From: Bugula neritina
Taxonomy: Eukaryota > Animalia > Bryozoa
Direction of reading: 5' to 3'
Assembly: GCA_964035545.1 (NCBI GenBank)
Contig: OZ037765.1
Span: 34,930,080 to 34,994,079 of the forward strand
DNA: 64,000 nucleotides
In this document: piece after piece, positions 1-64,000 of the stretch
Layout of the letters: each line of letters starts with the position of its first letter
How positions within the stretch are numbered: position 1 is the first letter of the stretch
Program-made: the position numbers and the translations under genes
Notes under the pieces: generated by a model
What the model was told of the DNA's origin: nothing
The model's database searches: none
Seen by the model: the letters and a program-made list of their open reading frames with translations, nothing else

Positions 1-567
1 AGTTATAAAGGGGATATTTTAGTTCAAGATTTGACTTACGCATCAATTATTGTTTTTGAAAAGAAGATTGTGTACTATTTACTATAGTTACAAAGTCCAC
101 TAGAAAAGAAAGTGGGGGGGGAGGTGGGGTAAACCTATAGTTTGAAACAGAACAGCTGTGGGCGTATTTGTTTATGTGAAGCTTGAAGTTGACACATATA
201 TATTATAATATATGATGCATATTGTCAAAAGTATCTCAACTTGGACTTTGCTTATTGACCAAGCTGTATAGTTTATCAGTGAATGTAAATATGGGTGGAT
301 CATAAACACTGATAAGGTAGCTATGATATAATATTATATACCTGTATAACGCAGTCTTCGTGTTTATTTGTAGAGTTAACATCACCGTGTTGAATATTAA
401 CTTTGCTCTTTGAGCTACCAGCCTGTTCCCATAGCTTGGCTGTTAACATATATACTAAAAGTTATTTACAGCTCCAGTTCTGTAATAGTCTATATAATAT
501 AATATATTTGTTGTATATACTGTATGTTTACAGAATCTATAACTTAAGTGATAGTTTTATATAACAA

Positions 568-973
568 TGTTATGGATTTCAGTGGTGTAATGTATGTTAG
601 TATTAATCGAAAGGGGCCGACTCTATATTATATACTATTTTGGAGTTCGACTACATCGACCTGTAGCTATGGACAGCAGTGGCACCACTAGTAACCACCA
701 ATCAGGACGGACACACTAATTAATAGCAGGTGGAGCTAGCTACTCGTAGTTGCAGTGCGCTGAGTAGCTAGCCGGCAGAGCAGCTTGGGACTTCATTTAG
801 AGTAGTTGTGTATAAAGCTCACTAATTATGTAATCGTTTCTATTCATGTTAGCAGTGAATAAAACTTCTTGTATTTTGTAAATAATAAACTTGTCTTAGC
901 GTAAACAACCTGGTGTAGCGGCTTTGTTTAAGTTGACCCACACGTAATATAGTGAACTGCGAAATTCACTACA
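568..973 (+). mobile_element. Solo LTR (Ty3/gypsy-type)
   Basis: TG...CA ends; colinear similarity to the reverse complement of the LTR at 48499-48920 (shared aattatgtaatcgttt, aacctggtgtagYggcttt); flanks acaa/ataa may be a decayed 4-bp TSD. Confidence 0.6.
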
Positions 974-1263
974 ATAACACTATAGCATTATATTAGAATA
1001 TCATGTTGCAACTTTACACTATAGTATTATATTTTAGCATATTGTATTAAAATATCTTATAATAATTTTACATTATGTCGCCATATTAAAAGCCATATTA
1101 TAATTTTATATGTTAGTATTGCATCATAAAGTCGCCTAATTTTCTTCTATATGCTAAGCCTTTCCTTTGTAATTTATTTTCCTTTGTATTATATTGTAGC
1201 AGTTGTTACAGATGAGAATGAAGACTATTGAATACAACTAGAACTGTAATCAGTGACTATAGA

Positions 1264-1516
1264 ATGGGTCAACGTAAATCTCTACCTCAGCCTACACCTG
1301 CACCTCGAACTCAGCCTACACCTCCACCTAGACCTGCACCTAGACCTACCCCTGCACCTCGAACTCAGCCTACACCTCCACCTAGACCTGCACCTAGACC
1401 TACCCCTGCACCTCGAACTCAGCCTACACCTCCACCTACCCCTGCACCTAGACCTACCCCTGCACCTCAACCTCCACGTACACCTCGAACTCTACCTACA
1501 CCTCGACTTCCACCAA
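1264..1516 (+). CDS. Gene A first coding exon: MGQRKS plus Pro/Thr/Arg-rich stalk (about 3 x 54-nt repeats, PTPAPRTQPTPPPRPAPR)
   Basis: Acceptor ttgttacag at 1211, in-frame stops upstream of ATG 1264, donor A|gttagt (phase 1); homologous exon at 34242-34392. Confidence 0.7.
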
Positions 1517-4500
1517 GTTAGTAAATCAATAACTTATACACAGTGTGTCAAATTAGTTCTGTAAGAAGTTAGTAAACACTGAGTGAGTTTCGGTGATAAG
1601 CAAAGTTTTACAGGGATTTAGCAATTAAAGTTTCTGTCATCTTGCAGACCATTGTCTTTAATCTTCAATCTACTCAAAGAATAATATTTATGGTCTTAGA
1701 GAACCTGAGTCTAGGATTATGTTATGCCAAGCCAGTTATTATGTATAAAGTGGTGCACACTCTGTAGGGCTGAGAACATCTTGCTGGCTATTCTCTTGAG
1801 TGAATGTCTATAATATCTCATGTCCAACCAATCAGCTTGCTTATTAGCCGCTTTCGGCCAATCACAAACTGACTTCTATAACTCAGCTTTCATTAGGAGT
1901 TGCGCTACTTTGTGTGAAAATATTACATTCATATATATAAACTAAGATTAAAATATTATAACATGTTTTACTGGCAAGTGGTACTACATATAATCAGTTG
2001 AAATAACAAATGCATTTGAAATGTATTTTGGAGTTATATACTCTCTCTTGTTTACTTAAACACTGTTTATAGTGTTGAGACACTCTGTTATTTTGATGTC
2101 AAAGTTATTATTTATAAAATAATGAATATTTTGTAGAGAAGTACGAGGTGTGGTTCAACACATCCAGTATAGATGGAGCTGATGATAAGTGGATGAAGAA
2201 TAGGACTACATACTACACTGTAGAAGAGATCAAGAATAAAAGTAGACATCATACAGTGACTCATGTTATACTGAAGCATGACATTCCTCCAAATATCAAC
2301 ACACTGTTTCCTCATATCACACATCTAGTGGTATTTGAAGTATACAGCAATGCTGACTGGACCAGGTATGATATTGTGTCTAACACATGCCGTATAAGAG
2401 AAGAAAATGAGAATTTCTTGTCAATAGTGACTATTCATATACTGCTAGCTAGTATTTAGTGACTATTCATACTGCTAGCTAGTATTTAGTGACTATTCAT
2501 ACTGCTAGCTAATATTTAGTGACTATTCATACTACTAGCTAGTATTTAGTGACTATTCATACTGTTAGCTAGTATTTAGTGACTATTCATACTGCTAGCT
2601 AGTATTTAGTGACTATTCATACTGCTAGCTAGTATTTAGTGACTATTCATACTGCTAGCTAGTATTTAGTGACTATTCATACTGCTAGCTAGTATTGAGG
2701 TTATCTTTAGAGTTATATTTGTTTTTATATCTGTATGTTATGTTACAGCATATCTTTACTGAAGAATCTTGAGGTATTGAATATATCAGATAATAACCTA
2801 TCTGAAGGTCTACCTGACAATATATTCACATCCTTACTATCATTGACAGAGTTGAACATGGAGTACTGTGTACTGTTAACTCTACCAAACAGGTGTGTAT
2901 TATATTATAGTGTAGAATGATACTGTAATATATATATATAATATCTCATCAGTAACTAAGCAACTGTCTGCATACATAGCAAAGGTTTCTACAGTTACAC
3001 TCAGGTTGAGGATATTCTGTTGAGACTAGAGCTAAGCAGTCAGCGTGTAGGAATTTAAGCATTTTCCATGATATTTTTTTAATTGCATTTTTGTTGGGTA
3101 GAAGGGATAGGATTTCTACTTGATAGCTTACCATGTGTACAGTACTATTTCCTGTGTACTCCGAAGGGTGGTTTGCCTTCTTCCATCTATAAGTACAACA
3201 TGTAATTGGTTGTTAAATGCAAACAAGTCTGACCGTTCTACCTGTCAGGGGCATGAAGTGAATATCTTTCAACCATTGGCTGGTGAGTAATATATCTGTG
3301 CATAACACAGATGTTGCAGGATTTAATTAACTTAGCCATATCTCTACACAGGGCTGTCCACCAGAAGTGGTGCTGAGCCCTCACTCTACACTCATATACC
3401 CCCTGATGGCCCTTGTGGCACATTTCTAAATATCCTGACCGTATAAAGACTAGGGAATATACACCCTGGACTTGTACATTAGCATATTATTATAAGCTGG
3501 TAAATAATGTAGGACTGTATAAAGTTGTGTTAGCCCACCTGTCAAACTCCTACCAATTTTTGGCTGTGGAAATTCTAATATACTTCTATACTGAAAGGGT
3601 CTGAGTTTGTAGTTTTTAGTCCTGTTTCTAATATTTATTATCATAGCACTCACTCTAGCACTCAATACCAACCATATAGATCTCAGGCAGATTAGAATGT
3701 TGCTGTCCTCACCATGTAACAGATCTTTCATATCTGTATGTTATGTTACAGCATATCTTCACTGAAGAATCTTGAGGTATTGAATATATCAGGGAATAAC
3801 CTATCTGAAGGTCTACCTGACAATATATTCGCATCCTTACTATCATTGAGAAATTTGAACATGAATCAATGTAGACTACCAACTCTACCAAACAGGTGTG
3901 TATTATATTATAGTGTAGAATGATACTGTAATATATATAATATCTCATCAGTAACTCAGCAACTGCATGTCTGCATACATAGCAAAAGTTTCTACAGTTA
4001 CACTCAGGTTGAGGATAATCTGTTGAGACTAGAGCTAAGCTGTCAGCTTGTCAGCATTTAAGCATTTTCCATGATAATTTTTTAATTCTGTGTATTTCCC
4101 GCCTGCTTTTAGCTGTTAGTCATCAATGAAAGTGACTTGCATTTGTGTTGGTTAGAAGGGATAGGATTTCTACTTGATAGCTTACCATCTGTACAGTACT
4201 ACTAATTCCTGTGTACTCTGAAACTAGGATATTTCAGATCAGCTATCAGATTTACAAATTGTTAGTTGCTACAGAATTTGGGGTTTAGAGTTCAGACAAT
4301 AGTTTGTATACAAACACTGCACCCCACGACCCCAAGCTTTGTGCTGCATTCATCAATTCCCATCAGATTTTATCCTATGCAGTTGGTGGTTGTTGAGTGC
4401 TGATTGGCTGATTTGTTCTACTTGTATCAAGTGCTGCAAGCCTGAATGTTTTCTCTTTTACTGGAAGATCATTTATTCAGTTTAAAAAGTTACGATTATA

Positions 4501-7500
4501 TAAACATGAAGGCTGGTTGCCTTCTTCCATGTATAAGTACAACATATAATTGGTGGTGGAATGCAAACAAGTCTGACCCTCCCACCTGTCAGGGGCTTGA
4601 AGTGAATTTTTCAACCAATGGTTGGTGAGTAATAGCTCTGTGCATAACACGGATGTTGCAGGATTTAATTAACTTAGCCATATCTCTATACAGAGCTGGC
4701 CACTAGAAGTGGTGCTGAGCCCTCACTCTATAACATTCATATACCCCCTGATGGCCCTTGTGACACATTTCTAAATATCCTGACTGTATAAAGACTATGG
4801 AATGTACACCCTGGGCTTGTACATTAGCATATTATTATAAGCTGGTAAATAATGTAGGACTGTAGAAAGCTGTGTTAGCCCACCTGTCAAACTGCTACCA
4901 TTTTTTGGTCGTGCAAAATCTAATACTTTGATACTGATAGAGTCTGAGTTTGTAGCTTTTAGTCTCGTTTCTAATATTTATTATCATAGCACTCACTCTA
5001 GCACTCAATACCAACCATATGAAACTCAGGCAGGTTAGAATGTTGCTGTCCTCACCATGTAACAGATCTTTCATATCTGTATGTTATGTTACAGCATATC
5101 TTCACTGGAGAATCTTGAGGTATTGAATATATCAAGGAATAACCTCTCTAAAGGACTACCTGACAATATATTCACATCCTTACTATCATTGAAAGAGTTG
5201 AATATGATGAGGTGTAAACTGTCAACTCTACCAAACAGGTGTGTATTATATTATAGTGTAGAATGGTACAGTAATATATATATATATAATAACTCATCAG
5301 TAACTCAGCAACTGTCTGCATACATAGCAAAGGTTTCTACAGTTACACTCAAGTTGAGGATATTCTGTTGAGACTAGAGCTAAGCTATCAGCATGTCAGC
5401 ATTTAAGCATTTTCCATGATAATTTTTTAATTATACATGTATTTTTACCTGCTTTTAGCATTTAGTCATTTAGGGAGACGAATGGTATTTGTGTTTGTTA
5501 GAAGGGATAGGATTTTTACTTGATAGCTTACCATGTGTACAGTACTAATTCCTGTGTACTCTGAAGCTAGGATATTTCAGATCAGCTATCAGATTTACAA
5601 GTTGTTAGATGTTACAGAATTTGGGGTTCAGAGTTCAGTCAATATAGTTTGTATACAGACACTGCACCCCACGACCCCAAGCTTTGTGCTGCATTCATCA
5701 ATTCCCATTAGATTTTATCCCATGCAGTTGGTGGTTGTTGAGTGCTGATTGGCTGAGTTGTTCCACTTGTATCACGTGCTGCAAGGCCGAATGTTTTCTC
5801 TTTTACTGGGAGTTCATCTATTCAGTTTAAAAAATTACAATTATAAACATGAAGGATGGTTTGCTTTCTTCCATCTATAAGTACAACATATATTTGGTTT
5901 TTGAATGCAAACAAGTCTGACCCTTCTACCTGTCAGGGGCTTGAAGTGAATATCTTTCAACCATTGGTTGGTGAGTAATTTCTCTGTGCATAACACAGAT
6001 GTTGCAGGATTTAATTAACTTAGCCATATCTCTACACAGGACTAGCCACCAAAAATGGTGCTGAGTCCTCACTCTACACTCATGTACCCCCTGATGGCCT
6101 TTGTGACACATTTCTAAATATCCTGACTGTAAAGACTAGGGAATATACACCCTGGACTTGTACATCAGCATATTAAAAGCTGCTAAATAATGCTGGACTG
6201 TATAAAGCTGTGTTAGCCCACCTGTCAAACTGCTACCACTTTTGGTCGTGCAAAGTCTATTACGCGGTCTGAGTTTGTAGTTTTTAGTCTTGTTTCTAAT
6301 GGAACTCAGGCATATTAGAATGTTGTTGCCCTCACCATGTAACAGATATTTCATACCTGTATGTTGTGTTACAGCATGTCTTCACTGAAGACTCTTGAGG
6401 TATTGAATATATCTGAAGGTCTACCTGAAAATATATTCACATCCTTACCATCATTGAAAAGGTTGTATATGATGGACTATAAACTGTCAACTCTACCAAA
6501 CAGGTGTGTATTATATTATAGTGTAGAATGATACTGTGATATATATAATATCTCATCAGTAACTCAGTTGCGTTTATACCTCTGCTGAAAAAATTTCCGA
6601 GTTTCAGTTAATAACCCTTGTCTGGGTACCCCTTTATAGTCAAACTGAAAATCGTTGAATTCATATTGATGCGGAAGCACACTTTCTAAAATTGAAATCT
6701 GACTATTTGATGCCCTTTGTAAATATTCTGACGGTAAAGACTAGGGAATATACACCCTGGACTTGTACATTAGCATATTATTTTAAGCTGGTAAATAATG
6801 TAGGACTGTATAAAGCTGTGTTAGCCAACCTATCAAACTGCTACCATTTTCGGCTGTGCAAATTCTATTACTTTTGTACTGATAGGGTCTGAGTTGGTAG
6901 TTTTTAGTCCCGTTTCTAATATTTATTATCATAGCACTCACTCTAGCACTCCATACTAACCATATGAAAGTCAGGCAGATTAGAATGTTGCTGTCCTCAC
7001 CATGTAACAGATATTTCATACCTGTATGTTATGTTACAGCATGTCTTCCCTGAAGAATCTTGAGGTATTGGATATATCAGGGAATAACCTATCTGAAGGT
7101 CTACCTGACAATATATTCACATCCTTACTATCATTGAGAGAGTTGTACATGAGATACTGTGAACTGTCAACTCTACCAAACAGGTATGTATTATATTATA
7201 GTGTAGAATGATGCTGTAATATATATAATATCTCATCAGTAACTCAGCAACTGTCTGCATACATAGCAAAGGTTACTACAGTTACACTCAGGTTGAGGAT
7301 ATTCTGTCAACATTTAAAATTATTCAAAGTTATTCTATAAAACTCATTTGTTAACTGGCATTTTGTAACTTAACCAGTTCTCGGTCTATGATTTGTCTAT
7401 ACAAGAAACTGCTTTCTTTGTTTATTAGAGTTATCTTCCCTCTAATATAACCAACTTTGTCACTCACACTTCTGTTATGTCATATTGGACCTCTGCAGCT

Positions 7501-10500
7501 CAAACCAAACTGTCACACAACTTATTTAAAGTTTCTCCAAATTCTCATTTACTACTTGACTACTAACTGACTCCGTTAGTTCTCAGTCTATGATTTACCA
7601 GATCTTAGGCTATAGAATGAGTTCATACCTGTATGTTATGTTACAGCATGTCTTCACTGAAGAATCTTGAGGTATTTAATATATCAGGGAATAACCTATC
7701 TGAAGGTCTACCTGACAATATATTCACATCCTTACTATCATTGAGAGAGTTGTACATGGAGAGCTGTAAACTGCCAACTCTACCAAACAGGTGTGTATTA
7801 TATTATAGTGTAGAATGATACTGTAACATATATAGTATCTCATCAGTAACTCAGCAACTGTCTGTATACATAGCAAAGGTTACTACAGTTACCCTCAGGT
7901 TGCGGATATTCTGTTAAGACTAGAGCTAAACTGTCAGCATTTAAGCCATTTTCCATGATAATTTTATATTTCTGTGTATTTTCCGCCTGCTTTTAACTGT
8001 CAGTCATCAATGAAAGCGACTTGCATTTTTGTTGGTTAGAAGGGATAGGATTTCTACTTGATAGCTTACCATGTGTACAGTACTAATCCCTGTGTACTCT
8101 GAAGCTAGGATATTTCAGATCAGCTATCAGATTTACAAGTTGTTAGAAGCTACAGAATTTGGGGTTTAGAGTTCAGACAATAGTTTGTATACAAACACTG
8201 CACCCCACGACCCCAAGCTTTGTGCTGCATTCATCAATTCCCATCAGATTTTATCCCATGCAGTTGTTGGTTGTTGAGTGCTGATTGGCTGAGTTGTTCC
8301 ACTTGCATCACGTGCTGCAAGGCCGAATGTTTTCTCTTTTACTGGAAGTTCATCTATTCAGTTTAAAAAATTACAATTATAAACACGAAAGGTGATTTGC
8401 CTTCTTCCATCTATAAGTACAACGTATAATTGGTTGTTGAATGCAAACAAGTCTAACCCTCCTACCCGTCAGGGGCTTGAAGTGAATATCTTTCAACCAT
8501 TGGTTGGTGAGTAATACCTCTGTGCATAACACAGATGTTGCAGGATTGAATTAACTTAGCCATCTCTCTACACAGGACTAGCCACCAGAAGTGGTGCTGA
8601 GCCCTCACTCTACATTCATGTACCCCCTGATGGCCCTTGTAGCACATATCTAAATATCCTGACTGTAAAGATTAGGAAATGTACACCCTGGACTTGTACA
8701 TTAGCATATTAATATAAGCTGGTAAATAATGTAGGACTATATAAAGCTGTGTTAGCCCACCTGTCAAACCGCTACCATTTTTCGGTCGTGCAAATTCTAG
8801 TGCTTTTTTACTGAAAGGGTCTGAGTTTGTAGTTTTTAGTCTCGTTTCTAATATTTATTATCATAGCACTCACTCTAGCACTCAATACCAACCATATGAA
8901 ACTCAGGCAGGTTAGAATGTTGCTGTCCTCACCATGTAACAGATCTTTCATACCTGTATGTTATGTTACAGCATGTCTTCACTGAAGAATCTTGAGGTAT
9001 TGAATATATCATGGAGTAGACTATCTAAAGGTCTACCTGACACTATATTCATATCCTTACTATCATTGAGAGAGTTGAACATGAGGAACTGTAGACTGCC
9101 AACTCTACCAAACAGGTGTGTATTATATTATAGTGTAGAATAATACTGTAATATATATAGTATCTCATCAGTAACTCAGCAACTGTCTGCATACATAGCA
9201 AAGGTTTCTACAGTTACACTCAATTTGAGGATATTCTGTTGAGACTAGAGCTAAGCTGTCAGTAATTTCTATGACGTCACAGCTGCCATAAGGCTTTGGT
9301 TTACTGGTCATAAAATAATTTAAGCTTCATCAGTTTATATATTTGAATTTTTAAAAAATTGGCTCAAAGTTTGGGTATCTAACAAATTTTATCTAGCAAA
9401 AATAGAAGCAGAATAGGTGGTAGTGAAATTATCATTGGACGTCAACAATGACTCAACCATGATTTTTTACACTTTCATTCAGCTGGTAGAATTGAAAATA
9501 AAATTGTTTTCTTTTATGTTCAAGACAAGACAACTGCATAGAAAGGAGTAGTTTTTTAGTCAATTCCATGGAAGAGTAGTGATTTGCACATTTGACAAAG
9601 TTACGTTAGCAGATTTAACTGAATACTGGTATTCATTTTCACCCTTACTTTTGCAAGTTATGTAGATAATACCAAATCTACTTCTAATTAGTCAAGTATT
9701 AGATACTATCCCCAGCTGCAGGCTAGCTATACAATAACTATTTGCAGTGTGCAGCAATATATATATCATTTGGTATAAACAGAAATGATTAGTAAGGTAT
9801 GATTATTAGATTGTGTAAACAATGCATAGAATATACTGTGATATCTGGTAACAACATTTACCAGATGACAACTAAATATATATTTCTATATCAACAAACC
9901 CTGCCTTTGTTTGAACTCTCTATTATTTGTGATGTTTACCAAAGCAGTTCATTCAAAGGTCAAGGACACATTGTTTAACTATAATATATAACTATTTTAT
10001 AACTTTCTATATTACCCAATAATGTAATGAATATATTTGCAATGTTAACTTCTAGACATTATCATTCAACAAAGAGGGTGCTCTTATTTCTGCATGAAGT
10101 CAAATTTTTGATATAAAAGTTATCATGTGATAGTAAAGATGCTTCAACTTGTACTGACAGTGTATAGTGTTCTGTTTACTAGCATACAGAGTCTACAGAA
10201 GTTAGAGGAGCTGGACATATCAGGTAATACCTTCACGAGTTTACCATCTCCTGTGTGCACACTGAGTAGTCTGCAGAAACTGGATATATCCTTCAACCAC
10301 TCCCTGACATCCTTAAATCCTGAGATACTACAGCTAACTCAACTTCATACACTGTATTTAGATCATTGTAATGCTCTCACATCTCCTCCACTAGAAGTAT
10401 GTAAGAGAGGAGTAGATGATGTGAGACAATACTACACAGACTTGGCTAAAGGTGCTGGTAGAAGTCTTCCATTTGCTACTATAGCTGTACTGGGTAATAT

Positions 10501-13500
10501 GATGGCTGGGAAGACCAGTCTAATCAGAACATTACAGAATGCTGACAGAAAGAGAGTTCTGACCAACAGAGGGCCAGATGCTGTGAGAGATGAGACAACA
10601 AAGGTGTTTAATGTTGAAGAAGTGGAGGTGGATGGTACAGTACTCCGTGTCATCGATATGGGAGGCCAGGAGGTCTACCATATCACCTATCAACTGACAC
10701 TGAGACAGAATTGTATTCCAGTCATAGTAGTCAACATGGAACAGTATGAGGAGATCTCAAGTGATTCAACACACAGAGAAGCTGTTAGAAGATTAGCCTT
10801 TGATTACATGTCTCACCTCTACCTGGCTAACCCAACTCTTGGTGCCCCAAAACTTATCTTCACACATAAAGATAAGTTTCAAAGTGCAGAATTCCAAAAG
10901 CTTCAAAAAAATTTCCTTGGAACTTCAAATCAACTGTGTGAGGAGATGATCAGGGAAGAGAAAGCATTGGGTGGACAATTTGCTCAAATCAAACATTTCA
11001 GTGAATCAACTGAAAGAGTCTTTCTTGATGAGGACATTTATGAGGTGGGGAAAGATGATAGGTATGAAGTGTTTGACCAGATCAAGGAGTCTCTTCTTCA
11101 AACCAGTCAACATTTTGTGAAATCTTTACCTCTGGTTTGGGAGGAAGTGAATGAAAAAGTGCTGTCTATTCCCTCTGTGTACAGCACCTTTGATGAGATA
11201 CTGAAATACTTACAAACCGAACTTCAAACCATTGAGTCAAGTCAGCTGGACATCATCCTCACATACATGCATGACTGTGGCAAAGTCTTGTGGTATAAAG
11301 ATATCAGCTCTCTCCAGCCATACGTATTCCATAAGATTTCACAAGTCACCAAACTTCTCTGTGTTTTGTATCATCATGATCCTAACATATGGCAGAGTAG
11401 AGTTGACAAGTTCCAGCCATATTTTTCAGAGGATGGGATGTCTGTTGAAAAAGAAGACTTTGAGAGATTTGTTAATCATTTCACTGAGACTGGTTTGATG
11501 ATGCAATGCCTTCTCACTCATCTGGTTAAACAAGAAACATCATTTACCAGTCTGGAAGACGTAGAAGTTGCTGTGTGCTTGCTTCGCACATTCCGTCTGT
11601 TATATGGTCCTTTACCTGGTGATTCCAAGGAGCCCTGTTTTATTGTTCCCCAGTTTGCTAACGACTTCTTTGATACCTCTTACTCTTCGCCAAAGAATAT
11701 GCTCCTTCGAGTTGAAACTAAATTCAATGGTCTAGCCCTGCCACACTATGTCTATCAGCAGATGAGTGTTGGTTTGTTGGAGTTGTTTCCAGACGAGTTT
11801 GCTGTGGTTAAAGTGAGAAGAAATGGAGCCAATGTCTATCAAGATGGTATCTACACACAGCTGGTACACGACTTTACATCTAGAAAAGTGTCACTCCACG
11901 TGTCATCTACTGCTGCCAACATCAGCAGAATGTGGGAGAGACTCATCACCACCAACAACAACATCCTCAGACATGTCCTAGAAACTTGGACAGCAAGTAG
12001 ACCAGTCACTACATGCTACTGTGCTCACTGTCTTCTGCTAGGACTTCCTTGTCCTAAGAAGGTGATCAATCCTCCGTGGTGTCTTCGCTCTTTGAAACAT
12101 TCCACACCACGTCCCGGACTGTGTAGTGGATCTTCAACAACTCTGTGTGGTTATGAGGAGATACCGAGTGCTCTTCTCTATCCATGTATGTTTGCATTCA
12201 GTTTGAAGTGAATATCTAGTTTTGCTCGCTTTCATCAGTCTTTCTACTATTTATGTTCTGATAGTAATAAACATATAACTTCCATGTGGTAACTGACAAT
12301 GTTTTATTCTCCAGGCAGCCCTCTTTCTTCAGAAGAAGCTGATAACATAAAAAAACGCGTCACCAAACTGAGATCTGCAAGAGAAGAGACTGCTTCAACT
12401 GTCCCTGGTATGATCAGTTTTCTATCATAAACTGTTACTGTTAGAAGTGACATCCTCTGCCTGAGCTCAGTCATATGTAAACAGCAATAGACAAGAACTC
12501 ATTACACTCAGTTATATAGGACAAAATCACTCAGCTTCAATTATTAAATTTGATCTATATAATTACTGATTAAAAGTGGAAAATATGATTCTGTTCCTTG
12601 TTTACAGTTATTTGGATAATTAGTATCTGTTACTTAGCACTGAACATATCTCCTTTTTTGTTTATTTTAGGAATAGGTGAAGATGATAACCTCAGTGAAT
12701 GCTCTGATGTAGAAGAGGAAGGATATGCTGATTTTACTAAAGATGACCTTGAACCTTTTATATTTATGGTTGATGGCATGCAACTGAAACCTACCAACAG
12801 TGAAAGAGTTAAACAGAAGTTTGACAACTACCAGCAGGTAAAACAAATAATATTGTCTCTGACTATTTCCTAAATCATTGAATATTTTTTCAAAAATATT
12901 GGGTTACATCACATAATTTCTAAAAATGTGATTGTTATTCTATTTATCCACTTTTAGTAAGATAAAATTGATTGGTTTACAGGTTTATGCAATGAGTGAC
13001 CCTGTGAGAGGTCGTGTCATGATCATAAACAATGAGAGATTCTTTAGAGATGATGGCAGTGAATTGACTGAGGCAACCCGAGATGGTTCATACATCGACT
13101 ATGTTAACATCAAAACTCTGTTGAAAGACATGGGATTTGTTGTAGCCAATGAAGATGATCCTCTGTTTGACCTGAGTAAACAGGTTACTGTATCAACCTC
13201 TTATCTTTTTGTGTAGTTCCTTCTCCCTAGGGCCTATAGACTGTCACTAGCTATCAAATACTATCCAGTACAGAGATGTATTGTAGTCCAAGAAGTCTAC
13301 ACCGTGTTTACCATGGTGTTCAAATTAATAGTTTTATAATTTTACAATTATAGTGCGTGGGTTTTATTGTGCGTAGCAGGTATCCTCTTCTAGTTAAGCA
13401 ATCACTCGGGTAGTAGCCGGATAATAGTCTTAATTATTTAACTCAAACACAATACAAAACATCACTCTAAATTACAATACAACAATAGCCATATAATACA

Positions 13501-15056
13501 TGCATTCAATCTGAGTCCTCGCTCACGACAGCCTAACTATACGCGGGAACTCTCACTTGCCAAGAGCCCGCCTTCAAGTCCTTCTCACTGGATGGTTTGC
13601 CGTGACCTTTCCCCTATAAATGTGTCCTTTAGTATTCCCCAAACAGAGGGAAGATAATTATACATTATTATATTATGCAAATCCACCACAATAGTTTTTG
13701 TCAGTGTTGATTTTTAGTTTAGCACTACTTAATATTTTACCTTTGTGATAAATATTTCAATATAACTTTGAAGCAGCTTTGGCTTTGGCGTAGACACATT
13801 TACTTATTCAAACTTGTTTATACACACCATTATATACCTTTATTTTGCCAGGAGATATTATCAGAAGTGATGAAGGAGACCACCCACAAAGACCACAAGG
13901 ATCTTGGCATGTTCATTCTAGTCATCATGTCACACGGAACTTCTGGAAACATCTTCCATGACAGACACTGTAAGCCTGTCAACTTGTCAGAAGTCAAAGA
14001 TCTACTCTCAGCTAGTAAATTTCCTGCCATGAGAGGAAAACCCAAACTCATCATCTTCCATGCCTGTTCTGGCAGTGAGTAGTGCAGAGTTGTTCCTCAT
14101 GTTACTAGAACTAGCAGTTAGATTACATTAATTCATGTAACTGTCTCATCAAAATCCTGCAATCTTTTTGACACTGAATCAATGAATATTTGAATGGGTT
14201 TATTTAAGGTAGGCTCCACCTCAAAACCATGTTTTTTGTACATTTTAGTTTTTTGTTTAACTTGGAATTGATTAGTAGTGCTGGTGGTTTCTCCCCACCT
14301 TATTGCAGAGTACATTATATGTATTTTATATACAGGCAGAGCTGACTTTGGTAATGCTGCACAGTCACAAAGCCTAGACACCGTCTCACCACCAACACCA
14401 ACCCCTCTACCCTCATCTTCTGCAACAGCTGGGAGTGAGTCTTCTGCAGGTCAACATGTGTCTCCAAATATTCACTTTGACAGATTCACTCACCTAGATG
14501 CTGATGACTTCTACATTGTGAAGCCAAGTACAGAAAGTTAGTGAGAAGAAAATTATATTTGAGTCGATTTACGCTTTTACAATTTGAATAAATTAAAATA
14601 TTTGTTGCATGTCAATAAAATTGTTGCAAGTTTTGAATATAAAATAATTTACATAATAATTTGACATTCGTATTTAACTGCTCATTTTCATGTGTTGCAG
14701 CTTACAAGGCTGGTAGGAATGAGAATTATGGTACCTGGTTTATCAGAATACTGGTGGCTACATTCTACAGACACAGCTGTCACAGAGATGTTACTGAGCT
14801 GTTTAGGATAGTAAGTAATTCAGTATTACTCTTTGTATGATACTGTGGAGTGTGTTGAGTCATCAGCTTTATATTTCTCTTATATTTATACTTACAGATA
14901 CAAGACAGAGTTAGACGAGTCAGTATTGCATATTGTAAGAAGACAGGAGATGAAGCAGCTGGTGGTAATGTACCTAATTGTCAGGAATGTACTTTCACTC
15001 ACCTCAGAAAACTTTTCTTTTTTCCAAAGTTCCATGGCAGACAACTCCCACAGTGA
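1264..15056 (+). CDS. Gene A: LRR-ROC-COR-caspase (ROCO-caspase fusion), 1543 aa. Exons 1264-1516, 2137-2365, 2749-2892, 3752-3895, 5095-5238, 6375-6503, 7040-7183, 7647-7790, 8972-9115, 10183-12185, 12315-12407, 12671-12837, 12983-13183, 13852-14074, 14336-14536, 14701-14810, 14898-15056
   Basis: All junctions GT-AG and phase-compatible; summed CDS 4632 nt, open to TGA at 15054-15056. LRR consensus; ROC motifs GNMMAGKTS, DMGGQE, THKD; caspase motifs RGRVMIINN, MSHG, FHACSG, GTWFI, LRKLFFFP. Exon structure mirrored in gene B. Confidence 0.85.
2137..2365 (+). CDS. Gene A exon 2, putative LRR N-cap
   Basis: ttgtag| acceptor, AG|gtatga donor, phase 1 to 2; 229-nt paralog at 34920-35148. Confidence 0.8.
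2427..2697. repeat. 30-bp intronic minisatellite (ctgctagctagtatttagtgactattcata), about 9 copies
   Basis: Tandem units seen directly; same unit expanded at 35310-36305. Confidence 0.95.
2749..2892 (+). CDS. Gene A LRR cassette exon A1 (144 nt, 2 LRRs, phase 2-2)
   Basis: tgttacag|C ATA...CCA AAC AG|gtgtgt; [47 protein letters not shown]. Confidence 0.9.
3752..3895 (+). CDS. Gene A LRR cassette exon A2
   Basis: Same splice signals; ...NISGNN...LRNLNMNQCRLPTLPN. Confidence 0.9.
5095..5238 (+). CDS. Gene A LRR cassette exon A3
   Basis: Same splice signals; ...NISRNN...LKELNMMRCKLSTLPN. Confidence 0.9.
6375..6503 (+). CDS. Gene A LRR cassette exon A4 (129 nt, in-frame 15-nt deletion; absent from the ORF track)
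   Basis: tgttacag|C ATG...AAC AG|gtgtgt; MSSLKTLEVLNIS-----EGLPENIFTSLPSLKRLYMMDYKLSTLPN. Confidence 0.75.
7040..7183 (+). CDS. Gene A LRR cassette exon A5
   Basis: Same splice signals; ...DISGNN...[16 protein letters not shown]. Confidence 0.9.
7647..7790 (+). CDS. Gene A LRR cassette exon A6
   Basis: Same splice signals; ...NISGNN...LRELYMESCKLPTLPN. Confidence 0.9.
8972..9115 (+). CDS. Gene A LRR cassette exon A7
   Basis: Same splice signals; ...NISWSR...LRELNMRNCRLPTLPN. Confidence 0.9.
10183..12185 (+). CDS. Gene A large exon: 3 LRRs + ROC GTPase + COR (MFHAS1-like ROCO core)
   Basis: 2003-nt exon within ORF 10127-12211; P-loop GNMMAGKTS, G3 DMGGQEVY, G4 THKD, COR-like [15 protein letters not shown]-terminal CAHC cysteine cluster. 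Confidence 0.92.
12983..15056 (+). CDS. Gene A caspase (peptidase C14A) domain over 5 exons
   Basis: VYAMSDPVRGRVMIINNERF, TRDGSYID, ILVIMSHG (catalytic His), GKPKLIIFHACSG (catalytic Cys), DADDFYIV, YKAGRNENYGTWFI, TFTHLRKLFFFP. Confidence 0.9.
13354..13690 (-). mobile_element. Solo LTR in a gene A caspase intron
   Basis: TG...CA ends, exact 4-bp TSD ATAG (13350-13353 / 13691-13694), shares cgcgggaactctca with the LTR at 32726-33108. Confidence 0.8.
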
Positions 15057-15989
15057 ATGACGTCTGCAGCACATCACGTGTTCACATGCAGCAGACACAG
15101 ACCTGCCATATTAGCTAGATACTTGCAGCTGCTAGACAGACCTGTCATGTCTTTGATTTTATACAATCATTTCTAATTTTATTAGTTTATATATTTTTCA
15201 TGTACCTGTGATTTAAGAAGAAATGTGAGTTACCACATCCACTTTTTATTCATTTTGCATGCTAAACAACATAACTTCTTTGTGTGTTTTTGCCCATTTG
15301 CTTTCACTGAATTTATAGACACTTTCACATATTATGTGCATAGAAGTTTATTCAGCTGTAAAACCTGATTGAAATCTGTTGAATTAATTTAAACATGTTT
15401 ATGGGGTTTCATGCTTAGCCCCAATTATCTATGTTATTTCTGCACTTTTATCTCATTACCATCTATTCAACATATTATTCTTAGGATGTAGAGAAACCAT
15501 TGCATATGCCTTAGTAAATATAATTGATTTGAAGAATTGTCTCTACTTGAGATTAGATGATTCAGTAACCAGTGAGTAAGCTAAGTAGTAAAGAAGAGCA
15601 AGTGTATCTTTGTTTACTGGTTGCTAAGTGATATACTAGTAGTTGGATTCCATCATGGGAAGGTTGGGGAGGGAATAACTCTAAAATACTCCAAATCTGT
15701 AATATAAGTCATTTAGTCAGTCTGTTAATAGCCATATCACTGAATGAATCTAGAAGTTTCCATAAAGTTGATTGAAGCAGAATAAAGTACGAGTGTATTG
15801 CTAGGATGAGGTGACTTCCCAAGGAGTAGGACTTTAATAAATATATTTTATAAAATTAACTAATTTAATAGAAAACAACAAAGGAGATGAAGCAAATAAT
15901 ATTGAAACAGTAACTTAGCAGTATAATAGTGTATGCAGGCTATATTGTTAGTAGAGTAACTTGACACACAGAACACGGGTGGTCTGCCA

Positions 15990-16244
15990 CTAGTCCCTAG
16001 AGTCACTGTGAATATGAGACAGGGCTAGGAACTTCACATTCTCACACTCTGCTCTGAGACACTCGGCTCTCACCAACTGACTACTCAACTCTCTCTGCTG
16101 CCTACGTAATGTGTCCTTCACCTTCTTATTTATTGTGTCATACTTTTCCACGGCGGTCTTCAACTTTGCAACTCTCTTTTCTTCCTCCAATTCGTACTTC
16201 TTCTTAGACTCTGCTGTCACCGACTCCAATTTATTCACATCCTC
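15990..16244 (-). CDS. Possible terminal exon (or relic) of a convergent coiled-coil protein gene
   Basis: Minus acceptor ctttcaattcag| then 84 heptad-like charged residues EDVNKLESVTAESKKKYELEEEKR... to a stop; candidate upstream donor gtgagt at 16325-16330; rest of gene not found. Confidence 0.35.
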   Translation of the reverse strand, partial: EDVNKLESVTAESKKKYELEEEKRVAKLKTAVEKYDTINKKVKDTLRRQQRELSSQLVRAECLRAECENVKFLALSHIHSDSRD

Positions 16245-18329
16245 CTGAATTGAAAGTTTTTGCACTGATATAATACATGCAGCATTCAATATGTCAGTGT
16301 TGAGGCTGTAATGTTTGTGTTATTACTCACGGAAAGTTGCCAGATCTCTAGGTGGTAGGAGTTGTGCTACCCATGACGTAACTGGCCAGTAAATAACTTT
16401 ATGCTTATACAAAACACTTCTTCGCTTCAACAGAAAGGGGAACCTAAAAACTTTGAAATCTTACGGAAAAAATTCTTGAAATGTATAACACTTAAAAACT
16501 ACTAGCACTTATATTTGTACATATTACAGTTGTTTGTATATCGCTAGAAGCAGCACAATGTCTGGGGTCAGTGCATCATCGCAGGGCCCCTCCTCAAAAC
16601 TACTGTTCCCAGTGACCCCGAGTGTTGTGCTGCATCAAATGATTTTCTCACGGGTGGGGGTGGGAGGGGCCCATAACTATTGCATAATGTTTGAATAGTT
16701 GTAAGAAATACAACAAATCTCTGGATAATATTACAGTCAGAGTGACAATATTGAAATAACTATTGAATATAAAAGAGAGCCAGTATGTGTGAGATAAAGG
16801 GGAAGGTGATAGACTGAGGGATTATAGATACAGAGTTTGAGTAGATACTGCACTTACAGAACGTGTGTATACTGAGATATTGTGGACATCTCTGGCTTGC
16901 AAGCAAGTGTGCTACCATTACACTACAGAGTAAACCCAACACTACAGGTTCAAGTTTGGAGTTGGGGGCAATAAACTGGAAAATATTTCTAGTTCAGTGG
17001 TTGTGGGTTTCAATAAGTATAAACCCGAACTCCTAACTCGAAAGCTGCAATCAGTTGCACTCAGTCACCTCAACTCAGAGCTGCTTATATAACCCTTCTA
17101 GACAGATACCAAACCCCTAACCCTACATAATATTAGGACTAGAGCTGGCCATAATGAACAATGAACTCCTATGGCAAACAACCAAGCAACCCGTTCCAAT
17201 ACAGCGACCCCTAGCTTATAGCCCGAAGGCTAGGGTATAATACTATTTAGCCAGCTAAGTAAATAACTTAAAATTCTCGGTTCCGTAAGAACAAATGCAA
17301 TATTTTTAGTTATAATTATTATACTTTATACTTATGGCTGAGTTATTGGATTACTATTGTTATTACTATGATCACTATTAGTATTATATTATCTACAATT
17401 CTGATTAGGCAACTAGTGGCAATTATCCAATTGTGTATATTATTATATAGCCATGCAGTAATACACACAAATAACTGCACTGTAGATACAGTAGAGATGT
17501 ACTATTCATTGAATATGTCTTCTAAAGATATTGTTTATTAAAGTCACACCAGAAGTCTATGTATAATAGTAAGTAACCTCACAGCTATCAGTAAATTATA
17601 TTGAAAAGTAGGAGAATAAAATAATGCAGTTTTGGTAAGAGCGCTACCAACTGATTTTAATAAACTTATCAAAAGTTTATACACTGTGGTTGTTGTTACT
17701 CAACCATGCAAAAATATGTAGAATAAACACAATTGTTCTTAAAGATACCACAATGATTGTGTCCCAAAACATAGCAATCACTCACTGGGTAGCCTCAGAG
17801 TATCAACATAGCCTAGTAGAAGTAGGGCATGAATGATGGTCACCCTAACCACAACAGCATAACCACAGATCTAATAGTCAGCACAAGGCAGACATGAGTA
17901 ATGTCTTTGTATTATAGACTTCTGCTAGAGTGTATTAAACTAAAATCATGTACTGAGGAAGGCGTAGTAATAAAAATTAAACTACACACAATATTTAAGC
18001 TCTATCACTAACCATACAGTGTTTCTCGGTTTTGGAATTATTCTCTCAAGATGGCTCTACACATTATTTATATGAACAGTTTCACTGTAAAGTAGGTATA
18101 ACGTATTGCTGTACAGGAGGTGATAACTCCAACTTATTCACTGACACGGATCTCTCAAGGGAACAAACCCTTGTAATATATAAAAGGAGATGTTGAAGTA
18201 CACAATGCTGTAGCTGTCAGAGAAAGCTACCATAACACTCCTTAACCAAATTATAGAACATACAAGTATACTAGGCACACTAGTTTTAATTTATTTAAAA
18301 AACTTTGTATTTATGATAGGAGGCTAAGA

Positions 18330-19132
18330 ATTGTCACCTAGCAACCAGTAAACAAATATGCAATGGATAGTATCCTACATTAACACAACTTAGATGACAT
18401 TTGCTCTTCCTGACATGCTCAATGGTCCTACCAGACCTGGCACACACTGGCACAGTGCTCTAACCAATAGACTACAGCTGCTCCCTGCTACACTAATTAA
18501 ATTAAATATTATGGAACTTAGGCTATACAAGAGACTTTTTAGACAGCTGGTCTGTTTGTATGCAGCATGCTTGCTATCTTCAGACTATATCTATGATTAT
18601 TGGTATTACAGTAGCTTATGTAATAAGAAAGTAATACTCTACCTGAGAGTTATAATACCAGTGGAACAACACTCTGAGTCATGGTTTCAACGTGTGACTC
18701 AACACACTTCTATTCATAATACTGAGAATTCTCACAACAAGACTTTATTATCTTAGATATGATGACCCGTGTTTACTGAGGAATAACATAAACAAAGCTA
18801 GCTTCATAAATTGTCTTATTCTAGTTCTATTGATTGTAATACTTTGAGACTGCTAGAGAAATAAACATAAACAAAAGAAATCATATTGATTAAGAAACAA
18901 AATGGAATAAATACTTTTTCTATTCAAATCACGGAAATGATTAGAAACAATATAAAAAAGCAACAAATTTAGAAACTATATAAAGTTATAGACATGTGAC
19001 AAGTCTGTTTATAGTTAATATGACAAGTCTGTCTGCTGCGTTGTAGACACGTGACGTGCTGCAGACGTCACCCTCCATAGAAGCTTCCTGCTATGAGAAA
19101 GTGAAGACATGATTTCTGAGGTGAGTGAGGTT
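18330..19132 (-). pseudogene. Inverted decayed copy of the gene A last-exon end and 3' region
   Basis: Reverse complement contains tcactcacctcagaaa, tgacgtctgcagcac.tcacgtg and tagcaaccagtaaacaaa matching 14996-15630; a direct fragment gcagacaactcccacagtga lies at 19366-19385. Confidence 0.6.
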
Positions 19133-20304
19133 ATGTTAGTACTTTTATAGTTTGCTACACGATAAATGTAAAACTTTCAACTTACCAAAAGCAACCCTTC
19201 AGAGTTTGCAGAATTTCGTCATTTATTTGAAATTGAAATATGAACTATTTAGTTTGCAATAATTTTGATATTATATAATATGCAGAAAATCAATGAAGTC
19301 ATTTAGTTTTTCTTTTTGGACTTTTTAATTAGGAATATCTAAGAAATATATAATTGAATTATATAGCAGACAACTCCCACAGTGAGTGCCATATTAGCTA
19401 AACACTTGCAGTTGCTAACAAGCCTATAGGCAGTTATTTCACATATTTGTACATAGTAGCTTGTGTACACTGCAAAATAATTGAAATCTGTTGAACTTGT
19501 TTTTTAAATAAAATTTAACAAAAACATCCTAGCTTTAGATAATAGAATAAAATAGCTGTCCATTTACTTAAATATAATTCACCAAACTTGGTCACTGCAA
19601 CTTAAAAGTAAATATGCAGTGTAAAATGATGGCCTAGCCAATTTCATGTTATAGACATGGCCAATCCAGGTGGATGGTAGTTCAGTATAGGCAGGTAACA
19701 ATATGAGTCTATCTAATGGTTATGACATACTATGACAGCTATAACCAAATTATTCTCATGTATAAATTCATGTATTGTTTATAGACACTGCCACTGCATC
19801 TAAATTACTGGCTATTATATTCACTAGTAAGCAGTAGCTTGGCAACCGCAAGTTTTCTGTTGGCTGATTGCCAAGTGTAATTCATAAACTAGAATATCGA
19901 CTGAGACCAAAGAGTATAATAGTTTGAATAAACATGATTATAATTGAACAGTCAATAACAAAGAACATGAAATCGTTTAACTCCGCTTAACCTGTCACGT
20001 GATCATGTAAACTTGTGTTTAGTCCTTGTAGCTGGAGCATTAAACTAGCTGTCTAAGGAATGCATTGAATACAAATTATTGAGAAAATCTATTAGCTTGT
20101 ACCTTTCTCATCATAGTGAGAAGTTAGTGAAGTAAGTTTACTGAGGATATTACATAACATGCAGGTAGTGAAGAATATCGCCTGAGGTTGATGATTTCAT
20201 TCTACTTCACTGCAGGTACAGGTTATTTTAAAATGTGACTCCAACTAACAGTAACACTAGCAGTAACTGACAGTGACTAACAAGTTAGTTCAGTTGTTGA
20301 GTTA

Positions 20305-20463
20305 GGTCCAGTAATGGAGAAATTGAGAAAAGCCTGTGTTCTAAATTAAAAATGTAGCAAAAGAAGTGATGTTTTCGTGAGAATTTCAACCCGCACCCCA
20401 AACCAAAATTTTATAATAAAATAAAAAAAACTTGAGCTATCTCAATTTCTCCACTACTGCTCC
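20305..20463. mobile_element. MITE-like element with ~28-bp imperfect TIRs
   Basis: ggtccagtaatggagaaattgagaaaagc / gctatctcaatttctccactactgctcc, TA on both flanks. Confidence 0.6.
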
Positions 20464-20573
20464 TAAATGCATTTGTTGTAAAGAAGATGAAATAAAGTCT
20501 AGGTGTCAAAGGTCACAGAATATGAGTGTGCTGTTAGCTTATAGTGGAAGCTACTGACTCTGATCATGTTGAA

Positions 20574-20826
20574 ACAGGTGATTGTGAGGAACAGGTGGTT
20601 GTGAGGGACAGGTGGTTGAGAAAAATAGGTGGTTGAGAGGAACAGGTGGTTGAGAGGAACAGGTGGTTGTGAGGAACAGGTGGTTGAGAGGAACAGGTGG
20701 TTGTGAGGAACCGGTGGTTGAGAGGAACAGGTGGTTGTGAGGAACCGGTGGTTGAGAGGAACCGGTGGTTGAGAGGAACAGGTGGTTGTGAGGAACAGGT
20801 GGTTGAGAGGAACAGGTGGTTGTGAG
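20574..20826. repeat. 17-bp minisatellite (gaggaacaggtggttgW)
   Basis: About 15 tandem units; same unit at 33350-33472. Confidence 0.9.
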
Positions 20827-21303
20827 CGTAATGGATTATTCTTTATATGTATTTTAGTTACCTTTTATAGTTTTCTTTATGTAAATGTAGAATTTAGATT
20901 AAATAATATTTGCTGTCACTTTGATTTTTACAATTTATATTTATTAATTTTGTTTAGAGGCTAACTGGGCAAAGGTTAGCTTCAAGCCTGCCCAGGGAAT
21001 TTAGTTAGAGTTTCTAGTTTGAGTTAGTTGAGTGTGGTCACGTTTTTAATTACTTAGAATAAAATACTCAGAAACATATCCAAGTAAGTTCTGTTTTTAT
21101 ATAATAATAACATGCAATTGTAAATTGATTGTAATAACTCAGAAATACAATCTACCTGCAGTAATATTCAGGCTACTAGGAGATTGTCTAATTATAATTG
21201 CTCATCGCTTTTATAATTAGTCTAAGGTTGACAATAATTTACACTGTTAATCCCAGTATAGTTATTGGTTGCAACTAATTAATTATTCACTAGTTCTTGC
21301 TTT

Positions 21304-21687
21304 TGTTGCAGTTTTGAACTTGTGGGGTTTACCAGTGTGTATTGTCAATTAGCACATTAGCTCCAATCTAATCAATCTCACAAAGTAGTAGCCGAGTATT
21401 AGAACATTATATTTATAAAGTTAAGTACAAAAGAAAAACATTACAATTATTATCAATTTACAGTAGTACACATTCACGATACGTGCTTTCAACTCGATTC
21501 CTTGCTCACAACAACAACTAGTCGCAGGAACTCTCACTAATTGTTATCCTGACCTCAAACTGTTCCTATTGGATAGTTCATCTTGATCAGATCACCTCCA
21601 CGTGCATGATGATTGCAGAATTCTTTAGAACGGGGAAACAACACTTTCCCCTTTTATATTATATAGGTGACGTCACAAACCACCACA
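21304..21687 (-). repeat. 3' LTR of element 1
   Basis: Direct repeat of 32726-33108; adjacent G-rich PPT on minus strand (21688-21700). Confidence 0.95.
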
Positions 21688-21959
21688 TCGCCCCCCACCA
21701 GCAGAAAGCCCACTATCTGATATAGCAAAAGGATAATATTATGATAATATAAAAAGAAAGTCATAACATATAACACACACACGAGACAGCCATATTAAAA
21801 AATAACCATAATTTAGAAAAAGAAGGGCTTACAAGGCCAGATATAAAGAGAGAAGTAGTGTCACATATAAAATAATGTAGACGAATAAACAGTGTCAACG
21901 ATTATCATAACGTCGCCCACAGAGATCTGAAGCCGAGAAGGGAAGAGAGGGGTGGCTAA

Positions 21960-22699
21960 TTACTGGTTCTGAGAGCGGTATTTAGCCTGCCGGGCTCGAA
22001 GCCGTCCTTTGATTTGTCCCACCGAATCCTTTAACTGATATAGCCCGGTAGTTTTATTGAGCAAGTCGGGCGCCAGTTGGGTGAAGTCTGCCTGCAGTCG
22101 CAGAAGCCATTCCTCGACGGTGGCTACTGGCTAGTCTGGTGGGCCTCTCAGGAGGTGGAGTTGCAGCCCGGAGGACAGGCACTACCTCTTCTTTAACTCC
22201 TTCCGGTTCTTTTGGGACAAGAATGGGGTCGGGTTTGTTAGACACCATGGGAGACTGTTGTCTGGCATACTTTAGTATCGTCTGGAAGCCGGATGTCAGG
22301 GCGGCTAGTGTCAATGCCTTCTTAACTAGCGGCCTTATAATGGCAAAATATTCTAGGAATGTATCCTCATCCACAACGTGGTTCTCTCCTGCGTAACAGT
22401 TCATCTTATGTACAGTAACCGGGTAGAGGTATACATCATGATACCCGCATAGACAAAAGTTCAATAAGAAATGGGCGTTCACATGTAGCCTTAGTGAACG
22501 GTGTGACGGGCGCTCCCCTTTACAGATCTAGCACCTTTTGGTCCCCAGGCGGCCTCTATTTTTCTCTCCGTTGTCGGCGAGACTCACCGCGAACGTCGGC
22601 AGAGTATTAAGGGTAGTCCTCACTCCATCTCTGGTTCTTCCTCCATGGGTAAAGGAGGCAGCTGTCCTTGTGGCCTGGTGGCGGCCATTCGAGTGTTAC
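21960..22699 (-). pseudogene. Element 1 accessory 3' ORF (zinc-finger-like plus coiled coil), disrupted
   Basis: Homologous to intact ORF 58560-59326 (LHVNAH..FC.CGY.DVY.YPVT.H...C); minus branch point actaac and acceptor ctctttcag at 22700-22723. Confidence 0.75.
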
Positions 22700-23306
22700 C
22701 TGAAAGAGTTCAACAGTGTTAGTTACCCTACACTGAAGTACCGCCGGCATTAAGCAGCCTGACAGATTCTCTGTTCAGTTAGACACTCACGAGATCTAGA
22801 CTAATGAATAGTTGGTTGAGAACACACACTACAATTGAGGATCGCTAGGATCTCTAAGTCAGTCTGTGCCCCCACCACTGATTCTCACTAGTTCGTATCT
22901 CCAGCTCGTTTAACTAGCTGAGTTAGAGCTGATTGATGCAATCTAGTTTCCGTACCAGAATAATATAATTAACTCACCCTTTGATCCGGTATAGTAAGAC
23001 ATACTGAATGCTATTGAATGATTATTATTAGTGACTACTGGCATGTCTGCTCTTAACTGCATCAGTGTAAGAAAAGACTGGGCAACATGGTTGCGATGTA
23101 TGACTAGGGCACTGTGCTCCCGGCGGATGAATCTTATTTACGATTCCGTCCGTGTTAAAGTTAGTTTTTCCGTGTTGTCCACGACTCCCATTACTAACCG
23201 GTGGTTTGCCCGCACGGCACCCCGCTGGACTCTCATATCTGCCGCTTTCCACGCAGTCACATATGAAGTCTTTTAAATATGCTGGGGGTTGTCTGGTATG
23301 CTGTCC

Positions 23307-25699
23307 TCATTCCAGGGAAGGCGGTGTGCTCACTGGTGGACTATTAAGTTCCACAGGTGGTGTTACAGGTCTGCTAGTGACTGGTATTTCTTTGTTTTGC
23401 TTTTTCCTGATTTCTCCGGATGGAGCCCCTCCCCTGGGGGGGTTTTGCACTTCTGGACCCGGCTCGAGTTTGGGAAGTGATGTCGTCAGACCTGGCGTTG
23501 GAGACGGCGGACGCACTTCCGTTAATGGAAGTGGTCTTTCATTCCTTGCCAAATATTCTGCCCGCAGCATGACCACCTCATACTCGGGTCCATGCCGCTG
23601 CCGCCCGTGTGTTGTTGTTTGCCTCCGGAGCTCTAACAATGGGGGGGGGGCTTCTCCCACTGCATCTGGGCTAGCCCAATACGGTTTCAAGCAAGCCTCA
23701 TTCTGGATAGACACCTGTCCTGAGCGCTCTATCATATACGTATGGTTGGGCATCACCTCAACTACCACGTAGGGTCCCACAAACTTAAGCTGTAATTTAG
23801 TCGCCTGTCCGCGATGCCTACCGTAGTTGACCATCCACACCCAGTCTCCAACTTGGTAGAGGGGTGGTTCTTCAGAGTCCTCACGCCACACCTGCCACTG
23901 CTTCTCCCGCAGCATTTCGTGTGCAGTCTTCATCTGCTCCACTAGTTCACTGGCGTATTCATGGACCAAGCAGTCTTGCTCAGAAACATGGTAGGTGAGG
24001 AGGTCGGGCACCCGGGTCTCTCTACCGAGCATCAGGAGGTTGGGAGTCCCACCAGTACTGATGTGTGGCGTGCTACCGTATGTGCGCATGATCTGCGGCA
24101 GCACTGCATCCTATTCCTCTTGACTACGCCCGAGGAGCAGACTCCGGAGTGCATCACCCAACACCCGGTTATTGTGCTCCACCACTCCATTCCCTTGCGG
24201 GTGGTACGGAGTGGTCCTGCTCTGATTTACTCCCCAGAGGCGGCAGAGGTCGCTCATCAGCTGAGACTGAAATTGAGCCCCCTGATCCGAATGTATTCGT
24301 TCTGACAAGCCGAAGTAACAGAATACATTTTGATTCAGCGCCCTGGCCACCGTCAGAGCCGACGCGTCTGGAATAGCCAGGGCGTCGGCCCACCTAGTAA
24401 AGTGGTCGGTTAATACTAGGATCCGGCTGTTTCCTCTGGGGGTTGGGGGTATGGGTCCGACTAGGTCAACAGCTACCACTTGCCACGGCCATCCAGCATA
24501 TAACCTCCGCCGTCCCGCTTCACCAGGGAGACAACCATGCTTACTGGCCTGGCATATTTCACACTGTCTCACTCTGAGTTGTACGTCACGCAGTATCCTA
24601 GGCCAATACCACCGGAGCTGTAATTTGGCGAGCACCCTTTGGACCCCTGCGTGAGCCTGTTTGTAGGTGTCCCATATCAACTCCCGGCAGATGGCAGCAG
24701 GGCAGATCACCCTCTTTCTCTCTGGGTGTCTGCCATTTGCGGCTAAAGTAATGGTCAGCAGACCATCTTGCCCAATTCTCAGTGAGTCCCAACGTTGACA
24801 GTATAGCCGGAACTCGGCGCACCCCTGTCTCAGTTGCTCCTCGCTGGGTCGCCGTCCTTCCGTTTTGGCCCGATACACGTCGGCTACCACCCCAGGAAGG
24901 TTTTCTTGGAGTTTCCTTAGCTCTCGGACATTACCGGTCAAAACAGGGTTGGCGCGTAGGTTTTTTACTACCTCTGGAGGTTTGTCAGCCTTCTACTTGA
25001 GCTGACCCTGGTCCCAGCCATACTCAACTCTTGGATGGACCAGTGCCTCCAACTTGGACTGTGGAGGACCTATGTCTCTCCTCTTGATGTTGAGACACTG
25101 TCTACATCCCCCGTCTGGTCGTCGACTCAGTCAATCTGCATTGGCGTGCTTCTTACCGGGTCGGTGCTCGATCCGGTAAGAGAACTTGGCTAGGATCTTG
25201 AGCCACTTGGCGACCTGGCTAAACGGTTCTGCTCTCTTACAGAACCAAATCAAAGAGGCGTGGTCCGTACGCAGCCCGAACCGTCTGCCATACAAATAAG
25301 GTCGGAAAGGCTTCACCGACTTGATTACTGCCAGCAACTCCTTGCGGGTCGTGCAGTAATTCCGTTCAGCGGGTGAGAGAGACTTACTATAGTAAGCTAC
25401 TACTACTTCTCGGCCTTCCTGCACTTGTGACAGCACAGCGCCAACATTCTGGTCACTGGCGTTCGTATCAAGGATATACTCCAGAGCCGGTTCTGGGTAT
25501 GCCAAAATGGGCGCCGCTAGCAGGTAACCCTTGAGGCAGTCGAACGCCCTTTGTTTGATTGGAGACCACTGCCATGTTACTCCCTTTGCGGTGAGCCGAT
25601 TCAACGACTGTGCTATCCCCTCAAAGTCTGGTATGTATTGCCGGTAATACCCTACCAGACCCAGGAATGTCCGGAGTCTGGTCAAATCCTGGGGGGTAA
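23307..25699 (-). pseudogene. Element 1 pol 3' part (RT end, RNase H, integrase), disrupted
   Basis: ORFs 25131-25685, 24111-24941, 23307-24104 with [40 protein letters not shown]. Confidence 0.93.
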
Positions 25700-25924
25700 C
25701 CCTTTCGCGATCAACTTTAAAGTTACGTAGTTTTATGCCTCGTTTGAGTTTATCGCGAAATTTGTTAACAAATTTTGCATAACTTTCAATTTCATTATTA
25801 AAAAGTTACACTTGATTTTGGCCTTAAATAAACTGGGTAATATAATTTTTTAGGAGTATTTTCTATTATAAAAAGCTTCGTAAAGTGACGGGAGACCTTA
25901 ATTCTAGCTAAAATCAGTCATTTC

Positions 25925-28900
25925 AATAGACCATGTAAAACTCAGCCAATCAGCGAAGTGTACCAGGTCAATGTCTTACCATTGTAACTGATATAAAATT
26001 CTGCAAGTTCAATTGCAAAATGCATGCTTCTAAAAGCTAGTTGTGCAACTTTTTTTTCATGCATTATTTAATTTCATATCTTAAATTGATGACTCTTGAA
26101 ATGATTTTTTAAAATGTCTAAATTAAGTGTTTATAAAACGCAAATAAAAATTGCATGTCTAGAAAAATGACCTGGTACACTTTTGCAACTTAAAGCCAAT
26201 TATTACATAACTGCCAGCTTAGTAGTTATTTGTTGTTGCAGCTTGAATGGGTTATTGTTTAGCATTGGAAGCTTGCAGTAAACATCTGTGAACTTGGTAC
26301 ATGACTTTGATTGGCTGGTTTTTGAATGGCCCTTTAGTATATGCATCTGGATGGCTGGGTAGTGTAGACTCCGCCTACATCTAGCTAATGTACAGTAGCC
26401 AATCCACAGTAGTATTACAAAATTTCTGTTTAACAAATGAAATATTCTGGTCATTTGTTTTGTACTTTACAATAGTAAATATTCTATTCAACTAGAATTT
26501 TATTGTATGTAAGCCAAGGGAACTACTAAGAGGTTAAATCAACCACCCATGCTGGTAATATTGTTGCTCGCAGTAATAGCAAGTCCACACCGTATAAATA
26601 TACACAAAAGCTAGTATGTGCAGCTTATGAATGCTGAAATGACCCCATTTCTTACTTTCAATTTGAAAAAAATTGTATTACATTTTCTGCCACTTCTGCA
26701 CCAGGAACTTGTTTTCCTTTTAAATTTTGAAAATAGTAGTCAGTTTCTATAGCAGTCAACATCCACAACGTAAGCTTTCAAATAAACTATAAATATATAG
26801 TAGCATATTGGCTTTGAAAGCTCAGAGGGATGTTCAGCTTCTCTCTTGTTGGAAAAACTATTAGATTGTTCAGTTCTCTTGCTAAAATATCTAATGTGTT
26901 TTTGAAGGTTTTGCTTGCTAGCAATCTAGAGATATAAAAAAGGCCAGCAAGTATTTGAAACAGTAAACCTTGACGCAGCTTCATCAAAGCCAATAAAAGT
27001 TCATCTTGTCTTGTTAACTTTTTTTGGAGAATAAGAACTTTCATTTTCGGACATATAAATCTAAATATAGAAAATAAAGAATGAAAATTAAATTATGATT
27101 CAAATTATATTGTATGTGCTAAATAAATTTTGTGCTTAGTTTGTATTCATTCAGCAGTTTTTACACTCTGGTAAGTAGCTTCAGTTATATTTTGCAACAA
27201 CTATGAAGTTCAAGAACTGCTAGCTGAAGGCTTGACTCAATATATCACCATCCAAACAGAATGTAATGTGTGTCAACATGTGTTACATAATACTGTAACA
27301 GTACATGGTAAGCTAGTTGTATGAATACATGCTTTGAATGAAGTTATGAGTTTAAACAAATACTGTGGACAAACAATTATTACTTCATTTTATAATTATA
27401 CTATAACTAATTCAAACCCATATTATTTCTAGAATAGCATTTAATAATGTTTCTGAATAAGTGAAACTAGTAACAAGTGTAAACCATTTTAGTTTTAAAC
27501 ACTGAGTTAGTTTCAGCTAAAAATTAAATTAGGAGGCCACTTTTGATAGGCTTTAAAATAACCAAGGAAAATTTAAGTCAAAACAATTTACTTTTCCTAA
27601 AGAAAGTGAGTCAATTTGTCCTCAAATAAAATACTGCTGCTTGTTTAAATAAAACCCTAAACTAAATAAGTCAAAGCATACAGATGACCACTGTGGTATT
27701 TATGAATATCTTACATAAAACAACATCTTTAATAAAAAATGTATGAATGATGTACTCACACTGCAACAAATTTAATTAAAATTACAGTTTTACTACACAT
27801 CAAACTTAATCAATGTAGAAATTTTAGCATAGTGAGACTTGCATTGTTTATTTGTAATAAACCATAGTTTATCTTTGCAATAAGAAAATCATAATTTTCA
27901 CCTTGCTAAAAAATAGTATAGAGAACGTGTAGGTATTCCAGTATAGAATTTAGTTTGCTCATCTGTAGTGGTGAAAGTTTTAAAAACTTTTACTTTTTCA
28001 ATAGCTGCTTTTAGTTTAAACGTGGATCTTTTTGAGCCTTTTCTTCCAACTTTTGATTTTCGTCTATCAATAGAATGTGCAGATCTTTTTTTTTGAGTAG
28101 TTGATGATTCTGGTAACTCAGTTACTTCTGATGAAGTCTGACTATGAGGATGGCTGTCAGATGAGTTCTGTTGCTCTATATCAGCTGACTCTGTTGATAA
28201 CGTTTTCTGTTCGCTTCCTTCACATGTTTCATTAAAACCACTGTTTTTTGTTCGTCTTACATTATATGCTTTAGTGCGTTGGTAACCCAAATGAAAGGTT
28301 GGAGTTGTATTTTGCTCAGTGGGCTGACCATGCTTATGATTATGATAGTCTGCTGTGCTCTCTGTAATCTACAGCCACCATTGGTGACTGATGAAATTTA
28401 GAATTTGAAGTAAAATGTGTTATTTTTACCTGTGCCATTTTATAGAAATCTATATCTAGTTTTTATAATATAACATTCTTGTAATTTTTCATCATAGCAA
28501 GAACTAAATTTCATTGTTTCTACACTAATATTTCATATATTTATAGTTTATTTGAAAGCTTACGTTGTTTATTGTGGATGCAGTTGACTGCTGCAGAAAC
28601 TGACTACTATTTTCAAAATTTAAAAGGAAAACAAATTCTTGGTGCAGAAGTGGCAGAATATGTAATACAATTTTTTTCAAATTGAAAGTAAGAAATGGGG
28701 TTATTTCAGCATTTATAAGCTGCACATAATAGCTTATGTGTATATTTATACGGTGTGGACTTGCTATTACTGCGAGCAACAATATTACCAGCATGGGTGG
28801 TTGATTTAACCTCTTAGTAGTTCCCATGGCTTACATACAATAAAATTCTAGTTGAATAGAATATTTACTATTGTAAAGTACAAAACAAATGACCAGAATA

Positions 28901-29418
28901 TTTCATTTGTTAAACAGAAATTTTGTAATACTACTGTGGATTGGCTACTGTACATTAGCTAGATGTAGGCGGAGTCTACACTACCCAGCCATCCAGATGC
29001 ATATACTAAAGGGCCATTCAAAAACCGGCCAATCGAAGTCATGTACCAAATTCACAGATGTTTACTGCAAGCTTCCAATGCTAAACAATAACCCATTCAA
29101 GCTGCAACAACAAATAACTACTAAGCTGGCAGTTATGTGATAATTGGCCTTAAGTTGCAAAAGTGTACCAGGTCATTTTTCTAGACATGCAATTTTTAAT
29201 TGCGTTTTATAAACACTTAATTTAGACATTTTAAAAAATCATTTCAAGAGTCATCAATTTAAGATATGAAATTAAATAATGCATGAAAAAAAAGTTGCAC
29301 AACTAGCTTTTAGAAGCATTCATTTTGCAATTGAACTTGCAGAATTTTATATCAGTTACAATGGTAAGACATTGACCTGGTACACTTCGCTGATTGGCTG
29401 AGTTTTACATGGTCTATT
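25925..29418. repeat. Long inverted repeat, arms 25925-26798 and 28535-29418
   Basis: Near-identical reverse-complement arms; mirror 83-aa ORFs 26203-26454 (-) and 28889-29140 (+) differ by one residue. Confidence 0.95.
26787..28400 (-). pseudogene. Truncated, intron-containing Harbinger/ISL2EU-type transposase fragments (THAP-like end, HTH_Tnp_4-like), no DDE core
   Basis: HGQPTEQNTTPTFHLGY, DEQTKFYTGIP, LTRQDELLLALMKLRQGLLFQILAGLFYIS...LIVFPTRE; frame cut by the left inverted-repeat arm. Confidence 0.65.
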
Positions 29419-29881
29419 TGACCTCTCAGAACCGCCATTTCAAAATTGAAAACTCAAAATGATGAAATTAATTTATAATATGATTCAAAATATAGTGACT
29501 TCAACATTTCAGTTTATTTAAATGTTCTTCTAAATGTAATCTGAATAAAATAAACTGGCTCTATATAATTTGACAGCAGTTTCTTGAATTTGAAAGTAAC
29601 GTTAAAATTTACCGATGATTTTGAAATTTAGGGATTAAATTGAAAAGCAAATAGCTGACTTGGTAGCTCTTCATTTCATTAAACTTAATGGCTATAATTA
29701 TCCCAAAATTATTAAGCTGCACCATCAACATTATTTACAAAAACTTTTAGGCTATTCGGTTGAAAACTGGAAGTTTGAAGTAAGCGCTATCGTTTATATA
29801 CGTAAAAGACCATATATGGTCCATTGATCTGTGGATAGTGTCGCTTTTAGGGACATATATGGTCCATTGACCGCGTAAGGG

Positions 29882-32705
29882 GTAACCCAGTCCGCTATAG
29901 CCCGTACCTTTTCAGGATCAGTCGCCACGCCGTTTTGGCCGACGACGTGCCCAAGGAACTTAACCTCCGGCTGCAAGAGAGCGCACTTGGAAGGTTTCAG
30001 CTTCAGACCGGCACCCCTGAGTCTTTCGAAAACCTCTCTCAGACGGCTGACATGTGTCTTGAAGTCTGGGGAGATCACGATGATGTCATCGAGGTAGATC
30101 AGCAGTGTCTTCCAGTGGAGTCGGCTGAGGACTTGTTCCATAAGTCTCTGGAAGATGGCCGGGGCGGAGGTCAACCCAAACGGCAACACCTTCCACTTCC
30201 ATTGTCCGTCCCGCCTGATGAACGCCGCCTTCTCCTGGGTGTTGGGACTCAGGGGGGGGGGCTTGCCAATATCTGCTCAACAAGTCTAAAGTACTGAAGT
30301 ACTTGCTGCCGGCTAAGGCGTCCAGGGATTCATCAATCCGAGGTAAAGGGTAGGCGTCCTGTATGGTTACGCTATTTAGTTTGCGGTAATCCACACAGAA
30401 GCGCTAACTGCCGTCTATCTTCTGGACCAAGACGACCGGCGAGCTCCATGCACTATGAGCTGGCTCTATGAGGCCGCGGTTCAGAAGATGTCGGACTTGT
30501 CGGCTGACCTCCTTCTTCTTCTCCGGCCCTAACCTGCGCGTGGGTTGCCGGCTAGGAACTGTTCCCCCAGCCAGCGGTATCTCATCACGGACAGCTCGGG
30601 TCAGGCCCATGTCATGGTCCCCGCTGCTGAACACGTCGTTGTACTCGCGTAGCAACTTCGCCATGTCCTGGTGTTCCTTGTTGCTCGCGCAGCCACCACA
30701 GGCTGCCTCATACAACTCCTTGACATGAGGTGGGACAGTTCCCCGCCCTTTAGACGGGAGCTGCCGGGGACTCTTCGTCGTGTCTCCCAGCGGCGGTCCC
30801 ACATCTTCTTCTTGAACAGAATGGAAGCGGCCCAGCATGGACCCTGCCGGTAGCTTTACTGACTCCGTGAATGGGTTGACGCACTGCACCAAGATCTCTC
30901 CTCGTGCAGTCAGCCGATTGAGGCTGCTGGCGAGTTGGATTCTATCGTGCGCACCTTCCACCACCCCCAACCCGGAGATCTGGCTACTGTTCACCGTACA
31001 GTGGATAGTAGCCCGGGAGCGGCCTGGTATCGTACAGTTCCGTACTACCTGCACGCCTCCCAATAGGGGACGACCAAACTTATCAACACAGGTGAGTTCC
31101 CTGCCATCGCAGATTTATTGAAAACAATGCGACACCCGTGACGTTTCAAGAATGGCATCCCAAGGATAGCATCTTCCTTAAGCTAACTGACGATGAACGT
31201 CTCCTGGATGGCCTGGTCTCTAACACGTCCGGTCAGTTCTATTATGCCATAGAAGGGAATGTTCTACCCATCTGCCAGGGTGCCATACTCCCCGTCATAT
31301 GGCTCTAGCTCACTCCTGACCTTAGCACTGAGAGTGTCGAAAAGTTGGCGGCTTATGAGGTTCGTGGTGCAGCCAGAGTCGAGTAGGAAAGTGGCAGCTT
31401 TACCTGCTATTTTGCCGGGTAAGAAGTAGCTGTTCCCATGAGGCTGTGTCCGTACCCTCTGTAGCTGCACCCTGATAGGGGACACCTCTCTCGCTGTAGG
31501 TCGGGGAGGTGGTAACCGGTGACGGTTGCAGACTGTTCGCGGAGGGAGGAACGGCACGCCTCTCGGCGTCTGCGCCGATTCCCGCTTGGACTCTAAGATC
31601 GGCAACCCGTCAAATGTGTTGCGGAGTGGCATGGAAAAGGTATTCGGTGAGTGGCCTTGATAGCCTACCCGCCGTGGATGTTGCCATTCTTGTGTGTCAG
31701 CATGTGGCACCCTGCGGGGTGGTATGCGTTTCTTCTTCCCTGTATGGTTAATCGCCGGCCCGCAGTTGGCGGGAACATCTGCGGGCCGCGGTAGTTTAAC
31801 CCTTGGAGCACAAGGGGGCAGTATCTCTGGAAGTGTCCAGGTCTTCCGCATTCCCAGCAGAGGTTGTTTATGGTGACTGGTGATTGCGCCAGCGGCCCTA
31901 GAGGCTCGCAGGCGGTATCTACCGGGTCTCTGGGGGTCAATACTGACACTAGCTTGGCTAGCATGTTGGTCAGTTGTGCGACCTTCGATGCGGCCGTTAG
32001 CTGTCCCACATTGGCAGGCGCGGGGTCCCGCATTTGAATCGGTTTGAGCAGCAAACAGCTCTATGTCCACTTGGCGAGAGATCCCGTAATTTTTATGCAT
32101 GTGGTTCGCCAGAAGACATGTTTCCCCTTCAGTGAGGGAACTTTCGACCGTGGTAACTCCTCTCGCCAGAAACTGGTGATGGAGTCCTAGGTCATTGACG
32201 GACTGCACAAAGGCATCATAGGTATACCTTTCACGGTTCGCTTGGAGCAGGTCGTTGTATGCAATCTGTGCCAGTTTCATCACCGTGGCAGCATGCTCTT
32301 GTAGCGAGGTGTGAGGATCACGCCGCAATCTTTGTATCCGGGCCCGAGCGTCGATGGCGGAGATGCCAAAACGGCCCGCAGGGAAGCAAAGATACTGTTA
32401 ATGTCAGGTCCCAACCCGTAGGGTTTGGCCTTATCCACCAACGACATTCTAAGCTTCAGCAGGGCCACCCTAGGCGGCCACTGTGCGACTTCCATCACAT
32501 CATTAAACTTTTGGATAAACTGTTCCACTTCTTCTTCGCCCATAAAAGTGGGTGCCTTCAATCGGTATCTATCGTCATTCAGCTTCCTAGGAGCTCTCCT
32601 CTCTTCTATTACAAGGTTTACAGGAACAACATTATCGTCATGCTCACCTTCTGCCTTTTGGGTGGGTAGTTCAGCACTAGCCGTTGCCATCTCTGATGTG
32701 CACAC
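29882..32705 (-). pseudogene. Element 1 gag, protease and RT 5' part, disrupted
   Basis: ORFs 32280-32705, 31665-32054 (CCHC knuckle), 31264-32328 (LLDSG), 30404-31063, 30086-30394, 29794-30189 (LPFGL, YLDD). Confidence 0.93.
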
Positions 32706-32706
32706 A

Positions 32707-32724
32707 ATCCCACCGCTGCCACCA
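32707..32724 (-). promoter_or_regulatory. Primer-binding site of element 1, complementary to a tRNA-Leu 3' end
   Basis: Minus strand TGGTGGCAGCGGTGGGAT one base inside the 5' LTR; tRNA assignment from recall of metazoan tRNA-Leu ends (...ATCCCACCGCTGCCACCA). Confidence 0.85.
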
Positions 32725-32725
32725 C

Positions 32726-33108
32726 TGTTGTAGTTTTGAACTTGTGGAGTTTACCAGTGTGTATTATCAATTAGCACATTAGCTCCAATCTAATAAATCT
32801 CACAAAGTAGTAGCTGAGTAATTGAACATTATATTTATAAAGTTAAGTACAAAAGAAAAACATTACAATTATTATCTATTTACAGTAGTACACATTCACG
32901 ATAAGTGCTTTCAACTCGCGTCCTTGCTCACAACAACAACTAGCCGCGGGAACTCTCATTAATTGTTATCCTGACCCCAAACTGTTCCTATTGGATAGTT
33001 CATTGTGATCAGGTCACCACCACGTGCATGATGATTGCAGCATCTTCAGAACGGGGGAACAGCACTTTCCCCTTTTCTATTATACAGGTGACGTCACAAA
33101 CCACCACA
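32726..33108 (-). repeat. 5' LTR of element 1
   Basis: Direct repeat of 21304-21687, followed by TSD CTTT. Confidence 0.95.
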
Positions 33109-33349
33109 CTTTTGCCTGATTTATAACTGCTTGTCCCAGTCATAGCCAGTTTTATATTGTAGGCTGCAATAAGTAAGGGCAGGTTGTGGCAGCAAGAGAA
33201 TAATCTTTTCTTGTTGTCTCCAGTTGATACTGTATTTGGCAGGTTATCCCTGTTAAAACAGTAGTCATACACTTATCACAATAACCCCCACAAGTAGTTG
33301 TGTAGAGGCAACGTTAGATCACTCGCATTACCGCGAAAAAATTCTCTAT

Positions 33350-33472
33350 ATGAGGAACAGGTGGCTGTGAGATGATGGTGGTTGTGAGGAGCAGGTGGTT
33401 GTGAGGAACAGGTGGTTGTGAGAAACAGGTGGTAATTGTGAGAAACAGGTGGTTGTGAGGAACAGGTGGTTG
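33350..33472. repeat. Second block of the 17-bp minisatellite
   Basis: gaggaacaggtggttgt units. Confidence 0.85.
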
Positions 33473-34241
33473 TTAAGAAAGAGTTGCGTTCATAGCAGAT
33501 AAAGTATTTACAGTATTTAATTATATCTCATAACTAACATTTCATTACTTGTAGATGTTTGTGTTATGATAACTTACCTACAGGGAAGTGCAGAATAATA
33601 TATAATGACTCTGCTTTATATCATCTGAAGCTGTGCGGTATATATTTATTTATTTATTTACTTTTTTTTTCTTTTTTTTTTTTTTTCTCTCCTGGCAGTA
33701 GCTAGCTATTGAGCTTCGAATCAAAGCATAATTAACTATATTCTTATCTCGTAGACAAAATGGTTTTCTTACTTACTACTGATAATCTAAACAATTGTTC
33801 ATACACCACTGCATCTCGATAAAGGAGCCAAAGCGCTCCGAGTGAGATTAATTAGATGAGATGAGATAAGATTATATTATACATTACTTAGAACTATTTC
33901 AGAGTATATAGAATATTGTGATTGATTGTTACTCTCTACTATACAGTAACTTGGTGAGTAAATCAATATGATTATTATTATATTATACATATTCTACACT
34001 TTAATGTATTGTTACTAACTACTGTAGTTGTCTCACCATGATCTTATACACTCCTATGTTGATTAATAACTCATATACCTATAGTTAGGATTCGAATAAA
34101 GACTAGTATGGTATTTAAATATTAGTAAAAGAAAGTTGACTCATTATTTAGTAGATCTGGTTTAAAATACATTGTCATGGTTGTTACAGATGAGAACGAA
34201 GAGTATTGAATACAACTAGAGCTGTAACCTGTGACTACAGA

Positions 34242-37200
34242 ATGGGTCAACGTAAATCTCTACCTCAGCCTACACCTACACTTAGACATAGTCCTAGACC
34301 TACCCCTGCACCTCGAACTCTACCAACACCTACACCTAGATCTCGACCTCCACCTCCACCTCCACCTCCACCTCCACCTCCACCCCCACTAAGTTAGTAA
34401 ATCAATAACTTATACACAGTGTGTCAAATTAATTCTGTAAGAAGTTAGTAAACACTGAGTGAGTTTCAGTGATAAGGAAAGTTTTACTGGTTGTGTTCAG
34501 TAACCAAAGTTTCTGTCATCTCACAGCTACAGTACATCTTCTGTATATAAAATAGTGAACAGCTTGTGGTGTGAGTTTGTGTTGTAAACAATAATATCTC
34601 ATGTCCAACCAATCAGCTTGCTTATTAGGTGCTTTCAGCCAATCACAAACTGACTTCTATAACTCAGCTTCCATTAGGAGATGCGCTACTTTGTGTGAAA
34701 ATTAGTATTACATTCATCTATATAAACTAAGATTGAAATATTATAACACGTTTTACTGGCAAGTGGTACTATATATAATCAGTTGAAGTTTCAACTGCAT
34801 TTGAAATGTATTTTGGAGTTATAAACTCTCCACGTTTACTTCAATACTGTTTATAGTGTTGAGACACTCTGTTATTTGATGTCAAAGTTATTATTTATAA
34901 AGTGGTGAATATTTTATAGAGGAGTACTGGATGTGGTTCAACACATCCAGTATAGATGGAGCTGATGATAAGTGGATAAAGAATGATACTACATCCTACA
35001 CTATAGAAGAGATCAAGAAGAAAAGTAGACATCACACAGTGACTCATGTTGTACTGAAGCATGACATTCCTCCAAATATCAACACACTGTTTCCTCATCT
35101 CACACATCTAAGGTTATCTGAAGTATACAGCAATGCTGACTGGACCAGGTATGATATTGTGTCTAACACATCCAGTATAAGAGAAAAAACTGAGAATTTT
35201 TTGTTAGTGGTGGAGTTTGAACCTTTACAGTAGTAAATACCCCCCTATCCACTTTACCAGCAGACTATACTTAAATATTAAGTGAATACACACTACACAG
35301 AGTACTCCCACCTATTCACACTGCTAGCTAGTATTTAGTGACTATTCATACTGCTAGCTAGTATTTAGTGACTATTCATACTGTTAGCTAGTATTTAGTG
35401 ACTATTCATACTGCTAACTAGTATTTAGTGACTATTCATACTGCTAGCTAGTATTTAGTGACTATTCATACTGCTAGCTAGTATTTAGTGACTATTCATA
35501 CTGTTAGCTAGTATTTAGTGACTATTCATACTGCTAACTAGTATTTAGTGACTATTCATACTGCTAGCTAGTATTTAGTGACTATTCATACTGCTAGCTA
35601 GTATTTAGTGACTATTCATACTGCTAGCTAGTATTTAGTGACTATTCATACTGCTAGCTAGTATTTAGTGACTATTCATACTGCTAACTAGTATTTAGTG
35701 ACTATTCATACTGCTAGCTAGTATTTAGTGACTATTCATACTGCCAGCTAGTATTTAGTGACTATTCATACTGCCAACTAGTATTTAGTGACTATTCATA
35801 CTGCCAGCTAGTATTTAGTGACTATTCATACTGCCAACTAGTATTTAGTGACTATTCATACTGCTAGCTAGTGTTTAGTGACTATTCATACTGTTAGCTA
35901 GTATTTAGTGACTATTCATACTGCTAGCTAGTATTTAGTGACTATTCATACTGCTAGCTAGTAATTAGTGACTATTCATACTGCTAGCTAGTATTTAGTG
36001 ACTATTCACACTGCTAGCTTGTATTTAATGACTATTCATACTGTTAGCTAGTATTTAGTGACTATTCATACTGATAGCTAGTATTTAGTGACTTTTTTTA
36101 CTGCTAGCTAGTATTTAGTGACTATTCATACTGCTAGCTGGTGTTTAGTGACTATTCATACTGTTAGCTAGTATTTAGTGACTATTCATACTGCTAGCTA
36201 GTATTTAGTGACTATTCATACTGCTAGCTAGTATTTAGTGACTATTCATACTGCTAGCTAGTATTTAGTGACTATTCATACTGCTAGCTAGTATTTAGTG
36301 ACTATGTAAACTGTGAATTCTACCAAACAGGTATGTATTATATTATAGTGTAGAATGATACTGTAATATATAATTATTGTGATAGTTTTGTGGGTTATGA
36401 ATGAAACTAGTGCTTTACATGCTTGTTATGAGAAACAAGGCGAGAAATAAGGTAAAAGGTAAGGTAGCTTTATTGTAGTCCGAATGATCCAGTAGTCTGT
36501 GTCCAGCGAGCTCCAGTAGTAGACTGAATCTACACTGAAACTCGCTGGCTTTTATATACACACAGGACAAAGACACTCCTTTGTTTGCCGAGATCGGAGG
36601 CCCGAAATGCCGAATATCGGCACTTCGGGAATCCGAAATGCCGAATTGGCATCTCGGCACTTCGGTAGTCCGATATGCCGAAAATCGGCATATCGGTGTT
36701 TCGGAGGACCGAAGTGCCGATCTCGGCAACCAAGGACACACACACAACATAAATTTACCACACACACCCCCATCGGAAAGCATGCTTTCTGATAAAGAGA
36801 CGTACACAAACATCAATCACACAAACAGAATATGACACGACAATAAAACACACAGTTGACAAGTAACACACAAAAAAAAACAATATACGGTAGCCATGCA
36901 GTGATACCAAAAAAAAAACAAAGAGAATTGTGCACACATAAAAATAACAGAGCAACGGATAAGTACATAACACTACATGAAAGAATTTACACACACATAA
37001 AAAGAGCAAAGAAAATAAGATCAAGAAAAAAAACAAATATACAAACAGTCTCATCGGCGGTCTCCAGATCGGCCCCGCTACAGGCAGCTCACACGTCTCC
37101 TGAGTTGTCCCAACTCCTCCTCGTACCTGCGGAGCCGCCTGCGTAAGTGTTGTACCTTTTCCTCCAACTGGGCCGATGTCTGGTGTCTGGGGCGGTCGGT

Positions 37201-40200
37201 GGTACTGTGGCTGGTACGTCGCCTCTGCTTCTCGCCGGCCGCCGAGGGCCGGGGGCCCAGGTCCGATGAATCGGTCCTGGCGCCTGATCCGACCCGTGCC
37301 AGCACGACCCGAAGTGGTTGGGTGGCTGCCGGTTGGGGTGTCGCGGCAGGCTCCCCTTCTTCTTCACGAACAGGCCTACACACGGGGAATCCCAGGGCGA
37401 GAGCAGCCCGTTTATGGGGATCGGCCACGTGTGGCAGTACCAGATCCCAAAATTCGGGAAAGGAGGCCTGGTCTACAGCGAACGTGTAGCTCGTGTGGCA
37501 GTGAGCTATGCGCTGATGCCTCAGCACATAGTCCCTCTGGTAAGAGATTTTGCCACATGGGCAAAGCAGGTTGATGTAGTGCTGTGGGGCGTGTACACGC
37601 AACCGCCGTGCAGAGGAGAACTTCCTCTGGCACTGGTGGCAGATGCGGTTGCCCGGCTCACCGCAAGCTTCACCAATCCTAAGATTGGTGGGTCCAGTCA
37701 CCCAATACTGGCGGGCGACCAGGACCCGAGGCAGGGCCAGTATTGGGGAGTCATCTTCTTCGGCTGCGAGGTGGTCGCCGTGTAGGATGCCCTGCTCCTT
37801 CCCGGCCGTGAGCTGAAGCTCGACCGGTTTGGGGTCAGGGCCACTAACGATGGCGGAACACACCTCTGTGGAGGAGGTGACGTCCTGCTGGCTGTGAGAA
37901 GCCGAAGCAGGAGCCGGTGGGAAAGGGGAGTCGGACTGACTGGCCTCCTCGGTGTCCATACGCTCCTCTAGAACAGATAGTAGAGGCTGTGATAAGCCGG
38001 TCTCACTATCGCCGAAATTCGGCATAGGTGTGTATGGGGCCAAATTAAAAACCGGGGGCCAAGGGGTATCGCAGAAATTGACTGAGCCCACGTCATGATT
38101 CAATAAAGTATCAATGACACAGTCATCTCCGAGATCCATCTCGGCCTCCGGTTCTAAGTAATCAGACCCAAGTAAGTCTAATAAAGACCAGTCTACACTA
38201 GTTTGACTAGACTCCGTAACTGGAGGATCTAATCTAAATGAAATACCTGATTGCGTGTCTGGTAAAGTAATTCTCATAGCTGCTGATAGCGTCTGGAGAA
38301 CAGTATTTAAATCAAACTTGGGGGTATCAGGATCAGAATTCAACTTAAGCTGTAACTGACGTGCTAGCTGGGTGAAATCAGAACTAGAAATGGCCGAACC
38401 TCGTGCTTCAGAATTATTACCTGCCAAAGCCCGAGTCGCGTGGCCCGTGGGAATTTCCACCGGATTTCGAAAAGACAACTCGCGTGATCGAATGTCTTCC
38501 AAAATTCGGTCGGCCATTTCTTCTTCTTGGTGGAATTCTCCAGGGTGATGGAGGGAATTTCCAACCAAGATTAGGTGGTCGTCAGTACGGGGGGGTTGTC
38601 CTCATGAGGGGGCCACTCTAGGTGCCCTACAGCATAGTCTGCCAGATACCTGGGGGGTCTTCTTGATCGCTGGCTCCTCTCAATTGGAGCAGGCACCGGT
38701 GGTGTTCGTGGCTCCTGAGCTACCCTAGTAGGGGGATCTCCGCCTTCACCCAACACGGGGGTGGGGGTGTCCTCCTTCAGGGAGGGTGGTGGTCCTAGGG
38801 CTTGCTGCTGTTCCTGTTCCCGCTCCTCTCTCTGCTGTCGCTCTAGCTGCTCTATCAAGGCGGCCTGCTCCTGGTCTGCCTCTCTAGGAACCATAATTTC
38901 CACCTCTCGGGGCTGGGTGGCCCGTCCTCGACGGTTGGGCTGGCGGTGGGGCTCCAGGAGGGGTGGAGCCTGACCCACCGCGTCTGGGCTAGCATGATAA
39001 GGTTTCAGGCGCTGCTCGCTCTAGACGGAGATTTGTCCAGAGCGCTCCACACGGTACGTGTGGTTGGGCAGCACCTTCACTACGCAGTAGGGACCGACGA
39101 ACTTGGGCTGAAGCTTAGCCGACTGTCCGCCTCGCCTACGGTAGCTCACCATCCAGACCCAGTCTCCCACCTGGTACAACGGGGGCTCTTTTGAGTCCTC
39201 TGTGCAGGTCTGCCACTGCTGGGTACGCAGCGCACCGTGAGCTTTGCCCATGATGTCTATCAGACCCTCCACATATTCGTGTACCGGTGACTCGGGGGCA
39301 GGAACATGGTATGTCAGGTGTTCCGGGACCCGCGTCTCTCGGCCTAGCATCAAGAAGTTTGGAGTCTCCTGCGTGGCGGAGTGTGGTGTGCCACGGTAAG
39401 CCCGCATGATTTGCGGCAGCACCACGTCCCATTTTTCCTGACCTCGACCAAGGAGCAGGCTCCTGAGCGCGTCACCCAACATCCTGTTGTTCCGCTCGAC
39501 GACTTCGTTCCCTTGCGGGTGATATGGGGTGGTCCGACTCTGGTTCACCCCCCATATCCGGCAGAGGTCTCCCATGAGCTGGGACTGGAACTGGGCACCC
39601 TGGTCCGTATGTATCTGCTTGGGCAAACCAAGGTAACAGAAAACATGTTGGTCCAGGGTCCGGGGCAACGTGGGGGCGGTTGCGTCTGAAATAGCCAGAG
39701 CATCCGCCCACCGGGTAAAGTGGTCCGTGAGCACCAGTATTCAGGTGTTCCCTCTGGCGGATAACGGCATAGGCCTGACGAGGTCTACCGCCACTACTTG
39801 CCACGGTCGTTCAGCGTACAGCCGGCGTCGACCAGTGGTTTCCGTGGGGCGGCCATGCTTGCTAGCTTGGCAGACCTCGCATTGCCGTACCCGCAGTCGT
39901 ACGTCCCGAGTCATTCCAGGCCAATACCAACGCAGCCGCAGACACCTGATGACTCGACTGACTCCAGAATGAGCCTGCTTATGGGTGTCCCAGATCAGTT
40001 CCCGCCGGAGGGCGCGTGGACAGACGACGCGGTCCCGCTCCTGCTGACGGTTGTCCGCTGCTAACGTTATCATCAGGAGGCCATCAGGACTGACCTTGAG
40101 GGCATCCCAGCGACGACAGAGGAGTTGGAACTCAACACCTCCCTGCCGCTGCTGTTCCTTGCTAGGTCGTCGGCCCTCCTTCTTGGCCCGGAAGATGTCC

Positions 40201-43200
40201 GCTACCGCGCCGGGTAGCGTCTCCTGGAGTCGGCACAGCTCCTTGACGCTCTGGTGCAGAGTGGGGTTGGCGTGGAGCGCCTGGACACCGTCCTGGTGGG
40301 TTTCGGTCCGAAGATGGACGTGCTCCCACCAGTAGACGGTGCCCTCCACTAACTCCGCTTCCACGTCAAGGCGAGCGGGTCCCCCGTTCCGCTGCTCAAT
40401 GTGTAGGCATTGCTTACAGTCCTCTACCGGCCGGCGGCTCATACCGTCGGCGTTCCCATGCTTCCAGCCTGCACGGTGCTCTATCCGGTGAGAGGACTCA
40501 ACAAGAATCTCTAGCCAACGAGCTACTCGGCTCGAGGGCTCTGCACGTTTACACAGCCATATCAGTGATGCATGGTCTGTTCGCAAACGGAACGTTCTCC
40601 CATACAGATATGGTCGAAAGTGCTTGACCGCCTTGACTACTGCTAGGAGTTCCTTCCTAGTGGTGCAGTAGTTCTTCTCGGCGGCCGCGAGAGTCTTGCT
40701 GTAGTAAGCCACGACCACCTCACTTCCACCCTGGACTTGAGACAGGACAGCTTCCACGCTGTGGTCGCTGGCGTCGGTGTCCAGGATGTACTCCTTGGCT
40801 GGATCAGGATACGCCAGAATTGGCGCCTCCATTAGCCGTTGCTTGAGGTGGTCGAATGCCTGCTGCTCCTTCTGCGTCCACTGCCACCGGACCCCCTTTG
40901 CGGTCAGGTTACCCTCCTAGGCCCAGGAATGCACGCAACTCAGGGAGGTCACGGGGGACAGTCCACTCCTTCACAGCCTGTACCTTCTCTGGATCGGTAG
41001 CGACCCCATCACGGCCAACCACATGGCCCAGGTACGTGACTTCCGGCTGCAGGAGTGCACACTTAGAGGGCTTCAGCTTCAGTCCAGCTGCCCGGAGACG
41101 GTCAAAGACCTCCCGCAGATGACTGACATGAGTCGAAAAGTCTGGGGAAATGACAATGACGTTGTCCAGATAGATGAGGAGGGTCTTCCAGTGTAACCCA
41201 CTGAGGACCTGCTCCATGAGCCGTTGGAAAGTTGCCGGGGCGGACGTTAGTCCAAATGGCAGTACTTTCCACTTCCAGAGCCCGTCGCGAGTAATGAATG
41301 CTGCTTTGTCCTGGGCATCAGGACTGAGGGGCACTTGCTAGTACCCGCTAAGCAGATCCAAAGTACTGAAGTACTTGCTACCCGCGAGGGCATCCAGAGA
41401 CTCATCTATCCGTGGGAGAGGGTAGGCGTCCTGGATGGTAACGCTGTTGAGTCTGCGGTAGTCCACGCAGAATCTCCAGCTACCATCCTTCTTCTTGACC
41501 AGGACTACTGGGGAGCTCCACGCACCGTGGGCAGGCTCAATCATATCCCGGTCGAGAAGATCCTGTACCTGTCGGCTCACCTCCTTCTCCTTCTCCAGGC
41601 CTAGACGCCAGGTAGGCTGCCTGATGGGAGTGGTGCCAGTTGCCAGGGGTATCTCGTGGGAGATAACCTTAGTCAGCCCCATGTTTCCATCGCCACAACT
41701 GAAGACATCACTGTACTTCGCGAGTAGTTGAGCCAGTACTTGGCGTTCAGTACTACTCGTACAGTTTCCGCATGCTCCACCATACAAGTTTGACCCTCCT
41801 ATACCTGTCAGAGGCTTGAAGTGAATATCTTTCAACCATTGGTTTGTGAGTAATATCTCTGTGCATAACACGGTTGTTGTAGGATTGAATTATCTTAGCC
41901 ATATCTCTATACGCAGGGCTGGCCACCAAAAGTGGTGCTGAGCCCTCACTCTACACTCATGTACCCCCTGATGGCCCTTGTGACACATTTCTAAATGTCC
42001 TGACCGTATAAAGACTAGGGAATATACACCCCGGATTTGTACATTAGCATATTATTATAAGCTGGTAAATAATGTAGGACTGTATAAAGCCGTGTTAGCC
42101 CACCTGTCAAAGTGCTACCATTTTTGGTTGTGCAAATTCTATTACTTTGATACTGATATGGTCTGAGTTTGTAGTTTTTAGCCTCGTTTCTAATATATAT
42201 TATCATAACACTCACTCTAGCACTCAATACCAACCATATGGAGCTCAGGCAGATTAGAACGTTGCTGTGCTCACCATGTAACAGATCTTTCATACCTGTA
42301 TGTTATGTTACAGCATCTCTTCACTGAAGAATCTTGAGGTATTGGATATATCATGGAATAACCTACCTGAAGGTCTACCTGACAATATATTTACATCCTT
42401 ACTATCATTGAGAAAGTTGTACATGAGGAACTGTAAACTGTCATCTCTACCAAACAGGTGTGTATTATATTATAGTGTAGAATGATACTGTAATATATAT
42501 AATATCTCATCAGTAACTCAGCAACTGTCTGCATACATAGCAAAGGTTTCTACAGTTACACTCAAGTTGAGGATATTCTGTCAATATTTAAAATTATTCA
42601 AAGTTATTCTATAAAACTCATTTGTTAACTGGCATTTTAACTTGAACAGTTCTCAGTCTATAATTTGTCTATAGAAGAAACTGCTTTCTCTGTTTATCAA
42701 AGTTATCTTCCCTCTAATATAACCAACTCTGTCACTCACACTTCTGTTATTTCATATTGGACCTCTGCAGCTCAAACCGAGCTGTCACACAACTTATTTA
42801 AAGTCTCTCCAAATTCTCATTTACTACTTGACTGCTAACTGACTCCGTTAGTTCTCAGTCTATGATTTGCCAAATCCTAGGCTACAGAATGAGTTCATAC
42901 CTGTATGTTATGTTACAGCATTTCTTCACTGAAAAATCTTGAGGTATTGGATATATCAGGGAATAAACTATCCGAAGGTCTACCTGACAATATATTCACA
43001 TCCTTACTATCATTGAGAGTGTTGGACATGAGTTACTGTGAACTGTCAATTCTACCAAACAGGTGTGTATTATATTATAGTGTAAAATGATACTGTAATG
43101 TATATAATATCTCATCAGTAACTCAGCAACTGTCTGCATACATAGCAAAGGTTTCTACAGTTACACTCAGGTTGAGGATATTCTGTTGAGACTAGAGCTA

Positions 43201-46200
43201 AGCTGTCACATTTCTAAATATCCTGACCTTGTAAAGACTAGGGAATATGCACCTCGGACTTGTACATTAGCATATTATTATAAGCTGGTAAATAATGTAG
43301 GACTGTATAAAGCTGTGTTAGCCCACCTGTCAAACTGCTACCATTTTTTGGTCGTGCAAATTCTATTACTTTGATACTGATAGGGTCTGAGTTGGTAGTT
43401 TTTAGTCTCGTTTCTAATATTTCTTATCATAGAGGTTAGTAGTCTCTCTGATAGAACTTACATATGACTCAATGTCACCATTTGATTCCTCACACTGCTT
43501 GCAATGTGGGTAGACCTACTCAGTGTCTCAGCTATGAACATGTCTTTGCCATTTCTTCACCTTTATCAGTGTCCTCCTCTCCCTAGATAATATCTCTTGG
43601 TTCTCACAGTGAATATATATCTCTGTTTCTTGAGCTCACTCTAGCACTCAATACCAACCATATGAAACTCAGGCAGAGTAGAATGTTGCTGTCCTCACCA
43701 TGTAACAGATCTTTCATACCTGTATGTTGTGTTACAGCATATCTTCACTGAAGAATCTTGAGGTATTGGATATATCATTGAATAAGCTATCTGAAGGTCT
43801 CCCGGACAATATATTCACATCCCTACTATCATTGAGAGAGTTATACATGTGGTACTGTGAACTGTCAACTCTACCAAACAGGTGTGTATTATATTATAGT
43901 GTAGAATAATACTGTAATAAATATAATATCTCATCAGTAACTCAGCAACTGTCTGCATACATAGCAAAGGTTTCTACAGTTACACTCAAGTTGAGGATAT
44001 TCTGTTGAGACTAGAGCTAAGCTGTCAGCAATTTCTATGGCATCACAGCTGCCATAAGGCTTTGGTTTACTGGTCATAAAATAATTTAAGCTTTCGTTAG
44101 TTTCTGTATTTGAATTTTTTAAAAATTAGCTCAAAGTTTGGGTATCTAATGAATTTAATCTAGCAAGAAGAGAAGCAGAATAAGTGGTAGTTAAATTATC
44201 ATTGGGCGTCAACACTGACTTAACCATGTTTTTTTACACTTTCATTCAGCTGGTAGAATTGAAAACACAATTGTTTTTTTTTGTTCAAGGCAAGACAACT
44301 TTGCATAGAAAGGAGTAGATTTTTAGTCAATTTCATGGAAGAGTAGTGATTTACACATTTGACAAAGTTATGTTAGCAGATTTAACTAAATACTGGTATT
44401 CATTTCACCCTTACTATTGTAAGTTATGTAGATAATACCAAATCTAATTCTAATTAGTCGAGTATTAGATATACTACCCAGCTGCAGGCTAGGATAGCTA
44501 TACAATAACTATTTGCAGTGTGCAGCTATATGTATGTGGTGTAAACAGAAATGATTATTAAGATATGATTATTAGATTTTGTGAACAATGCATAGAGTAC
44601 TGTGATATCTAGTGACAACATTTACCAGACGACAACAAAATATATAATTTTTATATCAACAAACCCTGCCTTTATTTGAACTCTCTATTTTTTGTGATGT
44701 TTACCAAAGCAGTTCATTCAAAGGTCAAGGATACATTCTTTAACTATAATATATAGTCATTTTATAACTTTCTATATTACCCATTAATGTAATGAATATA
44801 TTTGCAATGTTAACTTCTAGACATTATCACTCAACAAAGAAGGTGCTCTTATTTCTGCATAAAATCAAATTTTTGATATAAAAGTTATCATGTGATAATA
44901 AAGATGCTTCAACTTGTACTGACAGTGTATAGTGTTCTATTTACTAGCATACAGAGTCTACAGAAGTTGGAACAACTGAGCATATCAGATAATAACTTCA
45001 CCAATTTACCATCTCCTGTGTACACACTGAGTAGTCTGCAGAAACTGGATATATCTCATAATGTGTTCCTGACATCCTTAGATCCTGAGATACTACAGCT
45101 AACTCAACTTCATAGACTGAATGTTGATTTTTGTATAGCTCTCACATCTCCTCCACTAGAAATATGTAAGAGAGGAGTGGATGCTGTGAGACAATACTAC
45201 ACAGACTTGGCTAAAGGAGCTGGTAGAAGTCTACCATTTGCTACTATAGCTGTGCTGGGTAATACGATGGCTGGGAAGACCAGTCTAATCAAAACATTAC
45301 AGAATGCTGACAGAAAGAGAGTTCTGACTAACAGAGGGCCAAATGCTGTGAAAGATGAAACAACAAAGGTGTTTAATGTTGAAGAAGTGGAGGTGGACAG
45401 TACAGTACTCCGTGTCATTGATATGGGAGGCCAGGAGGTCTACCATATCACCTATCAACTGACACTGAGACAGAATTGTATTCCAGTCATAGTGGTCAAC
45501 ATGGAACAGTATGAGGAGATTTCAAGTAAATCAACACACAGAGAAGCTGTTAGAAGATTAGCCTTTGATTACATGTCTCACCTCTATCTGGCTAACCCAG
45601 CTCTGGGTGCTCCAAAACTTATCTTCACACATAAAGATAAGTTTCAAAATGGGGAATTTCAGAAGCTCCGAAAGAACTTTCTAGAAACTTCCAATCAGCT
45701 GTGTGAGGAGATGATTAAAGAAGAGAAAGCATTGGGAGGAGAATTTGCTCAAATCAAATATTTCAGTGAATCAACTGAAGGAGTCTTTCATGGTGAGGAC
45801 ATTTATGAGGTGGGGAAAGATGATAAGTATGAAGTGTTTGACCTGATCAAGGAGTGTCTTCTTCGAAGCAGTCAACATTTTGTGAAACCTTTACCTCTGG
45901 TCTGGGAGGAAGTGAATGAAAAAGTGCTGTCTATTCCCTCTGTTTACAGCACCTTTGATGAGATACTGAAATACGTGCAAACAGAACATCAACACATTGA
46001 GTCAAGTCAGCTGGACATAATCCTCACATATATGCATGACTGCGGCAAAGTCTTGTGGTATAAAGATATCAGCTCTCTCCGGCCATACATATTTCACAAA
46101 ATTTCACAAGTCACCAAACTTCTTTGTGTCTTGTATCATCATGATCCTAACATATGGCAGAGTAGAGTTGACAAGTTCCAGCCATACTTTTCAAATGATG

Positions 46201-49200
46201 GGATGCCTGTTGAAAAAGAAGACTTTGAGAGATTTGTTAATCATTTCACCAAGACTGGTTTGATGATGCAATGCCTTCTCACTCATCTGGTTAAACAAGA
46301 AACACCATTTACTGGTCTGGAAGACGTAGAAGTTGCTGTTTGCTTGCTCCTCACATTCCGTTTGTTATATGGTCCTTTACCTGGTGATTCCAAGGAGCCC
46401 TGTTTTATTGTTCCTCAGTTTGCTAGCGACCTCTTTGATACCTCTCACTCCTCACCAAAAAAAATGCTCCTTCGAGTTGAAACTACATTCAATGGTCTAG
46501 CCCTGCCACACTATGCCTACCACCAGATGAGTGTTGGTTTGTTAGAGTTGTTTCCTGATGAGTTTGCTGTGATTAAAGTGAGAAGAAATGGAGCCAATGT
46601 ATATCAAGATGGAATCTACACACAGCTGGTACACGACTACAAATCTAGAAAGGTGTCACTCTACGTATCATCTAATGTCGCGAACATCAGCAGAATGTGG
46701 GAGAGACTCATCACCAACAACAACAATATCCTTAGACATGTTCTACAAACTTGGACAGCAAGTAGACCAGTCACTACATGCTACTGTGCTCACTGTCTTC
46801 TGCTAGGACTTCCTTGCCCTAAGAAAGTGCAACGACCTCCTTGGTGTCTTCGTTCTTTGAAACTTTCCACACCAAGTACCAGACTGTGTAGTGGATCTTC
46901 AACAACTCTGTGTGGTGATGAGGAGGTTCCAAGTGCTCTGCTCTACCCATGTATGTTTATTTGCATTGTGGTGTGGTGCCTGTAAAATTATATTTTACTG
47001 CAATTCACCAAATGTGTGCATTTATTTGGAAAGGAATTATTCATTGATATAACTAGGATAATAGTGTGATTTCACGACACCCGACTGTATTTACAAGCAA
47101 TTCATTGTTTCAGGTGAACCACTGTCTGAACGAGAAGCTGATAAGTTGGAAATGTTTGTGAAGGAACTGAATATTCGAGGAGCTCAAGAAAGATCAGCTA
47201 ATTCTGGTGAATACAATGTTACCAGTCTTTACAAGCTTGTGTTCCTTAAAAGTTTTATTTTAATAAAAATTCTTCTCGCAAGAAATTCCTGCATTGCATC
47301 TAAATACCAAACTGCTAGCTATCATAGTACTATGTTTTTTACTTATTCCCTGTGTTGCTAAGTATTGTAGTCAGTTTATACTTTATAGTCGCCAACAGTA
47401 GCCAATCAGATCTCCTGACCACCACAATAACAGCCAATGACGATCTCAGTGATCTCTCTGATGATGAGGAGAATCTGTACCCTGATGGAAAGGAAGTTGA
47501 AGATATGAAGTTTATAAGACTCAGACTGAATCCCACCAGTAACCCAAAGATAAGACAGCTGTTCTCAAACACTGACAAGGTGATCACTTCTCATGTCTAT
47601 GTCTATTCTTGCCAGTTGTTTAGTTCAGTAGTAACAAATATTTCTCTGTTACATCCAGGTGTTTACCATGACTAGAAAAAGAGGAAGAGCTCTGATAATA
47701 AACAACATGAACTTTGATAAGAGACCAGACTTGTATAGGAAAGGTTCAGATGTGGATGTTGAGAATATGTCTGCCATGTTGAAATCTCTCAAGTTTGATG
47801 TTGTGACACACACAGACTTGAAGGCTGAGGTATGTTTTATTAGGAATATTAAATACAATATTTCATTTTGATTTACTGTTTAAAAGTTATCTAAAAACAG
47901 TTAAATTCCTAAAAGCACTTTTATTAGTTGTAGCAACTTTTCCAAATTTTGATAAAACTTCTGCCATGTGATCTACAATATTTGTAGGAAATGATGTCTG
48001 CTGTAAAATCTGAGGTGACAAAAGAGGAACACGGAGATCTGGGGTGTCATGTGTTGGTTATCATGACTCATGGAGGGCTAAACAACCACATCTATGGTAC
48101 AGACCTGAAACGAGTGAAACTAACAGATGTGTATGACCTTCTGACCCCTTTGAACTTCCCAGGAATGGCTGGTAAACCAAAGGTTGTTATACTGGAAGTC
48201 TGTAGTGGAGGTAATTATTTGCTACAGGAAAATGAATACTGTTCTTGTTTACACAGTCTCGTTTTAGATGACATTATTCAGATATTTATATAGTACATCA
48301 AGTGAAATTACTATTGTAGTAGAAATTTAGGTAAATATTATCCTTTAGCACTGTTGGTGGTAGATTGTCCCCTCCTGTATTCTATGTTATATTCCATCGA
48401 TATATATATTTTATATTATACTAATATTTTAACACTATAATTAGAAGTTAGTTTATAACCGTGATATAAGATATTAGTTGATCTCCAAAGGGTAGTATTG
48501 TTGTGAAATTATGCTTCACTGCAATCAATGGGTCTATTTAATGAAAGCCACTACACCAGGTTTTACTAATTGCTAAGAGTGTATTTACTTCAAATTACGG
48601 CATAAAAGAATAACAAGTCCAACATAAAACGATTACATAATTGAGAGCTCACTACACACAACTGTACATTAACAAGTCCAAGTCCTCTCTGCCGGTTACA
48701 CTGCCTAACCGGCTTCCACTACAGTTTGCAGCTACGCCCACTAATTAGCATGTCAGTCCTCCTTGATTGGCCAAGACAATCAGGCCATTCTAGTAGCATG
48801 ACACCAGCAGCATCCTCAACTGTCGGGGAGAAGTATCCTTTCGATACAAATACAAAATACTAATAATCTACTAATAATACAATTAATAATACAATTACCA
48901 CACTATGAAAAACCCTTACACTCTCCCTTCCTATCGAAAGGTACTTTACAAAAAAAACAAGTAAAAAGAAATATAAAACAATACAAGGGTAACACAATCA
49001 GAATAAATATCACGTACACTTTAAAACATCGAGAGCAATTAACAGCTCGCCAGCAGGGTTTGATGTGTCTCTTCGCCAGATCATGTAGGGGAACACGAAT
49101 ATAGGAAAAGGGGTTGTGCGTTCACACATCTGGTCCTGTAGTCCTGGATGCAACCACACGAAGGGGGGTTTAGGAACACGCTCATATAGTCAGAGCCAAG

Positions 49201-52200
49201 CACGCATCTCGCCGACGCCGGTGGTCCAGAAGTACAAGCATGGCAAAGGAAAATTCCCCTAAGAAAAGGGGGGGGATCGTCACTATTTCTTTCCTCATAG
49301 GGTAGTGTCGAGCGCCAGCAGTCCATGCTGATTAGTCGGTCGAAATACCGAAGGGGGGGGGTATGGAGTTCGTCCTCAGGCTATTTTTCTTCCGTCTATT
49401 ATTATGATTGTTATTATTATAGTCCATCCTTGTATCGAGATGTAGTTACTTTCATGCAGTATTATATATTGTTGAGCAAGGTCTCGCCACAAAAATGGTT
49501 TTGGTACCGACTGAGAAGAAGTTTTAACAAATCTCTCACTTTTATTAATTTTCTTCTAAATCGTAAAAACTACAAGTAACATAAAGAATACATATAGGTG
49601 TGCTAAAACTCATACAATACAGTTGTTCAAATACCAGCAAACATCACGATATAATATTAAAATATAACAGCAATAAAAATTGTAATAAAAGACATAAAGC
49701 ATTATCAAGTTAAAAATAGCAAAGAATAATAATAAAATACCTTTATTCTCTTGACGAGCTTGCTATAATATCTTCAAAATTTAGCTCTTTGTCACTTAAC
49801 TTAACAAAATAAGTAGCTCAGCTTAGGCTACATGAGTGACTGTCTTTTTGGAGTTTCAATGCTGCCTTAAATACCAGGGCAATCACAAAGAAAAGGTAAT
49901 TACATCTAAATTTAGCTATAATTAGGGTCAGCTAACTATGGGGCACATGTAATGACCTCATAAAGGAAGATGGATCAGTTCCTGTCAAACCCTAAAAGCT
50001 GACTTCAACAAAGGTGGCGGTTAGGCTTTACCTATTATTAGGCAGCTGACTGCTGCACAGGAGAATGAACTATCTAATAATAACAAATATCACCATTAAA
50101 AGCTAAAAATAAAAGTTCTAGTGGTATTTGTAACAAGGGCTATCATGCTTCTTTGTTAGATCCTTTACATATATTACTAATAAATTATTCTATTAATTTA
50201 CGGTTATGTTTATTACTGTCATTACGATTACGATTCGCCTCCTTCAGTACCAATGTAACGTGATCGAGCCACGGGCGAGAAAAGGGAAGAACTCCTATTG
50301 TCTTTTGTTGGTTACTACTGCTCATCATGGGGGTCGTAGGGCACCATCCGCCACGACAGTCACCAAGTCTGCTGTGCAGTCAAGCCAAGCAGTCAAGTCA
50401 AGCTAAGCAGCCGTAGTGTGAGTCAGCACCATGAGCACACGAATGCCAAGAGTCAGTGAACATGCAGATGAGAATGATGGGTGACTGCGTGACGGTGGTG
50501 CCAGGAGAAAGAAGTGCCCGCTCCACTATTAAAGTCTCACCTGCAACAGAATGCCGGAAACTGTTGAAGGGGTTTCACCTGGTCAGTACGACATCTCGAC
50601 TGAGTCTCGCAATCTGGCAACCCACTGATTCTTAACAAATCACGCGGGCGACTGCCTCACTCAAAGTCGTCAGTGAAATTACCTGACTTAGAAAACCAGC
50701 CTTGTCGTTATGATAAAGCTAGACTGATTTTAAGCTACCAGCTTGAATTTTATTTAAATAATAGAATTATACTAGTAGACTTACCATAGGGCAGCCACGA
50801 CGTTAGTCTGCTGCCCACTTAGACCTCGTAGTTTGCCAGCTTGCCAAGTGCGTGCTCGCACGTTGGCAGTTGAAATAGAAGAGAACGCTCTTTGCAGTGA
50901 AAGTGATTACATCACACCCCCTTCCACTAGCAAGCTGGCTTCGCTCTTTTCTATACCCCCAGTAATGTTATTATGATATATATTTACACCACTGGGTAGG
51001 CAACTCACAGTTGTGTCTCCTTGTACTTCGGAAATGCAACTCTCAGTTGCTTATCTCCCCAGATTTTTTTTTATTATAGCTGATGGATGTTTTTCCACTG
51101 CATCACACAATAAATCTTTTAAATAAGATGGAGGCGCCCTAGTGCGTTGCTCAAACTGCCCTGGGGAATTTGCTGCTGCTAGTGACTCTTCCACCACGGG
51201 TGGTGTCGCCAGTACGGGGGGTCCACCAGTACGGGTGGTCCCCTCTCAGCTGCCTCTTCCTCATGAATTTGAGGAAATGCCATCTCATCCGGGACGACAG
51301 GGGTGTTGGCTGGCTCCACTGGTGGTGGGGCCGGCTCGGACCGGACTTCCGGTGTGTCGGCCTCCCCCTCCTGGGGTGGAGGTGGCCGGGGCGGGTCGGG
51401 CGGCGCGTCGGTAGCCCCCTCCTGACCTGGCAGTATCTCCTCTATCTCTCTGTATGCCATGCCTCGCCCCCTCATAGGAGGGCGTCTAGCGGGCTCTAAG
51501 AGAGGAGGTGCTTGACCTGCTGCATCAGGGCTCGTCCAGTAAGGTTTCAGCCGTGCTTCGTTCTGGACCGACACTTGTCCAGACCGTTCCACTTTGTAGG
51601 TGTGATTGGGCATCACCTCAATCACGCAATAAGGACCCACGAAATTCGGCTGCAACTTAGCCGCCTGTCCGCGCCGCTGGCAATGACTGGTCATCAAGAC
51701 CCAGTCTCCCACCTTGTACAAAGGGGGAGTCGTCAGAGTCACCACTCCTGACCTGCCACTGCTGCTCACGTAGCACTTCGTGAGCCGTCCTCATGCGTTT
51801 TACGAGCTCATCCACATAATCATGGACGCTGCTTTCTGGAGCCGGAACGTGGTAAGTTACGTGCTCAGAAACCCTCGTTTCTCTCCCCAACATGAGAAAT
51901 TTAGAGGTCTCCAGTGTACTGGAGTGAGGTGTACTATGGTACGCTCGCATGATTTGCGGCAGTACCAAGTCCCACTCTTCCTGGCTCTTACCGATAAGCA
52001 TGCTTCTCAGTGAGACCCTAGCATTCGGTTGTTCCTCTCCACAACCCCATTCCCTTGCGGGTGATACGGAGTTGTCCGACTCTGGTTTACCCCCCACGTT
52101 TGACAAAGATCGCTCATAAGTTGTGACTGAAACTGGGTGCCTTGATCAGAGCTTTTTTTCGGCAAGCCAAAATAACAGAACACCTGCTGATCCAAGGCTC

Positions 52201-55200
52201 TGGCCACCGTGGGGGCCGACGCGTCTGGAATAGCCAGCGCATCAGCCCACCGCGTGAAATGGTCAGTTAACACCAGTATCCAGTTATTACCTCTCACTGT
52301 CGTGGGCATGGGGCCTACCAGATCTACAGCGACTACCTGCCACAAACGACCGGCATAGAGGCGGTGCCTCCCTGCGGTCTCAGTGGAGCGGCCATGCTTG
52401 CTAGCTTGGCATATCTCACACTTCCGCACCCGGAGTCGGACATCCCGGGTCATACCGGGCCAAAACCACTGGAGTTGAAGACGCCCAGTCACCCGCCCAG
52501 CTCCTGCATGAGCCTGCTTATGGGTGTCCCAGATCAACTCCAGCTTCAGAGCAGACGGACAGACTACCCTCTCTCGTTCTTGGCCATTGATGCCGGCTGC
52601 TAACGTTATCGTTAACAAACCATCATCATTAAACCGGAGGGAGTCCCAGCGGTCATAGAAATATTTAAACTCCGCAAACTTAACACTATTTTATTATTGT
52701 AGTAACTGTTTCATGTTGGGATGAGGCAGTTTTAAACTAACTACTGTTGTGTTACAATAGATATAAACTAACGTTAGCATTGGATATAGATTGAGTATGA
52801 ATAGGACCTGTTTTATGTTACAGAGAGGAGGAGTATAGGACTAGTTTTATGTTACAGAAAAGAGTATAGTATAGGGCTAGTTTTATGTTACAGAGAGTAG
52901 TATAGGGCTAGTTTTATGTTACAGAGAGGAGTATAGTATAGGGATAGTTTTATGTTACAGAGAGGTGTAGTATAGGGCTAGTTTTATGTTACAGAGAAGT
53001 GTAGTATAGGGCTAGTTTTATGTTACAGAGAGTAGTAGTACAGGACTAGTTTTATGTTACAGAGAGTAGTAGTACAGGACTAGTTTTATGTTACAGAGAG
53101 TAGTATAGGGCTAGTTTTATGTTACAGAGAGGAGTATAGTATAGGGATAGTTTTATGTTACAGAGAGGTGTAGTATAGGGCTAGTTTTATGTTACAGAGA
53201 AGTGTAGTATAGGGCTAGTTTTATGTTACAGAGAGTAGTAGTACAGGACTAGTTTTATGTTACAGAGAGGAGTATAGGGCTAGTTTTATGTTACAGAGAG
53301 TAGTATAGTATAGGACTAGTTTTATGTTACAGAGAGGAGTATAGTATAGGGCTAGTTTTATGTTACAGAGAGTAGTATAGGGATAGTTTTATGTTACAGA
53401 GAGTAGTATAGTATAGGACTAGTTTTATGTTACAGAGAGGAGTATAGTATAGGGCTAGTTTTATGTTACAGAGAGTAGTATAGTATAGGACTAGTTTTAT
53501 GTTACAGAGAGGAGTATAGTATAGGACTAGTTTTATGTTACAGAGAGGACTATAGTATAGGACTAGTTTTATGTTACAGAGAGTAGTATAGTATAGGACT
53601 AGTTTTATGTTACAGAAAAGAGTATAGTATAGGACTAGTTTTATGTTACAGAGAGTAGTATAGTATAGGACTAGTTTTATGTTACAGAGAGGAGTATAGT
53701 ATAGGACTAGTTTTATGTTACAGAGAGGACTATAGTATAGGGCTAGTTTTATGTTACAGAGAGGAGTATAGTATAGGACTAGTTTTATGTTACAGAGAGT
53801 AGTATAGTATAGGACTAGTTTTATGTTACAGAGAGGACTATAGTATAGGGCTAGTTTTATGTTACAGAGAGTAGTATAGTATAGGGCTAGTTTTGTGTTA
53901 CAGAGAGTAGTATAGTATAGGGCATATGATGAAGATATAAACCGACTACTCATATATATGCATCGTATGCTATCTTCAATCCTTATATTATTATCGGAAA
54001 AATTTAAAAAATGTTGCCTTCTATTATTACACTTTGAAACTATAAGCTGTTTCAAAATTAGAGATTAAATGCAAAACTAGATGTTTTTGAGTTGATTTAC
54101 TTATCATATCAAATGAATATAAAGTTTGATGTCTGTATTACAGAGAGGAGTGATTATGGCCAAAGAGGTATAGACAGATTTGATATCGGAGAATCACAGA
54201 AGGAGGGGGAGAGTATCTCACCTCCACTTGCTAAAGTTCCTGGAGACAAAAAAGCTGAGGCTATGAATAGACTGAACTATGATGACCTGCTAGTAGTGAA
54301 ATCTAGCATGGAGTGTAAGTAACACACATGTAATACTTGATATTATACTGTGTATAATATACTGTGTGTACTATACTGTGTGTAATATACTGTGTGTAAT
54401 ATACTGTGTGTAATATACTGTGTGTAATATACTGTGTGTATTATACTGTGTGTAATATACTGTGTGTGATATACTGTGTGTAATATACTGTGTGTAATAT
54501 ACAGTAATATACAGTGTGTAATATACTGTGTGTATTATACTGTGTGTAATATACTGTGTGTAATATACTGTGTGTAATATACTGTGTGTAATATACTGTG
54601 TGTAATATACTGTGTGTAATATACTGTGTGTATTATACTGTGTGTAATATACTGTGTGTAATATACTGTGTGTAATATACTGTGTGTAATATACTGTGTG
54701 TAATATACTGTGTGTAATATACTGTGTGTAATATACTGTGTGTAATATACTGTGTGTAATATACAGTGTGTAATATACTGTGTGTAATATTCTGTGTGTA
54801 ATATACTGTGTAGTAATATACTGTGTGTAATATACTGTGTGTAATATACTGTGTGTAATATACTGTGTGTAATATACAGTGTGTAATATACTGTGTGTAA
54901 TATACTGTGTGTAATATACTTTGTGTAATATACTGTGTGTAATATACTGTGTGTAATATACTGTGTGTAATATACTGTGTGTAATATACTGTGTGTAATA
55001 TACTGTGTGTAATATACTGTGTGTAATATACTGTGTGTAATATACTGTGTGTAATATACTGTGTGTAATATACTGTGTGTAATATACAGTGTGTAATATA
55101 CTGTGTGTAATATACTGTGTGTAATATACTGTGTGTAGTATACTGTGTTATACTGTGTGTAATATACTGTGTGTAATATACTGTGTGTAATATACTGTGT

Positions 55201-55926
55201 GTAATATACAGTGTGTAATATACTGTGTGTAATATACTGTGTGTAATATACTGTGTGTAATATACTGTGTGTAATATACAGTGTGTAATATACTGTGTGT
55301 TTTCTTGTAGCATTCATAGCAAAGGTTCATCCAGTATATGGATCTCTAATGATTAGAGCTCTTGTATCCTCCATGTATAAACATGCCTGTCACCATGACC
55401 TCTACACTATATTCAAACAGGTGAGTATAACTTTACTAAATTAGTTGCCTATTGTTAGGATTATAAACACTAAGAAATGCTGTAGCAAGTAGTAATGAAA
55501 ATATCCTGTATTTTGTTTCATGTGATAAGAAACTGTCATATAAAGCTACAAGTCTCTACCTTTACAACTTTCAACCAAACTAACTCTGCTTTCCAACTAA
55601 AATGATATTTTATTCGCTACAGGGACAACCACTGTGTCTGTTGCTTCAAATATCATAAACTTTTATCATGTGACAAGTTTAATTGGCTGAATATGAAAAT
55701 GTTATATTGGGCAGACTTCGAGATTAGTAATTGCATTATTTCACCATCCTCTGTAAACATTCTATAAACTGTTCTTCAGGTACAGACTAAAGTGAGAAAA
55801 CTTTGCTTAGATAAAAATCTAGAGAGTGGAGGACAGTTGGTTGTAGTCTGGGATACTCTCACTCATATGAGACAACTTTACCTGTTTCCTAGGTTTAATG
55901 GCCACAAAAGAGAAGATGACTTCTAA
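34242..55926 (+). CDS. Gene B: LRR-ROC-COR-caspase paralog, 1306 aa. Exons 34242-34392, 34920-35148, 42314-42457, 42919-43062, 43738-43881, 44948-46950, 47114-47206, 47389-47579, 47659-47829, 47988-48210, 54144-54314, 55311-55420, 55780-55926
   Basis: All junctions GT-AG and phase-compatible; summed CDS 3921 nt, open to TAA at 55924-55926; exon sizes 229, 144, 2003, 93, 223, 110 identical to gene A; motifs [34 protein letters not shown]. Confidence 0.82.
35310..36305. repeat. 30-bp intronic minisatellite, about 33 copies
   Basis: Same unit and same intron position as 2427-2697. Confidence 0.95.
36305..36375 (+). pseudogene. Remnant 3' end of a deleted LRR cassette exon (donor kept, acceptor lost)
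   Basis: tgtaaactgtgaattctaccaaacag|gtatgtattatattatagtgtagaatgatactg fused directly to the minisatellite. Confidence 0.85.
36378..41787 (-). mobile_element. 5'-truncated Ty3/gypsy element 2 inside the gene B LRR-array intron
   Basis: 3' LTR about 36378-36762 with PPT; RT, RNase H, integrase ORFs 38571-41787 with stops; no gag or 5' LTR; joins cassette-intron sequence at acaa microhomology (41784-41787). Confidence 0.92.
37078..38517 (-). CDS. Element 2 accessory 3' ORF: acidic N-region, two C2H2-like fingers, C-terminal basic/coiled-coil segment
   Basis: Open frame directly after the pol stop, first ATG 38517; [25 protein letters not shown]...[34 protein letters not shown]. Confidence 0.75.
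   Translation of the reverse strand: MADRILEDIRSRELSFRNPVEIPTGHATRALAGNNSEARGSAISSSDFTQLARQLQLKLNSDPDTPKFDLNTVLQTLSAAMRITLPDTQSGISFRLDPPVTESSQTSVDWSLLDLLGSDYLEPEAEMDLGDDCVIDTLLNHDVGSVNFCDTPWPPVFNLAPYTPMPNFGDSETGLSQPLLSVLEERMDTEEASQSDSPFPPAPASASHSQQDVTSSTEVCSAIVSGPDPKPVELQLTAGKEQGILHGDHLAAEEDDSPILALPRVLVARQYWVTGPTNLRIGEACGEPGNRICHQCQRKFSSARRLRVHAPQHYINLLCPCGKISYQRDYVLRHQRIAHCHTSYTFAVDQASFPEFWDLVLPHVADPHKRAALALGFPVCRPVREEEGEPAATPQPAATQPLRVVLARVGSGARTDSSDLGPRPSAAGEKQRRRTSHSTTDRPRHQTSAQLEEKVQHLRRRLRRYEEELGQLRRRVSCL
42314..42457 (+). CDS. Gene B LRR cassette exon B1
   Basis: 144 nt, phase 2-2; ...DISWNN...[16 protein letters not shown]. Confidence 0.9.
42919..43062 (+). CDS. Gene B LRR cassette exon B2
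   Basis: 144 nt, phase 2-2; ...DISGNK...[16 protein letters not shown]. Confidence 0.9.
43738..43881 (+). CDS. Gene B LRR cassette exon B3
   Basis: 144 nt, phase 2-2; ...DISLNK...[16 protein letters not shown]. Confidence 0.9.
44948..46950 (+). CDS. Gene B large exon: 3 LRRs + ROC GTPase + COR
   Basis: 2003-nt exon in ORF 44892-46985, ungapped paralog of 10183-12185. Confidence 0.92.
47659..55926 (+). CDS. Gene B caspase-like domain over 5 exons
   Basis: [74 protein letters not shown]. Confidence 0.85.
48499..52680 (-). mobile_element. 5'-truncated Ty3/gypsy element 3 in a gene B caspase intron
   Basis: 3' LTR about 48499-48920 (TG...CA) with PPT ggaagggagag; frameshifted integrase 51179-52618 ([20 protein letters not shown]). 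Confidence 0.88.
52800..53923. repeat. 31-36-bp minisatellite (ttttatgttacagagagKagtatagtataggRctag), about 32 copies
   Basis: Tandem units seen directly; source of spurious ORF 53363-54055. Confidence 0.95.
54343..55300. repeat. 14-bp minisatellite (taatatactgtgtg) filling almost an entire gene B intron
   Basis: Tandem units between donor 54315 and acceptor 55310. Confidence 0.97.
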
Positions 55927-56020
55927 AGGAGTTTATTCAACAAATATTATGTATAACATGCTGCTACAGCTCCTTCAGTAAATAAACAATTATACACAGT
56001 TACTAGTTTAGATATATAGT

Positions 56021-56126
56021 ATATATACACTATGACATGTCATTACAGGTGACACTATGAGACAGCTACTCTATACTGTAGATATATACACTATGACATG
56101 TCATTACAGGTGACACTATGAGACAG
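56021..56126. repeat. Short tandem duplication (~61-bp period) in gene B 3' UTR
   Basis: atatatacactatgacatgtcattacaggtgacactatgagacag occurs twice. Confidence 0.85.
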
Positions 56127-57638
56127 GTTGCTTGATTTATTTTAAGCTCCAGATACTTCCTTCTGAATGATTAATTAACCATATTTCATGTTTTATTTTA
56201 TTCTTATCATTTAACTGCAGTACTTCATTTTACAGTTTATATATTCAAACTTATGACAATTTTAGCAAAGACAATTGACTATAAATATTTCTGTACCAAA
56301 CTGCCTGTGCTCTGTGTAGACTGATAACACATGTTAAGAGGGCAAAAGTTACTCCCTGAGAGCAACTTCAGGTCTCTTTGCGCCTGTTGTATTTTTAGTT
56401 TTTATATTTATATAATATACTATATTATCATCCTGTGTGTTCCATATTTTAATAAAGAAGTTATATTAGTAATACACCTTGAGCAGTGGTCTCTCTATTT
56501 AAGAGAAGATAACCACAGTGCGTATTCATGAAATATATCACCTTAAATCATGTCTATCAAGCTGGTAACAAATGGCATACTAACTTGTTTATATTGGCAT
56601 TAGGGTTGGGGCTATCATACACCCCCCCCCCCCTTCACATAGATATATTTGGTAATCATCAGCATTCTATACGTCCTAGGAAATCGCTTGAAGCTGCAGC
56701 AGCGAGTTGGAAGTCACTGAGTGCAGTGGTTTGGACACAGATGTCTATACAAGTACTGCACTCAGTCACCTCCAACTCAGAGCTGCTTCTAGCAACTTTC
56801 AAGATGAAATATGCAGATGAGCAGATCATGAAGGTAGAGGAATATGACTGGTCACTATTGAGATATTCATTATACTTTCTGCACACATCTGGTATCAGAA
56901 CTTAAGCTGAATGCATGGCATATACATTATATCATCTGCATGTAAACTACACACTATTAGGGGAGACAACTAGGTTATTGTTCCTGTATAATATACTTAA
57001 TATCAGATAACACACTAGAGGAATGTATATTGATTATAGAGAAAGTGAAGTATTCTTTGTCGGATATACAAGTCAAGTACTTATTGTACAATAACAATTG
57101 CCAGGTCAGGTAAAATCAACACAATGAACTAAAACGTCCCATAGCTCAATGGCTGGCAAACAACCAAGCAACCCGTTCCAATACAGCAACCCCTAGCTAG
57201 CTCGATGGCTAGGGTCAGTGTGGTATATTTAGCAAATCTTACGGAATCATATGGGCGCTATTATGCCGAGATTGGTACCGCGAGTTTATATAAGTTATAA
57301 AGGAAAAATTTTGCCACTTTTGTTATTTTATTTTTTTTCTATTTTATGTGTACATTTTTTTTAATTTTTTTTATTGGTAAAGTTTTTAAACACATTTTTA
57401 ATGCACATAAAATTAAAAGAAAAATTAAAACTCAATCATGCACATAAATACAAAGCTATAAAGTTGAAGCTTCGCTGTGATTTTAATGTGAATATGAATT
57501 GAATAATGCTTGCAATAACCATTATACACAAAATACGTTACAGTTGCTATAAATGTAAGACTAGTTAATTGGATGCAAATAGGCACGGTAATACTATTTA
57601 ATTTATGCTATTTTTGAATTTTGTAGTAAATATTTGGC

Positions 57639-57642
<4 letters not shown>

Positions 57643-57713
<71 letters not shown>

Positions 57714-57944
57714 TTATATATATATATATAATATATAATATTGTTATATGTATATATTATATATAATATCATTATATATATATAATGTATATAATTTAAT
57801 ATATAATATAATAATATATTATATATGATATTATTATATATATAATATAATATATAATATAATAATATATTATATATATTATATATGATATTATTATATA
57901 TATAATATATATATAATATAATATATAATATAATATTATAATAT
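57643..57944. repeat. (TA)n microsatellite and AT-only low-complexity tract
   Basis: Seen directly; abuts the LTR of element 4. Confidence 0.95.
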
Positions 57945-58559
57945 TGTTATGTTTTTCAGATTTAGGGTTGATATGCTATCCAGAGAGTCTAATTACTTGC
58001 TATAGAACTGCACCAGGATAAGTCGAGTGAACGAGTATATATTTTACACACAATGATACATTATAAAAAAACGATACAATACATTCAGACAATTTACACA
58101 TCTAATCTATTCGATACTCTAACTTCGACTGAGTTAGCAGCGGGAAACTATATTTGCTGCTAACTATCAAATACGCTAATTGGCTATCCATTGTTCCGGG
58201 TCAATTACGCGACCCTACATGTTGTGCTGCTGGTAGTTCCACGAACCACCACACCGCCCCCACCAGCAGAAAGCCCTCTTTCTGATATATATATAAAAAA
58301 ACATTCATTATTAACCGCATAATCAGTAGACCAAAATAATACATAACACACAGGAAGATACATAATAATAGACAGAGTCATTATAACAGTCCGTTACCTA
58401 CAATTGGCCAGCTATAGACGAGGAATACCGGCTAGCTGTGGTATTGGACAAGGAATAGTCTGTCGAGCAGTCAAGCATTTGCACGAGGTCCTGGGTTCCC
58501 CCAAGAGGATGAAATTGCAGATTATTCCGGCAGCAGAACCAGAGTCATTGTTGGGCACG

Positions 58560-59326
58560 TCAGTGCTTGGCTTGGCATGTACGCAGTTTCCGTTTCATAC
58601 GGCATACGGATCCCTTTAGCTGGAAGAGTCCTGTGGTAGTATTAAGTAGATCTGGTGCCAGCTGGGTGAATTCTTCTTGTAATCGCAGGAGGCGTTCTTC
58701 TACTGTGGCTAGGCGGACTGGGTCTGGGGACGGTGTCCGTCTACGGCGCAAGGGTGGACTGGGGGACCTGGTTCGTCTCTTCGTCGGGGTAGGGGAGATC
58801 TCTCCTTCTTCTGGATATGTAATTTCCTCGGGGGTGTATGTAATTTGAGGATGGTCAGACACCAACGGGGATTGTTGGCGGGCGTTGTCTAACACACGTT
58901 GGAACCCCGAGGACAGAACGGCTAACAGCATGGCCTTCTTCACCAGAGGTCGTATAAGTGTGAGGAACTCTGGGTATAGCTTAGCGTCGACCACGTAGTT
59001 TTCTCCAGGGAAACAGCCCGTCGCTCGGTGTCTGGTGACGGGGTAGGGATACACATCATTGTACCCGCAGGGGCAGAATGTTAGTAGGAGATGAGCATTG
59101 ACGTGTAGTTCAAGGGAGCGATGAGAGGCGCAGTCTTCACCACAGATCTGGAATCTCGTCCGTCCTCTGGACCCCCAGGCCGTTTCTATTTTTTCTTCTG
59201 TTTGTGGAGACACCCACCGCCAACGGCGGCGTAGTGGCTCAGGCCGGTCACCACTAGCATACTCCTCCGGATACGGAGCAGGAAGTGTTCTATCCCGTAC
59301 CCTGGTTGTAGCGGGTCGAGTGTAAT
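58560..59326 (-). CDS. Element 4 accessory 3' ORF (zinc-finger-like plus coiled coil), probably expressed by splicing
   Basis: Open frame with no early ATG, preceded by acceptor ttgaaactttttcag; QICGEDCASHRSLELHVNAH, CPCGYNDVYPYPVTRHRATGC, RLATVEERLLRLQEEFTQL. Confidence 0.75.
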
Positions 59327-59976
59327 CTGAAAAAGTTTCAACAGTGTTAATACAGTACACTGCCGTGTTGTCAGCTTGAATAGCTTGGCAACTCCTAATT
59401 CAGTTACCTCGTAGAGATTTATGGTAGTGAATAGTCAGATAGAACACGTATTGCAATGAGATTATAAAAATCTCTAAGTCAAACTGAGTTCTTACTACGG
59501 TATTCCACTAACCTATCTCCAGCTCGATTGACTCAGTGAGTCAGAGCTGAGCGATGCAATCTAGTTTCGTATTAAGATATAGTTAACTCACCTCACGATC
59601 TGTTGTCGTAAGACATACTGAATGTGTGAAATGGTTTGAACTACTGCTTAGAAACACGTCTACTCCTGACTGCATCAGCGTATGAAAAGATCGAGCAACG
59701 TGTTTGGGGTGCGTGATTAAGACTTTGTGCACTCGGCGGATGAATTTTGTTTCTATTTCCGCCAATACAAAAGTTGATTTTTCCGTGGTGTTGACAACTC
59801 CCACATTTGCTCGATACTTTTCTCGTACGGTTTTCCCCTAGACTTTCATACACGCCGCTTTTAACGCAGTCGCATATGAAGTCCTTCAAGTATGCGGGGG
59901 GTTGCCTCGTACGCTGTCCCCTTTCTAGGGGGGGTGACACGCTTGCCGGTTCGTTAGTAGGGGCCTCTAATGGCGT

Positions 59977-62900
59977 CTATACTTCACCGTTAGCGGTCAC
60001 CTCTTCTTGTTCTCCGGATGGAGCCCCTCCCTCCGTGGGGGTTTGCACTTCCGGAACCGGTTCGGTTTCTGGAAGTGATGGAATTAGACTTGGCGGTGGC
60101 GGACACGCTTCTGTTGACAAAAGTTGCCGCTCCTCTCTCACCAAGTTTTCTTCCCGCGGTATGACCACTTCGTATTCAGGTCCATGCCGCCGTCGTCCGC
60201 GCGTTGTTGTCTGCCTCCTGGGCTCTAACAACGGGGGGGCTTCTCCCACTCCGTCGGGGTTAGCCCAATACGGTTTCAAGCGAGACTCATTCTGGATAGA
60301 CAACTGTCCTGAGCGCTCAATCTTGTACGTATGATTGGGCATAGCCTCGACGACCACGTAGGGGCCTACGAACTTAGGCTTCAGCTTATCAGCCTGTCCG
60401 CGGCGCCTACGGTAATTGACCATCCACACCTTATCGCCCCTTTGATAGAGAGGTGGTTCATCGGAATCTTCGTGCCGCACCTTCCACTGCTGTTGGCGCA
60501 GTATATCGTGTGCGGCCTTCATCCGTTCCACTAGTTCACTGGCATACTCGTGGACTGAGTTATCTTGCTCTGGAACGTGATAGGTGAGATGGTCAGGGAC
60601 ACGAGTCTCTCTCCCGAGCATCAAGAGGTTTGGGGTCTCACCAGTACTGGTGTGTGGGGTGCTACGGTATGCACGCATGACTTGTGGCAACACCGTATCC
60701 CATTCCTCTTGACCTCGTCCAAGGAGGAGACTCCGGAGTGCATCACCTAGCATCCGGTTGTTGCGCTCCACCACCCCGTTACCTTGAGGGTGGTAGGGGG
60801 TGGTCCTGCTCTGATTTACTCCCCAGAGGCGGCAAAGGTCGCTCATCAGTTGAGACTGGAATTGAGCGCCTTGATCAGAGTGTATCTGTTCGGGGAGCCC
60901 AAAATAACAGAATACATGTTGGTCTAGTGCCCTGGCCACTGTTGGGGCTGATGCATCTGGGATAGCCAGAGCATCCGCCCACCTAGTAAAGTGGTCGGTT
61001 AGTACTAGGATCCAATTATTGCCTCTGGGGGTCAGGGGCATGGGTCCGACCAGGTCTACAGCGACTACTTGCCAGGGCCTACCAGCGTATAGCCTCCGCC
61101 GTCCTGCTTCACCAGGGGGGCGGCTATGCTTGCTGGCCTGGCAGATCTCACACTGTTTGACTCTGAGCCGGACATCACGCTCCATTTGTGGCCAATACCA
61201 CTGAAGTCGTAGTTTGGACATCACTCGCTTGACCCCTGCGTGGGCCTGTTTGTGAGTATCCCAAATCAACTCACGGCGGATGGCTGTGGGGCAGACTACC
61301 CTCTTTCTTTCCGGGTGTCTGCCGCTGGCAGCTAGAGAGATGGTTAGCAACCCATCCTGCCCGATCCGCAGCGAGTCCCAACGCTGACAGTATAGCCGGA
61401 ACTCGGCGCATCCCTGTCGTATGCGTTCCTCGCTGGGTCGTCGCCCTTCCCTTTTGGCCCGGTATATGTCTGCCACGACTCCAGGCAGCTCTTCTTGGAG
61501 CTTCTTCAGCTCTCGAACATTACCGGCCAGTACAGGGTTGGCGCGGAGGTTTGTACATCCTCCGGGGACTCATCAACTCTTTGCCTGAGTTGACCTTGAT
61601 CCCAGTCAAACGGTGCTCCGTGGTGAGCCAGCGTCTCCAACTCGCATCGCGGGGGACCTCCATCCCTCCTCTCGATGTTGAGACACTGTTTGCAACCTCC
61701 GTCAGGTCGGCGACTCAACCCATCCGCGTTGCTGTGTCTCTTGCCCGGTCGATGTTCGATCCGGTATGAGAATTCAGCTAGGATTTCGAGCCACCGGGCG
61801 ACCTGACTAGAGGGCTCTGCTCTCCTGCACAACCAGATCAGCGAGGCATGATCCGTACGCAGCCGGAACTTCCTGCCATCTAGGTATGGTCTGAAGTGCT
61901 TCACTGACTTGATTACTGCCAGCAGCTCCTTGCGGGTAGTGCAGTAATTTCATTCAGCAGGTGAGAGAGACTTGCTGTAGTAGGCTACTACTACCTCTCG
62001 GCCTTCCTGCACTTGTGACAGCACAGCGCCAACATTTTGGTCACTGGCGTCCGTGTCTAGGATGTACTCCAGAGTGGGGTCTGGGTAGGCCAAGATGGGC
62101 GCCATTAGTAGGCAGCCCTTGAGGCGGTCGAACGCTTCTTGTTCGACTGGGGTCCACTGCCACGTCACTCCCTTTGCGGTGAGCCGGTTTAACGGCTGGG
62201 CTATGCCCGCAAAGTCTGGTACGTATTGCCTGTAATACCCTACCAGCCCCAAGAAAGCCCGGAGTCCGGTCAAATCTTGGGGGGTGACCCAGTCTTCTAC
62301 TGCCCGTACCTTTTCGGGATCCGTTGCCACGCCGTTTCGACCGACAACGTGCCCCAGGTACTTGACCTCCGGCTGCAATAAAGCGCACTTGGAAGGTTTG
62401 AGCTTAAGACCGGCACCTCGGAGTCTCTCGAAAACCTCCTGCAGACGACTGACATGTGTCTCGAAGTCTGGAGAGATTACGATGACATCATCGAGGTAGA
62501 CCAGCAGTGTCTTCCAATGGAGTCCAATAAGGACTTGTTCCATCAGCCTCTGGAAGGTGGCTGGGGCGGAGGTTAACCCGAAAGGCAGCACCTTCCACTT
62601 CCACAAACCGTCCCGTGTGATAAATGCCGCTTTCTCCTGGGCGTCGGGACTCAGAGGAACTTGCCAATAGCCGCTTAGCAAGTCTAACGTACTGAAGTAC
62701 TTCCTGCCGGCCAGGGCGTCCAATGACTCGTCAATACGAGGTAGAGGGTAGGCGTCCTGTATGGTTACGCTATTGAGTTTGCGGTAGTCCACACAGAACC
62801 GCCAACTGCCGTCTTTCTTCCGGACCAGTACGACTGGCGAGCTCCACGCACTATGGGCGGGCTCTATCAGTCCCCGGTCCAGAAGATCCCGTACTTGTCG

Positions 62901-63857
62901 GCTAACCTCCTTCTCTTTCTCCGGCCCCAGCCTGCGTGTGGGCTGCCGGACAGGGACTGTCCCTGCAGTCAGCGGTATTTCGTGTCTGACAATTCCAGTC
63001 AGTCCCACGTCATGCTCTCCGCTGCTGAACACATCACCGTAGTCGCGTAGTAACTTAGCCATAGCTTGGCGTTCTCTGTTACTCGCGCAGCCGCCACTGG
63101 CTGTTTCATATAACTCCCGGAGATGTGTTGGGACTGCCCTTCGTCCCTGAATAGGGTGTCGAGGGAGTGCCTCTGTCGCATCACCCAGCGACGGGCCTAC
63201 GTCTCCCTCCTGAACAGAGTGAAAACGGCCCAGCATCGACCCAGCCGGGAGCTTGATAGGCTCGGTAAAGGGGTTGACGCACTGCACTAAGATCTCCCCT
63301 TGCTCAGTCAGCTGATTCAGACTGCTGGCAAGTTGGATCTTTTCGTGCGCGCCTTCAACCACCCCGAGTCCAGAGATCCGGCTACTATTCACCCTGCAGT
63401 GAATGGTAGCCCGGGAGCGGCCTGGTATGATACGGTTGCGTACCACTTGCACACCTCCCACTAAAGGGCGGCCGAACTTGTCGACGCAGGCGAGTTCCCG
63501 CCCGGACATCATCATTGCAGATCTGCTAAAATCGATGTGACATCCGTGCCGTTTAAGGAACGGCATCCCGAGGATAGCATCCTCCTTGAGCTGACTGACG
63601 ATGAACGTCTCTTGGATCGTTTGATCTCGGACTCGTCCCGTCAGCTCAATTATACCATAGAAGGGAAGGCACGACCCGTCAGCTAGGGTGCCGTATTCCC
63701 CTTCGTATGCTTCCATCTCGCCCCTGACCCTAGCACTGAGGGTGTCGAAGAGTTGGCGGCTTAAGAGGTTTGTGGTACAGCCCGAATCAATGAGGAAAGT
63801 AACAGCTTTGCCTTTCAGTTTACCGGGCAAGAAATAGCTGTTCCCATGGGGCTGCAC
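59977..63857 (-). pseudogene. Element 4 pol (protease-RT-RNase H-integrase), two lesions
   Basis: ORFs 61950-63857, 61506-61904, 59977-61476. Confidence 0.93.
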
Positions 63858-64000
63858 CTGAACTCTCCCTTCAGGCCTTACTCTCGCAGGGAGTACCTCC
63901 CTCGCTTTGGGTCGCGAAGGAGGTCTCTTGGGGCGGTGGTAGGTAGGCCTCGGGGGTGCCGAGGCTAGATTCTCAGCTACCTTTGTGGGCTCCCATCCAG

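What the first reader, a model, noticed from the sequence alone, without database searches (positions are those of the whole stretch)
1264..55926. Tandem ROCO-caspase genes: LRR sensor, ROC-COR switch and caspase effector in one chain
Seen: two genes splice in frame from LRR cassettes through ROC-COR into a complete caspase keeping both catalytic residues (MSHG/HACSG in A, MTHG/EVCSG in B). Established: ROCO proteins (LRRK1/2, DAPK1, MFHAS1) pair ROC-COR with kinase or death domains or no enzyme; COR mediates dimerisation; initiator caspases activate by induced dimerisation. Inference: ligand binding to the LRR could drive nucleotide-dependent COR dimerisation and directly fire the caspase. 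That would be a single-chain, GTPase-gated analogue of an NLR inflammasome needing no adaptor. I do not know of this architecture being characterised.
Basis: partly seen in the sequence, partly recalled or inferred. Interest (0 to 1): 0.95.

Follow-up and report, generated by a model that had tools for sequence, protein, structure and literature searches.

The report
Bryozoan Roco GTPases with swappable caspases
Two neighbouring genes of a moss animal (bryozoan) each join a variable leucine-rich-repeat surface, an LRRK2-like GTPase switch and a cell-death protease (caspase) in one protein; they share the front half but carry different proteases, and the design has been glimpsed in amphioxus, an annelid and bacteria but, in the papers I could search, never tested.

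Summary
Observation confirmed. Gene A (1264-15056, 17 exons, 1543 aa) and gene B (34242-55926, 13 exons, 1306 aa) splice GT-AG without stops from LRR through Roc-COR into a complete caspase with His and Cys. RNA-run contigs show the junctions, though the Roc-COR junction contigs fit close paralogues or alleles, and no full-length molecule was seen. Watersipora RefSeq proteins share the architecture.

It is not unprecedented. Amphioxus has at least 12 LRR-Roc-COR-caspase proteins; papers report amphioxus LRR-caspases (2008), an Owenia ROC-caspase (2024) and bacterial LRR-Roc-COR-caspases (2021). None of those papers tested one. This scan found the family repeatedly on other DNA of this genome.

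What this locus adds: A and B share Roc-COR (89%) but not caspase (38%), the break lies just after the Roc-COR donor, and trees show an effector swap (AU p=3e-8). B's aspartate pocket is altered (Gln283Glu, Arg341Val). Concave LRR sites show pN/pS about 3.

Best reading: a modular one-chain danger receptor whose Roc-COR dimerisation fires the caspase; all of that mechanism is inferred. New variant of a known kind.

The parts
1264..15056 (+). Gene A, 17 coding exons, 1543 aa: Pro-rich N-terminus, LRR cap, 7 LRR cassettes, LRR-Roc-COR exon, linker, caspase (A type)
   Evidence: frames, GT-AG; Pfam; junctions
1264..1516 (+). A exon 1, Pro/Thr/Arg-rich repeat N-terminus
2137..2365 (+). A exon 2, N-terminal cap of the LRR solenoid (inferred; no Pfam match)
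   Evidence: a contig joins an exon-2-like end to an LRR cassette
2749..9115 (+). Seven symmetric phase-2 LRR cassette exons (144 nt, two LRRs each; one of 129 nt): 2749-2892, 3752-3895, 5095-5238, 6375-6503, 7040-7183, 7647-7790, 8972-9115
10183..12185 (+). A 2003-nt exon: last three LRRs, Roc (P-loop 10493-10516), COR-A, COR-B, C-terminal Cys-rich end
12186..12314 (+). Intron that holds the break in A/B similarity (identity falls from about 90% to background within about 10 nt of the donor); AATAAA at 12266
12315..12837 (+). A linker exons 12315-12407 and 12671-12837 (helix, acidic Ser/Asp stretch)
   Evidence: relative modelled
12983..15056 (+). A caspase exons 12983-13183 (Arg179 equivalent 13079), 13852-14074 (His 13933, Cys 14065, HACSG), 14336-14536 (inter-subunit linker), 14701-14810 (Arg341 equivalent 14715), 14898-15056
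34242..55926 (+). Gene B, 13 coding exons, 1306 aa: same front half with 3 intact LRR cassettes, different caspase (B type)
34242..35148 (+). B exons 1 (34242-34392) and 2 (34920-35148)
36305..36331 (+). Remnant of a first LRR cassette of B (3' end and donor only), behind an expanded 30-bp minisatellite (35312-36305)
42314..43881 (+). B LRR cassettes 42314-42457, 42919-43062, 43738-43881
44948..46950 (+). B LRR-Roc-COR exon, 89% amino-acid identical to A's (P-loop 45258-45281)
47114..47579 (+). B linker exons 47114-47206 and 47389-47579
47659..55926 (+). B caspase exons 47659-47829, 47988-48210 (His 48069, Cys 48201, EVCSG), 54144-54314, 55311-55420 (Val at the Arg341 position, 55325), 55780-55926

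Best explanation
Both genes encode cytosolic one-chain danger or pathogen receptors of an expanded bryozoan LRR-Roc-COR-caspase family. Shown: one reading frame from LRR to caspase; intact GTPase motifs and catalytic dyad; selection to conserve both enzymes and to vary the LRR face; recombination in the intron after Roc-COR that pairs one front half with different caspases. Inferred: a ligand on the LRR changes the Roc nucleotide state; by analogy with CtRoco the GTP form is a monomer with an idle caspase, and hydrolysis or nucleotide loss gives the COR-mediated dimer; this brings two tethered caspases together on a flexible acidic linker, and they activate by induced proximity as initiator caspases do, with Roc-COR in place of a CARD prodomain and its adaptor platform. 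A's caspase probably still cuts after Asp; B's has a changed pocket and probably other substrates or a modulating role.
For: Intact spliced frames and RNA-contig junctions. Same architecture in Watersipora RefSeq proteins on several chromosomes. Roc-COR and caspase folds confirmed by model and fold search; the linker and inter-subunit loop are low-confidence, as expected of flexible tethers. pN/pS 0.12-0.24 in caspase halves and 0.22-0.30 in Roc-COR. Concave LRR positions pN 0.286 against pS 0.092, other positions pN 0.049 against pS 0.10; column permutation p 4e-5, as in brown-algal ROCO LRR exons (PMC11378527). The bryozoan caspase clade includes a Watersipora CARD-caspase and lies beside CARD caspases. 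Roc-COR and caspase trees conflict, AU p=3e-8. In amphioxus one Roc-COR clade carries caspase, GT4 glycosyltransferase, OTU or Death domains in the same slot, the pattern of the bacterial counter-invader systems (PMC8195603).
Against: No ligand, dimer, GTPase activity, protease activity or infection-induced expression was tested. No single transcript spans LRR to caspase; the runs are only guessed to be RNA, and the junction contigs come from close relatives of the two genes. The pN/pS figures are pairwise counts on 9 related cassettes, not a likelihood test. LRRK2 and CtRoco differ in how they dimerise, so the direction of the switch is borrowed. HACSG and EVCSG depart from QACxG.
Confidence: 0.58

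Rival explanations
1. Same fused receptor, but activation is by release of autoinhibition: the LRR-Roc-COR acts as a long inhibitory prodomain, GTP binding opens it (the large LRR-Roc hinge movement of CtRoco), and the caspase is freed or cut off at the acidic linker and dimerises on its own.
For: CtRoco's GTP state is an open monomer called active (PMC11052575). An acidic Asp/Ser motif in the linker is conserved across bryozoan members and could be a self-cleavage site. Stand-alone caspases nest inside the fused clade.
Against: Initiator caspases are activated by dimerisation rather than by prodomain removal (established knowledge). The model shows no confident caspase-to-Roc-COR packing (pTM 0.70), though a monomer model cannot exclude it.
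Confidence: 0.17
2. The family serves self/non-self recognition between colonies, control of the bacterial symbiont, or the programmed degeneration of zooids (brown-body cycle), and not pathogen defence.
For: Variable LRR faces and effector swapping are also marks of allorecognition loci, such as fungal NLR-like HET genes (own knowledge). Bryozoans are colonial and recycle polypides (own knowledge). Contigs come from four studies with no infection on record.
Against: No tissue or stage data here; solitary amphioxus has the same design.
Confidence: 0.15
3. Gene B, and B-type genes generally, are catalytically weak decoys or dampers (cFLIP-like) that heterodimerise with A through the shared Roc-COR. 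This can hold alongside the best explanation.
For: B has Glu for Gln283 and Val for Arg341 (pocket defined in PMC2064784). All five B-type genes have Glu; three of the five lack Arg341. An 89% identical Roc-COR would allow A/B heterodimers.
Against: His, Cys and Arg179 are kept in all B-type genes and pN/pS is 0.24; L006 and L007 keep Arg341.
Confidence: 0.2
4. Two separate genes or an assembly artefact: LRR-Roc-COR messages end in the intron (AATAAA at 12266, in-frame stop at 12209-12211) and the caspase exons are a separate gene.
For: A possible poly(A) signal in A's intron; some Watersipora models lack the caspase (P0033, P0037, P0038); stand-alone caspases of the same clade exist.
Against: Junction contigs of both types; the same exon order in eight independent loci; full-length fused RefSeq models in Watersipora and Bugula; the linker exons are phase 1 with no start of their own.
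Confidence: 0.05

Closest known systems
Amphioxus LRR-caspase 'shortcut' genes (Zhang et al. 2008, PMC2575513) and the database proteins C3XQ16 / XP_002614028.1 and relatives
   Same: LRR-Roc-COR-A-COR-B-caspase in one chain; at least 12 proteins in three Branchiostoma species and two hybrids; proposed in 2008 as direct links from recognition to apoptosis.
   Different: The paper names only LRRs and caspase, not Roc-COR, and I could not confirm that its models are these proteins (figure not held). Amphioxus caspases keep QACRG. Roc-COR and caspase fall in other clades in the best trees, but a single origin is not rejected (AU p 0.086 and 0.27).
Bacterial LRR-AP-GTPase(Roc)-COR-effector counter-invader systems (Kaur et al. 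2021, PMC8195603)
   Same: Fast-evolving LRR, Roc-COR, interchangeable C-terminal effector including caspase; several paralogues per genome with different effectors.
   Different: Predicted, not tested. The bryozoan protease is a metazoan caspase (closest solved relatives of a Watersipora member are CED-3, caspase-9, caspase-8), the genes have introns, and bryozoan Roc-CORs do not nest among the bacterial rows of the tree.
Owenia fusiformis ROC-prodomain caspase (Krasovec et al. 2024, PMC11463336); CAH1786849.1, and Lingula XP_013407220.1
   Same: Roc-COR followed by a caspase related to CARD caspases in a lophotrochozoan.
   Different: No LRR (the Owenia protein has a Bcl-2 domain); a separate Roc-COR lineage; reported as a single gene; bryozoans were not sampled in that paper.
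MFHAS1/MASL1-like LRR-Roc-COR proteins
   Same: LRR-Roc-COR without kinase; RefSeq names many Watersipora relatives 'MFHAS1 homolog'.
   Different: MFHAS1 has no C-terminal enzyme (own knowledge); orthology was not shown; no vertebrate MFHAS1 was in my trees.
Brown-algal LRR-ROCO genes (PMC11378527)
   Same: Symmetric phase-2 LRR cassette exons, tandemly duplicated, with diversifying selection on the concave face.
   Different: 72-nt one-repeat exons and no effector domain there; 144-nt two-repeat exons and a caspase here.
NLR inflammasome / Apaf-1 apoptosome with initiator caspases
   Same: Repeat sensor, nucleotide switch and proximity-activated caspase (works-like comparison).
   Different: Switch is a Roc GTPase, not a STAND ATPase; dimer rather than ring; no CARD, PYD or adaptor; all in one chain.

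Membership tests
ROCO proteins | Roc GTPase domain with G1, G2, G3, G4 motifs | tested here: met
   Pfam Roc 30.5 and 33.3 bits, cut-off 27; GxxxxGKT, Thr, DxGG, THKD invariant or nearly so in 51 relatives
ROCO proteins | COR domain directly after Roc | tested here: met
   Pfam COR-A below cut-off, but the model matches Roc-COR of LRRK1, CtRoco, LRRK2 and the isolated COR of 3dpt
ROCO proteins | GTP binding and hydrolysis, nucleotide-dependent dimer | not testable with these tools
   monomer models only; analogy to PMC5714945
Caspases (clan CD, C14A) | Caspase fold with p20 and p10 | tested here: met
   Pfam C14 on window exons; model of Watersipora relative P0075 matches caspase-3, -6, -8, -9 and CED-3, target TM 0.81-0.90
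Caspases (clan CD, C14A) | His-Cys catalytic dyad | tested here: met
   SHG/ACSG in A, THG/VCSG in B
Caspases (clan CD, C14A) | Asp-binding pocket Arg179, Gln283, Arg341 in gene A | tested here: inconclusive
   Arg, His, Arg: two of three kept
Caspases (clan CD, C14A) | Asp-binding pocket Arg179, Gln283, Arg341 in gene B | tested here: not met
   Arg, Glu, Val; Val aligns with caspase-1 residue 341
Caspases (clan CD, C14A) | Cleavage after Asp; activation by dimerisation | not testable with these tools
   needs enzyme assays
NLR / STAND receptors | NACHT or NB-ARC ATPase | tested here: not met
   only Roc and small-GTPase families match; works like an NLR, is not one
LRRK / DAPK ROCO kinases | Kinase domain | tested here: not met
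   none in either model or in Watersipora relatives
Amphioxus LRR-Roc-COR-caspase family | Common origin of the fusion | tested here: inconclusive
   separate clades in best trees; AU p 0.27 and 0.086
Bacterial LRR-AP-GTPase-COR-effector systems | Descent from bacterial Roc-COR with a prokaryotic caspase-like effector | tested here: not met
   metazoan caspase; Roc-COR outside the bacterial rows (quick tree, long branches)
Variable immune receptors | Diversifying selection on the binding face, multigene family | tested here: met
   pN/pS about 3.1 on concave sites against 0.5 elsewhere; about 30 Roc-COR exon clusters from JGI assemblies, six traced to one bryozoan-labelled sample
Variable immune receptors | Binds a non-self ligand and triggers defence | not testable with these tools
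   no ligand or infection data

The most novel reading that the evidence does not exclude
Animals have a hidden, modular receptor class parallel to NLRs: LRR-Roc-COR chains with a swappable effector slot, filled independently with caspases in bryozoans, amphioxus and Owenia/Lingula. The Roc nucleotide state directly gates proteolysis, and bryozoans recombine sensors with caspases of different specificity, including a non-Asp type (gene B).
Probability: 0.35. Interest if true: 0.85.

Novelty: new variant of a known kind. Interest (0 to 1): 0.58.

Why it matters
If the mechanism holds, this is an animal cell-death receptor that uses a Roco GTPase where inflammasomes and apoptosomes use a STAND ATPase and adaptors. 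It would also give a direct protease read-out for a disputed question in the LRRK2 field: whether the GTP monomer or the GDP dimer of Roc-COR is the signalling state. This locus offers a natural experiment, nearly the same switch with two different caspases, one with an altered pocket. Limits: the architecture is already in databases and in three papers as a prediction, and this scan has reported the family on many other pieces of the genome.

Tried and rejected
The search for related loci in metagenome contigs found nothing; loci came from the look-up of encoding contigs. A PDB search with B's catalytic exon at E 1e-8 gave no hit, the exon being short. Tests for separate origins of the bryozoan and amphioxus fusions did not reach significance, so convergence is only suggested. 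Transfer from bacteria is not supported. Pseudogene status rejected: no stops, canonical splice sites, purifying selection. Read depth was not used to compare exons, since contigs cannot rank them and paralogues pile on the Roc-COR exon. Nine paper searches found no description of the bryozoan family; the library lacks most subscription papers, including Huang et al. 2008 on amphioxus immunity and the Marin ROCO surveys, so absence is not proof. The full-length structure is therefore of a Watersipora relative (P0075), not of gene A or B. No contig looked human.
Full report
Source. The window is AT-rich, intron-containing animal DNA with gypsy-type elements. The closest relatives of the Roc-COR exon are JGI contigs from samples labelled AY690838 (from memory, the Bugula neritina mitochondrial accession) at up to 90% nucleotide identity, then RefSeq proteins of the bryozoan Watersipora subatra at 33-38% amino-acid identity. 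A Bugula neritina protein of the same design is in GenBank (KAF6038145.1). The source is a cheilostome bryozoan, probably B. neritina.

Observation. I built both genes exon by exon. Gene A has 17 exons (1264-15056, 1543 aa) and gene B 13 (34242-55926, 1306 aa); every intron is GT-AG and neither frame has an internal stop. The order is a proline-rich start, an LRR cap, symmetric 144-nt phase-2 LRR cassettes (7 in A, 3 intact in B), one 2003-nt exon with the last LRRs, Roc and COR, two linker exons and five caspase exons. Pfam gives LRR, Roc and Peptidase_C14; COR-A is under its cut-off, but the predicted structure of A's exon (pLDDT 89.5) matches LRRK1, CtRoco and LRRK2 along its length. A full-length Watersipora relative folds into Roc-COR plus a complete caspase, joined by a low-confidence linker.

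Splicing. No run is on record as RNA, but several are guessed to be. Contigs of four such runs from four studies lie on exons and skip introns at the predicted GT-AG sites, from the last LRR cassette to the last caspase exon. In run X8, three contigs carry the end of the Roc-COR exon in front of A's first linker exon, and two carry a B-type linker exon behind the Roc-COR exon. The A-type junction matches paralogues L001 and L005 exactly and gene A at 19 of 21; the B-type junction matches gene B at 28 of 30. So the fusion is shown junction by junction for the family, not as one molecule and not for these exact alleles. Eight further loci show the same exon order, and Watersipora has fused RefSeq models on several chromosomes (XP_067941160.1, XP_067937032.1, XP_067947674.1, XP_067948342.1 and others).

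What this locus adds: an effector swap. A and B are about 90% identical in DNA, introns included, from upstream of exon 1 to about ten bases past the Roc-COR donor, and have no detectable DNA similarity after it. The Roc-COR exons are 89% identical in protein, the C-terminal halves 38%. In the Roc-COR tree A, B, L001 and L005 form one clade (98/99), with L002, L006, L007 and L008 outside. In the caspase tree A, L001 and L005 group with Watersipora P0047 and P0075 (97/97), while B groups with L002, L006, L007 and L008 (99/98); holding the four Roc-COR sisters together is rejected, AU p=3e-8. At least one recombination in the intron after COR has therefore exchanged effectors. Synonymous distance between A and B in Roc-COR (0.18) is lower than from either to L001 (0.25), which suggests that B's front half came from the A lineage; the four-way node is unresolved, so direction is not settled. 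Both caspase types share intron positions and phases, which makes such swaps frame-safe.

Enzymes. Roc motifs G1 to G4 are conserved across 51 relatives. Both caspases keep His and Cys and evolve under purifying selection (pN/pS 0.12-0.24). The aspartate pocket of caspases is Arg179, Gln283 and Arg341 (PMC2064784). A has Arg, His, Arg. B has Arg, Glu, Val, the Val aligning with residue 341 of caspase-1. All B-type genes have the Glu; L006 and L007 keep the second Arg. Watersipora members mostly have QACSG and both arginines. I infer Asp specificity for A and altered specificity or weak activity for B.

Sensor. Across nine cassettes the solvent-facing strand positions have pN 0.286 and pS 0.092; the rest have pN 0.049 and pS 0.10; variability is concentrated there (permutation p 4e-5). 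These are pairwise counts on related sequences, so they indicate rather than prove positive selection. The pattern parallels brown-algal ROCO genes, with 72-nt phase-2 LRR exons under diversifying selection (PMC11378527).

Mechanism. Shown: one chain, intact enzymes, variable LRR face, swappable effector. Inferred: ligand on the LRR shifts the Roc nucleotide state and the COR dimer brings two caspases together. CtRoco is dimeric when GDP-bound or empty and monomeric with GTP (PMC5714945; PMC11052575), so the resting state in a GTP-rich cell would be an idle monomer and hydrolysis or nucleotide loss would fire it. The bryozoan caspase clade includes a CARD-caspase and lies beside CARD caspases, which fits Roc-COR replacing an initiator prodomain. 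Rivals are release from autoinhibition, a role in allorecognition or zooid turnover, a decoy role for B, and (unlikely) two separate genes.

Comparison with what is known. A profile search of 1.84 billion proteins found the design outside bryozoans: LRR-Roc-COR-caspase in Branchiostoma floridae (C3XQ16), Bcl-2-Roc-COR-caspase in Owenia and Roc-COR-caspase in Lingula. Amphioxus has at least 12 such proteins, and the same Roc-COR clade also carries GT4 glycosyltransferase, OTU or Death domains. In print: amphioxus LRR-caspase genes proposed as direct links from recognition to apoptosis (PMC2575513); a ROC-prodomain caspase in Owenia (PMC11463336); bacterial LRR-AP-GTPase-COR proteins with at least 24 effectors including caspase (PMC8195603). 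The passages I read report no functional test of these proteins, and I found no paper on the bryozoan family. Best trees place bryozoan, amphioxus and Owenia/Lingula fusions in separate clades, but a common origin with amphioxus is not rejected.

Earlier notes of this scan report the same family on many other pieces of this genome, with counts of 50 to more than 100 genes, and first-reader notes on this window mention the cassettes and the similarity break. I did not test the counts. The break, the amphioxus relatives and the papers were found here independently.

Verdict. Real, intact, spliced genes; members of the ROCO family and of the caspase fold family, not NLRs; a new variant of a known but untested kind. 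Interest 0.58.

Noticed in passing
window 21304-33108: Gypsy-like LTR element between genes A and B; LTRs 21304-21687 and 32726-33108 (93% identical), 4-bp target duplication CTTT, broken pol pieces on the minus strand.
   Followed up: partly
window 25925-29418: A 3.5-kb insert nested in that element with 884-bp inverted ends, 97% identical; probably a recent non-autonomous DNA transposon or foldback element.
   Followed up: no
window 36373-41780, about 51490-52650, 58850-64000: Related gypsy pol remnants inside two introns of gene B (antisense) and downstream of it, 69-80% alike.
   Followed up: partly
window 35312-36331: A 30-bp minisatellite has 33 copies in B against 9 in A and abuts the remnant of B's first LRR cassette, which lost its acceptor and 5' part.
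   Followed up: partly
window 12266: AATAAA in the intron after A's Roc-COR exon, 55 nt behind an in-frame stop: possible caspase-less isoform that could act as a dominant damper.
   Followed up: no
window 6375-6503: One LRR cassette has an in-frame 15-nt deletion that removes the Asn ladder of its first repeat.
   Followed up: no
window 19012-19128 and 19365-19500: An inverted copy (73%) of A's last exon end and 3' UTR, and a direct copy of the stop-codon region a little further on.
   Followed up: no
RNA contigs laid on 14076 and 14709-14898: Loose ends show a further A-like paralogue with a different inter-subunit linker exon, not present in the window or fetched loci.
   Followed up: partly
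protein P0171 (Owenia CAH1786849.1): Bcl-2 domain, Roc-COR and caspase in one predicted chain; the Bcl-2 part is not mentioned in the passages of PMC11463336 that I read and may be a gene-model join.
   Followed up: no
proteins P0222-P0280 (Branchiostoma): Large amphioxus LRR-Roc-COR family with caspase, GT4-conflict, OTU, Death or trypsin-like C-termini, an animal counterpart of the bacterial system.
   Followed up: partly
protein P0219 (Bugula neritina KAF6038145.1): LRR-caspase with a degenerate Roc lacking the P-loop lysine motif: a possible pseudo-GTPase member.
   Followed up: no
L003:7366-7368: This copy of the L002 gene lacks part of the catalytic p20 exon and shifts frame; allele or assembly error.
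   Followed up: no

Follow-up and report, generated by a model that had tools for sequence, protein, structure and literature searches.

Ten short exons coding for LRRs lie in a 64,000-nt stretch of the Bugula neritina genome (referred to as the window in the rest of the text), and the original prediction attributed the strong variation at a few of their residues to diversifying selection on a ligand-binding face. What kind of genes do these exons belong to, and does their variation exceed neutral expectations? Taken as a whole, the evidence is probably best explained by a germline family of LRR-Roc-COR-caspase genes in which the cassettes are homogenised and diversity of the concave face is selected.

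Gene layout and domain identity

The window contains two tandem paralogous genes, A and B, that share a predicted LRR-Roc-COR-caspase architecture (Table 1). Each of the ten LRR cassette exons codes for two LRRs, is flanked by AG/GT and is open in phase 1; nine are 144 nt long and one is 129 nt long. The sequence CTACCAAACAG matches the + strand of the window 11 times compared to 0.05 expected. Ten of these matches are cassette 3′ ends, and the remaining one, at 36320, is a truncated relic that was probably once the first cassette of gene B. Across the 216-Mb genome, the family comprises at least 199 cassette candidates and at least 94 large-exon candidates.

Table 1. Exons and cassette relic of genes A and B, with their positions in the window and the evidence for each.
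Feature	Position	Strand	Evidence
LRR cassette exon 1, gene A (144 nt, phase 1, two LRRs)	2749..2892	+	AG/GT flanks, open frame
LRR cassette exon 2, gene A	3752..3895	+	AG/GT flanks, open frame
LRR cassette exon 3, gene A	5095..5238	+	AG/GT flanks, open frame
LRR cassette exon 4, gene A (129 nt, in-frame 15-nt deletion, Cys to Tyr)	6375..6503	+	AG/GT flanks, open frame
LRR cassette exon 5, gene A	7040..7183	+	AG/GT flanks, open frame; RNA-Seq contigs, GT..AG joint 7183 to 7647
LRR cassette exon 6, gene A	7647..7790	+	AG/GT flanks, open frame; RNA-Seq contigs, GT..AG joint 7790 to 8972
LRR cassette exon 7, gene A	8972..9115	+	AG/GT flanks, open frame; RNA-Seq contigs
Large exon, gene A (three further LRRs, Roc GTPase, COR)	10183..12185	+	Pfam matches, exon borders, AF2 model, Foldseek, site test
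Caspase (C14) coding exons, gene A (12932-13213, 13723-14079; catalytic dyad His and Cys present)	12932..14079	+	Pfam, caspase-3 alignment
Cassette relic (3′ end and donor site, cut by a 30-bp minisatellite)	36306..36330	+	CTACCAAACAG match
LRR cassette exon 1, gene B	42314..42457	+	AG/GT flanks, open frame
LRR cassette exon 2, gene B	42919..43062	+	AG/GT flanks, open frame
LRR cassette exon 3, gene B	43738..43881	+	AG/GT flanks, open frame
Large exon, gene B (2003 nt, as in gene A; codes for three LRRs, Roc and COR)	44948..46950	+	Pfam
Caspase (C14) coding exons, gene B (47635-47868, 47988-48290)	47635..48290	+	Pfam

Pfam analyses identified a Roc domain in both genes (30.5 and 33.3 bits, cutoff 27), in which the P-loop is visible as GN(M/T)MAGKTS and residues G104, G109, K110 and T111 are invariant across 32 homologues. 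The match to COR-A remained below threshold (17 bits, cutoff 35). With Foldseek, an AF2 model of the large exon of gene A (pLDDT 88) retrieved LRRK1, the CtRoco LRR-Roc-COR structure 6hlu and LRRK2 over ~670 columns (E 1e-17 to 1e-23), as well as the isolated COR domain 3dpt (TM by target 0.65). The large exon is thus predicted to adopt a ROCO fold with COR directly C-terminal of Roc. Pfam returned no NACHT or NB-ARC domain and only GTPase matches of the Roc, Arf and MMR_HSR1 types; given these matches and the ROCO fold matches, an NLR identity (STAND NTPase with LRR) was rejected.

In each gene, two exons matched the C14 family of Pfam. The motifs IMSHG and HACSG of gene A align with LLSHG and QACRG of caspase-3, and the corresponding motifs of gene B are THG and EVCSG. 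The LRR/Roc/COR and caspase exons are adjacent on the same strand in both genes, and in P0045, a relative from Watersipora, one annotated protein combines LRR and Roc with a complete C14 domain. Among the RNA-Seq unitigs, no read joined the large exon of gene A to its caspase exons, and a loose RNA-Seq end after 12187 did not match the downstream sequence of gene A. The LRR-Roc-COR sensor and the caspase apparently form a single polypeptide. The best named homologues, from the bryozoan Watersipora, share only 38% identity; among sequence relatives with a name, the best carry MFHAS1-homologue annotations. A search of one cassette against 1.84 billion representative proteins returned only generic LRR giants (40-50% identity), and our literature search did not turn up any account of proteins combining LRR, Roc, COR and caspase, or of the bryozoan family itself.

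The family is transcribed and spliced, as observed at the family level in short Logan unitigs with at least 93% likeness, which are not gene-specific. RNA-Seq contigs contained GT..AG joints at the predicted borders between cassettes 5 and 6, between cassettes 6 and 7 and between cassette and large exon; the sides of these joints measure 20-25 nt and are identical among cassettes, making their assignment to single cassettes ambiguous. One RNA-Seq run covers the exons and skips the introns.

Variable positions in the cassettes and the large exon

The residues on which the original prediction was built proved exact in the ten cassettes of the window, namely the dipeptides before Cys (EY, NQ, MR, MD, RY, ES, RN, RN, SY and WY), the residue after IS (D/G/R/W/L) and the strand residue (N/Y/D), as did the differences that it quoted between LRRs of the large exon. 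Among the nine intact cassettes of the window, differences between paralogues, which is what all diversity figures given here measure, amounted to a pS of 0.098 and a pN of 0.272 at the a priori concave x sites; pN reached 0.391 at eight hypervariable codons and 0.049 elsewhere, and proximal intron diversity was 0.04-0.06.

We then considered 60 intact cassettes, all of which have AG/GT flanks and no stop codon. Change clustered on eight codons, at positions 5, 8 and 10 of repeat A and positions 3, 5, 7, 8 and 10 of repeat B, and the resulting eight-residue signature was unique in 60/60 cassettes. On the tree, these eight codons accumulated 187.5 nonsynonymous and 6.5 synonymous changes, compared to 82.5 and 38.5, respectively, for the remaining codons (Fisher p 1.7e-12). 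Across all cassette pairs, pN was 0.267 and pS 0.091 at the a priori concave x sites, compared to 0.050 and 0.053 elsewhere. The hypervariable codons had a pN of 0.32-0.34 for a pS of 0.11-0.12. M2a was favored over M1a (2ΔlnL = 348; 17% of sites at omega ~20) in our own implementation of the site-class test, which used a single tree with fixed relative branch lengths and belongs to a type of test that recombination inflates. The sites selected under M2a were A5, A8, A10, B3, B5, B7, B8 and B10. The non-hypervariable class had an omega of ~1, a value that would not be expected of a framework under constraint and that fits young, homogenised variation.

The prediction that the x positions vary strongly held for six of the eight selected sites, which fall among the ten a priori concave x positions (hypergeometric p 4.6e-4), but not for x positions A2 (E), A3 (V), A7 (S) and B2 (R), which are conserved, nor does it cover A10 and B10, which lie just outside the xxLxLxx strand segment. 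From canonical LRR geometry, we take position 10 to be the ascending flank of the concave face.

The LRRs of the large exon repeat the cassette pattern and thereby provide an independent replicate. Using a tree built from Roc-COR for 23 paralogues, M2a surpassed M1a by 2ΔlnL = 256 for the LRR codons, compared to 6.8 for the Roc control, and codons 9, 11, 14, 37, 39, 60 and 61 were hypervariable. Synonymous diversity is not depressed in these LRRs (pS 0.18), whose selected positions have a pN of 0.44-0.65; Roc-COR has an omega of 0.28 and a pS of 0.238. DSSP assigned strands to residues 9-11, 32-34 and 56-58 of the AF2 model, which contain or directly precede selected sites. The selected sites are therefore predicted to lie on and just after β-strands, a mapping that comes from DSSP for the three large-exon repeats together with canonical LRR geometry, and that applies to the cassettes by extension of this geometry. 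With M2a decisive in two independent data sets, the proposed diversifying selection on the presumed ligand-binding face of the LRRs has strong support.

Neutral yardsticks and alternative explanations

The original prediction described the framework and the flanking introns as nearly invariant. For the introns, this is accurate over the proximal ~20-90 nt only, and introns further out are strongly diverged or unalignable. In the window, conservation extends ~25-30 nt upstream and 60-90 nt downstream of the cassette; genome-wide, it extends ~20 nt from the cassette, and the failure of alignments beyond ~20-40 nt led us to abandon genome-wide introns as a neutral yardstick. In 25 flank-matched pairs, intron divergence was 0.092, pS 0.046 and nonsynonymous divergence at x sites (pN_x) 0.217, ~2.4 fold over intron. 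Such pairs are biased towards low intron divergence and were superseded by a cross-validated design, in which intron divergence was 0.154-0.197 and pN_x 0.21-0.23 (odds ratio 1.25-1.48). The nonsynonymous excess at x sites is thus modest relative to introns (1.2-2.4 times) and ~5-6 times relative to synonymous sites (p < 1e-20). Because the intron excess is small under unbiased pairing, the case for change above the neutral rate depends mostly on the comparison with synonymous sites. At the x sites, nonsynonymous divergence exceeded synonymous divergence, also within the same codons, and equaled or exceeded that of introns.

The synonymous diversity used as yardstick is itself depressed in the cassettes. 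With a pS of 0.048 within arrays and 0.060 between them, the cassettes have a quarter of the Roc-COR value, suggesting that they evolve in concert. The nearest relatives of the upstream and downstream flanks differed in 39/43 units. A PHI test on the 144-nt cassettes, uninformative at this scale, detected no recombination inside the exon. The near invariance of the proximal introns probably stems in part from their evolving in concert with the exon and does not represent a truly low neutral rate.

This depressed synonymous diversity, the small excess over introns under unbiased pairing and the conservation of the proximal intron would all be expected if the x positions simply drifted under relaxed constraint, and if omega above 1 arose artefactually, with gene conversion or splicing-related constraint suppressing change at synonymous and framework sites. 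We nevertheless consider this unlikely, since synonymous and nonsynonymous sites are interleaved in the same codons and no conversion tract can spare only one kind, as illustrated by the excess of pN over pS and by the tree counts at the hypervariable codons themselves. Moreover, the large-exon LRRs yielded the same result with undepressed synonymous diversity, and the five most recent pairs had a pN_x of ~0.11 compared to ~0.03 for introns. A mutational hotspot targeting these codons without selection could account for a synonymous diversity two to three times higher in the hypervariable codons (0.11-0.12 vs 0.04-0.05), but path averaging in multiply-hit codons is expected to produce this excess. 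Such a hotspot appears extremely improbable given a ratio of ~29 nonsynonymous to 1 synonymous change at these codons, compared to ~4-8 to 1 expected from site counts, and given that the variable sites follow the periodicity of the protein (5, 7, 8 and 10 per repeat) and recur in the non-homologous repeats of the large exon.

We also weighed a combinatorial use of the cassettes, whereby alternative or mutually exclusive splicing, as in Dscam or brown-algal ROCO genes, or somatic rearrangement would generate isoform diversity within an individual. Any subset of these 144-nt, phase 1/phase 1 exons preserves the frame, the proximal intron sequence is unusually conserved, and brown-algal LRR-ROCO cassette exons are alternatively spliced (PMC11378527). 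However, only neighbor-to-neighbor GT..AG joints were seen in the Logan unitigs, themselves ambiguous due to the identical cassette ends; no cassette-skipping joint had a side of trustworthy length; and the cassettes have normal splice sites within intact genes, unlike VLR donor cassettes. Combinatorial use therefore seems very unlikely.

Proposed mechanism and relation to known systems

According to the favored explanation of a germline family with selected concave-face diversity, the cassettes would be ordinary exons, open to constitutive splicing, of a large gene family that encodes LRR, Roc, COR and caspase in a single protein, each 144-nt phase-1 exon contributing two LRRs to the solenoid. 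Tandem duplication would have multiplied these exons, whose likeness in framework, synonymous sites and proximal intron would be maintained by unequal crossing-over or gene conversion among cassettes of the same gene and of different genes, presumably the concerted evolution that depresses their synonymous diversity. Selection would retain amino-acid differences at the solvent-exposed positions 3, 5, 7 and 8 of the concave β-sheet and at the adjoining position 10, thereby giving each repeat a distinct patch and each gene a distinct binding surface. Judging from domain order, a ligand bound to the LRR arm would cause the Roc-COR GTPase switch to be released or to oligomerise, which would in turn activate the C-terminal caspase by induced proximity, such that the protein would act as a cell-autonomous sensor and executioner, possibly in immunity or allorecognition.

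LRR hypervariability of this kind is a classical, already known pattern. Plant NLR and R-gene LRRs likewise belong to multigene families that are clustered and recombine, and in which diversifying selection acts on hypervariable, solvent-exposed xxLxLxx residues, and animal NLR inflammasomes share the logic of sensor, NTPase switch and death effector, with caspase activation as output. However, NLRs use a STAND ATPase switch (NACHT or NB-ARC) whereas the bryozoan switch is a Ras-like Roc-COR, and inflammasomes recruit their caspase through CARD or PYD adaptors whereas the bryozoan caspase is apparently fused to the sensor. MFHAS1/MASL1, LRRK1/2 and the Chlorobium tepidum Roco protein have the same succession of LRR, Roc GTPase and COR, but the bryozoan protein lacks kinase, ankyrin and WD40 domains, apparently has a C-terminal caspase and belongs to a family of ~100 members with hypervariable LRRs. 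Vertebrate ROCO genes are single-copy and conserved.

The cassette resembles the LRRV modules of lamprey and hagfish VLRs (PDB matches 2o6q, 3e6j and repebodies), with which it shares variation at the same strand and post-strand positions and hundreds of genomic copies. Unlike VLR modules, the bryozoan cassettes are bona fide AG/GT exons, arranged in order inside complete genes and spliced in RNA, and the proteins are probably cytosolic rather than secreted or GPI-anchored. A VLR-type arrangement, in which cassettes devoid of splice sites complete an unfinished germline gene somatically, was rejected on the basis of these splice sites in complete genes and of the exon-exon joints in RNA-Seq contigs.

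The LRR arm of brown-algal LRR-ROCO proteins (Ectocarpus, Saccharina) is encoded by tandem exons of the same length and phase, and these expanded genes, shaped by exon duplication and shuffling with positive selection on a few concave positions, are proposed immune receptors (Zambounis 2012, via Teng et al. 2024, PMC11378527). The bryozoan family is alike in its LRR-Roc-COR order, tandem same-phase LRR exons, concave-face selection and expansion. It differs in that each 144-nt phase-1 exon encodes two LRRs, compared to a single LRR for each 72-nt phase-2 exon in brown algae, that it is found in an animal and that a caspase is encoded downstream. The likeness is almost certainly convergent.

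In ~100 clustered, recombining genes, the family combines LRRs of hypervariable surface with an LRRK2/MFHAS1-type GTPase switch and, as it appears, with a caspase. Concerted evolution of the framework combined with diversifying selection on eight codons makes it a clean model for exon-cassette repeats. To our knowledge, no immune or allorecognition receptor has been characterised in bryozoans. A bolder and doubtful proposal is that the ~100 genes constitute an immune system specific to bryozoans that unites sensor, switch and executioner in one piece, a ROCO-based functional counterpart of the inflammasome, whose arrays would be polymorphic determinants of pathogen recognition or colony fusion/rejection and in which frame-neutral skipping might add diversity within an individual. 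If the overall explanation is true, these genes would provide a natural example of a ROCO protein whose output can be read as proteolysis or cell death, an example that could clarify LRR-Roc-COR signalling, and they would represent a third animal route, after NLRs and VLRs, to diversified LRR receptors.

Cassette exons and domain layout of genes A and B

A motif count in the window, a stretch of eukaryotic DNA, gave 11 matches to CTACCAAACAG on the + strand compared to 0.05 expected, and ten of these matches form the 3′ ends of exon-like cassettes, each encoding two LRRs termed repeats A and B. All ten cassettes are preceded by a pyrimidine tract and AG, followed by GT, and open in phase 1; nine measure 144 nt. 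Repeat A (LxxLxISxNxL...) is 25 residues long, repeat B (LxxLxMxxCxL...) 23. The remaining cassette, the fourth of gene A, lacks LRR positions 8-12 of repeat A and carries Tyr instead of the conserved Cys in repeat B, its frame and splice sites being intact. The cassette relic near gene B is cut short by a 30-bp minisatellite, which is also found immediately ahead of gene A's first cassette. On the gene B side, this minisatellite has grown to about 1 kb and adjoins the 25-nt relic; an exon seems to have been destroyed here through minisatellite growth.

Features of the two tandem paralogous genes in the window
Feature	Position	Strand	Description
Gene A cassettes (seven)	within 2749-9115	+	CTACCAAACAG matches, splice flanks
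Gene A cassette 4	6375-6503	+	129 nt, 15-nt in-frame deletion
Gene A large exon	10183-12185	+	2003 nt; three LRRs, Roc GTPase, COR
Gene B cassettes (three)	within 42314-43881	+	CTACCAAACAG matches, splice flanks
Gene B large exon	44948-46950	+	2003 nt; three LRRs, Roc GTPase, COR
Cassette relic near gene B	36306-36330	+	last 25 nt of a cassette and donor; eleventh CTACCAAACAG match
30-bp minisatellite, gene A side	2425-2699		
30-bp minisatellite, gene B side	35312-36313		

The large exon is followed by exons coding for a caspase (C14) domain, in which the catalytic His and Cys match the corresponding residues of caspase-3 in an alignment. Genes A and B have in common their 5′ region (87%), the cassettes and the LRR-Roc-COR exon, while no nucleotide similarity was detectable between their caspase-encoding 3′ parts (12186-16500 in gene A versus 46951-49000 in gene B). 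When the large exon was modelled with AlphaFold (pLDDT 88, pTM 0.85), the predicted fold could be superposed on LRRK1 and LRRK2 as well as on the crystal structure of Chlorobium Roco LRR-Roc-COR (E 1e-17 to 1e-23). Among named sequences, the closest relatives, at 38% identity, come from the bryozoan Watersipora and are annotated as 'MFHAS1 homologues'; in one of them (P0045), a single annotated protein combines LRR, Roc and a complete caspase domain. Since the sequence searches and the fold used single exons as queries, the predicted union of cassettes, large exon and caspase in one transcript rests on adjacency, strand and this Watersipora relative.

Transcription and splicing at the predicted borders were shown for the family as a whole. 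In one public run, contigs span cassettes and large exon with the introns uncovered. An RNA-Seq run shows GT..AG joints from 7183 to 7647, from 7790 to 8972 and from the end of a cassette to 10183; these contigs are short, were matched at ≥93% likeness and resolve the family rather than these two genes. In the 216-Mb genome, candidate cassettes number at least 199 and candidate large exons at least 94; the majority are clustered within some 1.2 Mb surrounding the window, and others are on further contigs. Twenty-eight of 30 fetched large exons are open through the first 633 codons. A more distant large-exon subfamily (78-80% identity) has at least 10 copies clustered on another contig (G000 C6, 2.5-6.3 Mb).

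Elsewhere in the window, long − strand ORFs resembling retroelement pol/integrase (about 23300-25000, 51200-52700 and 59980-64000) sit in GC-rich stretches between and beyond the two genes. About 2 kb of tandem repeats with several open − strand frames (53366-55345) lie where GC skew is strong (0.24, 52-56 kb bin), and a tandem repeat 5′ of gene A (1222-1561) reads as a proline-rich ORF of PTPAPRTQPTPPPRPAPR units.

Distribution of replacement changes among LRR codons

The original prediction described a hypervariable LRR concave face within an almost invariant framework, and every residue that it quoted was correct on checking the sequence. The near-invariance that it ascribed to flanking introns held near the exons; in the window it faded beyond about 30 nt on the upstream and about 90 nt on the downstream side, and genome-wide, intron conservation beside cassettes is gone after about 20 nt. 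Among the window cassettes, nonsynonymous diversity reached 0.391 over the eight most variable codons and 0.049 in the codons outside them, synonymous diversity (pS) being 0.098 and proximal intron diversity 0.04-0.06.

For the genome-wide test we used 60 intact cassettes out of 17 arrays. At ten concave x positions, the x sites of the motif LxxLxLxx, defined a priori as LRR positions 2, 3, 5, 7 and 8, pN was 0.267 compared to a pS of 0.091 (all pairs); outside these positions the values were 0.050 and 0.053, respectively. Tree counts totalled 270 nonsynonymous and 45 synonymous changes, and eight codons passed Bonferroni correction against the exon-wide synonymous rate. In our home-made implementation of the site-class models, M2a outperformed M1a (2ΔlnL = 348), with 17% of sites at omega ~20. 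The selected sites, named by repeat and LRR position, were A5, A8, A10, B3, B5, B7, B8 and B10, six of which belong to the a-priori concave positions (p = 4.6e-4). These eight codons accumulated 187.5 nonsynonymous and 6.5 synonymous changes on the tree, compared to 82.5 and 38.5 across the 39 remaining codons (Fisher p = 1.7e-12). The resulting eight-residue signatures, composed mostly of Asn, Glu, Lys, Asp, Tyr, Gly, Ser, Arg and Trp, differ in all 60 cassettes. Of the x positions, described in general as strongly variable, A2, A3, A7 and B2 are invariable, indicating that the variable part is only a portion of the face.

The large exon's three LRRs had been noted to differ from one another at the same sites, and among 23 paralogues they vary at the same motif positions as the cassettes (pN 0.25-0.65). 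These repeats, which lack the cassette homogenisation (pS 0.18), vary at codons 9, 11, 14 and 16, at 32, 34, 37 and 39, and at 55, 56, 58, 60, 61 and 63. In a site test using a tree from Roc-COR, M2a exceeded M1a by 256 and selected codons 9, 11, 14, 37, 39, 60 and 61; the Roc control in the same test gave 6.8. Strands are predicted in the model at residues 9-11, 32-34 and 56-58, placing the sites at positions 3 and 5 of the strand and, after it, at positions 7, 8 and 10; by canonical LRR geometry we take these to be the concave face and ascending edge. The module types aligning most closely with the cassette are VLR-type and LRRTM-type.

Neutral yardsticks, probable exchange between arrays and rival explanations

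Twenty-five independent cassette pairs picked for similar flanks yielded an intron divergence of 0.092, a pS of 0.046 and a pN at x sites of 0.217. Because this design lowers intron divergence by bias, we added a second one, in which pairs were picked by one flank and the intron was measured on the opposite flank (intron divergence 0.154-0.197, pS 0.042-0.047, pN at x sites 0.21-0.23). The second design gave odds ratios for x-site pN of 1.25-1.48 versus introns (p 3e-4 to 0.03) and about 6 versus synonymous sites (p < 1e-20). Change at the x sites is therefore some 5-6 times faster than at silent sites, and it at least keeps pace with that in introns.

Cassettes of one array have a synonymous diversity of 0.048 and cassettes of different arrays one of 0.060, 4-fold below that of Roc-COR in the same family (pS 0.238, omega 0.28). 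Among 60 cassettes drawn genome-wide (loci L001-L030 and the window), upstream and downstream flanks had the same nearest relatives in only 4 of 43 cassette units. Given the low pS and these discordant relatives, framework, silent sites and proximal intron seem to have been made alike from gene to gene, the points of exchange lying close to the exons, and the data suggest that exchange between arrays is centred on exons. Homogenisation makes dS a weaker clock; it cannot make the signal, since replacement and silent sites lie intermingled within single codons, and within the hypervariable codons pN is 0.32-0.34 versus a pS of 0.11-0.12. Relaxed constraint alone at the x sites fits poorly, being contrary both to this contrast inside the same codons and to the large-exon LRR replicate. 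A mutational hotspot at the variable codons likewise fits poorly with about 29 nonsynonymous changes for each synonymous one. Use of the cassettes through combinatorial splicing or somatically seems to us quite improbable; on alternative splicing of cassettes the RNA-Seq contigs carry no information. The data are best read as a germline multigene family encoding LRR-Roc-COR-caspase proteins, in which the cassette-exon LRR arm evolves in concert and diversity at eight predicted surface codons per cassette is maintained by selection.

Relation to known recognition systems

Since the cassettes are spliced exons inside complete genes, we rejected a VLR system, and an NLR was rejected because the switch is Roc instead of a STAND NTPase. 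Among published systems, the LRR-ROCO family of brown algae comes nearest: its LRR exons are 72 nt long and in phase 2, exons are shuffled and alternatively spliced, and four concave sites are under positive selection (PMC11378527). The bryozoan family differs from it in kingdom, in exon design (two LRRs, phase 1) and in the caspase. No description of an LRR-Roc-COR-caspase architecture or of this bryozoan family was found in the literature searched; new here are the site-level quantification, the intron controls, the large-exon replicate and the evidence of concerted evolution. Domain order and the analogy with the NLR inflammasome and ROCO proteins suggest a route in which a ligand would act through the Roc-COR switch to activate the caspase, and on the same grounds the family may serve an immune or allorecognition purpose.

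Follow-up and report, generated by a model that had tools for sequence, protein, structure and literature searches.

The closest working analogue of the bryozoan array described here is the HNWD family of Podospora anserina (het-d, het-e, het-r; PMC1805685, PMC2873952). As here, its repeats are homogenised within and between loci, vary in number, include chimeric repeats derived from unequal crossover and carry a few selected positions each, which fall into two patches. HNWD proteins are likewise tied to a cell-death effector, but they combine WD40 repeats with a NACHT (STAND) NTPase instead of leucine-rich repeats (LRRs) with Roc-COR. The bryozoan repeat, unlike that of HNWD, is an exon and therefore the recombining unit contains an intron. 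Function and somatic instability have been demonstrated in Podospora only, while the bryozoan family is known from sequence. The order LRR-Roc-COR is shared with the LRR-ROCO genes of the brown algae Ectocarpus and Saccharina (PMC3341825, PMC11378527), which likewise possess tandem symmetric phase-2 LRR exons in varying number and positive selection on the concave face. Splice variants have been reported for the algal genes (PMC11378527) and an immune role has been proposed, but not demonstrated (PMC3341825, PMC11378527). Their exon unit encodes one LRR of 24 aa (72 nt) rather than two LRRs (144 nt) and they contain inverted and dead intronic LRR exons, whereas none is inverted here; the C-terminal caspase fusion and the animal host are further differences. 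The exon-shuffled LRR-ROCO design is thus common to both groups, apparently reached independently.

In vertebrate NLRP genes (PMC6642158), too, each frame-preserving exon has a fixed border and holds two LRRs, and skipping is possible, but these exons are 171 nt long, of the ribonuclease-inhibitor type and part of a NACHT receptor. Lamprey VLRs (PMC3308329) resemble the present genes in having LRR modules whose concave face varies. However, a germline VLR gene is incomplete until it is filled in somatically with sequence from donor cassettes, which flank it by the hundreds and lie in either orientation (PMC3308329), while the bryozoan gene is complete and the cassettes are its own exons. The cassette principle as such is already known. 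A literature search for studies of a bryozoan ROCO-caspase family found none, and no characterised bryozoan immune or non-self receptors were found in the literature library searched.

The window, i.e. the whole 64-kb stretch of DNA that was analysed, contains two such genes, designated A and B, with exon-intron structures as predicted from the DNA letters:

1264..1516, plus strand: first coding exon of gene A, starting with MGQRKS followed by a Pro-rich repeat
2137..2365, plus strand: exon 2 of gene A, phase 1-2, which probably encodes the LRR arm's N-terminal cap
2425..2696, no strand: minisatellite with nine copies of 30 nt in the intron preceding cassette 1 of gene A
2749..2892, plus strand: cassette A1, 144 nt, two LRRs, phase 2-2
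3752..3895, plus strand: cassette A2, 144 nt
5095..5238, plus strand: cassette A3, 144 nt
6375..6503, plus strand: cassette A4, 129 nt, structurally damaged
7040..7183, plus strand: cassette A5, 144 nt
7647..7790, plus strand: cassette A6, 144 nt
8972..9115, plus strand: cassette A7, 144 nt
10183..12185, plus strand: exon of gene A for the last LRRs, the Roc GTPase and COR, 2,003 nt, phase 2-1
12315..12837, plus strand: two linker exons of gene A (12315-12407, 12671-12837)
12983..15057, plus strand: five exons that encode the caspase domain of gene A, including the catalytic His (SHG) and Cys (HACSG)
34242..35148, plus strand: first coding exon and exon 2 of gene B
36305..36330, plus strand: what is left of gene B's destroyed first cassette, namely its last 26 nt and donor
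36400..41780 (ends approximate), minus strand: broken Ty3/gypsy-type retroelement inside the cassette array of gene B
42314-42457, 42919-43062 and 43738-43881, plus strand: three intact gene B cassettes, 144 nt each
44948..46950, plus strand: LRR-Roc-COR exon of gene B, 92% identical to its gene A counterpart
47659..55899, plus strand: caspase exons of gene B, of another type than those of gene A

The model of gene A comprises 17 exons with a complete open frame of 1,543 aa and the architecture LRR-Roc-COR-caspase. Its Roc exon exhibits the P-loop, DxxG and xxKD motifs (G1, G3, G4) and the GTPase domain was matched by PF08477 with 30.5 and 33.3 bits (cut-off 27). COR-A (PF16095) scored below cut-off (E 0.005), albeit at the expected place after Roc, and homologues carry PF16095. 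The caspase domain (Peptidase C14) was matched by PF00656 with 40 bits. The His-Cys dyad of Peptidase C14 is present in the p20-p10 domain of both predicted enzymes: gene A has SHG and HACSG, gene B has THG and EVCSG. The two caspases share about 45% aa identity; the small-subunit exons of gene B lie at about 55316-55420 and 55780-55899. The MGQRKS start, which is retained in nine further paralogue matches, fits the N-myristoylation pattern MGxxxS.

The cassette exons are genuine: the copies, introns included, are 85-94% identical, far beyond what chance would give. The first-pass annotation had described seven cassettes in A and three in B, all phase 2-2 and 144 nt long. Number and phase are confirmed, except that only six of the seven gene A cassettes measure 144 nt and that gene B retains, besides its three intact cassettes, the remnant of a fourth, which is fused to the minisatellite (33 copies in gene B). 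An in-frame 15-nt deletion cost the first LRR of cassette A4 its Asn-ladder turn, and the second LRR carries a Cys-to-Tyr change. Every gene A and B cassette scores as LRR in Pfam. As also stated before, all ten are bordered by ttacag|C and AACAG|gt, so that the junction codon AG|C encodes Ser at each border. Phase is matched at both ends of the array (exon 2 donor 2365, Roc exon acceptor 10183) and all 128 possible cassette subsets of gene A leave the frame open through to the natural stop. Thus, the frame indeed permits the 2^7 combinations calculated earlier, but this figure is not an isoform count. Moreover, five of the seven gene A cassettes have an extra AG 29 nt upstream of the acceptor, use of which would shift the frame; the claim that any subset is frame-safe accordingly holds only if the correct AG is chosen. 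The uniform splice sites and the common Ser junction, previously interpreted as a special modular feature, reflect no special design: introns were copied along with the exons, at 85-97% identity, and all cassettes arose recently from a single unit of exon plus intron. LRR exons that preserve the frame are also widespread, for instance in human NLRs (PMC6642158) and in brown-algal ROCOs (PMC11378527).

Gene A belongs to a large LRR-Roc-COR-caspase family of bryozoans. Comparison of paralogues, exclusively plus-strand genes, supports the reading that the LRR arm is receptor-like and was diversified by germline shuffling, as had been proposed. In 11 paralogues with fully visible arrays the number of cassettes varies from 2 to 9; two sister genes possess 9 and 8 cassettes, respectively, while a third gene with the same first cassette has 2. 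The six array introns of gene A find their best matches in introns 7, 4, 4, 8, 6 and 4 of a neighbour gene 75 kb upstream, i.e. in scrambled order, and the gene A-type intron block is present at at least 80% identity in four adjacent genes only. Two clean unequal-crossover chimeras were detected in a paralogue on contig 5, in which the middle cassettes take their 5' half from the next and their 3' half from the previous exon and are flanked by introns that are 99.8-100% identical. This pattern was observed in two or three of seven triples with twin introns, none of them within gene A. Silent divergence from gene A was lower in the cassette framework than in the Roc exon start in 14 of 14 genes, a comparison based on only about 45 silent sites per gene. 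The cassette tree is star-like and the gene A cassettes never cluster together. With the intron matches and the silent divergence, this shows concerted evolution within and between loci. Gene B lost one cassette with its frame preserved. A PHI-type recombination test was not significant, probably due to local homoplasy from hypervariable codons. No inverted cassette copies were found in 16 gene regions, where only two remnants turned up, and a metagenome scan with the cassette alignment returned one irrelevant locus. An assembly artefact could be ruled out, as divergence between the copies is 5-15% and six such cassettes are also present on a metagenome contig of independent origin.

Replacement changes concentrate on the arm's concave face. 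Among 65 cassettes, dN at 12 concave positions picked from the LRR motif was 0.37 as compared to a dS of 0.086, i.e. a ratio of 4.3 (bootstrap 2.0-10), whereas dN/dS was 0.55 outside these positions and 0.30 in the Roc exon; such pairwise ratios are a rough measure where recombination occurs. In 19 non-overlapping recent unit pairs, 14.2% of the concave codons differed, but only 3.1% of intron positions and 2.4% of the other codons, and the codon differences comprised 102 replacement versus 13 silent changes. In a modelled Watersipora homologue the strands coincide with the variable positions. Concave-face residues are under positive selection, set in a homogenised framework. As a separate point, the low dS of the cassettes might in part result from splicing constraints.

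The exon layout is old. Proteins of Watersipora subatra and Bugula neritina, annotated automatically as MFHAS1 homologues (e.g. XP_067940460.1, XP_067935483.1), share with gene A the cap exon homologous to exon 2, the two-LRR exons, the 2.0-kb Roc-COR exon and the caspase. Their cassette exons measure 138-141 nt, are phase 2-2 and are in the same register as those of gene A, which argues for the age of the two-LRR phase 2-2 layout. They differ in comprising 47 or 46 instead of 48 codons and in a junction residue that is Arg, Ser, Thr or Trp, and identity is about 30-40%.

Taken together, we assign a probability of about 0.72 to the reading that the array is the germline-diversified, ligand-facing arm of a member of this family. 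The comparisons indicate that a single ancestral two-LRR phase 2-2 exon was copied repeatedly along with its intron, and that cassettes are gained, lost, reordered and homogenised through misaligned recombination between copies, either within one gene or across tandem neighbours. Crossover in the constant middle of the exon joins the first variable patch of one cassette to the second patch of another, and selection favours new residues at about eight positions on or just after the two beta-strands. Owing to phase symmetry, such duplications, losses and reorderings can survive. Array polymorphism between haplotypes would be expected, and in most transcripts every intact cassette is presumably present; a degree of skipping is likely, though it would not be the engine. 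The protein would be cytoplasmic and membrane-tethered. Its ligand would be foreign or non-self and quick to change; when bound by the LRR arm, it may shift the dimer state of Roc-COR, which in turn may activate the attached caspase. The product of gene A is a probable immune or cell-death receptor.

The strongest competitor, though an improbable one, is that combinatorial exon skipping adds many cassette-subset isoforms per gene to the germline change. All subsets keep the frame, damaged A4 still sits in an otherwise intact gene, and the RefSeq models of two Watersipora genes omit an intact-looking cassette. Precedents are reported for brown-algal ROCO genes (PMC11378527) and for human NLRP3, which has one major skipped form (PMC6642158); this form, however, lost activity and added no specificities (PMC6642158). 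Against it, donors are near-consensus and 73 of 73 near-full cassettes retain an open frame and AG/GT sites, which fits regular inclusion, Watersipora LRR-bearing homologues are listed with one isoform each (a weak point), and skipping merely rearranges near-identical scaffolds without making new residues. A 9-nt element 5' of the acceptors can pair with the donor of its own cassette, and for A4 and A6 such pairing is predicted to be highly probable, but it was marginal versus shuffles and the element is missing from Watersipora and Bugula cassettes. It was hence rejected as a family-wide skipping switch. The first-pass annotation had cited arthropod Dscam for splicing-based diversity. For Dscam-like mutual exclusion with competing RNA pairings we found no support: no strong inverted repeat occurs within the array, the one candidate pairing is the marginal one just described, and with introns of 463-1,199 nt there is no steric obstacle to joining neighbouring cassettes.

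Clearly less probable still is somatic recombination or templated copying among cassettes, whether under a programme like that of lamprey VLRs or spontaneously as happens in Podospora hnwd genes, by which zooids or cells of one colony would differ. The many direct repeats of 85-100% identity provide substrates for mitotic recombination, repeat arrays in Podospora undergo rearrangement in vegetative growth (PMC2873952), and the genome contains one AID/APOBEC-like deaminase match (PF18778, 46 bits). Yet nothing is missing from the germline gene, its cassettes are without exception spliceable internal exons, none of them inverted, and inherited events account for everything observed. No RSS was found at the locus, and the genome gave no match to the PF08210 deaminase or to RAG1, for which the search control was likewise silent. 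AID-type hypermutation was rejected, because differences among cassettes track codon position and are free of C/G or WRC bias. Outside donor cassettes of the VLR type were not encountered either in a genome-wide census that scored 40 of 199 candidates: all cassettes observed lie 5' of a Roc exon in gene orientation and with splice sites. The VLR-like assembly considered earlier is thus not supported and appears to be contradicted by the anatomy of gene A. Near-neutral repeat turnover, in which the array grows and decays by recombination without a recognition role, could explain damaged A4, the ruined cassette and retroelement in gene B, the minisatellite turnover and the richness of the region in elements, but is very unlikely and largely refuted by concave replacement change that is 4-5 times as frequent as silent or intron change in both the dN/dS and the recent unit pair comparisons, by the conserved cassette framework and Roc exon, and by retention of the architecture in Watersipora and Bugula.

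The germline-diversified family bears genetic marks of receptors, namely expansion, repeat exchange, chimeric modules and selection on the binding face, and it would wire a recognition arm directly to a caspase within one cytoplasmic protein. It is a speculative prospect that a NACHT-poor colonial animal diversifies such sensor-switch-caspase receptors inside the colony, by skipping or by mitotic unequal recombination; if true, within-colony diversity of the arm would give individuals a repertoire for immunity or allorecognition, in an animal that is neither a vertebrate nor an arthropod. These genes provide loci for asking how a colonial invertebrate recognises pathogens and non-kin, and whether clonal colonies vary inside.

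Scanning the window for acceptor and donor motifs detected ten plus-strand cassettes, of which gene A holds seven and gene B three. The array is real and well formed: each cassette is preceded by ttacag, starts with C and ends with AACAG followed by gt, the introns are uniformly in phase 2, and every cassette joint regenerates a Ser codon split as AG/C. The relevant features are:

1264-1516, plus strand, first coding exon of gene A
2137-2365, plus strand, exon 2 of gene A, probable LRR N-cap
2749-9115, plus strand, gene A cassettes A1 to A7
6375-6503, plus strand, fourth cassette (A4)
7647-7790, plus strand, sixth cassette (A6)
10183-12185, plus strand, Roc exon of gene A
36305-36330, plus strand, cassette remnant in gene B

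The first-pass annotation had described these exons as phase 2-2 cassettes with like splice sites, which holds, and as uniformly 144 nt long, which does not: six of the seven gene A cassettes have this length, while a 15-nt in-frame deletion has shortened A4 to 129 nt, and A4 also carries Tyr in place of a conserved Cys. The phases of exon 2 and of the Roc exon fit those of the cassettes, and the gene A model (17 exons, GT-AG introns only) is stop-free over 1,543 aa. As had been predicted, the frame survives any loss or skipping of cassettes, all 128 of the 128 gene A subsets being open through to the natural stop. In gene B, 26 nt and the donor of a further cassette are left, with a minisatellite and a disrupted Ty3/gypsy element alongside; this gene formerly had at least four cassettes. 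The same 30-nt minisatellite follows exon 2 in both genes (A, 9 copies, 2425-2696; B, 33 copies, 35312-36305, abutting the destroyed cassette), but no other retrieved paralogue region carries it. Broken or partial Ty3/gypsy-type elements with RT, RNase H, integrase and protease matches lie at 22000-25700, 29900-32700, 36400-41800, 51200-52700 and 58600-64000, two of them within gene B introns.

The 2,003-nt Roc exon downstream of the gene A array encodes more LRRs, a Roc GTPase that passes the Pfam threshold and, by a weak match, a putative COR domain; later exons encode a caspase domain with both His and Cys at their expected positions. Since the N-terminus MGQRKS matches the myristoylation pattern and a signal peptide is absent, the protein is probably cytoplasmic and membrane-tethered. 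In the first coding exon, this possible myristoylation site is followed by a Pro-rich repeat of a few to about 80 residues across paralogues. Among named homologues, the closest come from two bryozoans, Bugula neritina and Watersipora subatra, pointing to a cheilostome bryozoan as the most likely host. The genome contains at least 66 related Roc exons, about twenty of them at most 1.2 Mb from the window, and one partial NACHT match, a lower bound given the exon-wise search. Literature searches found no published study of a bryozoan LRR-Roc-COR-caspase family.

The repeating unit comprises exon plus intron, with intron-to-intron matches of 85-97%. Exon and intron are thus copied together, and the like acceptors, donors and Ser junctions stem from common descent; for a cassette duplication to survive, the phase must be symmetric. 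Frame-preserving LRR exons are common, as exemplified by the 171-nt two-LRR exon of human NLRPs (PMC6642158) and the 72-nt phase-2 single-LRR exon of brown-algal ROCOs (PMC11378527). Among bryozoans the layout is old: 138- or 141-nt phase 2-2 two-LRR exons in the same register also precede a Roc exon in five genes of Watersipora and one of Bugula.

Germline shuffling, which had been proposed earlier, is borne out by variable cassette number, out-of-order intron matches, chimeric cassettes and concerted evolution, as assessed in 73 near-full cassettes from A, B and 14 paralogue regions. In the 11 genes with fully seen arrays, cassettes number 2 to 9; two sister genes share cassettes at matching positions but number 9 and 8, and a third gene that begins with the same cassette contains just 2. 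The six introns of gene A find their best matches in introns 7, 4, 4, 8, 6 and 4 of a neighbour 75 kb upstream, and at 80% or more this intron block is restricted to four adjacent genes. In a paralogue on contig 5, two cassettes flanked by introns 100% and 99.8% identical each combine the 5' half of the next exon with the 3' half of the previous one, which is the signature of unequal crossover in the constant mid-exon. New repeats in Podospora hnwd mutants are likewise chimeras from unequal crossover (PMC2873952). Pooled over seven twin-intron triples, the bias is 21:12 vs 11:25 (Fisher p 0.008, with non-independent sites and two or three triples driving it); the remaining 29 triples show no bias. 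At silent sites, the cassette framework is nearer to A than the Roc exon start is in 14/14 genes, and the cassette tree is star-like, gene A cassettes never clustering together, which argues for concerted evolution.

Effector modules also appear to have been swapped between sensor lineages. Among 30 genes, 14 carry the A-type caspase (72-96%) and 16 another type (34-47%), unrelated to Roc identity (rho 0.19). A and B share 92% identity in the Roc-COR exon, whereas their caspases are of different types (about 45% aa; 12185-15057 vs 46950-55899); conversely, a 96% A-like caspase accompanies a Roc exon of 69% in one gene, and a metagenome contig (L022) repeats this pattern. The long gene B intron between the large- and small-subunit caspase exons contains 36-nt and 14-nt satellites (52810-53923, 54344-55300), and another metagenome contig (L029) holds a similar satellite.

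Variation among 65 cassettes (62 distinct) is concentrated at positions 11, 14, 16, 34, 36, 38, 39 and 41. At 12 concave positions picked from the LRR motif, rough pairwise estimates under recombination gave dN 0.37 and dS 0.086 (ratio 4.3, bootstrap 2.0-10) vs a dN/dS of about 0.55 elsewhere in the cassette. Nineteen non-overlapping recent unit pairs differ by 3.1% in introns, 14.2% in concave codons and 2.4% in other codons. In a modelled Watersipora homologue, which resembles SHOC2 and leptospiral LRR solenoids, both strands of each cassette sit at variable positions. These codon comparisons demonstrate diversifying selection on cassettes in the inherited genome. Exon 2 differs between A and B mainly by replacements (pN 0.095, pS 0.025, few sites) and may be under selection too.

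That exon skipping among cassettes is the main source of diversity seems unlikely, though the indirect signs are mixed. Frame and canonical sites are kept in 73/73 cassettes, pointing to regular inclusion. In favour of some skipping, the damaged A4 is still present, and RefSeq models of two Watersipora genes lack an intact-looking cassette, possibly through annotation noise (of three cassettes left out, L026:35355-35495, L030:4919-5059 and L030:12945-13085, two have intact splice sites and one a mutated donor). A 9-nt element spanning roughly -23 to -15 relative to each acceptor (e.g. 7017-7025) is complementary to the donor of its own cassette, with strong predicted pairing only in A4 and A6; however, it was noticed post hoc, shows a marginal excess over shuffles and overlaps the probable branch point, and the Watersipora and Bugula cassettes lack it. 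No Dscam-like RNA pairing system was found in the array. A second AG lies 29 nt upstream of the acceptor in 5/7 A and 2/3 B cassettes (2720-2748 and equivalents); its use would yield a 173-nt frameshifting exon and possibly unproductive splicing.

Somatic assembly, also suggested previously, is not supported: in the germline, lamprey VLR genes are incomplete, and donor cassettes that flank them in both orientations supply the missing parts (PMC3308329), whereas gene A is complete and its cassettes are its exons, none inverted. Rearrangement in body cells as a means of receptor diversification is improbable, for although the genome has one AID/APOBEC-like match (PF18778, 46 bits, G000:C3:14308235-14308645), cassette variation shows no C/G or WRC bias and tracks codon position; no RSS was found, nor a RAG1 match in a search lacking a working control. 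On the single assembly compared, spontaneous mitotic recombination of cassettes, as in Podospora, is conceivable though improbable.

Inherited shuffling under selection operates as follows: cassettes with their introns are copied, exchanged and joined as chimeras in the germline, and diversifying selection acts on the products. Caspases are activated by dimerisation. Considering also the dimer cycles of Roco proteins (PMC6337361), ligand binding at the LRR arm might shift the Roc-COR dimer state and thereby switch on the caspase. The cassette array is a newly recognised animal version of an already known diversification strategy, and the LRR arm would likely serve pathogen sensing or colony non-self recognition.
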